Assembly (NCBI GenBank): GCA_963696385.1
Contig: CAVOKF010000002.1
Location: 79,642-143,641 of the forward strand
Length of the DNA: 64,000 bases
Origin: an uncultured delta proteobacterium
GTDB lineage: Bacteria > Myxococcota_A > Polyangia > Polyangiales > Polyangiaceae
Direction: 5' to 3'
The notes beneath the pieces were generated by a model. That model had not been told where the DNA came from and searched no databases. It worked only from the letters and a program-made list of their open reading frames with translations. This document shows, piece after piece, positions 1-64,000 of the stretch. Each line of letters begins with the position of its first letter. The stretch's first letter is position 1. Position numbers and translations under genes: made by a program.

Positions 1-600
1 GGCGAAGGGCCGAGCCCGTCCAGCCGGAAGCGAGGCTTGCGCCGGCCGCCGCAAGGCGTTCGGCGATGCGTAGTCACGCGAGTGAGTGGGCCGTGGGGAA
101 TGCAGCCACGAAAACTACATCAGTCCGGATGCCGAGCGCTTTGGGCGGCGCGAAGGCGACGGCGGCTGCTGCGCAGCAGGGCGAGCAGGAGCCGCATCCG
201 GCGGGGTCTACGACCACGGCACGCCACAAGAGGACGAACCAGACACCTGGGAGGCCCTCGCTTTTCCTCGGTGAAATCCCGGAGCAACGGAGAGCCGGTC
301 ACCCGTCTCCGACGCGCCGAGCGCACGCGGATGCGCGCACGGCCGGCCGAGCGCCTCCCCGTGAGGGGCTCCGCGCAGAACAAGCATTCGCGCCGAGGTA
401 GGCCGCTGGCGAGGGGAGACCGGAGCCACGGCCGAAGGAAGCGGGGGAGTCGGAGGGCCGCATACGAGCGTGGACGTCGGGGAACGGATTGGCACCCGGA
501 CCCGGCCGAGCAAAGGCGGCCCGTGCTGAGTTGAACTTCAGGAGGGAACCATGCCCGACGCATCGACGTTGGAAGACATGTCACCGAAACTATTGAAGGT
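1..600 (+). ncRNA. Group II intron 5' remnant (domains I-III and start of the RT ORF), truncated
   Basis: Group II-like motifs GGGGTCTACGACCACGGCACG..CACCTGGGAGGCCC and GGAGTCGGAGGGCCGCATACGAGCG..GGGGAAC..GACCCGGCCGAGCAAAGGCGGCCC, then RBS GGAGG and ATG551 MPDASTLEDMSPKLLKV, which resembles intron-encoded protein N-termini and stops at ~613. The 5' end lies outside the window. Confidence 0.7.
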
Positions 601-756
601 GTCCCGTAAATAATGAACAGATTGGCGCGCCGATGGACCAGACCCTGCGGACCGTCTTGGCCGGAGGCCGTGTCACAGAACTTGAACCGGAACCGAGCTA
701 TTGCGCGCAAACGGAGAGAGCGCGGCAGCGAGACGGAAAACGAAGACGGCGGGGCC

Positions 757-1470
757 GATGCAGGCCCCCTGGACGCAACGTTCGTGTCCATGGGACGCGA
801 CAATTCGGTCTGTGCGATCGCGTCGGGCGGCGGTGCCGTGTGTTGGGGCGACGCCATCAACGGAGAGTTCGGGTTCAACCCCATTCCCGTTCCCGCTCCG
901 GTCATGGGTCTCGCGAGCGGCATCACCGGCGTGTCCGTCGGACAAATCTCTGCCTGCGCGATCGGGTCGGGCGGCGCGGTGGTGTGCTGAGGGGACAATT
1001 CGGACGGGGAGCTCGGCAACGGCTCCACGACGACCAGTGCCGTTCCGGTCCAGGTCACAAGCCTGACGATCGGTGTCACGTTCGTGTCGGTGGGAGACCT
1101 GTCGGCCTGTGCTGTGGAGTCCAGCGGCGCAATCCAGTGCTGGGGCGATAACACCGGCAACACGTCCACCCCGAGCAGTTCGGTGCCGGTGCCCGTCATG
1201 GGCCTCGCGAGCGGTGCGATCGCCGTGTCCGCGGGCACGGTCGCCTGCGCGATCGCGTCGGGCGGCGCCGTCCAGTGCTGGGGTGGCAATAGCTTGGGCC
1301 AGCTCGGCAACGGCACCACGACCGACAGCGCAGTGCCGGTGCAGGTGACCGGCCTCACGAGCGGCGCAACCAGCGTCTCCGTGGGGGTCGCCGTCGCCTG
1401 CGCCGTTGTGGCCGGGGGCGTCCAGTGCTGGGGCAGCAAAGAGTACGGACAACTCGGCAACGGGTCCACG
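757..1470 (+). pseudogene. RCC1/BLIP-II repeat beta-propeller protein, in-frame TGA at 988-990, truncated at both ends
   Basis: Repeated CAIASGGAVQCWGxNxxGQLGNG..SAVPVQVTGL motifs across ORFs 613-990 and 1084-; TGC TGA GGG GAC AAT occurs where C-W-G-D-N is expected. Confidence 0.85.
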
Positions 1471-1883
1471 AGGCGTGACTTCCGTGTCCGTGAGCGTGAG
1501 GGCCGCGGACCTCGAGAGGAGCCATCACAGCGGCGAGGCCGGTCGGGCGCAGGGCTGCCGTCCCCGGGCGTCACCCGTTCGGGGGAGCCGCGTCGCCTTG
1601 ACGCCTCCGGCGGCGCCGGGCAGAGTCCCTTCCTGACGGGAGCGGCGGATGGGTCCGGCAGCCAAAGATCACGGGGAAGAGCGCTTTGCGATGGCAGACT
1701 TGTTTTCGGCGCCCTGACGGCCATGTGCCGGCAACCGGATCGGACGTGCGACGGGCGGCGCGCCGAGGCGTATCGGCGCGCATTCCATGGCCGCAGAGGG
1801 GATTGGACCTGACCGGGCGGCTGCATGCAGCCGTCGGGGCTTTCGCGAGCGTCGGCCCGACCGTCCTCGGGCCGTGCCTCGGC

Positions 1884-4800
1884 GTGCTCCGCCGACTCGC
1901 GAGCGTCGCGATCCTTGCCGCCCTGGCGACGGGCTGCTCGAGCAAGGTCATTCAGGCCGGCGGCCTGGAGCTGATCCTCGAGACGAACATGAAGCAGGGG
2001 ACGGACTTCAATTCGATCACCGTCGACATCCAGGAAGAGCAAGGCGAAGCCGGTACGTTTCGGACCGTCACCGACGTCCCCATCCCCGTTCAGATGGGCA
2101 CGCTGCCCGGGACGATCTCCATCGCCGCCGGCAAGAGCGGCAACGAAGTGGCGCTCATCACGATCACGGCGATGTTGGGCAACACGCCTGTGGTCGACCG
2201 CGTGATCGAGGTTCAGGTGCCCGAGGATCGGGTCGCCGAGCTGGTGGTCTTGCTTTCGTCGAATTGCGCCGGCCAGCTTCACACGAGCTGCCAGGATCCG
2301 CAGAGCGAGAGCTGTCAACCGGCTTCGGGGACCTGCGGTTCGGATTCGGTGAATGCTTCGACCTTGCCCACCTACTCGCCGAACGAGTTCGAAGGGGGGT
2401 CGGCGGACGCGACAATCGTCGAAGCCGGGCTCGAGGCCGCAACCGCGGAAACCGGGCCCGCGGCGCCGCCGGATGCGACGGTCGCCGAAACGGGGTCAGA
2501 CGCCGCACCGGACGGCACGGCACCCGGCGATGCTTCCGCCGAGCCCGACGCCGTGCCGGACGGGCCCCCGTGCACACCGGGTGGATCGTGTACTTTTTCG
2601 TCGTGTCAGTCGGGTTCGTACGTGTGCGAGGACGGCGGACGGGTCTGCAGTCCCATTGCGACGGGACGGATCGAGGCGGGCACGGCCTGCTCCGAGCCTG
2701 ACGATGCGGATGTCGCGATCGACGCTGGAGCGGAGACGTTCGTGTGCAACGCGGCCGGGGCGTGCGTCGAGTGCAACGCCGGGGGCGATTGCTCCGAACC
2801 CGCACAGCCTTGCATTCGCAAGGCGTATGCCTGCTCCTCGGGGGTGGCCACGTGTCAGACGGTCGGAGACGCGGTCGAAGGTTCCTCGTGCGGCGCAGGT
2901 TTGTACTGCTACAACGGCGTTTGCAGCGCCTGCACGGTCGGCGCCGCATGCGCACCGGCAACGCAGCCGTGTCACCTCGGCAGCGTCACGGCCTGCACGG
3001 CCGGCGTGGCGACGTGCACCGACCAGACCACGAACGCCGCGGCGGGCAAGTCGTGTGAAACCGCGACAGTCCCGATCGGTGTCTGCGACGGCGCGGGCAA
3101 CTGCGTTTCGTGTACGCCGAACGCGCTATGCACCCCCACGGGCAACACGTGCCAAAGCGGGACGATGTCCTGCTCGTCCGGCCCCGAGTGCGTCGCCGGA
3201 AGCGCCGTCAACCAGGGGAAGCCATGCGGGACCGGCAAGGTTTGCTCCAGCGGAACCTGCGTGGCGTGCGGCGCGGCGTCCTGCCCCGATGGGTGCTGCA
3301 ATGCCGACGGGTGCGTCGCCGCCGAGACGACGACCGAATGCGGCCTGGGCGGCGTCGCGTGCAGCACGTGTCCCCCGCCCGCCGTGGGGGGCGTGGCGGC
3401 GTGCGACACGTCCACCGGCGCCTGCGCGGTCACGTGCAACGGGGGCTACCACGCTTGCTCGGGTGCGTGCGCGGCCAACACGAGTGTGAACACCTGCGGG
3501 AGTTCGTGCACGCCATGCGCCCTGCCCAACGCGACGTCCACGTGTACGGGCGGCGCCTGCGCCATCGCGACGTGCGACCCCGGATTCGGCAACTGCAACG
3601 GCCTCGCCTCGGACGGCTGCGAGACTCCCCTCGATACCACCACGAACTGCGCCGGATGCAACGTCGCCTGCACGCAGCCGAACGCCACGGCGACGTGCGC
3701 GACGGGCGTGTGCGCCATCGCCACGTGCGACGGGGGCTACCATATTTGCTCGGGTGCGTGCGCGGCCAACACGAGTGTGAACACCTGCGGGAGTTCATGC
3801 ACGCCATGCGCCCTGCCCAACGCGACGTCCACGTGTACGGGCGGCGCCTGCGCCATCGCGACGTGCGACCCCGGATTCGGCAACTGCAACGGCCTCGCCT
3901 CGGACGGCTGCGAGACTCCTCTCGATACCACCACGAACTGCGCCGGATGCAACGTCGCCTGCACGCAGCCGAACGCCACGGCGACGTGCGCGACGGGCGT
4001 GTGCGCCATCGCCGCGTGCGATGAGGGCTACCATATTTGTTCGGGTGCGTGCGCGGCCAACACGAGTGTGAACACCTGCGGGAGTGCGTGCACGCCGTGC
4101 GCCCTGTCGAACGCGACCTCCGCGTGCACGGACGGCGCGTGCGCCATCGCGACGTGCGACACCGACTTCGGCAATTGCAACGGCCTCGCCTCGGACGGCT
4201 GCGAGGTGGACCTATTGACTTCGTCCACGAATTGCGGCGCGTGCCAACACGACTGCTTGGGCGGAGAGTGCTTGGACGGCGAGTGTCAGCCCATTGCGAT
4301 CGTGCCGGCGACGGCTCAGCCGACCGCGGTCACCAGCGACGGCACGCAGGTCATGTGGACCAACTCGGCCGGCGCGGTCCAGGGAGTCAAAGTCACCGGC
4401 GGCACGACGTGGACGTTGGGCAGCGCGACCAACGCAAGCCCGTACATCACCAACGACGGGACGTACACGTATTGGGCGAACAACCTGCCCTGCGCGGATC
4501 CCTTGGGGTCGGCGGCCGTCCTTTCGGCGCTCGACACCGGCGGCCCGGCGACGACGCAGTGGTCCATCGGGAACTGCGGCGTACCGGTCACGATGCAGAG
4601 CGTGCTGGCGACCGGCACGACTCTCTATTCCGTCCTGTTCAACCCCTTTGACGGCGAATGCGGCGCGACGCTCTATCTCCAGCCGCTCCAGATGCCGAGC
4701 GCGACGTCACCCCCGGCCTTCACCAACGGGCCTTGCGTCCCCAAGGGCTTGGCCGCCGACGTCACCTCCATCTATTGGACCGACCTAGGCACGGGAGCGG

Positions 4801-5183
4801 TCATGGCCGAGCCGCTCGCCGGTGGCACGCCCACATCGCTCGCGAGCGCCGTGAGCCCGCTGGGCATCGGTGTCGCGGGCGGTTACGTGTATTGGACCGA
4901 TAACGTCAGCGATGTGCTCCAGCGGGTCGCGACATCGCTCGCGACGACGGCGCAGACTCTGGAAAGCACGACCGCACCGGGGCCGCTCTACGTGGACGGA
5001 ACGAACGTCTACTGGATCGACAGCGCCGGAGTGGAGCGGGCTCCCGTCGCCGGCGGCACGGTGGTGACCGTCGGTGTTGGGCAAACGCCGGTCGCGATCG
5101 CCGGTGACGCGACGGCCGTTTATTGGGCCAACCAGGGAACCGGCGCCGACAACGGCTCCATTGAGAGACTCCGCAAGCCCTAG
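1884..5183 (+). CDS. Large Cys-rich repeat lipoprotein with C-terminal beta-propeller (VYWT repeats)
   Basis: Lipobox LATGC after probable GTG1884 start; myxobacterial-type Cys repeats (GNCNGLASDGCE, NCGAC); C-terminal xVYWT/YWAN repeats. Confidence 0.85.
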   Translation: MLRRLASVAILAALATGCSSKVIQAGGLELILETNMKQGTDFNSITVDIQEEQGEAGTFRTVTDVPIPVQMGTLPGTISIAAGKSGNEVALITITAMLGNTPVVDRVIEVQVPEDRVAELVVLLSSNCAGQLHTSCQDPQSESCQPASGTCGSDSVNASTLPTYSPNEFEGGSADATIVEAGLEAATAETGPAAPPDATVAETGSDAAPDGTAPGDASAEPDAVPDGPPCTPGGSCTFSSCQSGSYVCEDGGRVCSPIATGRIEAGTACSEPDDADVAIDAGAETFVCNAAGACVECNAGGDCSEPAQPCIRKAYACSSGVATCQTVGDAVEGSSCGAGLYCYNGVCSACTVGAACAPATQPCHLGSVTACTAGVATCTDQTTNAAAGKSCETATVPIGVCDGAGNCVSCTPNALCTPTGNTCQSGTMSCSSGPECVAGSAVNQGKPCGTGKVCSSGTCVACGAASCPDGCCNADGCVAAETTTECGLGGVACSTCPPPAVGGVAACDTSTGACAVTCNGGYHACSGACAANTSVNTCGSSCTPCALPNATSTCTGGACAIATCDPGFGNCNGLASDGCETPLDTTTNCAGCNVACTQPNATATCATGVCAIATCDGGYHICSGACAANTSVNTCGSSCTPCALPNATSTCTGGACAIATCDPGFGNCNGLASDGCETPLDTTTNCAGCNVACTQPNATATCATGVCAIAACDEGYHICSGACAANTSVNTCGSACTPCALSNATSACTDGACAIATCDTDFGNCNGLASDGCEVDLLTSSTNCGACQHDCLGGECLDGECQPIAIVPATAQPTAVTSDGTQVMWTNSAGAVQGVKVTGGTTWTLGSATNASPYITNDGTYTYWANNLPCADPLGSAAVLSALDTGGPATTQWSIGNCGVPVTMQSVLATGTTLYSVLFNPFDGECGATLYLQPLQMPSATSPPAFTNGPCVPKGLAADVTSIYWTDLGTGAVMAEPLAGGTPTSLASAVSPLGIGVAGGYVYWTDNVSDVLQRVATSLATTAQTLESTTAPGPLYVDGTNVYWIDSAGVERAPVAGGTVVTVGVGQTPVAIAGDATAVYWANQGTGADNGSIERLRKP
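3441..4205 (+). repeat. 291-bp (97 aa) near-perfect intragenic tandem repeat, ~2.6 copies
   Basis: G(G/A)GGGCTACCA..TCGGGTGCGTGCGCGGCCAACACGAG recurs at 3441, 3732 and 4023. Confidence 0.95.
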
Positions 5184-5220
5184 CCGTTGCCGTGTTCGGC
5201 GGCACCGGCTACGGCGAGCC

Positions 5221-6323
5221 TGTCCTGGCTCCTTGGGGATGGCCTCGACTATGTTCGCGCACGATGTTCGCCATCGTGACCGTGCTTGCCGCCGCTCTCG
5301 TGGACCTGTTTCGCTCGCGACGGTCGTTGCTCACCGAAAGCGCTTTGCTCCGACACCAACACCCCGTGCTGGAGCGGTCGGTCGCCCGGCCGCACGTGAC
5401 GCGGCTCGACCGGATCGTGCTGGTGGCACTCGCTGCCATCACGCCGACGTGGCGGAACCTGCTGCGGGTGCTCCAACCCGAGACGCTTCTCCGCTGGCAC
5501 CCCGCCGGCTTCAAGGCTCTCCGGCGCTGGCGCAGCCGACCAGGGCCGACGTTGCGCATCGCGGCCGAGACCGTGGCGCTGATCCGCACGATGGCGCGTG
5601 AAAACTCGCTTTGGGGTGCGGAGAGGATTCGCGGAGAGTTGCTCAAGCTCGGAATCAAAGCCAGCAAGCGCACGGTGCAGAAGTACATGCGCGCCGCGCG
5701 ACCGCAGCGGCCTGAAAGGCAGCGCTGGTCCACGTTTCTGCGAAACCATGCCTGCGACATCTGAGCTTGCGATTTCTTGCAAGCCTACGATTTGTTCTTC
5801 CGCCCCATCTTCACGCTCGTGTTCATCGAACTGGCCACGCGCAACGTCGTGTTCGCCGCAACGACGCGCACGCCGTCACAGGCATGGGTCGCGCAGCGGC
5901 TTCGCAACGCGACCCCCCTCGGCGTGGCACCGAAGTTCTTGATTCGCGACCGAGACGACAAGTTCGGGACCGCCCTCGATGCGCTGGCCCTTGCCACCGG
6001 CATCCGGGTGATCCGCACGGCGGTGCGCGCGCCCAACATGAACGCCATCTGTAAACGCTTTCTCGGCTCGCTGCGTCGCGAGTGCCTCGACCACATCCTG
6101 GTGCTTGACGACCGGCACTTGCACCGCGTGGTCGCCGAGTACATCCGCTACTTCAACGCCGCACGCCCTCACCAAGGGCTCCGCCAGCAGACGCCGGTGC
6201 CCGCCGTGCGCCCCAGCGACGGGAAGGTCGTCCGATTGCCGGTGCTTGGCGGCCTGCATCATGACTATCGCAGAGCTGCATGAAAGACGCGATTGCGCGC
6301 CGATTCGCGAAGTAGCCAGCACG
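5221..6323 (+). mobile_element. rve/DDE 'integrase core' insertion element, copy 1 (in-frame TGA at 5762-5764)
   Basis: WGAERIRGELLKLG, ACDF, LIRDRDDKF, RECLDH and GGLHHDYRRAA motifs; ends TGTCCTGGCT / AGCCAGCACG. Confidence 0.85.
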
Positions 6324-6393
6324 GTGCGAGCGAGCTGCCTCGGTTAGAGCTCGCCGAACGCGAAGTTGGGCTTCGCGATGTCGCTGAGCGCGT

Positions 6394-6430
6394 GGTTGAC
6401 CAAGTTGCATTAGTCGGTTGACGAAGTTGC
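6394..6430 (+). promoter_or_regulatory. Direct-repeat operator/promoter upstream of the RES TA operon
   Basis: GGTTGACCAAGTTGC (6394) and GGTTGACGAAGTTGC (6416), 22 bp apart, each containing TTGAC. Confidence 0.5.
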
Positions 6431-6453
6431 TCTCAAGTGCCACCCTAAGGATC

Positions 6454-7038
6454 ATGATTGGTGACGTGTCCGTTCACGGGCGGCGAATCGTCGTGAAGAC
6501 GAAGGCACGCGGCGACTTCCTACTGCGAGTCGCCCACGCAACGGCCGACGTGCCCGAGGCCGAGCTGGGTGGCCCCAGGGTCCTCCGAGTGCTGCTCAAT
6601 CGGCTCGCGGATAACCTGCTTCCGACGGACGACCCGCTGGTTCATGCGCGGCTCCGTGGCCTGCTTGCCATGCGGGAGCTCCTCAACGCAAACGGAGGGG
6701 CGCTTTCCGCAGACGACGTCCGGACGATGCTTGGCATCTCGCGGCAAGCCGTGGACAAACGCCGCAGAGCCGGGAGGCTACTCGCTGTCGAGCTGCCTCG
6801 CCGGGGACTTTTCTATCCTGCGTGGCAGTTCACCCCTGCAGGCAGCACCCTTTCCGGCATGACCGAGATTCTGGCGGCGCTGAGGAAGCACCAAGTCGAC
6901 GGTTGGGCACAGCTGCGGTTCTTTTTGAGCCTCAACGACCGGCTCGGCGGACGGCGCCCGATCGACGTCATCGGCGAAGGAGATGTCGATGCCGTGTTGG
7001 AAGCCGTCGGCGCGTTCGATGAGCATGGCGCCGCGTGA
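6454..7038 (+). CDS. Xre/MbcA-like HTH antitoxin
   Basis: HTH (LGISRQAVDKRRRAG), YPAWQF and LGGRRPID motifs; overlaps the downstream RES gene. Confidence 0.8.
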   Translation: MIGDVSVHGRRIVVKTKARGDFLLRVAHATADVPEAELGGPRVLRVLLNRLADNLLPTDDPLVHARLRGLLAMRELLNANGGALSADDVRTMLGISRQAVDKRRRAGRLLAVELPRRGLFYPAWQFTPAGSTLSGMTEILAALRKHQVDGWAQLRFFLSLNDRLGGRRPIDVIGEGDVDAVLEAVGAFDEHGAA

Positions 7039-7628
7039 GCGTGCAGCACCCCAATCCGCCGGGGTCGACCGACGCGTTGCGGCTGCTCATCCGACGCATC
7101 TCCTACGGTTGGTACCGCATCCACCACACCGGCAACCCCCCCCTACAGTTTGGCACGAGACCGAGCAACCGGTTTGATTCGCCGGCCGGTGAATTCGGCG
7201 TGCTCTACGTCGCCAAGGACGCGTACGGAGCCTTCATCGAAACGTTCGGCCATGAGACCGGACGAACACCGCTGGTCACACAGGCCGAGCTGCACGCCCG
7301 CGAAATCTCCATCGTCAGCAGTACGCGGGCACTACGGCTCGTCAATCTCCGGGGCGAAGGGCTATCCCGCATGGGCGCGGACGTAGCGCTCACCAGCGGG
7401 TCCGATTATGCCCTTTCACGACGTTGGGCGATGGCCCTTTATCGCCATCGGAGGCAACCCGACGGCATACTGTACCGGGCGCGTCACGACCCCGCTCGAA
7501 CGTGCGCCGCTCTCTTCGATCGCGCGGCTCTCGCTCTTACGGCACGGCAAACCGGAACGCTGCTCGTCCCGGCCCATCTCGGCCTCCTAGCCGACATCCT
7601 CGACAGGTATGGCTATGGCCTCGGGTGA
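7035..7628 (+). CDS. RES domain toxin (NAD+ phosphorylase-like)
   Basis: NRFD..LYVA..AFIETF..DGILYRARHD motifs. Confidence 0.9.
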   Translation: MSVQHPNPPGSTDALRLLIRRISYGWYRIHHTGNPPLQFGTRPSNRFDSPAGEFGVLYVAKDAYGAFIETFGHETGRTPLVTQAELHAREISIVSSTRALRLVNLRGEGLSRMGADVALTSGSDYALSRRWAMALYRHRRQPDGILYRARHDPARTCAALFDRAALALTARQTGTLLVPAHLGLLADILDRYGYGLG

Positions 7629-7736
7629 GGCGTGGGGCGGCGGGGACATGACCATCCAGACACACCGCTTGCCCTTGAGTTCCGGCGCGGCGGCTCGTCG
7701 TCGGCACGCTGCGAGGAAAGGCCAAAACGCCGAAGC

Positions 7737-8961
7737 CGTCCTGTCCGGAAACCCATCGTCGGCGATTGTCGCATAAGTTCGGGGCAAATCGCAGGCTTGA
7801 AGGTGCGGCAGGACACGGGCAGTGTGGGCGCGGTCCGATGCTCCCGGCGACGCTCCAATTCATCATCGCGATGGTCGCGCACGCGATCAATGAGCGGATG
7901 GCGCGGAGGGTCGACTACTTGCACGAGGAGGTTCGGGTCCTCAAGGAGGCTCTCGCGGCAGCGACCGGCACGATCCGGATCGACTTCACCGCCGACCAGC
8001 GGCGCCGCCTGGCGCTCAAAGGCAAGCTGCTGACTGCCAAGGAACGCAGGGCCTGCTGCCAGATCGTGCGCCCCGAGACGATCCTCGCCTGGTTTCGCCA
8101 ACTGGCCTCGGATAAATACGACAGCTCGGAGACTCGCAAGGTCGGCCGGCCCCGCAAAGCGAGCGACAGTCGCCGACTCGTCGTCGAGATGGCGCGCGAC
8201 AACCCGGGATGGGGGTACACGAAAATCCGCGATGCGATGCGAGGGCTGAAGATCGAGATCGGCCGCACCACCGTCGCCAGCATCCTGGCGGACGCCGGCG
8301 TAGAGCCGGCGCCGGATCGCAATCGCAAACGGACCTGGGCGCACTTCCTCAAAAGCCACTGGGAGACGCTGTACGCGTGCGACTTCTTCAGCGTCGAAGT
8401 CTTGGGCATGTTCGGGACCGTCCGCACCATGGTGTTCTTCGTCATGTGCATCAAGACCCGCGCCGTGCGGATCGCCGGGGTCCGCATCGCCCCGGACGGC
8501 GATTGGATGAAGCAGATTGCCCGCAATCTTCTGGATCCGGTAGACGGATTTCTGCGAAACGCGAGCCATCTGATCCACGATCGGGACCCCGTGTTCACCG
8601 AGGCATGGACGGCGCTGCTCGAGACTGGCCGCGTGACCTGCGTGCCCATTCCGGCGCGAAGTCCAAATTGCAACCCCCACGCCGAGCGTTTCGTGAAGAG
8701 CATCCGCAGCGAGTGCTTGGACCGCTTCGTCATCTTCGGCGAGCGCCACCTGCGGCATCTGATCCGCGAGTTCGCCGCCCATTACCACACCGAGCGCTAC
8801 CACCAAGGACTTGGCAGCCAAATCATCAGGCCGACGCCGTCGCCGAGCAACGACAACGCGTCGCTTGGCGCGATCGGGTGTCGATCGCGTCTCGGCGGAC
8901 TCCTCAATTTCTACCGTCGCGAGGCTGCGTGAAGAGCGGCGACGGCTTTTCGGACATCACG
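7737..8961 (+). mobile_element. rve/DDE insertion element with apparently intact transposase (~7838-8932)
   Basis: NPGWGYTKI, ACDFF, LIHDRD, AERFVKSIRSECL, RLGGLLNFYRREAA; terminal IRs CGTCCTGTCCGGAAA / TTTTCGGACATCACG. Confidence 0.88.
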
Positions 8962-8969
8962 GGCTCATG

Positions 8970-9115
8970 GCGGCGGTAGCCAAATACTCGTTCGGCAGTC
9001 ACGCAGCTCTCGAGTGCCGGTGGTGGAGTCACCCGCGGCGCGGAAGGGCGGCGACCTTGCCGCCGCTGGGCAGCTGGACGGCGCGCGATAGCGGCGCATC
9101 GCGACCGAACGGGGA
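8970..9115 (-). mobile_element. 3' fragment of rve element related to the 19299-20491 copy
   Basis: Shares GCCAAATACTCGTTCGGCAGTCACGCAGC with 19306-19336. Confidence 0.7.
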
Positions 9116-9179
9116 TCATCGTGGGTCGCAAACCTTCGATGTAAGGCTTTCTTATCCTCTCCTTCCTTCCTGCCGCTTT

Positions 9180-10301
9180 TCACGGCGGACTCCTGGCGCA
9201 ACGAAAGCCGATGTCGTTGGCGCGGAACGTCGGGAAGTCGCCGCCGCGGACCGGGGCAAACAAGGCCGCCGCGGTTTCGCTGAAGTCGCCGCCCCAATCC
9301 GCCCGGCCGTAACCTGTAGCTGTCGTGAGATAGGCGCAATTTATGCACGGGACGTAGGTGGCAGACGAATCCAGGTTCCACTCCCAGAGTTCCCCCGCCA
9401 TATCCAGCTGACCCCAGTAACCCGCTCCCAGCATCGCCGTCCCTACCGGCGCGATATACGTCGGGTTGGCCGTGTAGTAATCGCCGTAAATCGCATACTG
9501 GTTCGCCGTCCCCGGATCCGTCGACCCCCACGGATACTCGAGCTGCTGACTCCCACCCGCCGCCACGTACTCCCACTCCGCTTCGCTCGGCAAAAAGCCC
9601 CCATCCCAAATACAAAACGCGTACGCCTCGTACCAGTCCACGCAGTTGAGCGGCAGATTCTCTTGGCTGCCCGCCGTGGTCGTCCACGTCTCCGAGGGTG
9701 CCTCGCAGCTTAGGTTCGTGTTCCACGTGCTCGCCGCGCCAGCCCCCGTAGCGATGTACATGTTCCAGTCCGTCGCGTCCCAGCCCGTCTCGTCCGGCCC
9801 CGCGACCGCGCTATTGGCTAGGCCCCGGCCCCCATTCAAGTACGCGTGGATACCGCTGCCGTTGGCAGGTGGGGCGCCGGTGTTGCTCGTCACATAGTTC
9901 ACGTACTGCCGGAACCGTCCGACCGTCACGAGGTACTTATCCAGGCGAAATCCGCTCACCGTTGCCGGGTCGGCCTCGCCGGTCGGACCGCCGTCCGTTG
10001 CGGTCGCGAACCCGCCATCGAAGTAGTTGATGTCACCATACGTTCGATAGTACGTCCCACCCGGGACCTCCAGGCTGGTGCAGCAGCTCTCGCTCCCGCT
10101 TCCCCCGGGGCCGCAGTTCGTCATTCCCGGCCCGCCGGGCTGGCAGCTAGGTGGGATACTTACTGGGCCGGAAGAGCTGCTCGTGGAGACGCTCACGCTG
10201 CTCGAACCGGCCGCAGCGGACATGCCGGCAAGCAGCTCGGTCCTTGCGCCGCATCCATTCGGGACGGCAACGACCAAGATCGCCGCCGTCATCGCGCGCA
10301 T
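9180..10301 (-). CDS. Formylglycine-generating enzyme (SUMF1/EgtB/PvdO) family lipoprotein
   Basis: FRLDKYLVTVGRF, PLNCVDWYEAYAFCIWDGGFLPSEAEWE, DMAGELWEW and IGFRCAR motifs; signal peptide ending NGC. Confidence 0.92.
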   Translation of the reverse strand: MRAMTAAILVVAVPNGCGARTELLAGMSAAAGSSSVSVSTSSSSGPVSIPPSCQPGGPGMTNCGPGGSGSESCCTSLEVPGGTYYRTYGDINYFDGGFATATDGGPTGEADPATVSGFRLDKYLVTVGRFRQYVNYVTSNTGAPPANGSGIHAYLNGGRGLANSAVAGPDETGWDATDWNMYIATGAGAASTWNTNLSCEAPSETWTTTAGSQENLPLNCVDWYEAYAFCIWDGGFLPSEAEWEYVAAGGSQQLEYPWGSTDPGTANQYAIYGDYYTANPTYIAPVGTAMLGAGYWGQLDMAGELWEWNLDSSATYVPCINCAYLTTATGYGRADWGGDFSETAAALFAPVRGGDFPTFRANDIGFRCARSPP

Positions 10302-10946
10302 CAGCGTTTGGAATCCAACGGCGCTCATTCCGCTCCAGAGCAATATCCGGTGAGTCGACCGCAAGCGCAAGGACCGCCGCGCGAAGCTCGACGACAGGGG
10401 CATTTGAATTTGGGGGACATTGCGGCCGCACTCTCGCTCGGAGTGGTGATGCTGCGTCCTTGACGGCGACGATCGGCGTGTCGGCTTGCACGCTGTGGAA
10501 GCGCTCATCTTTGGACGGTCGAGGATGGACCTCCTTCCCAAGTGATATCGATTCGTAATGGCAACAATCCATTCGATGGATTGGAGCCGTTCGACGGGAC
10601 GACGGTCCGCCGTAGGGGCCGTGAGCCATCTCGACCGCCCCTTGGTCGTCCACCCGTCGCCGCCTCGGCACGCCTGACCATCACACCAATGATTATGAGC
10701 ACTTAGTTCGGGCATTCCTTTGGCAGTTGCGCTGGCCCGAGAATTGCCGTATGCGTTGTTCGTGCACCTTCCTCTGCGCGTGTAGCGCCCTTTGGTCGAA
10801 GCCGCTTACGGAGCGCTGAGCCTATACGGCTAACGCGCTTTCGGTTGAGCCTTCGAGAGTACGCGCCGCACTCGGCACATCGGTGTCGTACGCCCGAAGA
10901 CTCGCTTTCTTCATGGGTCTCACAATCCGCGATCGGGGTGGGCGTG

Positions 10947-11198
10947 ATGGACAGCCACAGTGATATTCTAGCGATGCCCGCCGAAGCGGCGTGGGTTGCG
11001 CTCGAGGGCGACGTGCTGACAGTGGAGGAGCTTGCCGCGCAGCTGCGGGTTAAGCCCAAGACCGTCTACGCGGCCATTCGACGCAAGCAAATCCCCGGCA
11101 TCCTGCGCGTGGGAAGACTCATCCGCATCTCGCGATCGAGCGTGCTAGCGTGGCTTGCCGGCCAAGATCGTGAAGCTCGCTCACGGAGCCAACGATGA
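10947..11198 (+). CDS. HTH excisionase-like protein
   Basis: VLTVEELAAQLRVKPKTVYAAIRRKQIPG (HTH_17-like); overlaps the integrase start. Confidence 0.85.
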   Translation: MDSHSDILAMPAEAAWVALEGDVLTVEELAAQLRVKPKTVYAAIRRKQIPGILRVGRLIRISRSSVLAWLAGQDREARSRSQR

Positions 11199-12329
11199 GC
11201 GTGCGCAGCGAACGGCGCCGAGACAAGGTCTCGGGCAAAGTACGGGAATATTGGATGGTCCATGTCGTAATCCAACTGCCGGATGGACGGCTTGTGCAAG
11301 CGCGCAAGGCACTTTCGAAGACGAAGGTGAACAAGCGCGAGGCCGAGGCGTACGAACGGCGACTGCGGGTGGAGATGCTCAATCCGTCCGCGGTGAAGCC
11401 AAAGGAGGTCCCCACACTCAAACAGTTCTGGCCGACGTTCCTCGCATGGGCGAAGGGCGAGCGGCACAAGGCGAGCGGAATCCACTCGAAGGAGTCGATC
11501 TACCGGGTGCACCTGGCGCCCGCGTTCGACTCCAAGCGGCTCGATCAGATCGATGACGCAGCCATCACGCGCATCAAGTGCAAGCTCGCTACCGCGGGCC
11601 GCAGCCGCAAGACCGCGAACAACATTCTGGGCGTGCTGTCGAAAGCCCTGCGGCTCGCGTTCAAGTGGAAGGTGCTCTCGCAGATGCCCTGCGAATTCAA
11701 CCTGAAACCAGTCAAGAACATCCGCATCGACTTCTACGAGTTCGCCGACTACGACCGGCTCGTCGACGCCGCCGGCAAGGTCGGAAGCCGCTACGCGGCG
11801 CTCGTGCTTCTCGGCGGCGACGCAGGGCTACGACGCAGCGAGATCATCGGGCTTCGATGGTGCGACGTGGACTTTGCAAGAGGTCAGCTGCGCATCGTGC
11901 AAGCGCAGTGGAAGGATACGGTCGACACCCCCAAGAGCGACAAGCCGCGCATCGTTCCGATGACCGATGCGCTGACCGATGCGCTCAAGAGGCACCGGCA
12001 TCTTCGCAGCGAGCGGGTTCTATGCTTGGACGACGGCAAGCCGGCGCCCGGGCATGTGCTTCGCGACTGGCTGGAAGCGGTGCAGCGCCGGGGGCGGGCT
12101 CGAGGTACGGGGGAGCCTTCATAAGCTCCGCCATACGTTCTGCTCGCACCTGGCGATGCGAGGCGCATCGGCCAAGGCCATTCAGGAGCCGGCCGGGCAC
12201 GCCGATCTGGCGACCACGATGCGGTACATGCACCTGTCGCCGGCGGCGCGCGACAGCGCCATCGCCCTGCTCAACGTGCGAAACCACAGCAACATAGCAG
12301 CAACGATCGGTAGCGAAATCTATAACTAG
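11195..12329 (+). pseudogene. Tyrosine integrase, frameshift near 12090
   Basis: AGLRRSEIIGLRW in one frame; HKLRHTFCSHL..AGH..TTMRYMH in another. Confidence 0.9.
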
Positions 12330-12351
12330 CTGAATTGCTTATGGAAAGAGA

Positions 12352-12372
12352 GTGGAGCTGACGGGAATCGAA
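12352..12372 (-). other. att core: tRNA-Ala-like 3' end fragment
   Basis: Reverse complement TTCGATTCCCGTCAGCTCCAC = T-arm/acceptor 3' end; identical to 59692-59712; lies just after the integrase. Confidence 0.75.
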
Positions 12373-12676
12373 AAGGTGGGCCAAAGCGCGATGAACCCCA
12401 ACAAACATACGATAGTCGCAATTGGCTCCGATCTGTCAAGGTCCGAAAATACGCCAGTTCGTGACCCTTCGAGCGCATTGGCGTCAATTGGTGAATCCGA
12501 ATCCGAAATAGTGAGCGACGCGGCCCTCGAGCGAGCGATCGTTGACGCCGTCACGATGGGGGTGGGGGACGTGGCGCGCACACTCGCGACCCGACTCGAG
12601 GAGCGGCGGCGAGCGCTCGTGCCGGCGAACGTCGCGGATATGGCGACGGCGCTTGTGGAACAAACGCCCAAATGAC

Positions 12677-13012
12677 TCATACGGCTCGCCGCTTCTTGGG
12701 CCTCGGCGCATCCAACGCCCCGACGGATCCTCGGCGCGCTGTTCGGCGGCGCGGAGACGGGCGACGGCTCTCCATCGCCAGCCGCAGGATACGGTTGATG
12801 CGCGTCTGGTAGCCCTTGCCCAGCGACTTGAGCCAAGCGAGCACGTCCGCGTCAAGACGAATGGTGAGTTGGCGTTTCGCGGGCGGCCAGGGCACGCGCA
12901 CCGCATTCGCTAGAAACGCCTCATCGAGCGGCGGAATGTCCGCGTAGTCGAGGGTCTCATCGGTGAGACGGTCAACTCTCTCCAAGTCGCTCTTGATAGA
13001 CTTCTTGCTCAC
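12677..13012 (-). CDS. brnA: BrnA family antitoxin
   Basis: KRQLTIRLDADVLAWLKSLGKGYQTRINRILR motif. Confidence 0.92.
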   Translation of the reverse strand: MSKKSIKSDLERVDRLTDETLDYADIPPLDEAFLANAVRVPWPPAKRQLTIRLDADVLAWLKSLGKGYQTRINRILRLAMESRRPSPRRRTARRGSVGALDAPRPKKRRAV

Positions 13013-13256
13013 GGCGGTTCGCCTTTCTCGTCGAGATGATGCGCGTCGCGTCGTCCCCGCGCGCGGTATGGCGAGGACGGACGACCACGCGACCGGCGAG
13101 CACGCCCAGTGTGATGAACCGCTGCTCGCCATAGTCGAAGCGGTTATCTTCGAGGGTAACGGTCGGGCCGTCGAACACGAGCGGCGCGTCCTCAAAGCTG
13201 AGGCCGTGTTTTGCGAGGTTGTGGCGAGCTTTCGCTTCATCCCATTCGTAACGCAC
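12972..13256 (-). CDS. brnT: BrnT family toxin
   Basis: YEWDEAKARHNLAKHGLSFEDA..DYGEQRF..RIISTRKA motifs. Confidence 0.92.
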   Translation of the reverse strand: MRYEWDEAKARHNLAKHGLSFEDAPLVFDGPTVTLEDNRFDYGEQRFITLGVLAGRVVVRPRHTARGDDATRIISTRKANRREQEVYQERLGES

Positions 13257-13456
13257 GTGTAGCTCTTTTTGTAGTTACATTCAAGCGAGGAAAAGCGGAT
13301 TGAACCGGGCTATGGTCACGTACGGTTACGGCCAACGCTCGGCCCGGCACTGCGTTCGCATCGTCGGAATGAAGTCGTCCAACTCGTCGTGAAACGACGC
13401 AGTCGTTCGAGTACCCGTCGATCCACGCGACCTGGCCCGTCGGAGAGCACGCGCAA

Positions 13457-13666
13457 TTAGTTATACCGCAAGGAGTTCTTCGCGAACGAAGTGCAAGCGG
13501 ACCATTTGGGTGCCTGATCCTCTTCGAAGTGACAGCGCACGGCATCGCGAATTTCGTCGTGAAGCTGAGCCACGGTATCCGCCTCCGTGAAGATCGACAT
13601 CCCCAGGGCGCGCGCGGTATAGCCGCCCGCGGCGGCTTCTTCGACGACGAAAATGATCTCGCTCAT
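13457..13666 (-). pseudogene. HicB-like small antitoxin, C-terminal frameshift, no HicA partner seen
   Basis: MSEIIFVVEE..GGYTARALG.SIFTEADT..IRDAVRCHF; the tail VRLHFVREELLAV is in another frame. Confidence 0.75.
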
Positions 13667-14220
13667 GCTTAGCCTCAGTCAAGGTAGCTGACTTGCAGGC
13701 GAGCGACACGGCGCCTGCCGTCGCTCTGCCAGACGTTCTCTTGAATTCAGGGTGCCGTCCAGTGTGCAACCCTTATCGCGCTCTGACCCGTCGAGGGGAC
13801 TGGCGCACGATATCGGCAAATAGTCGTGCGAGATCGCACTGTGATGCCCTCCGAGCAGATCTCGATCTGATCGCTCGCCGCCGCCGTCAGCGGCATCGCC
13901 ACGAACGCCGGCGCAGTCGCTCAGCGCAGTCGGAGGTTGCCGTAGTGATGACCCGCGGCACATCGACCGCGCGATCGACAGCTGCTCGGCGTGGGCGCGC
14001 TACAGCGACCGACCGGGCGGCGCTTCCGCGAGTCGCCGGACTGCACCACCGCGTATTCGAGGGCCGCGTTCACAAGCGACAATGGCCCTAGTACCTCGAT
14101 TCCGCGGAATGGAAGGGTCGTTTTCCGCGATATTCCCGACGGGATCGGGTGGTCTCACCCCTCCGTTTCATGGAATCGGGGTACTAGTGCGCGCGCGGAG
14201 CTACAGTCGGTTGGATCCCC

Positions 14221-14490
14221 TTGAGCGCGCATACCGTGACCGTTAGCGTTGAACTCCCCGTGACCGGCGGCGCCACCGCGCCCGACTCCCGGCTCATCGG
14301 TGACGAGCTCCGCGTCCTCTGGATCATCGAACAGGTTCGGACGAAGCGCATCGGCGTCGGCAAGGGCGCGGAGCTTGCCGGCATGCCGCGCGCGGCGTTC
14401 ATGCAGGCGCTGGGCACGCACGGCGTGCCCGTGATCGACTACCCGCCCGCTGACCTGCAGGGCGAGCTTGATATGCGGGAAATGGGTTGA
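14221..14490 (+). CDS. UPF0175 family antitoxin
   Basis: IGVGKGAELAGMPRAAFMQALGTHGVPVIDY motif. Confidence 0.85.
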   Translation: MSAHTVTVSVELPVTGGATAPDSRLIGDELRVLWIIEQVRTKRIGVGKGAELAGMPRAAFMQALGTHGVPVIDYPPADLQGELDMREMG

Positions 14491-14984
14491 TCGTCGTCCC
14501 CGACGCGGGGCCGCTCATCTACCTGGGCGGAGCCGGACACCTCGATCTCCTCCGCCGCCTCTACACCGAAGTCGTTGTGCCTCGCATCGTGCTCGATGAG
14601 GTTGTCGTTGCGGGCGCGGGCATGACAGGAGCCGACGCCGTGGCGGCCGCGCACTGGCTGAGAATCGAGGACGTCGCTCCCGACCCCGATCTGCTGGACG
14701 TGCTCGACCGCGGAGAGGCAGCCGCGCTTCCGCTTGCCGCGCGCCTTATGGCCACGCTTCTCGTCGACGATAGCGCCGCGCGAGCCATCGCCGGCGCGAG
14801 AGGCATTCGGGTCGTCGGGACGATCGGCCTGTTGCTGCAAGCGAAGCGGAGGGAGTACCTCACCGCGGTGGGCCCCGTAATCGCTCAAATGGAGCAGCTT
14901 GGAAATGTACCTGTCCGCGCTACTTCGCGAGGAAGTCGTCCGGCTCGCTGGCGAGGACGGCTAAACAAGTTCCGGGCTGAGTGA
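14487..14984 (+). CDS. DUF3368 PIN-domain toxin (probable C-terminal frameshift)
   Basis: VPDAGPLIYL, LDRGEAAAL, LLVDD and GTIGLLLQAK motifs. Confidence 0.85.
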   Translation: MIVVPDAGPLIYLGGAGHLDLLRRLYTEVVVPRIVLDEVVVAGAGMTGADAVAAAHWLRIEDVAPDPDLLDVLDRGEAAALPLAARLMATLLVDDSAARAIAGARGIRVVGTIGLLLQAKRREYLTAVGPVIAQMEQLGNVPVRATSRGSRPARWRGRLNKFRAE

Positions 14985-15055
14985 TTCGGCGTCAACCGGT
15001 ATAGGACCACGTGACGTAGCGAGGTACGTCACGACCTCGATGAGGGGCACGACGC

Positions 15056-15140
15056 TCAGACTTCTTGCTCACGGCGGTTCGCCTTTCTCATCGAGATGAT
15101 GCGCATCCGTGGTCCTCGTGCGCGGTATCGGCGACGACGA
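15056..15140 (-). pseudogene. Second BrnT C-terminal fragment
   Basis: RIISMRKANRREQEV*; DNA similar to 13000-13070. Confidence 0.7.
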
Positions 15141-15321
15141 CAACGCAGCGGGGGGAGGTGAAGCGCCGATTTTTCGGCTGGGCCCAGACGTGACGAGAAG
15201 GGCCAGCAGTGCAGTCTCAAAGGCCGCCGGAGCGGACGCGCGCTTGCTTCAGCCATTCCGTCGAGCCGCCGCGATGCTAGGCGAGCGACCGTTCCAGCTT
15301 GCGCCCCAGCGCGGTGTCGCT

Positions 15322-16248
15322 CTACCTCCGATTGCGACGATCCGCGATGCCCGAAGGATTGCCCGGCTCGACGGCGAATAAGTCCTCGGTGCTCACGGCG
15401 GTGACGGCCTTGTCGAGCCAGCCTTCGAGCGTAGCGAGGTCGGGACAGGCAAGGATGCGCGCGTGTTGCTCGGCCGTAACGGCGAGTTCACGGCGCTCGA
15501 GAACGCGGAGGATCGATCGGGCTTCGCCCTCGGCGCGGCCTTCAGCCTTGCCGTCAGCCTTGCCCTGCGCGAACAATCGGCGTTGCGTCTCGCTAAAGAA
15601 CTGCTGGCCTTGAGGAAGCATCTCGAAGCTCTTTCTGGCGGCTTCGCCGAGTGAGGACTCGATCAACGCGAAGCATAGCATCTTCAGCGACTCCGGCAGA
15701 CCCGCGGCCCCCACCGCCGCGGCCGTCGCGACCCGAACCGCGGTGGGCACGTCGTCGTCCCGACCGTGCGCCATGACCGGTAGCACGGCCAGATGCGGCT
15801 CGCGCACGGCGACATCGACGTCTGTGATGACCGGGATGCCCTCCGGCCCGATGACGAACGCTCTCCACGCCAAGCCCCCGCCGAGGTCGACGGTCTTGGC
15901 CGCCCAGCGGGCCGTATCTGCGTCGGGGGTGACCACGAGCACCACGAAGGGGCACCGGTGTCGCGCTCGGGCGCTGACGGCGTACATCGGCCACGTGACG
16001 GGCTTGTCCCGATCGACGTGGAGTTGCGCTTCGAGGATGATGCCGAAGACCGTTTGGCCCTCCACGAGCAAGACCACCGCATCGGCGTGGTACTCGGTGG
16101 GAACGAGAGCATTGAGCGAGGCCTCGGCAAGACGAGCCTCCGTGAACACCGGCAGCGAGACGTGCAGCAGTTCACGCAACAGGTCCGCCGCGAGCTCGGG
16201 CCTCTCGCGCACCAGCGCGATGATCCCTTCGTGGAGCAGCGACGGCAT
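15322..16248 (-). CDS. Rpn/PD-(D/E)XK-like hypothetical protein
   Basis: EYHADAVV..ILEAQL motif and C-terminal GKAEGRAEGEA..CPDLATLEGWL tail. Confidence 0.7.
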   Translation of the reverse strand: MPSLLHEGIIALVRERPELAADLLRELLHVSLPVFTEARLAEASLNALVPTEYHADAVVLLVEGQTVFGIILEAQLHVDRDKPVTWPMYAVSARARHRCPFVVLVVTPDADTARWAAKTVDLGGGLAWRAFVIGPEGIPVITDVDVAVREPHLAVLPVMAHGRDDDVPTAVRVATAAAVGAAGLPESLKMLCFALIESSLGEAARKSFEMLPQGQQFFSETQRRLFAQGKADGKAEGRAEGEARSILRVLERRELAVTAEQHARILACPDLATLEGWLDKAVTAVSTEDLFAVEPGNPSGIADRRNRR

Positions 16249-16347
16249 CGCCGCGACACTACCCGAGGGGACGAGCGAGCGCACCCCCGCGCCGCAGCGG
16301 CAGCACGTCCGGCTCAGCCCCGGCCTGGCCCGTCGCGATCGCCTCCG

Positions 16348-16500
16348 ATTACTCGTCTCCATTCTGGGCTGCGAATCCGTTCTCCCTACCGGGGGATTAC
16401 TCGTCCTCGTTACTCGTCTCGCTTAAGAAGCTCGGACGAGTAGACGAGTATTCGAGCGGCAGCCGTCCCGGACGAGTGAGGACGCGTGAGGACGAGTGAC
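16348..16500. repeat. Oppositely oriented GACGAGT iteron-like array (candidate replication origin)
   Basis: ACTCGTC at 16351, 16399, 16412; GACGAGT at 16435, 16443, 16471, 16491 (GACGCGT at 16481); immediately 3' of the helicase gene. Confidence 0.65.
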
Positions 16501-16507
16501 GCGGTAC

Positions 16508-17650
16508 TCACGATTCTTCCGGGGGAGCCATGTGGGATAAGAAAAGGCGCACGCCCCGGCCGCGGCCCCTCGTTTTGCGAGACACGACCGCGCCGGCATC
16601 GAGCAGGTCATGGATGGCCACTCGGACGACGGAAACGCGCCGGTTCATTTTGGCAGCGATGTTGTCGGCCCCCGGAGCGCCCGGGTGGGCCTCGATGTGG
16701 CGGCGCACGTTTTCGGCCAGCTCCGCGAACTCGACCGAGGCTCGTGCGTCGGACTTCGCGCCCCACTCGGCCCGGTCCACGTGGACGACGCGGAGCCCCC
16801 AGCGTGGGTCGCCCTCGTCGGCCATGTCGTCGAACCGAAGGGCGAACGGAGCGACCGTGTGTCCGTGGACGCGCTCCTTCTTGTGTTCCACATGCGTCAT
16901 CGACTTGCCTTCCTCGCCCGCGAAGACGAAGTGCGATTGCGCGGTCTCCGTTTTGGCCGTCGTGCCGTGCACGTCGTGCATCGACGAACGCATCGAGCTG
17001 CCGTCGCGCGGTGGCTTGACGTTGTGATCGATCGTCACGATGACGCATCGAGTCCGGGTACTGACCTGCTCAAGCCGGTCCGCGACGAGCTGCACGGGCC
17101 CTCGCTTCCACTCGTCGGTGTTCGGGGTCGCCCCCCGCCATGAATCGATGACGCAAAGCGAGATCCCGTCGAGCAGCCGCAGCAGGCGCTCGCAAGCGTC
17201 CGCATCATCCAAGTAGAAACCGGGGCGGCGCAAATACCCGATGGACTTGTCGAGATCCCGGAGATCCACGTCGCGCACGCGCGCCAGCCGCTGCAATCGC
17301 TCTTGACTGATGCGTTGCCCCTGGCCGTCGAAGTCCAGAGTCAGGACCCGCCCGCGCTTGCACTTGAATGTTGCCCAGGCGTCGCCCCCCGCGGCCACGG
17401 CAAGCGCCACGTCCGCCCAGGCGAGCGACTTGCCGGAATACGCATTGCCCGCAACGAGCGTATGGGCGCCGGCGGTGAGCAGCAGTCCCGGGCAAAGCCA
17501 GTCGACGGCCGGCAGCGGCTCGGCCAGCTCGGCACCCCAAAGCGGTTCGGAGACCCGCGCGTCGCGAACGCCCTCGCGCTCGCACCCGGTTCGCGCCTCG
17601 TCATTGCCGGGCGTCAGCAACTGCTCAAAGTCCCATCCCAGCTCGGTCAT
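16508..17650 (-). CDS. AAA_25/RepA-like (RecA-fold) helicase with C-terminal HTH
   Basis: Walker A GNAYSGKS, Walker B CVIDSW, IDHNVKP motif. Confidence 0.85.
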   Translation of the reverse strand: MTELGWDFEQLLTPGNDEARTGCEREGVRDARVSEPLWGAELAEPLPAVDWLCPGLLLTAGAHTLVAGNAYSGKSLAWADVALAVAAGGDAWATFKCKRGRVLTLDFDGQGQRISQERLQRLARVRDVDLRDLDKSIGYLRRPGFYLDDADACERLLRLLDGISLCVIDSWRGATPNTDEWKRGPVQLVADRLEQVSTRTRCVIVTIDHNVKPPRDGSSMRSSMHDVHGTTAKTETAQSHFVFAGEEGKSMTHVEHKKERVHGHTVAPFALRFDDMADEGDPRWGLRVVHVDRAEWGAKSDARASVEFAELAENVRRHIEAHPGAPGADNIAAKMNRRVSVVRVAIHDLLDAGAVVSRKTRGRGRGVRLFLSHMAPPEES

Positions 17651-18585
17651 GCTCGCCCCCGTCGCGCGCTCAGGGCGCGGGTGATGGTCTTGCGCGCTTG
17701 CCGCTCCGGCAGTCCCGCGCGCACCGCCGCACGCAAGAGCGCGCCCGCAAATTCGGCACTGCTGATCGGCAGTCGCGCAAGCGAGTCACAGGCTCGGTGG
17801 AGAGCAACGTTCCGCATCTCCTTGGACGCGCGGGCGACGCGGTCGCAGTGGCATTCGAGAGCCACGTCCATGTCCTGGTAGCCCGACGGTGGGGCCCCGA
17901 GGGGAGCGGGTGGGTTCATTCGTCTCGCACCGGCTATCGCCAGAATCCGATCGACGTCGAGCGGCGAGCCCTCTCCAACCAGCACGACGTGCGTTGCGCC
18001 GGGCGGAAGGGTCGGCACCGACCAAAGCCGGCAGGGATCCTTCGTGGCGGCGTCGACCTTCGCGTCGTGTGCGACCACACGCGCGCACCGGTTCCAAACC
18101 AGTCCGTGCTCCTCGGGCGTCATCGCCCGCGAGACGATCAGGAGCGCCCGCCAGCAAGGCGCGTCCGGCCGGCTCGACGCCGTCGAATAGACGATGTGGC
18201 GATACCGTTGCAATCGCTCGTGTGCGGTCTGCGGCGTCATCGTGCCCGCGTCATGTTCCAGAGCGAGTGCCGAGACGCTCTCCACGTGATCGCTGGATCG
18301 AATCCCGTCTCGCAACGACGCCAAGACGAATGCGCCGGCGCTTGCCGGATCGGCGGTAACGATCGGATGCTCCACCCACCGCACGAGCTCGTGAGACGTC
18401 ACCTCGAGTCGGATGCCGCGTGGGGGACGGAGCGCGATCCGTTCGGGCCCGAGCAACGTCATCGCGACCGCGGGCTCGCTCGCGCACGTGCACCCCTGCA
18501 GCGAGTGCTCCGGCAGCGTCTCGCTTCCTTCGAGGGCCGCGCGCTCGGCGGCGTCGAACGCGCGGCAGGCCGGGCAGCGGCTCAT
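17647..18585 (-). CDS. AEP-type primase-like protein with PriCT-like C-terminus
   Basis: ALEHD, IVYSTASS..WRALL, DAATKDPCRL and RNVALHRA motifs; translationally coupled to the helicase. Confidence 0.7.
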   Translation of the reverse strand: MSRCPACRAFDAAERAALEGSETLPEHSLQGCTCASEPAVAMTLLGPERIALRPPRGIRLEVTSHELVRWVEHPIVTADPASAGAFVLASLRDGIRSSDHVESVSALALEHDAGTMTPQTAHERLQRYRHIVYSTASSRPDAPCWRALLIVSRAMTPEEHGLVWNRCARVVAHDAKVDAATKDPCRLWSVPTLPPGATHVVLVGEGSPLDVDRILAIAGARRMNPPAPLGAPPSGYQDMDVALECHCDRVARASKEMRNVALHRACDSLARLPISSAEFAGALLRAAVRAGLPERQARKTITRALSARRGRA

Positions 18586-18650
18586 CGACCCCCTCCCTTC
18601 GTTGGCTCACGACGTGCAACGCACGCTCGCCGGGCAAGCGCAGCCCGGGC

Positions 18651-19298
18651 GTGCCCGTCTACCAGGAGTACATGAACCCGATTCTGGACGTGCTGCGTCG
18701 AGAGGGACGACCTCTCACGATCGAGCAGCTCGATCGCCACGTCATTACGGAAATGAAGTTGGCTCCCGACGTCGCGGCAATTCCTCATGACGCCGAGAAG
18801 CCCGATCGAAGCGAAGTAGGTTATCGAATCGTGTGGTCCCGGACGTACCTGAAGAAGGCCGGCCTCCTCGACAATCCGACGCGCGGCCAATGGGGCGCTT
18901 CGGAGAAGGGCCGCAGCGCCGGAGCGATCGACGCGTACGAGTTGGCCTCGGAGATCGTGCAGGCGTCGAAGGCGGCATCTGTCGCAAGGGCAGCCGCCGG
19001 TGAGTCGTCGGAGAGCGACGCCGACGGCGAAGGGAAAGAGGACGAGGAGCTCCTCGCGGCGCGGGTAGGCGACGAGCTCGCGCGCCAGATCCGGTCCACC
19101 CACGAGCAGCTCGCCGCGGACGGCCAGCTCCTCTCGGCTGACCAGGCGGCACGCTGTTGCGGACGCTTCCGTGATCTCTTTGGCCCCGACGTGCTCGGCG
19201 GCCTCGACGGCGAGGCGCTGCTCACGAAGATGCATGGGCGCGGTACGAAAGACAGCCTGGTCTATTGGTTGGAGTTCAAAGACGACGACGAGTTCCCT
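18651..19298 (+). pseudogene. Mrr N-terminal winged-helix / McrB-like restriction protein, truncated by an IS
   Basis: VPVYQEYMNPILDVLR..YRIVWSRTYLKKAGLLDNPTRGQW (Mrr_N), then DSLVYWLEFKDDDEFP; cut at the IS end at 19299. Confidence 0.8.
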
Positions 19299-20491
19299 TG
19301 TGGTGGCCAAATACTCGTTCGGCAGTCACGCAGCCCCTCGAGTAACGGTGGTGGAGCCCACCGACGCGCGGAAGCGCGACGACCCGGCCACGGCTCGGCG
19401 GTTGGACGGCGCGCGAGAGCGGCGCGTCGCGACCGAGCGACATGTGAGGTCGGTCCTCGTTATAATAGGCGACATACTGGCGGAGCAGGCGCAGCAGATG
19501 CCGCTCCCCAAGCACGATGACGTGATCGAGCAGCTCGCGACGTAACGTGCCGATCCATCTTTCCGCGTAGCCGTTTTGCCACGGAGAACGCGGCGAAGTG
19601 CGCACCTGCCGGACGCCGAGGTTGTCGACCCGTGCGTCGAATGCCGCGCCGAAGATGCATCCCGATCTCGGATCAGCCGCGCCGACACGCTCTGGGCGCC
19701 GATGGCATTTACGATCTGCTGCGCGGTCCACGCGGCGTACGGGTGCGCCGTCACGTTGACGTGCAGCACACGGCGCCGGTCGAGCGAGAGGACGAAAAAG
19801 ACGTAGAGGACGTTGAACGTGACCGTTGGCACGGTCAGAAAGTCGATCGCAATCGTTGCCTCGAGATGGTTGCCGAGAAAGGTCTTCCACGTTTGCGACG
19901 GGGGACGGCCGGGTCGCGCAGGTGGCTTCGGCATGTACTTCGCGACCGTGTCCTTGTCGACGGCATGACCGAGCTTGGCCAGCTCGCTGGCGATTCTCCG
20001 GCGGCTCCAAAGCGGATTCTCTCGCGACATCTGCTCGATGAGGCTCACCAGCTCCCGGAGCCAAGGGCGGCCGACCCACGGGGCGAGACCTCCACGCCCA
20101 CCACCGAGCGAAGCCCCGCCGATGCCATGCGACCACGGTCGCCGGTTCGACGATCGCGAGGCACTCCGCCCACCGCGACCACGCACGGGTGACGATGACC
20201 CAAAACGCGCGGTCGATCGGCCGGAGCCGCGGTCGAGGAGTTGCCCGACGAAGAATCGCAAGCTGCTGGCGGAGCACGAGGTTCTCCGCAACGAGGCTCG
20301 CACGAGGCCGCAGCGCGGAGCGCAGCGTGCCGATAACGGCTTGCAGGATGGCGAGCATCGCGGCGAGGTTCGCGCCTGCCGCGGTCCCTGTCACCCGCGA
20401 ATCGCTGTGGCCGACGCGGTATGCTGGGCGTTGGCCCCGCACGCGCTGCGTCCGAAGGAATCCGGAGAAAAATGCATTCTTCGTCACCACA
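19299..20491 (-). mobile_element. rve/DDE insertion element, frameshifted
   Basis: Terminal IRs TGTGGTGGCCAA / TTCGTCACCACA; IDFLTVPT, PWQNGYAERWIGTLRRELLDH and GGLHHRY split across frames. Confidence 0.88.
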
Positions 20492-20496
20492 GGTGC

Positions 20497-21719
20497 GTAA
20501 GCGTCCGACGCGCCCCGCTGTGCCGCGGCCGCAACAGAACGCGGCCGTGTTCGGCGACTTCAGGCCAGTGGTTCATGGGGCGGAGGCCAGGCGCTGCGAC
20601 GTCGTGCTGGGGTCGCGTCGCGGAGTGGCGCGACCACTCGCGGACACCTGCATCGACGTGACGAAGCGAGACGCGTTCGGGGATTGCGGGAGTTGCGCTG
20701 CGCCCAGTGGTTCAGGGCGCTGGACCGTGGGGCGCCCACCGATCGGGTAGCAGCGCGTCGAGCTGCTCGTCGGTCGTCGCGTCGCGGACTCGCGCTAGCA
20801 CGTCGGTGAGCTACTCCGTCGGCTCGACTTCGTTGGCGATGCAGGAGCCGACGAGCGAGTAGAGCCCCCTCCTTTTCGTGCACCATCGCTGCGCAGATTA
20901 AAAGGCTCAGAGTGCGGGCCGATGACGATTTCAGCGACAAAGTGTCCAATGGACACACAGGGCCCCGACGGGCCTCAGCGCGCCAGAGCCGGAGGCTGCC
21001 ACAGCGCGGGGCGTTGAACGTGTTGGACGTCGATGCCATCGAGCAACATCGCCAGCTGCGTCGCGTCGAGCATCGCCGTCCGCGTGCCGGGCTGCATCGC
21101 AGGGATCCGAAATCGATTTCTCTCCAGACGCTTGTAGACCAATAGAAATCCCCCGCGGTGCCACACCAAAATCTTCACCCGGTCTCGTCGTTTGCCAACG
21201 AACGCGAACAGGTCCCCGCTGAAGGGATTCAAGTCCCAGCTCTTCACGATCGCGAACAGACTGTCGTGGCCTGCACGCATGTCGACCGGTTGCGACGCGA
21301 GGTACACGCGAACGTGAGGCGAGAAACCGAACACCGTCACGGACCCGCGATCGCACGAACCGGCGCCGCGATGTATCCGACGTCCATTCCCGGCTCGCAG
21401 CGGATCGTCGCCGCGCCGACCACGACCTCCACTAGTCCGCGGCCGGACCGACCCGCCTCGACGGTGATCTCGATCGGCTCGATCGCCGACGCACCGTGCT
21501 CCGCACGGTTATCACGAGCCAACTGGCTCGACCACGACCGAAGCGAGAACACCGAAAGCCCTTCATTCTCTGCGAATTGCCGCGCCGTGAGTCCGCTACG
21601 CCGCCAACGCGCTCAACTCGGCTTGACCACCAGACTCGCGACCGACGCTCGCGTCCCATGCCCCCGATCGCACGGCGCTTTTTGCCCTAAATCAAGTGCG
21701 GGCCCGCCCGGACGGTTAC
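20497..21719 (-). mobile_element. tnpB: IS66 deletion derivative: tnpA remnant, intact tnpB (20975-21340), internally deleted tnpC
   Basis: Ends GTAAGCGTCCG (20497) and rc GTAACCGTCCG (21719); flanks ACAGGTGC / CCAGGTGC; TnpB PVDMRAG..RVKILVW..YKRLE; tnpC start fused to C-terminal LTDVL..LLPDRW. Confidence 0.88.
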
Positions 21720-21914
21720 CCAGGTGCGGACTTCCAGGCTGACGCTCAACGTCGCCGCCAGCGCAACGGCTCGTGGTCGGAAGCTCTCCGCGCTCCAGCG
21801 CGGGACACGACGAATCAGGTCTCAAACCTGCCGCGCAGCGGCTTCGTCCAAGATCCCTTTGGGGCGTCCGTTGTTACTCAGCGGCGACCGATTTGGCGCC
21901 ACGCGTGGCCCTCA

Positions 21915-22347
21915 TCATCGTCCGTAGCGCATACAGCACATTTGCTCGGGTCGAGTGCATGGAAACCCTGTCGGTTCGCCTGCGCCGTTGCAGCCTCCTC
22001 CGGCATCGACGCATATGCCGCCAGCGAAATCGCAATCCTGGGCCGCCGCATCAATGTCACTTGAATCCGACGTGCCTGCCTCTACCCGACAACTACATCC
22101 GCAGACCCCGCAGTCGGCCTCGCTTGCTTCAACCGTGTCTGACAAGGAGTCGCCGTCGCTTGTCGCTGCTCCTTCGAAGGAAGCTGCTGAATCCAGAGAC
22201 GCGAGGGCAGATGCCGTAGACGCATCGCTCCCCGCAATTGGATGACCAGCGACTCTTGCCGCGTCGCCTCCGCAGGAAGCCATCGACATAATGAACAGCG
22301 CGAGCGCGAACCAAAATTTCTTACCGATCGGATGACAGGGAGCCGCC
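21915..22347 (-). CDS. Small Cys-rich lipoprotein
   Basis: FALALFIMSMASC lipobox, low-complexity DA linker, C-terminal Cys cluster; start uncertain. Confidence 0.55.
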
Positions 22348-22515
22348 CCGTCACGTGCCAGTTCTCCTCGACCGGCGATTGAAATTGGGACGGTGCCCGC
22401 CGCCGGACCATCGAGCGCCTCGGTGGCCGCTCCCAGACCGATGCCGCCTATGCGCACCGTGGAGGTCGTTGCCGCGCGGTCGATCGGGGCTCCGCAGAAG
22501 GGGCACCTCATTTCA

Positions 22516-22566
22516 TCGCAAAAGAGATGACGTCGCAAAAGAGATGACGTCGCAAAAGAGATGACG
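22516..22566. repeat. 17-bp perfect tandem repeat x3
   Basis: TCGCAAAAGAGATGACG x3. Confidence 0.95.
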
Positions 22567-23559
22567 CCTACACGCCCCACAGACGACAAGAGACCTAATC
22601 ACCGGCTATCGCTACAAATTGTAGCTTACTCGCATCGACATGTCACGAGGCGGACGGCTCATTCTTCGCGGGGCCGCCGCCGCTCGACCCGGCCACGGCG
22701 TGTGCGCTGTCCGCCTGCCCGCGCCCGACACGGGGATGGTCACCGGCCCCCAACTCGCCGAAGTTTCTCCTGGAGACACGAGTGCCTCCCCAGTTACTGG
22801 GCCGTCCCCTTCGCTTGTGCCGTGGTCATCCAGCGCGCCGTGTGCGCCGCCTCACTCGCGGCATCCGGATCGACGCCGCCGAGCGTTCAGGGTTGCCCAT
22901 CCCGTGACACCCGGAATCATGAATACTTCGCGGCTGCTTCCCCACGGCCAAAACGCTCGGGTGCGTACGCATCAGCGACGCCGTGGCCGCGTCCGCTGCA
23001 AGGCGCGCTACCGACCTGGCTGGGCTCGGCCATGATCGGGCCGGATTCGCACCCGCAGGACGACCTCTCGCAATTTCTCGAGGTCATCTCTCGCTCCTTC
23101 CTTCCTGACCAGGGAGGCCGGGTCGCAACTGACAAGTCGCCGACTTATTCGGCAGATCGCAGCCTTCCGTTTCGCCCTCTGGTTTGCCGTAACGCCTATG
23201 CCCACCTGGCGTTATGGGGTGAACGTCGCATAGAACGATTGATTTGGGAGCGACCCGTATGGAGCGTAGGCAGTCCAACCGCAAGACGGGGCATTGGGCG
23301 GGAATCGGGGCGAACCTCCAAAGTTAAATGTGGTCCACGATCCGGTGAATGGCTTGAAGCTACTCCAGTCCGGAGTGGGAGTGTCGAAGGTCTCCAATCC
23401 TAATTCGAGTTCACCGGTACTGGTCAGGTTCTGACAAGACGGCCACTGCCACCCGATTTGGCGATGGACCACCCCCCGACTCCATCGAAGTGCCTGGCCA
23501 AAAGAAGCCTTTTTCCCATCGGCGATGATGGCCGCGGTCGGCGCGGCAGTCGCAGCAAC

Positions 23560-23895
23560 GCGACACGGCGGCGGGCGCACTGTCCTTCGACGAGCGCTTC
23601 GCCATGATCGTCGACGCCGCGTACCTGGCACGCGACAATCGACGCCTCGCGCGCTTGCTCAAGGACGCCGGTCTGCGAATTTCCGGAGCGTGCTTGGAGG
23701 ACGTCGACGCCTCCGCTGCACGCGGCGCCGATCGCGGCATGCTCCGAGAGCTCGCGACCTGCTCATGGGTCGGCGACGTGCTGGTCACCGGCCCAACGGG
23801 CGTAGGCAAGAGTTACTTGGCGTCGGCGCTCGGTCACGTGGCCGCCGTCGAGGCATGCGCGTGCTCTACCGCCGCGTGCCGAGGCTCTTCGACGA
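23560..23895 (+). pseudogene. istB: IS21 IstB ATPase fragment
   Basis: LSFDERF..RRLARLLKDAGLR..TGPTGVGKSYLASALG..RVPRLFDE; ends at a GGCGAG-family repeat. Confidence 0.85.
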
Positions 23896-24017
23896 GCGAG
23901 TAGTAAGCCCAAAGTGCGTCGGTCGACGAAGAGCCGCGAAAGAGGGCGCGGAAACATATCGCGTCTTAATCGCGTCTTAGGGGCGTTCGTTATCGCTGAA
24001 TCGGCGAACCGATTTGG
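23896..24017 (+). repeat. ~110-bp GGCGAGTAG dispersed repeat, copy A
   Basis: GCGAGTAGTAAGCCCAAAGTGCGTCGGTCGACGAAGAGCC..GGAAACATATCGCGTCTTA..GGCGAACCGATTT. Confidence 0.9.
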
Positions 24018-24157
24018 TACGTCAATAAGCCGTTTCGCATACACGCCGACTTCGGCGCGTGTACCGTAGAGAATCCCCGATGCCTTTGACTACCCAATTC
24101 GTGCACTATGCACGTAAGTGATCGACATCACTCGAGAAATAAAGAATCCTACCTATG
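24018..24157 (-). mobile_element. Left-end remnant of the IS4 element at 56270
   Basis: Inverted near-copy of 56270-56450 with an internal deletion. Confidence 0.85.
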
Positions 24158-24316
24158 AAGACGCGATATGTTTCCGCGCCCTCTTCCGCGGCTCTTCGTT
24201 GACCGATACCCTTTCGACTGGCTACTCGCCTACGGACCACCGCGCCTCTCGCCGACTCGGCACCGCGGCGGTTTCCCGGTCTCTTCGTCGACCGACGCTT
24301 TGCATTGGCACTCGCC
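24158..24316 (-). repeat. GGCGAG repeat copies E (24158-24230) and H (24262-24316, partial)
   Basis: rc GGCGAGTAGCCAGTCGAAAGGGTATCGGTCAACGAAGAGCC..GGAAACATATCGCGTCTT; H is a divergent partial copy. Confidence 0.85.
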
Positions 24317-24364
24317 GAGCGCGCCGTGCGTAGCACTGACGTGATGGCGGTCACGGGTCGGTCT

Positions 24365-24502
24365 GCACCCCGTGTGTACCCCTGTCAGTGCTTCGCCGAC
24401 ACCCTCACGGGCGGCAGCGCATGACTCGGGGCCGTTGTGGCTCGCTATTCCTCAACGTTGGACTTTTCATTCCTTTCTCCATGTCGGTTTATCCCGGCGC
24501 AC
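24365..24502 (-). ncRNA. Group II intron 5' end fragment
   Basis: rc begins GTGCGCC (GUGYG consensus) ..GAAAAGTCC..TAGCGAGCCACAACGGCCCCGAGTCATGCG..CGTGAGGG..GCGAAGCACTGACAGGGG. Confidence 0.75.
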
Positions 24503-24750
24503 TAACCGTCCGGCCGGGGCCGTACTTGATTTAGGCGCAGAAAGCGCCGTGCGATCGGGCGCATGGGACGCGAGCGTCGGTCGCGAGTCTGGTGGTCAAG
24601 CCGAGTGGCGCGTTGGCGGCGCGGCAATTCGCAGAGAATGAAGGGCTTTCGGTGTTCTCGCTTCGGTGGTGGTCGAGCCAGTTGGCTCGTGATAACCGTG
24701 CGGAGCACGGTACGTCGGCGATCGAGCCGATCGAGATCACCGTCGAGGGG
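24503..24750 (+). mobile_element. IS66 left end plus partial tnpA (inverted copy of ~21460-21718)
   Basis: TAACCGTCCGG..ACTTGATTTAGG..ATGGGACGCGAGCG; cut by repeat B. Confidence 0.85.
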
Positions 24751-24755
24751 CGTTA

Positions 24756-24865
24756 GGCGAGTAGTAAGCCCAAAGTGCGTCGGTCGACGAAGAGCCGCGG
24801 AAGCGGGCGCGGAAAAATATCGCGTCTTAGGGGCTTCCGTTGTCACCGAGCGGCGAAAGATTTGG
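24756..24865 (+). repeat. GGCGAGTAG repeat, copy B
   Basis: Near-identical to copies A, C and D. Confidence 0.9.
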
Positions 24866-25096
24866 CTCATCGAAGTCGTGGACACCTTGCGGGGGGCGCA
24901 GTGCAGCTTTCGGAACTCGCACCCCGCCTCCGGCGAGGGGGGTAACTGCCCACGAACGATCGGAGCCTCCGATGGAAGCCTGGCGGGATGACGCGCCTAA
25001 CGCGCCCGTGCTTGATCTACCGAACGGACCTCACGGGCGAGCGTGTCGGGGCAGCGTCACGGTCGCATGTGCTACGAATAAACGAGATCCCTCGCC

Positions 25097-25735
25097 ATGG
25101 CCCAGCCCCACGACGCGTCCGTTGTGACTCCGGCGGAGTACCTCGCCTTCGAGAGGAACTCGGAGCGTAAACACGAGTACCTCGCTGGACGCATCTTCGC
25201 CATGGCCGGGGCGAGCCCCAAGCACAACCTCGTCTGTGGAAACATCATTCGAGCGCTGGGCGAGCGCCTGCGCGCTCGCCGTTGCGCCGTCCTGCCCAGC
25301 GACCAGCACGTCTACATCGAGGCGACCGGTCTCGGGACGTATCCTGATGTCACGGTTCTGTGCGGCCCTGGTCGGCGCCACGAGGACTTCCCGCAAAGCC
25401 TGGTCAACCCTTTGATTTTGGTCGAGGTGCTCTCTGCCTCAACCGAGGCATACGATCGCGGTGCCAAGTTCGACCACTACCGTCGAATCGAGACGTTGCG
25501 AGAGTATGTCCTCGTCTCGACGGATCGTCTTGCGGTGGATCACTACCTGCGGGAAACGGACGGCACGTGGCGTCTCGCCGTCTCGCGTGGCCTCGACGCG
25601 CAGCTACGCTTGCCGTCTGTCGACGCGACCGTGCCGCTGAGCGAGATCTACGAAAACATCGACCTGGTCGCGCCCGAGGGGATCGAAGAACAGTCCCCGT
25701 ACCCGCCAGAGGTGAAGGTGCCGAAGCGCTCCTGA
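25097..25735 (+). CDS. Uma2 (DUF820) family endonuclease
   Basis: KHEYLAG..AMAGAS..YPDVTVLC..VEVLSASTEAYDRGAKF..LREYVLV motifs. Confidence 0.93.
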   Translation: MAQPHDASVVTPAEYLAFERNSERKHEYLAGRIFAMAGASPKHNLVCGNIIRALGERLRARRCAVLPSDQHVYIEATGLGTYPDVTVLCGPGRRHEDFPQSLVNPLILVEVLSASTEAYDRGAKFDHYRRIETLREYVLVSTDRLAVDHYLRETDGTWRLAVSRGLDAQLRLPSVDATVPLSEIYENIDLVAPEGIEEQSPYPPEVKVPKRS

Positions 25736-25917
25736 GGATCGGAACTCATTCGCCTGGAATGCTGTCCATCATGCTGTCCACTTTGCTGTCCCTCACGGCA
25801 CCCTCGCGCGTAACGAGCTGGACGTGCGCGAGACGCCTCCGGGCCGTCTTTCTCGATATTTCAGTTCAAATGCAGTTTGCAGGAAACGCTCTGTAACACG
25901 TTGAAACCACGTAACAA

Positions 25918-25965
25918 TCGCCTTGCCAAGGTGGACGTCGATGGTTCAAATCCCTTCTCCCGCTC
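25918..25965 (+). other. tRNA-Gly(GCC) 3' half (att-site duplicate, not a full tRNA)
   Basis: CCTTGCCAAGG anticodon loop, GGTTCAAATCC T-loop, TCCCGCTC acceptor 3' strand; no 5' GCGGGA half upstream. Confidence 0.8.
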
Positions 25966-26934
25966 GAAAAAACAAGGGTTTCTGGAAGGGCCGACGACCC
26001 TGGAAGACCCCTGAGAATTAGCCCTGCTTGTGTGTTTTCTTGTGTGTGCGCGACGAGCGCGAGCAGCGCAGAGCACGCCGGGCTCAAGCGGCTTGCCGCC
26101 GGTTGCGTTGCCCCCCACGACTGGCGCCGTCGTCCCGCTGCTACGCCGGCCTAGCCGGGGGGGGCACGTGCGCCCGATCCGCGAGCGCGATGCGCTTGTC
26201 AAAGGAATCGGCGGCGGTCCGATTTCCCACCTGCTCTTCACCGCACGACAGATTGGAACGGGCAACACGACAGGTTCATTCGTGCGATCCGACTCACGGT
26301 GAACGCACTGACGCGTTGCGGCAATCACTTCTCGGCGTGCCCTTCTGTTGGGGGTCTTCGCGCGCGAGTCTGTACCGCGGCAAGTGCCGTGTGAGAATAG
26401 CGACTCGCGCTCGTGGAGCTCCCCAGGTCTCCTCACCGCGATTCTTTTCGGCGCGCCCCCAGGGATCCGTCGATATCGAACGGCGAGTGCTCAACGAGAA
26501 GCTCCGCGAACGTGTCGAAGTGGTCGTCAGATAAGGGGTCAGCGAGCGTGGGCTCTTGGGCCGGCATGGACACACTGTGCCCGCCAGCACACGAGAAACT
26601 CACCGGGACGAGCTCGCGGATCCGCGGCACGATGATCGGCAGAACCTCCTTCATCATCGGGTCGTCGTCTTTCGAGCTCGAAGACGGCTGAGGTCCCGGG
26701 TCCGATGATCGCGCCAGCTTCTTTGGGGCGCCGCTCTGGTGTGTCGCTCGCACCGGGACGCTTCCGGGGCCGCGCTCAGTCACGCCGGCGCGGCCCTTCG
26801 CGACTCCCGCCACCAGGCTGTCACAATCTTTGCGCTCTCGTACACCGGGCCGTGCGGGGGCCCGGCTTGCCAGTGAAGTCGCTCGCCGTCGCCCCAGAGG
26901 ACGCGCGCTCTCGGGTACCACTCACGTTGACAGC

Positions 26935-27046
26935 GGCGAGTAGTAAGCCCAAAGTGCGTCGGTCGACGAAGAGCCGCGGAAGAGGGCGCGGAAACATATC
27001 CCGTCTTAGGGGCGTTCGTTATCGCTGAATCGGCGAACCGATTTGG
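26935..27046 (+). repeat. GGCGAGTAG repeat, copy C
   Basis: Near-identical to copy A. Confidence 0.9.
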
Positions 27047-27399
27047 TTCTCGAGCGCAACCCGCAATCGTCGACCCGAGTGTTCCGGGACGGCGTCCACC
27101 AAATTGAGGATTTCGCAGTCTTTCAATACGTGGAGATCTACAGTCCGCTCGCGGCGAGTAGGCCGTTCAAAGCCTGCCGGTCGACCGAACGAGCCGCGCC
27201 CAAGGCGCTGCCCCAGGCCAACGGAGGGTGATCGTCCGCCATGCTTCGGAGCCTCGATCTGCGTGCCGAATTGGCCGAGCACGCCTGCCTCCCACGCTCA
27301 ACGCCCTTGCCTCACGTCGATGGCCGATGGCTTACGCATCACTGCCCATGAACGCCATCGCCGACGCTACGATCGCCCTGCGATGGGACCGACAAGCGC

Positions 27400-28176
27400 A
27401 TCCGGCGTGCGAAGAAGACGCTCGCATCGAGTGGGCGGCTCTTCGAACTCCACGACGACGCCGAGCTCCAAAAGCGCCTGCCTGCGGTGCAGCGGGCGCT
27501 CTATCTCTTGTTCAACGAGGGATACCACGGCGCTTCGCCCGAGGTGTCCGTGCGCGTCAGCCTGTGCCGCGAGGCGCTGCACCTCGCCCGGATGCTCCTC
27601 GAGCATCCCGTGTGCACCATCCCCAGCACGCGCGCTCTCGTTGCCGTGATGTGCCTGCACGCAGCGCGGATGCCCGCGCGGCTCGACTCCGCAGGCGACC
27701 TCGTCCCCCTCCGGCAACAGGACCGTACCCGCTGGGACACCGCTCTTACAGCCGAGGGGATCACCTTCCTCGACGCATCGGCGACCGGCGCCACCCTCAG
27801 CGAGTATCACATCGAGGCGGCCGTCGCGGCCGTGCATGCGAACGCGAAGACTGCGGACGAGACCGCGTGGGCCGAGGTCGTCGGGCTCTACGACATGCTC
27901 ATGGCGCTGCGTCCATCGCCCGTCGCGCTCAGCCGGGCAATCGCGATTGGGGAGAGAGAGGGGCCCGAGGCAGGCCTGCTCGCCGTGCGTGCCATCGAGC
28001 ACGACGGCCGGCTCACGCGAAACCCCTTTTACGAAGCCGCCCTTGGCGACCTGGAGCTGCGGGCGGGGCGAATGGAAGCGGCGAGGAAGCACCTGAGGGC
28101 TGCGCTCGAGAGGGCGCGAAATCCGATGGAGCGGCGGTTCTTCGAGGGACGGTTGCGCGCGCTCGTCCCGCGTTGA
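27400..28176 (+). pseudogene. C-terminal half of ECF sigma factor (DUF6596/TPR type)
   Basis: LYLLFNEGY, LCREALHL, GDLVPLRQQDRTRWD, YHIEAAVAAVH, PSPVALSRAIA; sigma2 region absent. Confidence 0.85.
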
Positions 28177-28241
28177 CCGACCCGCCTACTTGCGCGGGAC
28201 GACTGCGACCCACGTCGACGCCCGCCTTAGCGGACTCCCCC

Positions 28242-29087
28242 CTATGAGCCGTGAGCGTCGAGCAAGAGCTTCTTGGCCTGATCATCGGGTGTGCCGTCAT
28301 CGCTCATCGTTGGACTGTCCCCTTGGCTCGATGCGCTCTGCGGCAAGGAGGCGGAATCCGGAGGAGCGGTCCCATCCTGCGCGTAATTGTCGTACTTCGT
28401 CACGTCGCCCGTGTCGTCGTCGTCGCCAAACGGGTCGTCGGACAGGTCGCTCCCATCGTCCGCCCCGCTGCTCGGCGGCGCATCCCCACCTTCCGCGCCA
28501 GTTTGCCCGCTGGGATCCGACGGGCCGGCATGCAGCGCCAGGAGCGCGGCCCGCACCGTGTCGACGTCCAGGCCGTCGAGGTCCATGGCCGGGTCCAGAA
28601 AGCCTAGGTTCTGAAGCCGCTGGGCCGCGCCACTCAGGGTCTCGATCGGGTTCAGGTGTCCGACCTTGATACTGAAGGTCGCGCCGTCGCTGGCAAAGAC
28701 GATTGAGACCTTCTGCATGGAGATGGGAATGTCGAACGTGGCGTGGCCGTCCCCGTCCGTGCTCAGTCCCTTCAGGTCGGGGCATTCCGTGACGCTGAAG
28801 CCCTGGGAGGCTCGAGCGGGGTCGGCGAACACCACGACCAAACCGACGTTGGGCACGTCTGACACAAACAGGTTACTTTGCCCCGTCTGGAGCGAGTGAG
28901 GGACCGGGCTCTTGTTCACCTGATCCGGGATGTACAGGACGTCCGTCGGAAGCAGCAGGTTCGGATCGGGCCGCAGCTTCCGCAAGTCGTCGTTGGCCGG
29001 GTCGTTCCAGACGGAGTCCGCGTCGAAGGCGAAACGGTACGCCAGCAGTGGGAGATGATCGCCCTGTTTGACGACGTACGGTTGCAT
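28242..29087 (-). CDS. LysM-like plus peptidoglycan-binding protein (secretion-system associated type)
   Basis: YVVKQGDHL..WNDPAN..PNLLLPTDVLYIP; GAAQRLQNLGF; ends in AHGS. Confidence 0.8.
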   Translation of the reverse strand: MQPYVVKQGDHLPLLAYRFAFDADSVWNDPANDDLRKLRPDPNLLLPTDVLYIPDQVNKSPVPHSLQTGQSNLFVSDVPNVGLVVVFADPARASQGFSVTECPDLKGLSTDGDGHATFDIPISMQKVSIVFASDGATFSIKVGHLNPIETLSGAAQRLQNLGFLDPAMDLDGLDVDTVRAALLALHAGPSDPSGQTGAEGGDAPPSSGADDGSDLSDDPFGDDDDTGDVTKYDNYAQDGTAPPDSASLPQSASSQGDSPTMSDDGTPDDQAKKLLLDAHGS

Positions 29088-29220
29088 GGTGGTCGCGTTT
29101 CCAGAGCGCCGAGCCGTAGCACGGAGGAATGCCGGAGCGGCGGCTGCGTTCTTTCGTGCGCCTCTCGGACAATCTTGATATCGTGGCGAGAGTTACCTTA
29201 CAACGGGCAGATCACGAATC

Positions 29221-30954
29221 TTGGGCAAGGCCTCGGACACCCCGTTAGCCACGGCCGGCAGCGGCCCTTGGCAGGACTATAGCTTCAAGTGCTACGACAA
29301 CATCCTTGACGTAAGCGCGACGTCGACGGACGGCACGACGTACACCTTAACGCTCGGCAAGGTGGACATCGCCACGCTCACCATCACCGATCCGGCGTCG
29401 CTCAAGCTTTTTCGCAGCTGGGACCCCGACGACGACGTCCCCAGCGAGAGTCTTATCGTCAGTGGCGTGGGCTCGGCGAAGTTCAATCAGCCGGACCTGA
29501 GCGCCGTCCGGATGGCCACACCGGGGAGCAGCGGCAACGTGACGCTGAACTTCGGAGCGGCCCAATCTCTGTCCTACGGCCCGCTCGACATTCCGCGGAC
29601 CCAGACCATCAGCAACACTCTGCGCGCCGACAAGCTGGCCATCTGCAACGCGAAGACGCTCGCCGACCTCGCCAAGGCCGCGCCGGCCACGTCGGACTTC
29701 AACCTCGCGGCGAGCGCGCCGGAGGAGGTTCACCTCTGCGACGCGGCCACCGCCAACGGTTTCGAGCAAGGTGTCGTCGACCTGAACGCAGCGATCGACT
29801 CCGGCGACTTCGTCAAGGCATGGGCGAGCGCCAGGATGCTGGGCCTGCCTCTGCCGGAGGACGACGCGAAGTACGTCGATTTCGATTCGTTCTCCGACGA
29901 CGAGTGGCACCTGGCCTACGCGGTTGGCGGCGCGGCGTGCAATCAGAAGAAGGACGGGTCGTTCGGCTCGCGCTGGGACGCGAAGAAAAAGTCGATGATC
30001 GGTCTGCAGGGAACGGGGAACTACCTCGACCTGATCAACGACATGGCCGAGTGCGGCGTGGATCCTCTCGCGTCGCCGCCGCTCTCGCTCGATACGATTT
30101 TCAATTACTACAAGAACGTCCAGCTCGAGCACTCGCACGAGAAAGTCAACGCGCTCTACGCGAAGCTCCTCGCAGCGTGCCAGCGGGTCATGAGCGGGCT
30201 TCAAGTGCACTACCGCAATGCCGGGAACACGAAGACGCCGAGCTGGGAGAGGCAGGACCAATCGGTCGTCGTGCTCTACGTCGGAGGCGTGCTCGTCGAG
30301 GTCGGCGGCAAGGCGACGGTATTTCCTTCGGTGCAAGCGGCGAGCGACTTCGTGCCTCCCGGGGGCGCATCGGTCTCCGTCGCGCCGGGCCGCAAGGCCA
30401 CCAAGAAAGGGCCGTCAAAGTTTCCAGTGGTCTTCAAGGGCCTCAACGCGCCGGTGGGATTCAGCGCGTCGGTATCGCGTGCCGTGTACGGACGGCGTTA
30501 CGAATCGAGCTGCGAAGGGATGGCGTCGTTTCGACTGCGGACGCTCCCCCAGTACTTCTCGCCGGTTGGGGTCGTCTGCGCGACGCTCAAGACGGGCGGC
30601 ATCGGGCACTGCATCGCGGTCTTCTCGGGACCGGGCAGCCTCTATTTGTCGTCAAACGGCAAGGAGCCCATTGCGGTGACCAAGGGACTCGTTCAGAGCG
30701 CCACCGAGGCGGAGCTCGTCGCCATCTACAGCCATGGAAACCCGGCTTCGACCCTGTCGGCAAGCGACTTCGATTATGGCTTCGGTGTCACGCCTAAGCC
30801 GCAGGGCGAAACCCCGGCGCAGCGCGAGTCCATCATCGATCAGGTCATGCTCGACGCGAAGGTCGACGAGGCCTTGCACCGCAACAGCCGAACGGTACCT
30901 GGGCGCAGGCGCGCCCCGCTCGACTGGAACAACTTTCTTCCCAGCTGGGCGTAG
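29221..30954 (+). CDS. Hypothetical protein with possible C-terminal transglutaminase/papain-like domain
   Basis: 577 aa with coding-like composition; SSCEGMA..GHCIAVF..LSSN motif order; start uncertain. Confidence 0.6.
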   Translation: MGKASDTPLATAGSGPWQDYSFKCYDNILDVSATSTDGTTYTLTLGKVDIATLTITDPASLKLFRSWDPDDDVPSESLIVSGVGSAKFNQPDLSAVRMATPGSSGNVTLNFGAAQSLSYGPLDIPRTQTISNTLRADKLAICNAKTLADLAKAAPATSDFNLAASAPEEVHLCDAATANGFEQGVVDLNAAIDSGDFVKAWASARMLGLPLPEDDAKYVDFDSFSDDEWHLAYAVGGAACNQKKDGSFGSRWDAKKKSMIGLQGTGNYLDLINDMAECGVDPLASPPLSLDTIFNYYKNVQLEHSHEKVNALYAKLLAACQRVMSGLQVHYRNAGNTKTPSWERQDQSVVVLYVGGVLVEVGGKATVFPSVQAASDFVPPGGASVSVAPGRKATKKGPSKFPVVFKGLNAPVGFSASVSRAVYGRRYESSCEGMASFRLRTLPQYFSPVGVVCATLKTGGIGHCIAVFSGPGSLYLSSNGKEPIAVTKGLVQSATEAELVAIYSHGNPASTLSASDFDYGFGVTPKPQGETPAQRESIIDQVMLDAKVDEALHRNSRTVPGRRRAPLDWNNFLPSWA

Positions 30955-30956
30955 CC

Positions 30957-32018
30957 GTGGCGTCGGTGCACCTCCGCGGTGTCCGCGGTGCTCGCGCGCC
31001 GGGGGCGAATGCCGCGTGGGCTCGCGCGGCCCTCGTCGTCGCCGCGGGCTGCGGCGGGCGACACGCCGCCGTCGAACGGCCGGAGTGCCCGACGGAGCGA
31101 ATCCGGGCCGCGCCGGTCACTCGGAGCGCCGTCGCGATCACCCCTCTGGATGCGGGACCCCCGTCTCTCCCCAGGCGATTCTACGTGGCCGTTGCCGGGC
31201 GGTGCTCGGAGTGGATCGTGGCTGACGGCCTGGCCCGGACTGCGCGGCAAGGTCCGCTCGGCGAGGTGGTGCTCGAGGTCAAGGTCCGCAGCGGCAGCGC
31301 GGGCCCTGCCGTCGGCGAACACTACCGGCGCATCGGACCTCTCGAACGCATCCAGGACCGTCTGGAGGCACTGGCGTGCTACCCCTGCTTTCTCGAACGC
31401 GACCCGATGGTCGCTCGTGCCTGGCAGGACTGTGCGCCCGTCCGCCCTGCCCGCTGGTATGCCGACCTTCGGGACTGCACCCACGAAGCAGCGCTCCTCG
31501 AAGGCTTGCCCGACGCAAGCCCGCGCGCCGGCTGGGAGTTTCACAACGGGGTGACCTGCGAGCTTTCCGAGGAGGGCGCGCGCGCCCGGGACGAGGAGGA
31601 TCGCGCGGCGTACGACGCGACGAATCAGCAGCTCGAGGCGGCGCTCGCGACGGCGAAGAAGCGCCTGCTCTCGTTTCAAACCGCGCTGTCGCACACGCGC
31701 TCCGTGTTCGTCCGCCGCGGCGAGGGATGCGAGGCCTGGGACCTCCGGCAGGACGCCGATAGCCCATCGGGATGGAATCTCACGGCGGGACCCGCTCGCC
31801 TCGGGCGGCCATCAGCTCTCCGAGTTTCGATTTGCAGCCGGCCCCGACGGGGTCCGCCTGACGGGCTGGATTCAAACGCCGATTCCGTCCCGGGATCCGG
31901 CGAGCAACGAGATTCGCTACGGTCCGCTGTGCGAGTCGTGGACGACCCTGACCGACGCGGCGGCGGGTCACGCGAAGTTCACCGACCAGGTGTGGTACTT
32001 CTCTCGCGTCGCATGTGA
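30957..32018 (+). CDS. Hypothetical lipoprotein (C-terminus probably frameshifted)
   Basis: ALVVAAGC lipobox; starts 2 bp after the upstream stop. Confidence 0.55.
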   Translation: MASVHLRGVRGARAPGANAAWARAALVVAAGCGGRHAAVERPECPTERIRAAPVTRSAVAITPLDAGPPSLPRRFYVAVAGRCSEWIVADGLARTARQGPLGEVVLEVKVRSGSAGPAVGEHYRRIGPLERIQDRLEALACYPCFLERDPMVARAWQDCAPVRPARWYADLRDCTHEAALLEGLPDASPRAGWEFHNGVTCELSEEGARARDEEDRAAYDATNQQLEAALATAKKRLLSFQTALSHTRSVFVRRGEGCEAWDLRQDADSPSGWNLTAGPARLGRPSALRVSICSRPRRGPPDGLDSNADSVPGSGEQRDSLRSAVRVVDDPDRRGGGSREVHRPGVVLLSRRM

Positions 32019-32455
32019 AAAAGCCATCGACGAGGAACCCGAAGGGTTTGGTCCGGGTTGCGAGCGGTTGGGCCGCTGAGGCACCCGAAGACCGCCCTCG
32101 CCACTTGCGGCACCCCCCATGATGCCAACTCGCTCTTGGGCCGCTCGCGGCCCCAGCCGACCCTTCATCCTCGTCCCGCGACCCTCCATCGGAAATGACG
32201 GAAACCCGCGCCGAGGCGGTGGGACAAGAAGCCAAAAGGAGGTCTCGACATGTCCTGTCCCCGTTTCCTCGCTTGATCCGCCCTCGCCCTCGTCACGTCC
32301 GCGGCCGGCTCGGTTCGCGCGCAGGAGGCGGCCGTGCCCTGGCGCGCTCCGAACGGCGGGGCCGTGAGCATCAGCTACGCGAATGGTCTGGGGTCCGGCT
32401 CCATGGCGACGCGCGAACGCGGCCGAAAGACGCGAAATGTGCTGTCCATGGTGAC

Positions 32456-33447
32456 GGGTGTCGTGTAACGGGTGGGTATGGGAGCGGCTGAACGGATTGA
32501 GGAAGTCGATGCGTTTTACGCGGTGGACGTGCATCTTGTGGGCATGAAGAAGCGACTGACGTCGCAGGACCTGATGGGCGCTCAGCACAGCGAACTAGAG
32601 AGCTACGTCATCAAGGAGGGGCTTGAGCTTCAGCGCTTGCTGCTCGAGGCGCACATGGAGCTGCGGGCGGCGCGGGAACGGCAGGTCCCGGTGAAGGGCG
32701 CGGACGGCATTCGTCGCAGGACGCTGCGGGCGAGTTCGCGTCCCCTGATGACTCTTGTCGGCGAGGTGAGCGTGTCGCGGCTGGCCTACCAGGCGCGAGA
32801 CGTGAACGGTCTGCATCCGATGGACTCGGTGCTGAACCTACCGCCCGAGGCATATTCGCACGGGGTCGAGCGCTTCGTGGCGGAGCACACTGCCATCCAG
32901 TCGTTCGACGACGTCCAGCGGGAAGTCGTCTCGCACACGGGGGCCCAGGTCGCCAAACGGCAGGTCGAGGAGATGTCCGTACGCGCCGCCGCGGACTTCG
33001 AGCTGTTCTACGCCGAGCGTCGAGAGAGCGGAGAGCTGGAGGAGCACACGCGAGACCCGCTGGTGATGACGTTCGACGGCAAAGGCATCGTGATGGTGCC
33101 CAGGGACCTGCGCCCGGCAACCAAGAAGGCCGCTGGCAAGGCCGTGCGCAAGCTCGCGACGCGCCTCACCTCGGGAGAGAAACGCAATCGCAAGCGGATG
33201 GCGGAAGTGGCGGCCATTTATACCGTGCCGAGCTATGCCCGTACGGCCGAGGAGGTCGTCGCGGACCTGAACCGGTGCGCCGACCGCGAAGCACGTCCGG
33301 CACGCCCCAAGGTGCGTAACAAGCGCGTGTGGGCGAGCGTGGCCGAACCCGCGAAAGCCATCATCGAGGAAACATTCCGCGAGGCCCTTGCGCGCGACCC
33401 TGAGCACCAACGGCAGTGGGTCGCCCTGCTGGACGGCAACGAAGACC
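32456..33447 (+). mobile_element. ISKra4-family transposase, 3'-truncated
   Basis: GEVSVSRLAY..LHPMDSVLNLPPEAYSHG, TFDGKGIVM, GEKRNRKRMAEVAAIY, WVALLDGN. Confidence 0.85.
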
Positions 33448-33570
33448 GGAGACGTTCGCGCGCCGCACGTCGACCAGCGTTCGGCGTGGCGACGTAACAG
33501 GCACGCTGCCCACCCAGGCGCGTTCGCGTTCGGCGACGTCGGCGTGGTGGCTTCGCGGCACGGGGGACCA
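33448..33570 (-). pseudogene. AbiEi-like antitoxin fragment
   Basis: HHADV..WVGSVPVTSPRRTLVD motif. Confidence 0.55.
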
Positions 33571-33663
33571 TCGCACGCGCACGGAAACGGAAACGCTCAG
33601 CGGGAAGAGCGGCGGAGCAATGATTTCACCTGACTCGGTGTAGGGGTTCGCGAATTTGGGGGC

Positions 33664-34790
33664 CGTGCTGGCTACTTGAAGGATCCAACGGACGATCGCG
33701 GAGATCAGGCGGCCCGGCGATAGTCGTGGTGCAGGCCGCCGAGCACCGGGAGTTCGACGACTTTTCCTTCCACTGTAGTGCGAGCGGCGGCCGCGGAGCC
33801 GTTCGGGGGCACCGGGATCCGCTGGCGGAGCCCTTGGTGCGGCCGAGCGGCGTTGTAGTAGCGGACGTACTCCGTGACGACGCGTTGCAGGTGCACGTCG
33901 TCCAGCACAATAACGTGGTCGAGACACTCGCGACGAAGCGACCCGAGAAAACGCTCGCAGATGGCGTTCATGTTCGGCGCGCGCATGGCCGTGCGGAGGA
34001 CGCGGATGCCGCTCGCGCGAGCGACGGCGTCGAAGTTGGGCCCGAACTTGTCGTCTCGATCGCGAATCAAAAACTTCGGGGCCTCGCCAAACGGCGTTGC
34101 CTTGCGGAGCTGCTGCGTGACCCACGGCTGGGACGGCGCACGGGTCGTCGCCGCGAACACGATTCTGCGCGAGGCCAGTTCGATGAACACGAACACAAAG
34201 ATCGCGCGGAAGAACACGTCGTAGGCTTGCAGAAAGTCGCACGCCCAGACTTCGCGGGCATGGTTTCGCAAGAACGTGGACCAGCTGCCCATGCGGTCTG
34301 CCCGGCCGGGCTGCGCGTATGTACCTCTGGATCGTGCGTTTGCTGACTTTGATCCCGAGCTTGAGCAATTCTCCGCGGATTCTTTCCGCCCCCCACGTCG
34401 AGTTGTTGGACGCCATCGAGCGAATCAACGCGCCGGTCTCGGCGGGGAGGCGCTTTGCGGAGCGCGGTCGGCTCCGCCAGCGCCACAGGGCCCTGAAGCC
34501 GGCGCGATGCCAACGAAGAAGCGTCTCGGGCTGGACGATGCGCAGCGCATTCCTCCACGTCGGCGTCAAGGCAGCGAGCGCGACCAACACGATCCGGTCG
34601 AGTCGGGTCACCCTCGGCCTGGCGACCGACCGCTGCAGAATGGCGACTTGGTGGCGCACAAGGCGACCTCAGCGAGCAAAGACCGTCGCGACCGAAGCAA
34701 GTCGACGACGGCGGCGGCGAGCATGGTCATGACGGCAAACGTGGTCCGCTAGAGATAGCCGAGCCCTGGGAATCCCAGCCGATCGCCGAA
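33664..34790 (-). mobile_element. rve/DDE insertion element (close relative of 5221-6323), frameshifted
   Basis: WGAERIRGELLKLG in one frame, WACDFLQ..GGLHHDYRRAA in another; end CGTGCTGGCTACT at 33664. Confidence 0.85.
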
Positions 34791-34955
34791 GTAGCCGTGT
34801 CCTTGCGGCACGGCTGCGGGGCGGGGAGTACGAGGGGGGGGTCTGGCGGGGGGCGTGCGAGAGGGGCAGGTCGCGGCGGGCGGCGGTGGCATTCGGCAAC
34901 AGTGCGTGAAGTCGACGCGTGACTCGGGCAGCGTCGCGGTCAGGAGGAAGACCTG

Positions 34956-35369
34956 ATGAATCGAACGAGTATCGGGGCAACGGGCGCTCTAGAAAGTCTG
35001 CGCGGGCGGATGGAGCGGTGGCGAGCCGGATGCGGAGGCAAGCGGTCGAGGGTGCCCCAGGAGCTGTGGAACGCGGCGATCGAGGTGGCTCGCCGCGAAG
35101 GGGTGTGGGCGACGTCGCGGGCGACGCGTTTGAATTACCAAGGGCTGAAGGACCGGATGAGCCGAGCGTCGACGGGCTCGGCGATCCAGACGACGTCGCC
35201 GTCGTTCATCGAAGTGGCGATGCCGGCGGCGAGGACGGCGGACGGGTCGAGCCGGACGGTGATCGAGCTCGAGGGTCGAGGCGGAGAGCGGCTGCGCGTG
35301 GAGGTGACGGGCGCGAGCGGGTTGGACGTGGTCGGATTGGCGCACGCCTTCTGGAGACGCGAGCGATGA
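34956..35369 (+). CDS. tnpA: IS66 TnpA-like protein
   Basis: RVPQELWNAAIEVAR..LNYQGLK..FIEV; overlaps tnpB. Confidence 0.8.
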   Translation: MNRTSIGATGALESLRGRMERWRAGCGGKRSRVPQELWNAAIEVARREGVWATSRATRLNYQGLKDRMSRASTGSAIQTTSPSFIEVAMPAARTADGSSRTVIELEGRGGERLRVEVTGASGLDVVGLAHAFWRRER

Positions 35370-35743
35370 TCCAGCTCACGCCGCAGATGCGGATTCTGGT
35401 TGCGGTGGAGCCGGTGGACTTTCGGCGGGGGATCGACGGGATGTGCCGGGTGTGCCGGCAGATCTTGTCGAGCGATCCGTTTTCGGGAGCAGTGTTCGTA
35501 TTTCGAAGTCGTCGGGGGACCGCGATTAAGATTTTGGCGTACGATGGGCAGGGATTCTGGCTCTGCCAAAAGCGTTTGTCGCATGGAAGATTCGACCACT
35601 GGCCGCGAAGCGGCGCGGGCGACGAGAAGACTCGCCAGCTGCTGGCGCACCAAGTGCAGGTGCTGCTGATGGGTGGCAATCCGGAGACGACGCAGGCGGC
35701 GAGCCCGTGGCGCTCAGTAACGCCGGACGTCGCGGCGGCGTAA
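35366..35743 (+). CDS. tnpB: IS66 accessory protein TnpB
   Basis: MIQLTPQMRILVAVEPVDFRRGIDG..YDGQGFWLCQKRLS. Confidence 0.92.
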   Translation: MIQLTPQMRILVAVEPVDFRRGIDGMCRVCRQILSSDPFSGAVFVFRSRRGTAIKILAYDGQGFWLCQKRLSHGRFDHWPRSGAGDEKTRQLLAHQVQVLLMGGNPETTQAASPWRSVTPDVAAA

Positions 35744-35764
35744 GCCGGCCGCGCTCATCGCCGT

Positions 35765-37498
35765 CTAGGCGGCGGCACGCGTATCGTCGCCGCCGCTCGG
35801 CGAGGCGCCGCGCCGTGCGAGGGTGGCCTTGTAGTTCCAGGGGAGCCAGTCGCCGGGAGCCTCGGCGACGGCCTTGCAATGGCGTTGCAGCGCGGTGAGG
35901 TAATCGAAGGGATTTTGGTGGTGCAGCTCGGCGGTGTGAATGAGGGTCATATAGATGTCGCCGACGCGCGCACCGAGCTCGCTTCTGTAAAAGAACGACA
36001 CGTTTCTCAACCGAATCGCCATCTTGAGGACACGCTCGCACAGGTTATTGTCGAGCGGCGCTCCCGGAACACGGAGAAAAACCGTGAATTTGTCCCACCG
36101 TTTGAGGAAATAGTGGAAGGCCTGCCCGAGGTCGGAGTGGGGCTCGATGCGCTTTTCGTCGAGCTGAGCGGTCATCCACTTCTGCAGATCCCCCATGACG
36201 GGCGCGCTGAGTCGCTGGTGCACCCGTAATCGCTCGTCGTCCGAGAGGCCTTGCTTTTTGCAGTCGTTGTCGACCTTGTAAACCGCCGCGAGCCGCTCGA
36301 GAAGCGCGAGGCACTCGTCGGGGTAGTTGGCGACCTCGTCGACGACCTTGCGTCGCCCGTGGGAGATGCAATTGATCTCGATGACGTCATGGCCGTCGGG
36401 GACGTTGCGCGAAAGGGCGTCACTCATGAGCAGAGGGACAGGCCGGTCTGGGGCTCGTTGTTTCAGCAGCTCGGCGAGGTTTTCTCCCGCATGCTTTCGC
36501 CCCGTGAAAAATAGCGCGATGACGCCGAGTGACGCGATGATCGAGACGATGGCGGTCGTGAACAAGCCTGTGCGCTCGGGGGCCTCGAGTGTTCCTTTCG
36601 CGAGCAAGTCGGCGCGGCGCTTGCCCATGAGGCTCAAGATGCGCATGTGGCTATCGTCGACGTGCAAGAGCTCGGCCTGGGCGGCGATGCGCTTGAGCTC
36701 CTTGTAGACCGGCTCGACCCGATCGACGCGATCGCGCAGGACATCCCACTGGGTCGACGCAGGGACGGGCGTACCGAGATTGTCCTGCAGCTTCTCGAGT
36801 CGATGGAAGGGAACGCCCGCGCCGTAGTGCATCACGGCGATCATGCTGCTGGCGGACTCGTCGCACTTTTCTCCCTGGGCCTCGGGCGGCGGACGAGCGG
36901 TGAACACGTGGCCGCAGGCGCCGCAGCGAAGCTGCTTGCAGTGAAAGCAGGCGGCCCCCAGCGGAGCCCGCCCGACGATCCGAACGAGGGTCGCGGGGGC
37001 GGCCAGCTCGTAGACACGGCCTTGTGTGCAGAGCGGGCACGAGTCTCCCCGCCGCAGCGACTCGTGATCCACGGTGACGTGCTGCGCCGCGCGATAGGCG
37101 GAGGCGGGCACGCGTCCGTGACCCTTGCGCTTTTCTTTCGTGGGGGGCGCCGATGGCTCCGGCGCACTCTCCGCGGCCGCGGGGGTGGCGCTGGGATCGC
37201 TCGCGGGCGCGTCTTGCGGCTCGACCGCCGGATGGGCCGTCTGCGACGCAGGGTTGGCCACGTCGGCCTTGATGTGAGCGGTCTTCTCATTGCCCGTGAG
37301 TCCGAAGAGGCGCCGCACCCGCGTCAGCGTGGCGTGGGTCTTGCGTAGCTCGCGGGTCGTCTCGATCACGGTCGTCGCAAGCGCTTCGATGAGGTGGTAG
37401 TCGTCGTCACAGACGACCGCCCGGATGCGCTCCAGCATCGGCGGCAGGTCGTTCAGATCGACGTCACGGACGGGCGTGCGATCCACGTCAGTACCCAC
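35765..37498 (-). CDS. tnpC: IS66 family transposase TnpC
   Basis: Zn ribbon CPLC..CGACG, LHVDDS, HAGENL, CISHGRRK, PLDNNLCERVLK, NPFDYLTAL..WLPWNY. Confidence 0.92.
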   Translation of the reverse strand: MGTDVDRTPVRDVDLNDLPPMLERIRAVVCDDDYHLIEALATTVIETTRELRKTHATLTRVRRLFGLTGNEKTAHIKADVANPASQTAHPAVEPQDAPASDPSATPAAAESAPEPSAPPTKEKRKGHGRVPASAYRAAQHVTVDHESLRRGDSCPLCTQGRVYELAAPATLVRIVGRAPLGAACFHCKQLRCGACGHVFTARPPPEAQGEKCDESASSMIAVMHYGAGVPFHRLEKLQDNLGTPVPASTQWDVLRDRVDRVEPVYKELKRIAAQAELLHVDDSHMRILSLMGKRRADLLAKGTLEAPERTGLFTTAIVSIIASLGVIALFFTGRKHAGENLAELLKQRAPDRPVPLLMSDALSRNVPDGHDVIEINCISHGRRKVVDEVANYPDECLALLERLAAVYKVDNDCKKQGLSDDERLRVHQRLSAPVMGDLQKWMTAQLDEKRIEPHSDLGQAFHYFLKRWDKFTVFLRVPGAPLDNNLCERVLKMAIRLRNVSFFYRSELGARVGDIYMTLIHTAELHHQNPFDYLTALQRHCKAVAEAPGDWLPWNYKATLARRGASPSGGDDTRAAA

Positions 37499-38363
37499 CG
37501 AGCAGGCGTTTTCGGAAGTCGCCGACCAGCGGATATCCGAACAGCTGTTTGAGGGAACGATTGGGAATCGAGCCGCGAGCGTCCTTGCCGAGGCCGGCGG
37601 TCATCCCGAGAACCGTCCAGTTGGCGGCGCGGTAACACGTGCCGCGAGAACAAGTCGGATCGACAAATGTCTCCGTAAAGTAGATCGGATGCCGGTAGAC
37701 CCGCTGCCAGTCGTCCGAAAGCCGGCGCGAAATGGCGCCGAGCAGATGCGACGCCAGATGCGGCACCTTCACCCACGGCAAAATCAGAAACCGGCTCTGG
37801 TAGGCGACAAACCGAATATGGGCCCTTCGCTGCTCCTTGGACCAGCCGATGTAGCGATCCCGAGGCCCCAGATGCCGCGCGGCCGACGACCAGCAGAAAC
37901 ACGCGATCGGCTGTCCGGCCGCCGATACCAGGTACTTGAGGTGCTCGCCGACCGGATGCGTGTACCCCAGATAGTGATGCTGCTGGACCATCGACTTGAC
38001 CAGCGACTCCTCGGGCGTGCGTCGAACCTGCCGAATGTCCAGGGGAGCGAGCTCCGCGAGCGGAACCGCCAGCGGGCGCGCCGGGACATCCACATGATCC
38101 ACGACCGCGTGCCGACGTGGCTGCTGACTCCGCCATCGCGCCGGCGGCAGCTCCACGTGGCCTTCCCGGTGCAATCGCAGCATCAGCCCGCGACAGACCG
38201 CATCGCACAACGTCCCGTTGGGTTGCGCCCAACCCCACGCCTCACAAACCTTGAACGACAACGCTCGGCGACTGGTCCCCGGACTCGCGGCGATCAGCTC
38301 TCGCAGAAACGCCACGTCGCCGGCGCGCACCTCGCGTCCTCGATATCGAAGCAATGCCTCCAT
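37488..38363 (-). CDS. DUF4338 (DruA-like) domain protein, IS66-associated
   Basis: QHHYLGY..GEHLKYL, RDRYIGWS, RFLILPWV..LASHLLG, ETFVD..GTCYRAANW. Confidence 0.9.
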   Translation of the reverse strand: MEALLRYRGREVRAGDVAFLRELIAASPGTSRRALSFKVCEAWGWAQPNGTLCDAVCRGLMLRLHREGHVELPPARWRSQQPRRHAVVDHVDVPARPLAVPLAELAPLDIRQVRRTPEESLVKSMVQQHHYLGYTHPVGEHLKYLVSAAGQPIACFCWSSAARHLGPRDRYIGWSKEQRRAHIRFVAYQSRFLILPWVKVPHLASHLLGAISRRLSDDWQRVYRHPIYFTETFVDPTCSRGTCYRAANWTVLGMTAGLGKDARGSIPNRSLKQLFGYPLVGDFRKRLLGGY

Positions 38364-39599
38364 GGGCGCGATCCGTATCGCGCCATTTTTTAGAACGTAA
38401 GCTCTATTTTACACCCAGCCTCCGCGTCACGACCGCTCACCGCAGTGTTGCCGCAAGGTCACAAGTAGCCACCACGGGACGTAGACTCGCCTCCACACGC
38501 CGCTGCGGTTTCGGAGAGCGCCCCCACTCGCAGGGCATAGAGAGCCGCGCGACTGCCGCTCGGCCGGCGATGGCGGCGCTTGGACCCGCCGGAACGACGA
38601 GGGCAAGTCGGCCTGGCAAAACGGACAAGCCGGCTCCTCGACCCGAATGTGCCGGGCACATCCGGGACACGCTGCCAGTGGAGTCCGGATCACGCGCAAC
38701 CGCCCCCCGCAAGCTCGACGAGAAACTCGAATCCGATGGGATCGAGCCGCTGCCTCGCGGGCGGGGTGGGATGGGCCATCCGCGCTCGGCGGCAGGCTCG
38801 GTCCATTCCGCTTGCGCCGGCGCGGGCTAGAGGATTGTTGAGCGGCCTGCCGGACGTGATAAAGCGCGCTCCCGTCCGAGCGGTCACCGGCGCCTCGGTA
38901 CGAAAAGGCGGAGGCATCGGGTTATCGAGTAGAACAGCACGTTCCGCCTTGCGCGGCCATCCGTCAAGGCGCGGTCGGGAACCGGTCTCTCCTTGCCGCC
39001 AGGCGTCATCGACCGGCGCCCGCAACTCCGGTTGAATCGCTCCGAATGGGCGGCCATGACCGAGTCCGGGCGCGAACGCGCAATCCCGCGTGCAAGTGTC
39101 GCCGACGTTGGCTCGGTCGCTGACGGCGCAGATAGGCCTGTCGGGCAGTGGGGTCGTCGACCTTGCCTGGCCCTGGGAGGCTCTTGGCGCGCTCGCGGCG
39201 GTGGACCAACTTGCGGCGTCGCCCGACGACGATAGGCTTGGCCATGCAGCTCGCTTACGACGGAGGAGGTACCCGTGAAGAACCGCGAAGCGTGCTTTGC
39301 GAAGGGTTACTGAGTCCGACTCGCACCCCATCGCCTGCGCGCGCGCGCAAGCGATCGGTCATCGCCAAACCCCACCTGGAGTGCGATGTTCTTCTCGGCG
39401 AGCCCTTGGGCGGTGAGTTGCGCCACGGCCTCGCGCCGCATCACGTCGGGTTCCGGTCCGCACGGAACGCTCCCGAGCCAAGTTTGCTGGCCCGGTCGAG
39501 GCCATCTCCGTGCTCGGCGGCCTTCATCATGACTACCGCGCCGCTGCCTGATGCCGGCGGACAGCCCAAGGAGCCAGGACAACGGGCGCGTGAGCCGAC

Positions 39600-39806
39600 G
39601 TCGCCGCTTTTAGAGAGCAGATCGCGTGCCGAAGCGTTGTCGCTGCGGCTCCGTCCAAGTGGACGATTGAGCAATTGCGCCGATACGCGCCTCGACGCTA
39701 ATCGCACGCGTCACGGGCGCCGTCGCACAATCGCCTATTATTTATGTTACTGCGGCGGTTTTCCCGGTCTCTTCGTCGGCCGATGCGCTTTGAAGCCGCT
39801 ATTCGC
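39600..39806 (-). repeat. Divergent GGCGAG-type end (copy I) with long extension also present at 51981-52083 and 58899-58996
   Basis: rc GCGAATAG..CGACGAAGAGACC..GTAACATAAATAATAGGCGATTGTGCGAC..GTATCGGCGCAATTGCTCAAT..GGACGGAG. Confidence 0.75.
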
Positions 39807-40025
39807 TCCTGCGATGTCCAAAGTGCCACGGCCGACTGCGGGTGCTCGCCGTGATCACCGAGCGCGAGCCCGTGCGCCATGTTTTCGTGCCCTCTTCCGG
39901 GCGCGCCCCGGGCCCTGGGCGGCGGCGGCGCAGGATCCCAGAGCACCCACTTTACCCGCGGTCAGTGGCGTGCAATCACTTGAAATCGCCTCTGGCGGAC
40001 TCCTCCGATAGTCCTGACGCCGACG

Positions 40026-41702
40026 ATGTCCGCCACGGTCCTCCTAGCCCACCGTTCCTATACGGCGGTCCGCGGAACGAGCGGCTCCGGTATTGACGCC
40101 ACGCCGAGCCGATGTTCGACTTCCCAGTCATGCTCTAGCCCGGCCCAGAAGCCGGAATTTGGCGTGCGGGAGGCGCCTGTCGAAGTGCGCGAAGGCGATG
40201 TCGTCGCAGGGTACCGAATCGGCCAATTGCTCGGTTCGGGGGCAATGGGAACGGTATTTGCCGCACAGCACATTTTGCTGGACCAGAAGGTCGCCATCAA
40301 GTTCTTGGTCACCGAGTCCGCACCCTCGGACTCGATTGCTCGCTTCGTGCGCGAAGCCAGGGCCACGGCGACGATCAAGAGTCCGCACGTGGTCCGTGTC
40401 CTCGACGTCGCGCTTCGTGACGGAGGGGCGCCGTACATCGTCATGGAATATCTGGAGGGCTGCGATCTCGCGTCATGGCTGCGAACTAGGGGGCCGCCGG
40501 GCGTTCACGTCGCAGTCGACTTCGTCTTGCAGGCTTGCGACGCAATTGCCGAGGCGCACCAACTTCAAATCATTCATCGCGACCTAAAGCCGGCCAATCT
40601 CTTTGCCGTCCACCGGGGTGGGGCCGTCGAAGTCATCAAAGTCCTCGATTTCGGAATTTCAAAGGCGGCCGGGCTCGTGTCCACGACTGCACCACCCGGC
40701 ATCTGGCGCCCGGGCGCGATCGTCACCGAGGAGAAGATCCCGTTCGGCTCACCCTGCTACATGTCTCCCGAACAGATGGAGTCGGCGCGCGACGTCGACA
40801 TCCGTACGGACATCTGGTCGCTCGGCGTCACGCTCTTCGAACTCATCACGGGCACGTTGCCCTTCCAAGGCCAGTCCCTCGTTCAAGTCTACGCGACCAT
40901 CAAGTCCGGACCAAAGCTCAGCCTGCCGCAGGGGTCCCCCCGCGGCCTCATCGACGTCATTCGGCATTGCCTCGCCACCGAACGCAGCCAACGTTACGCG
41001 ACGGTCGACGAGCTGCAGACGGCACTGGGTCCGTTCAGCTCGCCCCGAAACACCGTCCGGACTCGACGTGCAAGACGTAGGGATAGCGGTTCGGAGACGC
41101 CATCTCCCGAGGGTCGATCGGAGGTTGTTACCCCCAGTCCCCGCGTGGTCCGGGCGAGCACGACTCCGGATGCCACATTGATCTCCGCAAATCCTGTTGT
41201 GCCGATTTCGAAGCGAGATCCCCTGGTGACTTTCGCTATTGGACTTTTAGCGGTCCTTGCCGTGGGTGGTCTTGTCGGCCTCATATCGACCCGCAAGACT
41301 TCCAATCCGTCCTCCCTGTCCCCGCTCGGATCGCTGGAGCCTTCCACAAGGCTCCGCGCGCCGTTCGGGCGTGTCGAGGAATCCTTCCCGGCTGACTCTG
41401 GCCCTCGTCTTCCAACCACCGTCAACGATCCGGGCCCTTTGCGGGAACCGACGCATTCCTCTAGCGTCCCCCGCGCAAAGGCACCCGGACCCGATTCGTC
41501 CCGCGCGTCCGCACGACCGCCTGCGCCCGGTTCGATGACACCGTCGAACTTCGTGACGTCCTCGGCCGCCAACAGCGTGCGGGCCTCCGCGACTGGCACT
41601 TCCTCGGTGCCCCCGAGAGACGCCGACTCCGCGTCGGACGCCGAGGCGCGGCCCGCAACATCGTCAGGAGAGCATTGGTTTCCTCCGGACGTTCCCAGGT
41701 AG
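40026..41702 (+). CDS. Hanks-type Ser/Thr protein kinase with TM helix
   Basis: GSGAMG, VAIK, HRDLKPAN, DFG and YMSPEQ motifs; true start probably further downstream. Confidence 0.95.
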   Translation: MSATVLLAHRSYTAVRGTSGSGIDATPSRCSTSQSCSSPAQKPEFGVREAPVEVREGDVVAGYRIGQLLGSGAMGTVFAAQHILLDQKVAIKFLVTESAPSDSIARFVREARATATIKSPHVVRVLDVALRDGGAPYIVMEYLEGCDLASWLRTRGPPGVHVAVDFVLQACDAIAEAHQLQIIHRDLKPANLFAVHRGGAVEVIKVLDFGISKAAGLVSTTAPPGIWRPGAIVTEEKIPFGSPCYMSPEQMESARDVDIRTDIWSLGVTLFELITGTLPFQGQSLVQVYATIKSGPKLSLPQGSPRGLIDVIRHCLATERSQRYATVDELQTALGPFSSPRNTVRTRRARRRDSGSETPSPEGRSEVVTPSPRVVRASTTPDATLISANPVVPISKRDPLVTFAIGLLAVLAVGGLVGLISTRKTSNPSSLSPLGSLEPSTRLRAPFGRVEESFPADSGPRLPTTVNDPGPLREPTHSSSVPRAKAPGPDSSRASARPPAPGSMTPSNFVTSSAANSVRASATGTSSVPPRDADSASDAEARPATSSGEHWFPPDVPR

Positions 41703-41775
41703 CGCAGAGACTCACTGATCGCATTTTTCCAACGCGAATCCCTTTCACATCCACTTTTGCGCCCAGGCTCGAACG

Positions 41776-42696
41776 ATGGCCTCGATCCGCGAATCTGCAA
41801 CTGGCAAAACCTTACCTCTCGAGCCCGATCACGTCGTGGGTCGCGCACTGACTTGCGCCTTGCGTCTCGCACCGCCCTACGTCTCCGCGCAGCAGACACT
41901 TCTTCGATGGACCGGTGACCGCTGGTGCGCGCGCGATCTCGGCAGCAGCAATGGGACATTCGTCGATGGGGTACGGATAGCAGCCGGTGAGGAATACCCG
42001 CTCCAACGCGGCTCACGCGTGGCGTTCGGCGACCTTGGAGCGGACTGGGAACTCGTGGACGACGGCCCGCCTCAGGTGATGGCCATTCCCCTCGATGGGG
42101 GTACACCGCTCATCATCGATGACGAATTGCTCGCGCTGCCGTCCGCGGACGACCCACAAGCAACTATTTATCGCGGACTGACGGACGACTGGCTCCTCGA
42201 ACAGCACGACGAATCCGTCATGCTTCTCCGGCACTTCGTGGTGTTCGCATGCGCCGGCCGCATGTGGCGCTTTTGCTGCGGACAAACGGTGGGCAGAACC
42301 ACACGCGCCTCTCTGTCACCTATCGAAATGCGCCTGGGTCACATGGAGCTTATATTCAGCGTATCGCTCGATGAGGAGCACGTGGGCCTCCAGGTACGGT
42401 GCGGCGGCCGCAGCATCGACATGGGAGTGCGCGCTCACCATTATCTGCTTCTGACTCTCGCTCGCCAGCGGATCCGTGACGCCCAAGCCGGCCTTCCGGA
42501 GGCGTCATGCGGCTGGATCGACCGCGAAGACGTGGCACACGATCCTCGAATGGCCTCTCCTCAACTGAACGTCGACGTCTTTCGCATTCGAAGGCAGTTC
42601 GCCGACAAGGGCGTGGTCGACGCAGCGACCCTCGTCGAGCGCCGCCCGCGACAGCTTCGCATCGGGACCGGCAGAATCTCTATCGAGCGGTCGTGA
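41776..42696 (+). CDS. FHA domain protein
   Basis: VVGR..VSAQQ..RDLGSSNGTFVDG; C-terminal LNVDVFRIRRQF. Confidence 0.9.
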   Translation: MASIRESATGKTLPLEPDHVVGRALTCALRLAPPYVSAQQTLLRWTGDRWCARDLGSSNGTFVDGVRIAAGEEYPLQRGSRVAFGDLGADWELVDDGPPQVMAIPLDGGTPLIIDDELLALPSADDPQATIYRGLTDDWLLEQHDESVMLLRHFVVFACAGRMWRFCCGQTVGRTTRASLSPIEMRLGHMELIFSVSLDEEHVGLQVRCGGRSIDMGVRAHHYLLLTLARQRIRDAQAGLPEASCGWIDREDVAHDPRMASPQLNVDVFRIRRQFADKGVVDAATLVERRPRQLRIGTGRISIERS

Positions 42697-42831
42697 GACT
42701 CACCGCCCGGGCCCACCCCTAGCCTTCTCAAATACGGAACGTTCTGTCGCCCGACCCGGCACTCACGGACGGGCCGGTAAGCCGCCATCGTCAAGCAGGA
42801 AACCAGCGCCGAGGTCGACGCCGTCAGCAGC

Positions 42832-43752
42832 TCATTCACAATCTATGCAGTTGTCGCCTAGGCATAGGAGGATCGCATTTGCGGTACCCGCGCCAAAACT
42901 GGTGTCGTACAGGCGCTGCAACACGGTTGACGGATCGGTCGTTTCGAGGCCATTCTCCTCCTGTGTCGTGCAGGCAGCGCCAGGCTCAGGCCCTAAGGCG
43001 GCGCAGTCTTGAGTCGTCTCGGCGCCACAGTAGCAAGGCGTGGCGGCGTTTCCTTCATTGTAACACGCGGTGGTCGCGTTGAGCACGCAGGTAAGGGCCG
43101 TGTAGCACAGCTGCTGCCGGGACTGGCCAGCCGCTGGCCCGGCGTCGGCTACCTGCCCGCTCAGGTGCTCGCAGGCCGTTCCCGCGTCGACGCACATCTG
43201 CTGCGCGCACGCCTGACAAAGGGCACCCTGGGTGCCAAGGATGACGCCCAGCGTGTTGATATCGTCGTCGGCGTCCGCCACGGCAGCGTCGACAACCTCG
43301 CCGTCGGAGGCGTCGCTCGCGGAATCGAAAACGGACGAGTCGACGCTCACATCGGGCGGAGCGCTGTCGACCACGGCCTCACCGCCGGACTCAGCGATTG
43401 CGTCGCCTGACCATCCGTCGCTTCCGGAATCGACGATTGCGGCCGTCTCAGGTCCGCCGTCGATGACGTCACCGTTCGAGTCGACTGGTGCATCGCCATC
43501 GGCGAAATCGGCGAAGACGTCTCCTGCCGAATCTACCCCAGGCGCGTCTCCCGGCGCCCCCTCCTCCCCTCCGTCGTCGACCGTCGCATCGCTTCCAGAC
43601 GCCGCGCTGGCGTCGGAGGCGTCGGACCCGCTATCCAGGCCCCTGGCCGGGCCCGCACCGGAATCGTTGCCGCTGCAGCCCGCGACCGCGTGGGCAGCCG
43701 TGATCCCGAGGGCGATGCACGCGACAAGGCCTGTTCGCGAGGGCGTCCGCAT
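42832..43752 (-). CDS. Cys-rich lipoprotein with acidic DAG linker
   Basis: AVAGC lipobox, long D/A-rich linker, C-terminal Cys domain (CYCG). Confidence 0.8.
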   Translation of the reverse strand: MRTPSRTGLVACIALGITAAHAVAGCSGNDSGAGPARGLDSGSDASDASAASGSDATVDDGGEEGAPGDAPGVDSAGDVFADFADGDAPVDSNGDVIDGGPETAAIVDSGSDGWSGDAIAESGGEAVVDSAPPDVSVDSSVFDSASDASDGEVVDAAVADADDDINTLGVILGTQGALCQACAQQMCVDAGTACEHLSGQVADAGPAAGQSRQQLCYTALTCVLNATTACYNEGNAATPCYCGAETTQDCAALGPEPGAACTTQEENGLETTDPSTVLQRLYDTSFGAGTANAILLCLGDNCIDCE

Positions 43753-43756
43753 TTTA

Positions 43757-44743
43757 CTATCTACCTTTCCCTTCGTTGCGGCGATGACCGATAGCGCGCA
43801 GGTGCTCGCCAAGATCGATGGTGAAGCCACCGAACGGGCGGCCCACGTATCCGGCGTCTGCTATCTCGTAGTTCACCTCGAACAACGCGGAATACGGATC
43901 GACCGTCCCGGCGAGGTTGATCGTGAACAAACCTTGTCGCATCTCACCCGACTCCACGGCAAAGCCTTGCGGTGAGTGGGTGCCCCTATCGACCAGGTCC
44001 TCAAAGATCCCCTCCGGAATAGCGCCTGAATACATGCGTGGGTTGAGCACCGCAGCCCTACCTATCGCGAACGTCACTCGCTCTTTGCCGAGATCGAAGC
44101 GTACGCTTTCGGCGGGCCCCCCCCCCTTGACCAGCGATCGCACGGCGATTCGTAAGCGGACGCCGATCCCGCGCGTGTTGGCCATGATGAAGCCAAGGTG
44201 AACGGTCGAGGCGGGAGCGGAGGTCTTCTCGACGAGGTCGACAAAGTCCGCGTCGACCGAGGCCTGGGAAATGGTCACCCTGCCCGAGAGTATATTGTAC
44301 GGCGGTATGTACGGCGGAAAGGAATCGACCGGGCCATAGGCTGGACAGGTGCCATCGTACACGGCGATGGCCTGGCAGAGAATACGGCCTACCGCTCCAG
44401 GGGTTCCTACGTCCGAGGAGCCGGGCGTCCAGGCTATCGCAGCTGGCTGGCTGGTCCCCGGTTGTATAGCCGGCGGGCCTCCTATGCTCGGGTCCATGGC
44501 AGCCGCAGGGTTGCAGCCGCCCGAGGCGGTCATCAGGGCCGGGCACGAATTTGCGTCCTGCGTCCACCCCCATGGACACCACCTGAACTGCACGTTTCCG
44601 GGCTGAGAGAAATAACCTTGTGGGCTCAGGTTGTGCAAAAGCGCAGTAACCGGCGTCTCGAGCCCGATCTCCGGCTGTCCGATCCAGCTGATATCCGACA
44701 CGTCGCAAAAACCTAATTGCGGGAATAAGTTGGTCGTGTTCAT
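43757..44743 (-). CDS. Hypothetical protein
   Basis: 328 aa in an operon, RBS GAGG upstream. Confidence 0.7.
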   Translation of the reverse strand: MNTTNLFPQLGFCDVSDISWIGQPEIGLETPVTALLHNLSPQGYFSQPGNVQFRWCPWGWTQDANSCPALMTASGGCNPAAAMDPSIGGPPAIQPGTSQPAAIAWTPGSSDVGTPGAVGRILCQAIAVYDGTCPAYGPVDSFPPYIPPYNILSGRVTISQASVDADFVDLVEKTSAPASTVHLGFIMANTRGIGVRLRIAVRSLVKGGGPAESVRFDLGKERVTFAIGRAAVLNPRMYSGAIPEGIFEDLVDRGTHSPQGFAVESGEMRQGLFTINLAGTVDPYSALFEVNYEIADAGYVGRPFGGFTIDLGEHLRAIGHRRNEGKGR

Positions 44744-44767
44744 CGTAATCCTCTCCCTCGTCTTGCG

Positions 44768-45721
44768 TCAGCGATCTTGTGCCACGATGATATAAACATG
44801 TGGTTGTTTCGGAGGCGGGTCATAGGTTCGCGGCGGCACCGGAAACGGATCAGGAAGCCCATTCGTTAGTTCGTCTGTTGTCGCGACGACTGCGTAAACC
44901 ATGAGATTCACAGGAGTCGCCTCGGCTTGAAAGTCTATCTCCTCGTCCGCGGGCCAAACTCCAACAATCCAATAATATGAATTTGTATCCTTGCATTCGA
45001 GCTGCGCTGGCGATTCGAGCAGGAGCTCGTCCGTGCCCGCCTGCAGCGTCGATTCGGGCGTCTCCGCGATGCGTCGATCAGGCTGTCCGTTGGTCTCCGT
45101 GTAGAGGCCGAAGCGAATGGGCTCGGGGTTGGGGTCTGAGGTGGCGTTGACGTCGGTGAATCCGATACCGGTGACAATGCCGCAGGTGTCAGGCTGGATC
45201 TCGATGCCCACAAGATTCCCCGCAATGGGCTGAGTGTCTGGGCCGGCGCCCACGTAGCCATATCGTTCGACATCGAAGCACGTCGCGTCCTGGCAAACGC
45301 TGAAATCCTGGCACGGGGGGGTGCAAGCGCCGGCGTCACTGGGTTCGCCTTCGGAGGAAGCGTCGGGCATGCTGCCGGACGCGCCGGTCTCTTCTCCATT
45401 GAATGAGTCTGGGGCACCCTCGTCTTGCCGCACAATGTCCGCGGCGTCGACGGAAGCGGGGATGCACATATGTGCCGCGCATACGGAAGTCCCGGGGGGG
45501 AAGCCGGAGGTTCGACAGTCTTTCGCCGTGTCGCACGCCGGCTGGCAGGCGTTGGAAAGACAGATCTCGCTGCCGAGGCAGTCGGAGTCCTGGACGCACT
45601 CCACCAGAACGCTGGACCGCTGGAAACCGAACAGGTCGCTGCACCCCGCGGCGGGCAGCAGTACGCCGAGCGACGCGCCCCAGGTCACGGCCGCCCCCCG
45701 TGCTCTGCTTGACGTCACCAT
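44768..45721 (-). CDS. Lipoprotein with Cys-rich N-terminus
   Basis: PAAGC lipobox; ECVQDSDC repeat; beta-rich C-terminus. Confidence 0.8.
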   Translation of the reverse strand: MVTSSRARGAAVTWGASLGVLLPAAGCSDLFGFQRSSVLVECVQDSDCLGSEICLSNACQPACDTAKDCRTSGFPPGTSVCAAHMCIPASVDAADIVRQDEGAPDSFNGEETGASGSMPDASSEGEPSDAGACTPPCQDFSVCQDATCFDVERYGYVGAGPDTQPIAGNLVGIEIQPDTCGIVTGIGFTDVNATSDPNPEPIRFGLYTETNGQPDRRIAETPESTLQAGTDELLLESPAQLECKDTNSYYWIVGVWPADEEIDFQAEATPVNLMVYAVVATTDELTNGLPDPFPVPPRTYDPPPKQPHVYIIVAQDR

Positions 45722-46746
45722 GTCTTCTCCACGGTAAGACCCCACGCCGTTGGCCCGGCGGAAGGCTCAACGCGCAGGTCTCGGGCGGGCGACGGCAATG
45801 CCCGCGCCAACCAAAGGAAGGCCGCGCATGCGAACGAGATTGCCCCGGTCGCAGCAGCCACCGACGCCACCCCGGCTTGCCCGTACGCGCGCGATTGGAC
45901 GTTCAGCCCCTGTCGCGTACAGAAGCGACCCTGACAGTCGGCGCTGTCGTACGTCGACCGCGCAGATAACGCGAAGCCCGCCGCGACGCCCAGGGCCCCC
46001 ATTGCCACCGCGCCCATCGTCACGGCAGCGGTTCGCCGGGTGCCCAACCCGCGTGCCGAGCTTGTGCCTGTGGGGGGAGCGGGCGCTGACGCGCGTGTCG
46101 GGCGACTCAGGGGCGCGACCGCCGCCGTGGGCAACGGATCGAGCGCCGGAATTTCGATCGTCGGCGTACGCTGCGCCTCGACCTCGAGCGTCGTCGACCA
46201 GGTTTGCTTTCCCCAGGCGCTCACCTTCACGTCGTGTCGGCCTAAGTCGACAGGCGTGGGCCGATCGATCTGATGGGCTCCCAACGGCTCGCCATCGAGG
46301 CGAATATCGAGAAGGGTCGCGTCGACTGTCTTGTCGACGCGGACGACGATCCAGGCGATCGCGGCCTCGAGCTTCGCGGCGCGAGCGCGCGCCGCGCTCT
46401 CCCACTCGGACTTGCCGTCCCCGCGGGCAGCGACGGCAGCGGATTGGTACTCCGTCCAAGCCTGCGCCCTCTTGCCGAGCTTCTCGTAGCAATAGGCGAG
46501 ATTGAGCATGGTTCCCGCGCCCGGATCGAGCCTCAGACTCTCCTCGAACTCCGCGGCTGCCGCTTCGTAGGCCCCGCGATCCATCAGCTCCCGGCCCCTT
46601 CGGAACGGCTCCCATGCCGCCACCTCTCGGCCGTCGTCCTCGACTCGACTCCGCGCGGACACGCTATCCCCCTGCGCCCACGCGACGTCATCGACTACGC
46701 CGATGAACACCACCAGACGAACCGCGATCGCGAATGCGCGTGTCAT
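45715..46746 (-). CDS. TPR/PEGA-like membrane protein (myxobacterial type)
   Basis: FEESLRLDPGAGTMLNLAYCYEKLGK, GRHDVKVSA; C-terminal hydrophobic helices. Confidence 0.85.
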   Translation of the reverse strand: MTRAFAIAVRLVVFIGVVDDVAWAQGDSVSARSRVEDDGREVAAWEPFRRGRELMDRGAYEAAAAEFEESLRLDPGAGTMLNLAYCYEKLGKRAQAWTEYQSAAVAARGDGKSEWESAARARAAKLEAAIAWIVVRVDKTVDATLLDIRLDGEPLGAHQIDRPTPVDLGRHDVKVSAWGKQTWSTTLEVEAQRTPTIEIPALDPLPTAAVAPLSRPTRASAPAPPTGTSSARGLGTRRTAAVTMGAVAMGALGVAAGFALSARSTYDSADCQGRFCTRQGLNVQSRAYGQAGVASVAAATGAISFACAAFLWLARALPSPARDLRVEPSAGPTAWGLTVEKTW

Positions 46747-47171
46747 CACGCGCCCCTTATTCTGGAATGCTCGCAGGAATCCGTGCGGACGGCCTGCGAA
46801 CCGAGGCGCCGTGTGCCCGTCGCTGAGCGGCACCGGCGCGACCCCTCCGGCCGTCGCGACCATGGCAATTGCTCCAGCCTTGGCCGACCCCCGCAGGGGC
46901 CGCTCTGACGACTCGCGAGAAGATGACGATGGCCGCCATGACCGACACACACTACGCCTTACCCCACGGCGGGACAGCAGGCGATTTCAGTCGGTTACAG
47001 CCTGCGGTGCCCATGACTTCGCGTCGGGCTGGGCGTAGGCCGCCCCCGCCCCTTCTTCTCAACCCCGACGAAGCCGCTACAACGGCCAGCGCTGGTGAGC
47101 CTCATCGAGCAGATGTCGCGCGAGAATCCGCTTTGGAGCTCCAGATGCTCGGCGACTCGGTGCGGCCCCTC

Positions 47172-47282
47172 GGCGAGTAGTAAGCCCAAAGTGCGTCGGT
47201 CGACGAAGAGCCCGCGGAGGCGGGCGCGGAAACATATCGCGTCTTAGGGGCTTCCGTTGTCACCGAGCCGCGAACCCGATTT
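47172..47282 (+). repeat. GGCGAGTAG repeat, copy D
   Basis: Near-identical to copy B. Confidence 0.9.
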
Positions 47283-47791
47283 GAGAGCCGACCCCCCTCC
47301 CGGCCGGGCTTCCGACACCGAAACGGCAGACATCCGCGAAGTGGAACATGGCGTCGAGAGGGATCGACTGCGGCGGTGGCCGCGTCACCCTCGAACGTGG
47401 CCAGGTCACCCGACGCGGGTTGTTTTTCCCGTGAAATCCAGTCGCATGAGCATGGCACGAAAATGGGCGTGTTCGAGCGTCCGTGGCTGCTCTCGCACCC
47501 GCGTACGTTCCCCGTCGCCCGACCGAAACGGTCTTGTACAGGTTGGTGCGCGAGAATCTGGAATCGTTTCTCGCACACGCGCGCGAGCACTACGAGGGAG
47601 GCCTGCCCCATTACGTGGAAGCGGAACTGCGTGCTTATTTGGATTGTGGAGTGTTTGCTTGCGGATTCACACGTTGCCACTGCGACTCATGCGGCCACGA
47701 CTTGCTTGTGGCTTTTTCCTGTAAAGGCAGATCTCTCTGCCCCAGTTGCTGCGGCAGGCGTATGAAGAACGCTTCATGGTGCGTCACCTCG

Positions 47792-49870
47792 CTATGTCCT
47801 TGGAATGACGAGAGGGAGTTGGCCGGCGGTTGGTCCTGCACCCGCCCGATCGCGTCTGGCTCGCACGCGCGTCGTGACTCGCTTGGCGACCTCGTTCTCG
47901 AGATCGCTCCTTGCGAAGATCCAAGGGCCGTTTGCGAGGGGGTGGCATGCGGGCACCTCGTTGGCCTGAGCGGCACGGCGCAGCGTTCTGGTGGATACGT
48001 CCATCAGCCCGGCCGCCTCCTCGAGGGATAACCAGCCGTCGGCGCGACGACGCTCGATCGAGTGCGCGGGGATCCCTCTTGTATGGCGAAGCGAAGCAAC
48101 CAATGCACGCGTGTAGTTTGCACCGTTCGGCGTTCGGATCCCGGCCTTGCCGAGCCACGCAGCGATTTCGTGATCGGGAAAGATTCGCGCGAGGACGCGC
48201 ACGGCTTCGACGACATCCGACGATGTCGTTCGGCCACGCTCCCCGCTGCGGCGCTTCGGAACTAGCAAATCCGTATGCGCGCCTCCCTTCCAGTGCACGG
48301 TGAGCACGATTTCGGAGCGCGCTTCATCGACGTCTGCCCAGATTTGTTCAATGACGGCACGTACGATGCGCTTCTTGAGTGCCATATCGGTTGTGGCCGC
48401 GTTCCAGACGAGTTCGAGATCGCTCGCCAGCTCCGTGAAGTGATCGACGCTGGGCGGATCCACACGACGGTTTATTTCGCGTGCTGCATCGATCCGAGTT
48501 TCAATCAAGCGCTCGAGTTCGAGAGCGGCATTCCAGCGCTTTTCGAGTTCACGAGCGACTGTGCGGTTCTCGGGATCGACAGCATCGAATTGACGCTCGG
48601 CGCGGCGCGTTTGGTATTGCGCCTGCTCCAACTCGAGCTCGAGTGCTTCAATTGCTTGGTCGCGTGCACCAGCGAACTCTACCCACGCGCGCTGCGCCGC
48701 CTCGATCGCGGCCGGTCGCGTTATCGCGAGCACTCGCTTTGCGATCTGCACGTCCACATCAATTGCGCTGAACGATATGCACTTCGGATCGCCAAACTTG
48801 GCGTTCCGCCCGTCGCAGGTGTAGCGACGCACGCTCTGGGACGTCCCGCTGTAGTTGACGCCAAGACGGTGACCGCAACGCCGGCAGGACACGAGCCCCG
48901 TGAGCAGCGTCGAGCCGCGGCGCGCGGCCCCGTGTCCTCCTCGACCCTGTGTGTTTTTCGCTAGCATCTGCTCGATCCGTTCGAACTGCTGCCAACTGAT
49001 GTACCCCTCGTGATGGTCGCGCAGCAAGACCGACCAGTCGGCCCGGTGCTGCCTGACCACCTCGGAACGCAACTGACCCTCGACCACGCGCTGGCGCTGG
49101 ACTGTTCGCCCATACGCATATGCGCCCGCGTAGACAGGATTCGTCAATATCCGATATACGTCATCGTAATTTGGTTCTTTCCATACGACTTGTCGGCGAG
49201 AGCGGTTGGCCGGGAGCTTCATGCCCGCGCCGCGCATCCAAAGCATCACCTGTCGTGCGCTGCCCAGTTCGAAAAATTTGGCAAACACCAAGTCGATGAC
49301 CTGTCCGACGCGGGCGTCGGGACTCTTTTCGATGCCCCCATCGTCCCCCTAGCGGTAACCGACCGCCACTCTCGCGAACAGTTCTCCGCGAGCCGCTTTC
49401 TCGCGGCGAGCTTCTGCGCCGCGCAAGCGCAAGAGCTCGAGCTCATATTCATTCAGACTTCCTTTGAGTCCGAGCAATAGTCGATCATTGCTGAGTCGTG
49501 GGGCGTAGACGCTGTCGTGATCGACGAGGAGCGTATCTACGACGCGGCAAATCTCGATCAGCTGTTGCCAGTCCCGACTGTTGCGCGCGAAACGGGATAC
49601 CTCGCGTGCCGCGACAGCACCCACCTGACCCAGCGACACGTCCGTCACCAGCCGGCGAAAGCCTCCACGCTCAACGGAGCCGGCTGCCGACTTGCCGAGG
49701 TCCTCGTCGATCACATCGATGTCTCGCCAGCCCAGCGCGCGCAGGCGATCGCGCATTGCGTACTGCAATCGCCGACTCTCCTCATTGTGCGCGAGCTGCT
49801 GCTGCGTCGACTGCCGGACGTACAGGACCGCACGCCGCGCAAGGTGTCGTGCACTGATCTTCTCACTCAT
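47792..49870 (-). pseudogene. Large serine recombinase (~690 aa), in-frame TAG at 49349-49351
   Basis: AVLYVRQST, EVSRFARN, LTNPVYAGAY, HEGYISW, LLTGLVSCRRCG; the two ORFs are in the same frame. Confidence 0.9.
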
Positions 49871-50316
49871 CGTCCTGCTCGCTTGCTGTCGCGTCTACGA
49901 GCACGTGGACATGCTCCTTGAGCATCTGCGCGAGAATGAGCACGAGCTCCTCGCGGCATCGGTCGGGCATCCCTTCCCACACGGGAAGGCGAGGGTGCTG
50001 GTACACAAGACTGATCTGGATGGGTCGGTTGCGAGGGCTTGGTTTCATGGACGGCCGTCTCGCGCGATCCGAGTGCGGCGTCCACCGCTCCACTGTCGAT
50101 CAGAAGTTGCCGAAGCTGCCTGAGAGCCTCCAGCGACACGCACGGCTCCGCGGCGATCCTCGTTGCGGCGCAAGCAACTTCGTCCAGCATCCACGCCGGC
50201 ATCGAGATAGTCCTCGCGCCCACGCCCGAAGTTGGCGCGCAGCGAACTATGCCGTGTGCGCACCGAGCGCGTATGACGACCTGGCATCCTTGCAGCGGAT
50301 GCCACGCATATCGCAC
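49863..50316 (-). CDS. Two small accessory ORFs of the serine-recombinase element
   Basis: YAWHPLQG..MPAWMLD ORF and MKPSPR..WEGMPDRCREELVLILAQML ORF, the latter overlapping the recombinase start. Confidence 0.6.
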
Positions 50317-51855
50317 GACGCGGACCGTAGTTCCGAGCGCATCATCCGGTGTAGTTGATGGCCAACACGGCTGCCCACTTGGTCGATCGAGTCTTGCCCG
50401 ACGTCCCTGTGCGGCAATACGTTCTGTCGCTCCCGTACGAGCTTCGCAAGCTTGCGGCGTTCAAGGCCGACGTTCTCACAGCCCTGGGCCGCATCTTCGT
50501 CGAGGCCATCTTTGCCCGCTACCGCGCTCGCGCCCAGCGCGAGGGCCTCGAGGATGCGCAGTGCGGAGCGGTAACCTTTGTTCAACGCTTCGGCAGTTTG
50601 AATCTCAATGTGCATTTTCACGTGTTGGTGCTCGATGGCGTCGTGACTCGGGACCCGGACCGTCGTGTGCTCTTTCATCCGGCGGCCGCTCCGACGCCGG
50701 TCGAGCTCGAGGCGTTGGTCGAGCGCGTGATGAACCGTAGCGTGGCGTGGCTGCGCCGCCACTGCCATGTGCAGGACACGCGCTCGAAGACCGCTCGAAC
50801 GAGCCGCCGGCGCAGACCGCCCTCGACGCCTGCGCGGACATCGCCATGGGCCGCGGCACAGTCGCAACCTTGTCGAACGACGACGACGGGTCGAAGGACG
50901 ACGACCGGGAGGCGCGGCCCGACGGGCTCGTCGGCGCGGTCGAGCGAGACGGGTTCAATATACATGCCGGCGTCCGGATCGAAGCGGGCGACCATCTGGG
51001 TCGCGAACGACTGGCGCGCTACGGCGCGCGACCTCCGCTCTCGCTTGAGCGACTTCGTAGGTTGCCCGGCGGGCGGGTGGCCTATCGACTCAAGTACGTC
51101 CGTCGCGGCCGAGGCAAGTACAGAATCATGACTGGCCTGGAGTTCATGGCCCGCTTGAGCGCGATCATTGCGCCGCCTCGGTATCCGTTGGTGCGCTACA
51201 GCGGAGTGCTCGGGCCACACTCGAGCTGGCGACGCGACGTGGTGCCGAAGCCGCGCGAGACGGCTCCCGCCTGCCACCGCGCGCCCACTTCACCGCCGGT
51301 GTCGAGCGCGGCCAAGCCGGTCACCGATCCGATGGCGGGTCCCGGCCCCGCGCGTCCGGGTGCAGCGGCGCCGACAGCGGGCAAAGTCGAGAGTGCTCCG
51401 GCGCCGGCCGCCAGTTCCTCGACGAAGACGGGTCTGTCCGCGCTCCCCATCTTCGCGCATCGGGGCGAGGTCATCCCGCTCACGCCGAATGTGCTTGCTG
51501 TCAGCCACTGGGAACGGCTGCTCGGCGGCGCCATCTACGCGGCCTCGCCGCGCGTGGACTGGCCCACGCTCTTGAAACGAACGTTTGACGTGGACGTTCT
51601 GCAATGTCCGAAGTGCCACGGCCGACTGCGGGTGCTCGCCGTGATCACCGAGCGCGAGCCGGTGCGCCAGGTCCTCGCCCATCTCGGCCTGCCGACCGAG
51701 GCGCCGCCCGTCGCCCGGGCGCGCGACCCGACTGACGACGCGCAAGACGCCGAGCCGTCGGATCAACTCGAGCTGCAGCTCGCGTGAACGACCGGCCCCG
51801 AGAGCGGCGCACCGATGCGGCGCCGCGCGGGCGACGTGCGCTTTGGATTTGTTCG

Positions 51856-51965
51856 AAATCGGTTCGCCGCTCGGTGACAACGGAAGCCCCTAAGATGCGA
51901 TATGTGACCGCGGCGGTTTCCGGCGGCTCTTCGTTGACCGATACCCTTTCGACTGGCTACTCGCC
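51856..51965 (-). repeat. GGCGAGTAG repeat, copy F
   Basis: rc GGCGAGTAGCCAGTCG..GTCACATATCGCATCTTAGGGGCTTCCGTTGTCACCGAGCGGCGAACCGATTT. Confidence 0.9.
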
Positions 51966-52170
51966 CGGTCCGGCGCACCGGCTCCGTCCAAGTGGACGAT
52001 TGAGCAACTGCGCCGATACGCCTCGACGCTCATCGCACGCGTCACGGGCGCAGTCGCACAATCGCCTATTATTTATGTTTCCGTTGCACGCCAACGCACC
52101 GGTGCCCCCGGTCTACTTGGCGTGCGGCTTCCGCCCGGCACCGGACATGTTCCGGCGAGACCGCAGCGGC

Positions 52171-52653
52171 TCAGTTGCACACTCCCGTGCACATATTACA
52201 AAGCAATGAAGGATTGAGCGACGCGCCAATCGAGCAGGAAGAGCCATCCGCAAGAGAACAGTTGAGCGACGCGTTCTCGGCAGCCTCCCGGGAAATGCAA
52301 TAATACGGCGGTGGAAGTCCGATGCATTCGGACTGCGCGTCCGAGTACTCCGTCCCCTTAGGGCAGTCTCCGCCGTCGCTCGGGACACTCCAATATATGC
52401 AGGGCAGCAGATGGAAACATATCTGCGCCGCCTCGCACATCGCATCTCCGCAAGTGAACTGCCCTGCATTGCCCCCGTCGAGCACATCCGCCGCAACATC
52501 CGCGGATAGGCTCGCATCGATCTGCGCGTCGCCAGCGTCCTGCGCGTCGCCAGCGTCCGCGTGATCCGTGGAATCCGTGGCCCTGATGGACCCGCCGCAG
52601 GCAGTCGACAGGACCATCGTGAAGCAAACAAGGTGGCGCCCAAACCTCGGCAT
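52171..52653 (-). CDS. Small Cys-rich lipoprotein
   Basis: LSTAC lipobox, DAG repeats, Cys-rich C-terminal domain. Confidence 0.75.
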   Translation of the reverse strand: MPRFGRHLVCFTMVLSTACGGSIRATDSTDHADAGDAQDAGDAQIDASLSADVAADVLDGGNAGQFTCGDAMCEAAQICFHLLPCIYWSVPSDGGDCPKGTEYSDAQSECIGLPPPYYCISREAAENASLNCSLADGSSCSIGASLNPSLLCNMCTGVCN

Positions 52654-53019
52654 GGACGTACTGTACCACGCCGATTGCGCCTGTTTTGACCCGGCTCGGG
52701 GCGTCGGTCAAACGCGGCCTGGCCGCCCCACTCCGTGTTTTCCACGTTGTCGCCGACCGCGACTGCGAACGGCGGTTCGTGCGCGCCCTCCCGTCGTCTA
52801 CCCCTGTCTCGACCCGAATGTCACTTCCTGCGCGGCGGCTCTTGCTCCAGCCGTGCCCGCTCGCAGCGTCGAAACGCCCGGCCTCGGCGAGGGCGCCCGC
52901 CCGAAAAGGCCCATGCACTCGGTGACCTACAATCCGCCCTCGCTTTCCACTTGATGTTGCGCACGATCTTGATACGACGTGACGTGGGGGGGAGCGGCAG
53001 AGGGAATCTCTCTGTCTAG

Positions 53020-55290
53020 TTGCCGAAACACAGCTCTCTCAGAATATTGGAGGTCCCGGTGCATCTTCCTCGGTCGAGATCCGTGCTCTGGATACCGCTG
53101 CTTGTTCTGGGCGCGCCCCTGGGCTACCTCGTGGCCTGCGGCGAACTCGCCGAGCCCACGGGTGGCGAGACGGTCGGGCGCGAAAACGCCGCGCTCACGT
53201 TGCTGGATGGGGGAGTCGTCAGCGACCCTGTTCCATGCGCCGCGTGGGCGTATGCGGCCTTGGCCAATACCGGCAACATCGTGGCCAATTCGGGTTCGGT
53301 GGTCGATAGCTATCAGTCGTCGTTGGGTGCCTACGGCGGAACAAACGTCGGGCGCAATGCCGTCGTTCAAGCCGCAGGTACAATCTCGAACAACGGAGGC
53401 ATCATCAAAGGCACCGAGAACCAGGGCGCCGCGGGCGGCTTTTCGGTCATCCCGGCTCCTGCCAATGCGATCAATCTTCCGCTCGGCTCACCCACACCTG
53501 GCTCTCTCAACATCAACACGGCCAGCGGCAGCATCACGCTGCCTCCCGGAGACTACGTCGCCTCCAATATCAACGTCAATTTTCCGGGTGCCATCAACCT
53601 GTCGCCTGCGGGTCCCGTTCGCATCTGGGTCACAGGTACTCTCAATCTCGGTGGAAACGAGAACCTGAACGGTATTCCCGACAATCTGGCCTTCCTCGTG
53701 ACGAGTGCCGGATACGTGAACGTCAACAGCAACGGCTCACTCTTCGGCATGATCTATGCGCCGACGTCGACAATCAATGTCGATTCGTCGATCTACGGCT
53801 CGGTCCTTGGTGGACTCGTCTCACTGCTAAACTCCGAAGCGGCTATCCACTACGACCAGAGCTCGTCGTGCGCTCAAGCCACCTCGTCGAATACGCCGTC
53901 CGGACCCAGGCCCCTTCCGCCTCCTCCCACCAGCGTCGGTTGTTATTTATTCACGCTCAATGGGTGGCTACAGGTCCAATGTTCCGCCCCGACGAGTTTC
54001 ATGCCCGGCTTCCATAGTTTCGATACCAGCCAGGACGGGCTACAGGAGCTGAGCGTCGCGCCTCCCGACGGAGGGCGCGCCGAAGTGCCTCTCGTCTATG
54101 GGCAAATCGAAAGCGCCGTGCTCAGCCTGGCCTCCGAGACGAACGTGAACGCCGCTGGCAATGCCACTGACGGCTCGGCCGCCGGATGGAGCATCCAGAA
54201 TAATACCAACGTATTTTACTGCAACGGCAGCGGCGACTACTGCTTCGACCAGTTTGTGCTCGTTGGCAATGGAACGTCAGGTATGTCCGGTGTCTGCATT
54301 GAAACGTGGGATCTAACTACCGTGGTGAGTACGAATTATTGCGTAGGCGTCGACGGCACGACCGTGACTAGCACTTTCGGCGAGGAGTATAACATCATTT
54401 CGCGAGACGCCGGTCTTCAAGCCGGAGACTTCGGCAACGTCGCGGCTTACGCGTACGCCGGCGCTGACGGGGGGGCCCTTATCGCCGCCGTCGGTCAGTT
54501 CAGTTGGGTATCCAATCAGGATGTCGTTCCTTCGAGCGAGACCAACCTGCCCAATCGAGTGCCCGGGCTCTACGCCGTCGTTGCGCCCGACGCATATGGA
54601 TTGGCCAACGGGTGGACGAACGTATCCGGAGGACTCATGGGATACAACAGCTCATCGCGCTCCTTGTTCAGCAACGCGGAGGTCGCCACGCGCTTCGCCG
54701 CTTCCGATTGCCCAGGGGACGTGGCCGCGTCGGGGCCCATCTGCCCCGCAAGTCCTTCGCTTTCATCGCGCAGCGACTTCACCTGGAGTACGCAAGGCCA
54801 GCAATCTGTATTCTTAACTGTTAAGTCGGGGACTGCGGAATCCAACAACCTCGCCGATACTCGAGACGCGTCGGTTTCGTACCCAAATCAGAACTTGGTC
54901 GTCGCCGAGTCGCTCAGCACCACACAGGTGGTTCCGAACGGAGCCGCGTACGCCTCGTGTCTGTCGGCCCAGCAGAATCATTTGTTCATTCGAGATTTCG
55001 AGGGCGACTTGGGGGGTGTGCCGTCCAACGTGGGGAACGTGCCGTACTGGGAGAGCCCCGACATCTTCATCGTTCCCGCCGAGGCGGGCGCTCCGGATGC
55101 GGGCAGTTTCTCCGGCGACCTGGAGCTCACGGCGGGGGCTCCGTACAACGTCTATTTGCAGGTCCACAACGACTTCGGATGCAGCGATGTGACGGGACCC
55201 GTCAAGGTCCTCATCGACCTGGCCAATCCCGACATGGGCTTCGAGAACTGGCAACCGGTGACCGCCGGGGCGCAGTTGGGTCACTACATC
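53020..55290 (+). pseudogene. Large secreted lipoprotein (N/G-rich beta domain, WESPDI motif), 3'-truncated
   Basis: LVAC lipobox; GMIYAPTSTINV beta-helix-like region; ORF runs on into the antisense of a glycosyltransferase after ~55290. Confidence 0.75.
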
Positions 55291-56050
55291 GGTGGTCCCG
55301 GCCCCTCCGTGATGCACGACGGCGGAGACTCGAGGAAAGAGCCAGTCGTGGGGGACGCTGTCGACGCGGTAGATGGAATCCGGAAGCTCCACGCCCTGGC
55401 CCATCCCCGACCAACCGCTGGCCAGCACCGCCCGGTGCTTCGTGCGCGTGATCGCATCGATCGACAGGCGAGCGAGCTGCTCGGGGTCGCGCCCCGTCAT
55501 GCTTCCGAAGCTGAGATAGATGGGCGGGGGCCCATTCTCGAGAAAGCGGGTGAGTTCAGGCGGGGGGCGCCAGTCTGCGGCGACGGCAAGAGAGCAAAAG
55601 CCGGTGACCTGCGCGAGTGGGCCCCAGTCGCTCGGCGCGGGCAGCAAGCTCGGGCTGTAGACGTGCAGCGTGGGTATTTTCGACAGAAGCTCGGCGAACG
55701 GATTGGCACTGTGCCACGGTGCAAGACCGAGCTTTCGGCGATGGGCGTTGTGGTGCTCTCCGAAGACCGATGCCGTGACCTTTCCAAGGCTGTCGCTGAG
55801 CCTGCGTCGGAGCCATCGCCACCGCGGAGCCTTGGGCCAGACCAGAGGCTCGAGCTCGGAGCTCACGACGACCGGAAAGGGCGATACACAGAGAGCCGGG
55901 ATGCCGCGCTTCTCCGCTGTGTGGTATGCCGCGACCGCGAACGGCTGAAAGAGGATCGCGTCCGCGTCGAGGGTGGCGGCGTGGACGTCGGCCAGCCATT
56001 GCGGCGTCGACGGGAGGAACGCCCGCGCCATCGCCTCCTTGTACCGGCGC
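55290..56050 (-). pseudogene. GT1 sterol-glucosyltransferase-like fragment
   Basis: YSPSLLPAPSDW, PIYLSFGSM, VPHDWLFPRVSAVVHHGGAGTT; both termini missing. Confidence 0.88.
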
Positions 56051-56129
56051 AGGCTCTCTCCTGACTCGATCCAGTTACGCCCCGTCCCTCGGATTTCGCA
56101 CACCGTTGTCGCGTCTCTCGGGCCTCCGT

Positions 56130-56255
56130 TCAGGCGCATCGCCGCTCCTTGACCGAGCGATCGACCAGAGCGAGCTCGAAACGCGTGCCGATCTCGTTGA
56201 GCTGGCAATGGGGCGTGAGCCTCGCGTTGCCGGGGAAGCAGTGCAGAGTGAGCAT
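56130..56255 (-). pseudogene. Glutathione S-transferase N-terminal fragment
   Basis: MLTLHCFPGNARLTPH..EIGTRFELALVDR. Confidence 0.6.
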
Positions 56256-56269
56256 AGTGGGGGCGGGCT

Positions 56270-57745
56270 CATAGGTAGGATCTTTATTTCCCGAGTGATC
56301 TCGATCACTGACGTGCATAGTGCACGAATTGGATAGTCAAAGGCATCGGGGATTCTCTAGACGCTGTTGTGAGACAACGCGAAAGGAGACCCCCGATGCA
56401 CGGATCAAACAGTACACGCGCCGGAGTCGGCGTGTATGCGAAACGGCTTACGGAAGTACTCGGCGAGGAGCAGGTGACCGCGATCGCGAGACGTAGCGGC
56501 TGGCTACGGCGCGTGCGCAAGGTGATGCCGCTGGCGATGGTCGTGGCGGTGCTGTCGACGCTCGGGTCGGGCCACGCCAAGTGGTTGGCCGATATTCTGC
56601 GGACGTTCCGGAAATTCGCGGGCCTTTCGCTGCGATATAAGCCCTTTCACAACCGGCTCGCGCAAGCGTCCTTTCCAGAGATGTTTCGGATGCTGCTGGA
56701 AGCGACGGTACAGAAGATGAGCCAGCCGGTTCTGCACGCCGTGTCCCCCAAACTGTCGACCTTTCGGGACATCGTCATTCACGACGGGACGTCGTTCGCG
56801 CTCAAGGACGACTTGAAAGGCACATGGCCGGGCCGCTTTACAAAAATCTCGCCGGCCGCCGTGGAACTGCACGTCACGATGAGTCTGCTCCAAGACGATG
56901 TGCGCATCGTCGCCCTGACGGCCGACAAGGAGACCGAGCGAACCTACCGTCCCGAGGCCGCGAGTCTTCGCGAGCGGCTCTTTCTGGCCGACCGAGGGTA
57001 CGAGGAGCGAACATTCTTTTTCGACGTCGACCAAGCGGGCGGCGCCTTCATCGTCCGCGGAACCAAAAACATTCGACCCACCATTCGGGCCGCTTTCGAC
57101 AGCGCCGGCAAATCCATCCCCAAGTTGCTCGGCCAGAAGTTGAACTGGGACCTGCTTCCGGCCCAGACGGTCGATCTCGACATCGAATGGCAGGCGAATT
57201 CATTCGTGTATCGCGGGCGAATTGTGGCGATCTACAAGCGCGGCAAGCGCAACGCGAAGACGTTCGTGTACCTGCACAGCAACCTCGCTCGCAAGCGCTT
57301 CTCCGCCGCCGACGTGGCCGGCTTGTATCGCCTCCGCTGGCAGGTGGAACTCCTGTTCAAAGAGTTCAAATCCCACGCCAACCTTCATGCCTTCGATACG
57401 GGCAAGGCCGCTATCGCGAAAGCGATGATATGGGCGAGCTTGCTCGCAGCCCTTCTGAAACGCTCGCTCGCACACTTCGCGGAAGCGTCGCTGGGGGTGG
57501 AGCTTTCGACCCAGCGAGCCGCCGCGTCCGGCAAGCATTACTTCGACGATGTCCTCCGCGGCCTTCTCGACTCGCCGCGCCAACTACGTCGTGCCCTCGC
57601 CGAAACGCTCAAGTTCCTCGATTCCAACGCGCGCCGCGCTCATCCTGCTCGCGATCGAAAGCGCGGACGTCTCGCTATGGGCCTCGAGCCACTCGCACTT
57701 GTGTGGTAGCGAGCGCCATCCCGAATCCCTAAGTACCAACTTATG
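56270..57745 (+). mobile_element. IS4-family element, intact transposase (~56396-57709), with IRs and TSD
   Basis: DGTSF, LADRGY, YRLRWQVELLFKEFKS (YREK); IRs CATAGGTAGGATCTT / AAGTACCAACTTATG; flanking GGGGCGGGCT duplicated. Confidence 0.93.
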
Positions 57746-57755
57746 TGGGGCGGGC

Positions 57756-57882
57756 TAGCCCGATCGTTTAGCCCGATCGTTTAGCCCGATCGTTTAGCCC
57801 GATCGTTTAGCCCGATCGTTTAGCCCGATCGTTTAGCCCGATCGTTTAGCCCGATCGTTTAGCCCGATCGTTTAGCCCGATC
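57756..57882. repeat. 13-bp perfect tandem repeat, ~9.8 copies
   Basis: TAGCCCGATCGTT repeated, starting at the IS4 TSD. Confidence 0.95.
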
Positions 57883-57960
57883 TCGCGCAGCTTCGCTCGG
57901 CTCGATCCGTTTGACCCCGTCCGTCGTCGGCCGCACGCTGCTCTGTGATGGGGCTCCGTC

Positions 57961-58842
57961 GTGCGGCGGTCTCGCTATGCTGGGGCCGTGCGAGAGAAAC
58001 GCCCAAGCCAAACGGCCTTGTTCGTTGCGCTGCAGCGGACGCTGGCGCACGAAGGGTTCACCGGCGTGCCACGGTTTTCGGATCCGTTCGTGCGGCCGTT
58101 GCTGTCTCCGGGATGGACCCTCGTACACGCCGTCGTATCGCGCCGGATGAGGCGATTCACACCGGCGCGTCGTGAACGGGCCATCGCCCAGCTCGATGTG
58201 ATCCCACTGCGCGTTTCCGCCATCGATGCGCAATTGGATCAAGCCGTAGCTGCGGGATGCCGGCAGGTCGTCATCCTCGGCGCAGGACTCGACACCCGGA
58301 CATTTCGCATGCCGTCGCTCGCCGGGGCTGCCGTCTTCGAGATCGACCACCCTGCGACGCAAGCCTACAAGCGCCGGAAAACGGCTGCGCAGCCGTTCAT
58401 CGCTCGGTCGCTTGCGTACGTCCCGGTCAACTTCGAGCTCCAATCGCTCCTGCCCGAGCTCGCTGCAGCGGGGCATCGCTCGGACGAGCCGACCGTCTGG
58501 GTGGCGGAGGGACTGGTGATGTATCTGAGTGAAGACGGCCTGCGCAGCACCCTGAGAGACATCGCGACGTCTTCGGCTCCCGGAAGCGTGGTGCTGATCC
58601 ACTACACCTGCCCGCGCCAGGGCGGCCGGGAGCAACCGCTGAGGCGTCTTCTCCTTTCGCTGTGGCGCGAGCCGCAGATCGGCGAACGGGATTCGGAAAC
58701 GATGCACGACGAGATTCGGCGCGCCGGGCTCGATGTCCACCTTGACTCGCACCCGTTGGATTGGGCGGGCCAGTTGGGTGCTCGCCCTCCCTCGGGCGAG
58801 ACCGCCTCGGCGACTCACCTGCTGGTGGCGCGGCGTCGATGA
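57961..58842 (+). CDS. SAM-dependent methyltransferase (LCM/TIGR00027-like)
   Basis: QVVILGAGLDTR, FEIDHPATQAYK, VAEGLVMYL motifs. Confidence 0.92.
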   Translation: MRRSRYAGAVREKRPSQTALFVALQRTLAHEGFTGVPRFSDPFVRPLLSPGWTLVHAVVSRRMRRFTPARRERAIAQLDVIPLRVSAIDAQLDQAVAAGCRQVVILGAGLDTRTFRMPSLAGAAVFEIDHPATQAYKRRKTAAQPFIARSLAYVPVNFELQSLLPELAAAGHRSDEPTVWVAEGLVMYLSEDGLRSTLRDIATSSAPGSVVLIHYTCPRQGGREQPLRRLLLSLWREPQIGERDSETMHDEIRRAGLDVHLDSHPLDWAGQLGARPPSGETASATHLLVARRR

Positions 58843-59184
58843 GATTCACTTCGGCCGCAACGGCCATGAGCGGGCATTCGCTGAATCGGTTCGCCGCTCG
58901 TATCGGCGCAGTTGCTCAATGGTCCGCTCGGACGGAGGCGCAGCGACAACGCTTCGGCGTGCGATCTGCTCTTTACAAAGCGGGACATTGGCTCGGTGTC
59001 GACGCGACAAGTCGTTCCGCGCTGCCCGGAGCGACGGTCGCCTTGGCTTTCTGGTGGATGGTCCGGAGTCGGAATCGAGAGTCCAACGACTGGCAAATCA
59101 CGCACGCGAAAACGGGTACCACTGCGCCCTTGCGCCCGGCGCCACATGGGGTTGGAATGGGAACAGCCCTGGAGAAGAAGGCGC

Positions 59185-59650
59185 ATGAAGACCCCCGGCC
59201 GCCCGGCGAGCGGGCAAGTGAAGTGGCTTCGCAACGTCAAGACGGGTGCGTTTTGCTGGCATGCCCGCTTCACGTTGAACGGGAGGCGGACGAAGTTTGC
59301 GCCGCTCGACCGGCGAATCGCCGAGAACGACGTGGAGGGCGCGCGCGAATGCGCACGGCTCGCGTACGACTTCCTTCGGCACGGCGGCGCCGTCTCGGAC
59401 GTCGCCCGGGAGACTGTGGGGGAGTACGCCCACCGGTGGATTCGGTCCCGCAAGGCCAACGCACGGTCCGTGGGCGACAACGAGAGTCACTTGATTCACC
59501 ACGTGCTGCCGCTCATCGGCTCGCTGGACATGCTGGCCATTACGTCGGCGAACGGCGACACGATCGTCGCGAGGCTCGACGCGAAGATCGAGGCCGGCGA
59601 AATCAGCGACAAGACCGCGCGAAACATCTGGGGGACCGCCAAGAAGATGT
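59185..59650 (+). pseudogene. Tyrosine integrase N-terminal fragment (catalytic domain missing)
   Basis: ETVGEYAHRWI..HVLPLIG..ISDKTARNIWG core-binding-like region, followed by the att core. Confidence 0.7.
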
Positions 59651-59691
59651 TAACTAAAGACCGTAAGTTGTCGAAATTATTAACGAATGTT

Positions 59692-59712
59692 GTGGAGCTG
59701 ACGGGAATCGAA
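59692..59712 (-). other. att core: tRNA-Ala-like 3' end fragment
   Basis: Identical to 12352-12372. Confidence 0.75.
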
Positions 59713-60315
59713 CTCGACCATGGGCTTTCCGGGAAAACCGAGCGACTTCGCGAACTTGGCCACTAACAGGATGAAAACACTCCGGAATGCTCGTGCCCTC
59801 TAGATCCCTTCAGTTCCCTCTCGTTCGCTCTCGGGCTGCAGAGTTGGAGCAACATAGGAGCAACGATCCTGAGATCAGGTCCAGACATGAACGCGAGGCC
59901 GGACGTACGAGTGAGCTGACTCGATTAGAGGTCGGCGACCGCGAACATAGCTCAGCCGTAGAGGGACCGCGCGGAACCGGCCTCCGTAGCTCGCGCCGGT
60001 CCGGGTCCGTGGGGTGAAAGGCCGGGAAGGTCACGCGACGACACTGGCGGGGCGGAAATGCGGCGGGAACGAGGGCAAACGCATTCTCGGGCCTTGGCCG
60101 CGGCGTCGACACGCACGGCGCCGGCGCCGCTCGCATTCCGCGGCGTCCTCTGGTCGCCTACCCGTGGTCGCCTACCCGCCGCCGCGAGCTCTGGCTTGGC
60201 GTGTAGTGCAGCGCGGTGGTACACGATGTTGACGTTTTCGTATAGAAGCGCGCTCTATCGGTTCGTGCGTGGGTGGTCGTTTTAAAGGTTCGAGGTCTAA
60301 GGTCCAGGTGCAGCC

Positions 60316-60543
60316 ATGCTTCGTATATCGGATCTATCCGCGATGACGCCCGAAGCGCGATCGGAAGCGCTTCGGAAGCTTACGTCAGTTTCAAACGGCG
60401 CGAGAGTCGATGCGCAGATCCGTGCGTTCGAGCAGCAATACGAGATGACCTCGGACGAGATGCGTGCACGCGTCAGTCGTGGCGAACTGGACACTGCCGA
60501 CACGGCTCGGTGGCTCGTTTTGCTCCGAGCTTGTGGGCGCTAA
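60316..60543 (+). CDS. TumA-like antitoxin
   Basis: QIRAFEQQYEMTSDEM..GELD..RW motif; overlaps the downstream gene. Confidence 0.6.
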   Translation: MLRISDLSAMTPEARSEALRKLTSVSNGARVDAQIRAFEQQYEMTSDEMRARVSRGELDTADTARWLVLLRACGR

Positions 60544-61024
60544 GCACGCGCCGATCGAGCTCGGCAAGTATCTAGAGATTCACGAGACGGCCATGCGCTC
60601 CCTCGAGCGCGACAAATCTTATGTGCTTCCCGGCGGAGACGGTCTCGGAATCGAGCGTGTCGATACAACATTGCTTATTGCCGGCCGCATTCAGTGCAGC
60701 GGCGGAATCCTAATCGATGTAAGAAAGGTTCTCGCGATTCTCGAGGGCGAAGGCGACACCGCCATCGTTCAGACCGTCTCGTATACCTACCACGCACTAG
60801 CGGAAGATATCGGCAGCGTATTGCGATACTGCAGCCCGCACACGGATCACAATTTCTTTCATCACAAGCACACGTTTGATGCATTGAACGGCGACGTTCA
60901 TGGCCACGTCACCGAAATTGAGACAGATAAGTGGCCTACGCTTTCCGAAGTAATTTGCGAAATATGCAAATGGTACTATGATAACGCTACCGCGATCGAG
61001 GCAATGCGCGCCAGTTCCAAATAA
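60533..61024 (+). CDS. TumE/DUF6516-like toxin
   Basis: SYTYHA..LRYCSPH..HHKH..PTLSEVI motifs; probable GTG start at 60533. Confidence 0.6.
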   Translation: MGAKHAPIELGKYLEIHETAMRSLERDKSYVLPGGDGLGIERVDTTLLIAGRIQCSGGILIDVRKVLAILEGEGDTAIVQTVSYTYHALAEDIGSVLRYCSPHTDHNFFHHKHTFDALNGDVHGHVTEIETDKWPTLSEVICEICKWYYDNATAIEAMRASSK

Positions 61025-61129
61025 GGGCCTTGCCTCACTCGTCCGCTTGCATCGCAGCGAGCCATCCCTCTCTCGTTGATTCCGTGCCCCGCGATCTTCG
61101 TGATGCTTAATTGGACGGCACTTTCAGTG

Positions 61130-61235
61130 GCAACGGACGCTCATAAGACGCGATATGTTTCCGGGGTGGCTTCCCGCAGCTCTTCGTCGACCGACGTGCT
61201 TTCGGTTTACTACTCGCCTTTGGGCTTACTACTCG
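61130..61235 (-). repeat. GGCGAGTAG repeat copy G plus a stub of a second end (61219-61235)
   Basis: rc CGAGTAGTAAGCCCAAA followed by GGCGAGTAGTAAACCGAAAGCACGTCGGTCGACGAAGAG..GGAAACATATCGCGTCTTA. Confidence 0.85.
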
Positions 61236-61600
61236 TTGACGGACACGTCGCCCGACGGTGCGTCAGCCTGATTCGCGGACGTGCACGTATTGTCGATATT
61301 CCACGAAGTGCCCGCGTCCGACACGAAGGCCTCCCCGCAGCCGTGCGGGTTGCTCCCGCAAGCGTACCATTCGGGCACGAAGGTAAACTCGTTCGAATAC
61401 GTCTCGCCGCCGGCAAGCGTGAGCGTCGCCCGGCAGGTGCCCGCGTCGGTCGCGTTGAAGAGAGGGATGCTCGCGGCGTCCGGTTTGTTCTCTGTTCCGT
61501 TCTGTACGCACGGACCGCTCAGGCTGAGCGTCGGCGCCTCGGAGGGTGGACACTGAAAGCTGGGAACGATGAAGAAGCATGCGCATGGGCAGTTGCACAC
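61229..61600 (-). pseudogene. Cys-rich exported protein fragment
   Basis: Cys-rich ORF bounded by an rve element end and by the repeat stub that supplies its stop. Confidence 0.5.
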
Positions 61601-61609
61601 AGCTCCGTC

Positions 61610-62848
61610 TGTCGTGGCTCCTCACGTCGTCCGCCATCATCAAGCCGCCGCGCGATAGTCATGGTGCAGCCCGCCGAGCACGGGAAGCCCCATGACCGAG
61701 CCATCGAACCGGGCTCGGGCGCGTTCATCCGGGACTGGAATCTGCTGGCGCATCCCCTGATGAGGCCAAGCCACGTTGAAGTAGTCGACCGCATACTCCG
61801 CGAGGACGTGCCGCAGGTGAGCCTCTCCCAGAACGATCACGTGATCGAGGCATTCGCGCCGGACGCTGCCCAGAAATCGCTCGCACACCGAATTCATCAG
61901 GGGAGCCTGTACCGCTGTGCGCAGAATGCGAATCCCGGTGCCTTTGGCGACGCGGTCGAAGACCGCGCTGAACTTGTCGTCACGATCGCGAATGATGAAC
62001 TGCGGGCCCTGCCCGAAAGGCGTCGCATTGCAGAGCTGCTGCGCCGTCCACGCCTGCGTCGGAGCGCGCGTCACCGCAACGTGGACGACGCGCTTGGCGT
62101 TCACATCGACGATGAAGAACGCGAAGACCGGACGGAACCAAATATCGTAGGTCTGCAAGAAATCGCAGGCCCAGACCGTGTGGTTTCGCAGGAAGGTCGC
62201 CCAGCTCTGTCCGCCCCGCGGAGTGGAAGGCCGCGCGCCGCGCATGTGGCGTTGCACCGTTCGCTTCGCGACGCGGACGCCGACCTTCAGGAGCTCGCCC
62301 CGAATGCGCTCGGCTCCCCAGAGACGGTTCTCGGCCGCCATGCGCCGGATAAGCGCGATGACATCGGGCGCCAGACGCGGCTCGCGCAGGCCGACCGAGC
62401 GGGATTTTCGACGCCAGAAGAGCCGGAACCATTCACGGTGCCATCGAAGCACCGTCTCCGGCTTGATGAGGAGCAGTGCATGGCTCCAACCGGGAATAAG
62501 CCGAGCGAGCAGGACGAGCAGACCACGCTCGTGACTGCGAAAGCTGGGTCGCTTGGCGCTGCGGGAAGCGACGATGAGCTGCTGGCGCAGGAATGCGTTC
62601 TCGGCGAGCGGCTCACCGCGCGAACGGGTCAGATCGGCGATAAGGCCACCCGTGACCGTCGAAGGCCGGCACGCGTTGCGGAGCGCGCGCATCACGCCGG
62701 CGGCCAGGTTGGCAACCGTGATGGCAAGATGGGAGATGACAATGCGGAGCACCGCGCCCATCGAAGCGAATCCGTGCGCAAGCATCAAGCCTTGTTCGGC
62801 GACGCATTCTGAACGATCGTGCGGCGGAGGAGGACAGTAGCCAGGACA
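61610..62848 (-). mobile_element. rve/DDE insertion element, apparently intact transposase
   Basis: IRs TGTCGTGGCTCC / GTAGCCAGGACA; WGAERIRGE, WACDF, RDRDDKF, GGLHHDYRAAA. Confidence 0.9.
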
Positions 62849-62946
62849 GCGGTCGGTCGCCCGGCCGCACGTGACGCGGCTCGCCCGGATCGTGCTGGTG
62901 GCACTCGCTGCCATCACGCGAGCTTGATGGGATGTCGGGCGAGCCG

Positions 62947-63776
62947 TCACCATACTTGTGCGACTGCCCCGCAACGCATTTGCGTCTGGTATGCGACCCA
63001 CATTTGTGCGACCCACAACTGTGCGGAGCCGTTGCTACCGGACACCCCTCCAGGCCACGGAATCGTTCCCTCGTCGCTCGCGTAACTGGCGTCGGGATAG
63101 GAGAACGGCTCGGAACTACCCAGGAGCGCCGTGATAGCTCCCTCGAACACTGACGTGATGTCGACCTGGTCCCCCGGGTCGAGGACGCCGGCGAGCTGGT
63201 ACTGATCCCCCGTCAGCACGCCCGGTGCGTAATGCGCGCCCACGGCCCAAGAAGTGGCGGCGATGTACGCTATCGCGACGGGTCCCGTGTTGATGAGGAG
63301 CGCACTCGCGACTCCCGGGCATGGCGGGCCGCACTGGGCGAACCCGGCGTCCACCTGCACGCTGCTTGGGAAGGGAAATTCCCAGTCATAGCTTGGGCAG
63401 CTCATCGGCGTTTGGATGACGCCGTTGACGACGAACTCAAACGTCGCAAGAACGGGCAGCGACGGGGAACCGTCGAAGGGCGGAGCCCCGTCACCTCCCG
63501 CGTCGCTCGGTTCAACCCCACCGTCAGGAGCGCGGCCGGCCCCGGCATCGGCGCTGGTGGTTACGGCTTCTTCAGCTGGTCCTGCATCGCCACTTCCCAA
63601 CAGCGCGTCGCTCGGTTCAACCCCAGGAGCGCGGCCAGCCGCCGCGCATCGGCGCCGGTGGTTACGGCTCCTTCAGCTGGTCCTGCATCGCCACTTCCCA
63701 ACAGCGCGTCGCTCGTGTTGCACCCGGTCGCGATGAATAGGCAGCCGATAAAAGTGACGGCCGTCTCGTGTTTCAT
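62947..63776 (-). pseudogene. Lipoprotein frameshifted by an internal ~101-bp duplication
   Basis: FIATGC lipobox at the 63776 start; duplicated segment at 63545 and 63646 shifts the frame into ORF 62947-63600. Confidence 0.75.
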
Positions 63777-64000
63777 GATGTTCACCTCGACGATAGATTC
63801 CGCGACTCGGCGAAAACAATCACGGATTGTGCGTGCCACCAAGCAATTGAAGCAGATGCGGCGCATGCGGACTCGCCGGGTGCGCCGTAAAACCGCCGAC
63901 CGAGCATTGCGGCAGTCGTGCGGTCGCCGTGAGCCATGAGTGCATCGATACGCAGCACCGTCGCCTCGTCGGCGAGAGCGGATCCGGGAGAGGCGTGATC

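Follow-up and report, generated by a model that had tools for sequence, protein, structure and literature searches.

A dispersed myxobacterial repeat, predicted to mark the oriIS terminus of an ISCR-like HUH transposase element, and its same-direction arrays

A short repeat dispersed through the genome of an uncultured member of the Polyangiaceae (assembly GCA_963696385.1, here G000) is predicted from its sequence to form the oriIS, or downstream, terminus of an element with an ISCR-like HUH transposase, and such repeats evidently form same-direction arrays behind the transposase gene in several soil myxobacteria. Specifically, each repeat, which we call a module, probably represents the terminal ~110 bases of an ISCR-like rolling-circle element: it includes the oriIS end and breaks off, on the inner side, at a conserved stop site. 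The window studied here, a 64,000-nucleotide stretch of contig CAVOKF010000002.1, contains nine copies of the repeat and three stubs. A first-pass annotation of this DNA had reported about nine copies, all of which we located again, and two stubs, at 21860 and 61219, which are real and correspond to 21851-21896 and 61218-61235. The genome-wide search that it suggested, carried out with a profile, yields 103 copies and none in the reversed genome. The copies are concentrated in IS-rich islands, and modules are themselves targets of IS110 elements and group II introns.

The unit is bounded on both sides by sharp ends, Y^CAAAT...TACTCGC^Y. The abrupt terminus described earlier is borne out: the GCGAGTAG end is sharp, the next base in the transposase sense is a pyrimidine at 62 of 66 distinct junctions, and the sequence beyond is random. 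The accompanying picture of a single terminus has to be abandoned, because the opposite, inner end is as sharply defined (a pyrimidine precedes CAA(A/T)T in 56/59). With two equally sharp ends, the module is a unit with two defined ends. Module junctions in genomes G134 and G375 have a pyrimidine preceding CA in 47/47 and a pyrimidine at the other end in 37/42. One pyrimidine per side is conserved and no strict target tetranucleotide was found at the junctions; end logos and flanks reveal neither terminal inverted repeats nor target duplication. Rfam and tRNA scans matched no family on the repeat. A whole-module hairpin was considered and is not supported by folding, which is no better than that of shuffles (z of -1.0 to 0.3).

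The first-pass annotation held that the window has no cognate transposase. The window does carry an IS91/ISCR-type transposase gene (PF04986), at 47464-51787, ending 68 bp before the module copy that begins at 51856; a 2.6-kb insertion and a frameshift interrupt the gene. Its upstream region and 5' part (47366-47764, plus strand; codons 1 to ~105, the Zn-finger region, with the frame starting near 47464) share 88.8% identity with an intact copy on contig C4 (gene at 36400-38133). The unrelated 2.6-kb insertion follows (47765-50357, minus strand), bearing resolvase and large serine recombinase frames (Pfam Resolvase, Recombinase). Contigs of three of four public runs join 47761 to 50358, a joint that skips 2596 bases. 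The 3' part (50358-51787, plus strand, PF04986) is 95.5% identical to the C4 copy and contains the frameshift, near 50780, as well as an HxH motif and a single catalytic Tyr, aligned with the motifs of ISCR1 and ISCR2. Just ahead of the module's inner boundary lies a conserved box, GCGCTTTGGA.NTG.T (51835-51855, plus strand), a proposed internal terminator or binding site that recurs in eight genome copies and behind most related transposases.

All four PF04986 loci in the genome, the interrupted one of the window among them, terminate in a module, in one orientation, such that the module makes up the final 110 bases behind each transposase copy. The transposase-side junction is retained in eight genome copies. 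The same layout, transposase then module, is found in genome G025, and the inner boundary is conserved across transposases of 40-60% identity. Genome G003 has many modules, yet no assembled PF04986 match among its 330 contigs.

The transposase scores above the PF04986 cut-off and is 34-37% identical to ISCR1, ISCR2, and a third plasmid element, with H190, H192, and Y326 invariant between it and ISCR1/ISCR2. Its scores against the NCBIfam models fall below the cut-offs (IS91, 96.8 bits versus 125; ISCR clade Ia, 285.6 versus 925) and thus indicate a related but separate clade. The outer end of the module matches a plasmid ISCR-type end, with 18/22 and 14/22 bases identical. No terIS was found on the upstream side of the transposase gene, where the copies cease to resemble one another ~100 bp ahead of the gene, without a common sharp edge. 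Two other candidate ends were rejected: GCGAGTAG, which recalls the IS91 terIS tetranucleotide CTCG, is ruled out as a terminator by position, end alignment, and capture direction, and a repeated flank starting GTCGAGTAG, a would-be second IS91 end, marks where a group II intron region ends. An RHH gene lies ahead of the transposase in three loci of this genome and in three of relatives, with a further VirD4-like frame ahead at C4, but in none of the other loci read; that the transposase serves as a conjugative relaxase is unlikely to hold in general.

The modules of the window differ in their state of preservation. On the minus strand, a full module at 23896-24016 has an 11-bp duplication in its core, likely an IS4-family insertion footprint; its ori end abuts a cut istB frame and its inner end is joined within an IS4 terminus. 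The plus strand then has the right half of a module (24158-24229), its core cut by an IS4-family end at 24157, and a right-half remnant (24262-24315). Two full solo modules follow on the minus strand, one at 24757-24864, with its ori end joined to a cut IS66 fragment, and one at 26936-27045, with its dif-like core at 26989-27016. G003 has the same inner junction as the latter, and beyond 8 bases the module type differs. A 45-bp ori-end remnant at 27154-27198 (minus strand) was absent from the earlier list. At 39741-39806 (plus strand), a module right half stands on an alternative left arm (39646-39740), and at its ori end it meets 74 bp from the interior of the transposase gene. A full inverted module lies immediately upstream of the transposase gene (47173-47283, minus strand; dif-like core 47227-47254). 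The transposase-linked module (51856-51964, plus strand) comprises the inner boundary, a dif-like core at 51883-51910, and the oriIS end TACTCGC at 51964, where contigs of three of four public runs have loose ends with differing flanks. G003 shares this module and its right flank, and the left flank differs. The full module at 61109-61217 (plus strand; dif-like core 61136-61163) is common to G003 with identical flanks, and its ori end runs into the last 18 bases of another module, the stub at 61218-61235. Finally, the stub at 21851-21896 (minus strand) is a left arm whose core runs into the terminus of another element, one that carries an integrase and an IS91-type transposase.

Modules are located at seams that join unrelated pieces of DNA. 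The earlier reading of transposon-end modules at cargo seams stands, in that each end of a module abuts unrelated DNA through a pyrimidine-pyrimidine step, with no duplication. The first-pass annotation had suggested looking for target duplications and empty sites; none were found. Specifically, an intact paralog exists for 12 of the 61 flanks on the left and 24 of the 69 on the right, and none of these 36 informative flanks displays the empty site or split pair of a simple insertion. What can be traced is capture. In 3 of 22 direct-repeat segments, the segment copies DNA to the left of a donor module and is newly joined to an ori end; the reverse direction is seen in 0/22. In these three events, the downstream module keeps the donor sequence, through the entire core in the clearest of them and with an IS4 cut in one. 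The upstream module is of an unrelated type, and the new joint falls at the ori end. G134 provides a fourth joint like these three. Alternatively, insertion of a module into a stretch that had been duplicated, with a later deletion, could yield the same arrangement.

Order is clearest in G134 and G375, which represent two genera other than the host genus. There, arrays lie downstream of the transposase, 46 of 51 modules point in the transposase direction (p=2e-9), and no module occurs in the ~17 kb read upstream of the transposase. G134 also contains one head-to-tail module dimer, which fits a circle junction. Divergence increases along two of four arrays, with rho of 0.76 and 0.87; of the other two, one shows no significant trend (0.40) and one, an array of four modules, runs the opposite way (-0.95). 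In G000, there is no divergence gradient and the direction bias is weak (17/24 downstream, p=0.06; 39 of 66 neighbors direct). Solo modules with the same boundary start occur in G008, G066, and G085, and second copies of the downstream stretch are present in 9 of the 16 metagenome loci with enough sequence.

These arrangements suggest how the arrays could arise. The HUH transposase would nick at TACTCGC and then copy leftward. Copying would usually halt at the inner boundary, yielding a solo module, and at times read through, yielding a module plus neighboring DNA. Such pieces would be inserted at the ori nick of an existing module, and arrays of module, segment, and module would thus grow, probably from the transposase side. 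The arrays of G000 would since have been scrambled by inversions and by insertions of IS4, IS110, group II introns, and other elements into modules.

What the core of the module contributes is a separate matter. The TAA-6 bp-(A/T)TATGT core lies where the first-pass annotation had put it; the exact motif that it gave, GCCCCTAA-GACGCG-ATATGTTTCC, is intact in one window copy (47173-47283) and replaced by variants in the others. Its claim of dif likeness is upheld, as the core resembles host dif, in most cases at 14-18 of 22 arm bases in an 11-6-11 layout, and is conserved behind distant transposases. The modules might then be portable dif sites that host XerCD integrates, excises, and shuffles as cassettes, in the manner of pdif modules or IMEX elements, with the transposase only seeding sites. 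Consistent with this idea, 32 module sites match host dif at at least 16/22 positions, versus 9 sites elsewhere in the genome; host dif is single-copy, with synteny retained at 10 of 14 loci from the same genus; and the genome has XerC- and XerD-like genes (contig C3, at 320 kb and 186 kb). A dif-like site also lies behind 22 of 42 and 13 of 38 related transposases, up to 20/22 identical to the respective host dif, counts from a scan that missed two sites with a 7-bp spacer (L054, L055) and a dif profile that excluded seven pattern matches as multi-copy or not dif-like. Scans of ISCR1, ISCR2, and two other plasmid elements detected no such site. Mosaic modules speak on both sides: the breakpoint is confined to the core in 5 of 23, but lies elsewhere or cannot be placed in 18, and linkage along the module does not drop at the core. 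Half-modules broken in the core, moreover, are explained by insertions of IS4 (15 of 31 ends) and of the integrase-plus-IS91 element; those of G134 broken at a dif arm, which we considered as Xer hybrids, are insertions of this 2.5-kb element and of another IS. Three loci (L270, L287, L316) have repeated modules with no dif-like site detected, and no module adjoins host dif in G000 or lies in the 18 kb around the dif of G134. Because the traceable events, with their joints at the ori end, lack a core crossover and repeated modules occur without a dif-like site, the Xer-driven cassette shuffling envisaged earlier is unsupported, and we judge this alternative unlikely.

A somewhat less likely alternative is that modules insert one at a time as ordinary non-autonomous miniatures, their flanks later being scrambled through RecA recombination among copies and neighboring IS, with arrays reflecting only local hopping and the dif likeness a relic. 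The identical modules found in four different flank pairs in G003 would suit it, as would the concentration in IS-rich islands and the published judgment that IS801 fragments act mainly as recombination substrates (PMC3189936). The informative flanks, all lacking empty sites and split pairs, argue against simple miniature insertion, as do the shared direction and one-sided position of modules in G134 and G375. In addition, the XerC-side arm of the dif-like site tracks the host (p=0.0002, 12 genomes, using a quick tree), which argues for selection and against relic status. The first-pass proposal of Tn4430/Tn3-type DDE transposon ends with an internal tyrosine-recombinase site accounts for a recombinase-type site just inside a sharp end, but we find it barely credible given the lack of inverted repeats and target duplication and the HUH transposase linked to the module in 4/4 loci. 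Under the preferred reading, as an ISCR-like oriIS end, the module most likely carries the dif imitation as an accessory, through which XerCD may resolve dimers or cointegrates between like modules, or excise cassettes, a role suggested by conservation and host tracking.

The element shares much with ISCR1, ISCR2/ISVsa3, IS91, IS801, and IS1294: an HUH transposase with HxH and a single Tyr, an ori end downstream of the gene with similar last 22 bases, the lack of inverted repeats and target duplication, and DNA capture on the inner side of ori. Unlike these relatives, the element has an inner boundary that is conserved, lies 100-170 bases away from the ori end, and gives fixed-length solo modules (103 here). 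It also differs in arrays that probably extend on the downstream side of the ori end, in a dif-like site within the module, and in junctions that show a preference only for Y^Y, no fixed tetranucleotide having been found. The pdif modules of Acinetobacter and the IMEX elements (CTX phage, TLC) use dif-imitating 28-bp sites. IMEX phages, like the modules, place a 28-bp imitation of host dif next to a rolling-circle origin; module sites, in contrast, lie within a transposon end, are mostly in direct rather than alternating inverted order, form seams at HUH ends rather than in the dif core, and are absent from chromosomal dif. One-ended deletions are on record (PMC6354349). IS801 ori-end fragments halting at internal sites have been described, including miniature derivatives of 229, 360, and 679 nt that lack the transposase and move in trans (PMC3189936). 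The modules likewise lack a transposase and consist of an ori end up to an internal stop; IS801 miniatures, however, form anew at any of several internal tetranucleotides, occur rarely in genomes, and insert one at a time (PMC3189936), whereas modules have one boundary, are numerous, and form ordered arrays.

Integrons offer a further comparison. In both systems, an enzyme gene heads an array of repeats (here mostly in the same direction, though only weakly so in G000) with 0.3-12 kb of cargo between them, IS110 elements and group II introns target the repeats, and distal repeats are more diverged (here in two of four arrays). Module arrays, in contrast, are headed by an HUH transposase gene rather than an IntI integrase, modules show no attC-like folding (z-scores of -1.4 to 0.3), and the cassettes often start or end inside reading frames and carry genes in both directions. 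More tentatively, the system may be an integron-like platform, in which an ISCR-type HUH transposase adds segments in order behind its own gene, the origin module is copied with each capture, and a host-matched dif lets XerCD excise or resolve cassettes.

As predicted from these comparisons, the array system is IS91/ISCR gene capture with an integron-like layout. ISCR elements have been blamed for capturing resistance genes. A 2018 paper stated that no ISCR had yet been shown to transpose (PMC6218425). In the myxobacterial elements, many capture events are recorded in order, down to the exact junctions, and thus nick sites, stop signal, and order of addition become testable on a substrate of 100-110 bp. 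A dif imitation that follows the host XerC arm would connect chromosome dimer resolution with HUH transposition, a connection for which our searches of an open-access library gave no precedent. If the arrays grow as we infer, they would represent a second path to integron-like gene stockpiles, one that operates without an integrase.

The dispersed repeat reported in the first-pass annotation is real, and rereading the sequence confirms its positions in the window. The unit, or module, spans ~110 bp and, on the strand complementary to the one first chosen, has the form Y^CAAAT...TACTCGC^Y. The sharp terminus claimed for it stands: outside the pyrimidine on either side, the flanks are nearly random. 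A profile was made from the copies of G000, the myxobacterial (Polyangiaceae) genome under study. At E up to 0.01 it has 103 matches across 6.9 Mb, and the reversed genome gives none; 42 of the 103 units have both ends. Of the distinct junctions, 56 of 59 on the left have a pyrimidine before the unit and 62 of 66 on the right have one after it. G000 units have no terminal inverted repeats at their ends and no flanking target duplications, and no Rfam family matches the unit. Copies cluster in IS-rich islands. At the core, a second left-arm family (GATTGAGCAA...CGCCTATTA) is joined to the same right arms (window 39646-39748, 51979-52079, and 58896-58994).

The window was said to hold no cognate transposase, which is incorrect: Pfam places an IS91-type transposase domain at 50747-51787. 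The gene is whole but broken. Specifically, a 2.6-kb serine-recombinase insertion between 47764 and 50358 splits it into a 5' part (47464-47764) and a frameshifted 3' part (50358-51787). In contigs from three of four public runs (soil or peat), 47761 is joined to 50358; among the matches listed, loose ends with differing flanks occur at 51964 in at least three runs and at 47172-47173 in at least two. The inserted element (47765-50357), which encodes a resolvase and a large serine recombinase, entered the gene at an ATG, and its inner 1.8-kb part is repeated at C7:1399585-1401399, where pieces of another transposase copy flank it.

G000 has four such transposase loci. All four enter a unit, always in one orientation, ~70 bp past the stop codon, and similarity among them stops at TACTCGC. 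Eight copies retain the transposase-side junction, attached to several unit types. The protein possesses the HxH motif and single Tyr of ISCR1 and ISCR2 (34-37% identity), scores below NCBIfam cut-offs, and has homologs in at least 158 of 401 genomes from the order. The TACTCGC end agrees with the end of one plasmid-borne ISCR-type element at 14 of 22 positions (common type) or 18 of 22 (one subtype). IS91 and ISCR elements carry oriIS on this side of the gene, according to PMC13181058, PMC6218425, and PMC13393415. Thus, given gene position, the ISCR end alignment, and the known side of oriIS, the sharp terminus is the origin (ori) end.

Most related transposases are followed by this box with its boundary (TTGGA...G.T^CA) and by an ori-like end. 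In G134, from another genus, a 100-bp module with at least 41 matches forms three arrays, that is, series of modules separated by captured segments, behind three transposase genes; in G375, from a third genus, the module is 172 bp long and makes up one array of 12. Across these two genomes, 46 of 51 downstream modules share the direction of the gene (p=2e-9), the ~17 kb read upstream of the transposases contains no module, and a pyrimidine precedes CA in 47/47 cases and follows the ori end in 37/42. The direction bias is weak in G000, where 17 of 24 downstream units agree with the gene. Divergence from the first module grows with distance in two arrays (rho 0.76 and 0.87); a third shows a weak rise (0.40, p=0.06), and the smallest shows the opposite trend (-0.95, n=4). 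Segments span 0.3-12 kb, and many are cut within reading frames. One G134 segment begins exactly at the copy of a module-free chromosomal locus; most G375 segments have no close match within that genome. G134 also contains a head-to-tail module dimer, and solo modules from the same boundary exist in G008, G066, and G085. Used as queries, the G008, G066, and G375 modules gave no matches in nine other genomes, the sequences possibly being too distant. Among metagenome homolog loci, 38 of 79 were sufficiently complete for testing; where more than 2.5 kb lies downstream, that stretch is partly repeated in 9 of 16, in the same direction in eight. RHS-repeat fragments occur in several segments of the G134 arrays A-C, and one 409-aa frame is present in three.

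In G000, an uninterrupted paralog exists elsewhere for 12 of the left flanks (n=61) and 24 of the right flanks (n=69). Among these flanks, the two sides of one unit, or of any unit pair, rejoin in a paralog in no case; therefore, units occupy seams between unrelated DNA pieces. Missing flank halves were not found at other unit junctions. Three of 22 direct-repeat segments occur elsewhere with a unit at the downstream end only and none with a unit at the upstream end only, as expected if copying begins at TACTCGC and reads through leftward. Among 30 same-genus genomes, clear unit matches occur in the close relative G003 alone, which is 100% identical to the window at 27038-30000, with another unit type, and at 51856-52910, with another left flank. 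A 30-bp hairpin piece between two inner module ends (C4:1140164-1140194) also occurs, without a mismatch, within a gene at C4:1093134 and C6:54278.

Of 61 related genomes, 32 contain the pattern TAA-N6-TTATGTNAA, mostly once, versus four for the reversed control. Its sole G000 match, C3:50569-50596 (AAGGCCCCTAA GGAACA TTATGTGAACT), lies close to a GC-skew change and has flanks common to 10 of 14 same-genus loci; G000 also encodes XerC- and XerD-like proteins scoring slightly below cut-offs. This site is probably the host dif. Its arms agree with those of the unit cores at 14-18 of 22 positions, and sites matching at 16/22 or better number 32 in units versus nine elsewhere in G000. A profile of 39 dif sites, two of them from G010 and G027 (marked unpublished), detects a site (p up to 0.005 versus shuffles) behind 22 of the 42 related transposases, with one orientation shared by 21, and behind 13 of the 38 metagenome homologs that are more distant; it detects none in ISCR1, ISCR2, or two other plasmid elements. 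PMC3025954 describes the XerC-side arm as the variable arm of dif. Over 12 genomes, this arm matches its own host at 8.35 of 11 positions versus 6.73 for permuted hosts (p=0.0002, overstated because related genomes are not independent); the XerD-side arm and spacer show no such difference. The genus-type arm, whose average includes the G010 and G027 sites that lie outside the 12-genome test, is found in 7/7 sites of the G000 genus and the other type in all 15 remaining sites, and the two types are intermixed within clades of a quick tree. The dif imitation appears to be under host-specific selection. Six transposase relatives in which the dif-like site is absent (L050, L062, L121, L128, L129, and L135) have, at that place in the module, the inverted repeat TGTCAC...GTGACA. 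An ori-like GCCTACTCGCTC lies seven bases past the host dif at locus L269 (G015 dif flank), possibly by chance.

Such a core could mean that Xer recombination builds the arrays. We consider this improbable. Three capture events, the three direct-repeat segments noted above, were traced. The downstream unit keeps donor sequence over the entire core in the 797-bp event, is of donor-like type in the 201-bp event, and is interrupted by IS4 in the 820-bp event; in all three, the upstream unit is of a different type. A donor-like downstream unit beside an upstream unit of another type puts the new joint at the ori end rather than within the dif-like core. Moreover, just 5 of 23 mosaic units break within the core, modules are repeated at L270, L287, and L316 with no dif-like site detected, and core-broken half-units are insertions, for example of IS4. 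The IS4-family element at window 56270-57745 has ends CATAGGTAGGAT / CATAAGTTGGTAC; 15 of 31 such ends in G000 lie in a module core, and six modules retain an 11-13 bp duplication, the IS4 footprint, in the core.

One IS4-family insertion (C7:1416005-1417480) lies off modules, within another dif-like stretch. An IS110-family element occupies one spot of the left arm (C4:1017824-1019603 and four more copies), and group II introns sit in right and left arms (C6:22245, C7:1370060, C7:1356928, and others). In G134, a 2.5-kb element (C3:5977242-5979757) that encodes a tyrosine integrase together with an IS91-type transposase has inserted at CATAAG in the dif-like core of modules at least eight times; its end (window 21831-21850) adjoins the unit stub at 21860. 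The window further contains group II intron domain fragments (1-216 and 24359-24466), an IS66 transposase with a DruA-scoring frame ahead (35765-38363), and a 1165-aa frame with an internal ~291-bp repeat and no Pfam match (1686-5183).

The most likely model is nicking at the ori end, copying, and joining. The HUH enzyme would nick that end and copy the module, halting at the inner boundary or continuing past it. Joining of the product would take place at pyrimidine steps, often where a module already present has its ori end, and would yield arrays of modules and captured segments. The sequences themselves establish the anatomy, the linkage, the junction rules, and the array order; we infer the nicking, the circles, and the order of growth. 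The proposed mechanism resembles IS91/ISCR one-ended transposition, and the elements are ISCR-like by motifs and ends while lying outside the curated ISCR/IS91 cut-offs. Ori-end miniatures are known for IS801 (PMC3189936), as are one-ended deletions (PMC6354349). Tested against the defining properties of integrons (attC), pdif systems (pdif modules and IMEX), and Tn3 transposons (Tn4430), the system belongs to none of these kinds. The open-access literature searched, PMC7923331 and PMC9330008 among it, yielded no description of ori modules of fixed length that form ordered arrays, nor of an ISCR end that contains a dif site.

The dif imitation may have its job in resolving dimers or cointegrates between like modules, a process that would leave no trace in the sequence. 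Genes ahead of the transposase in G000 comprise a type IV secretion cluster together with a VirD4-like frame and an RHH gene (C4:21000-36300; C6:131225-131650). The array may thus belong to a conjugative element as its cargo region.
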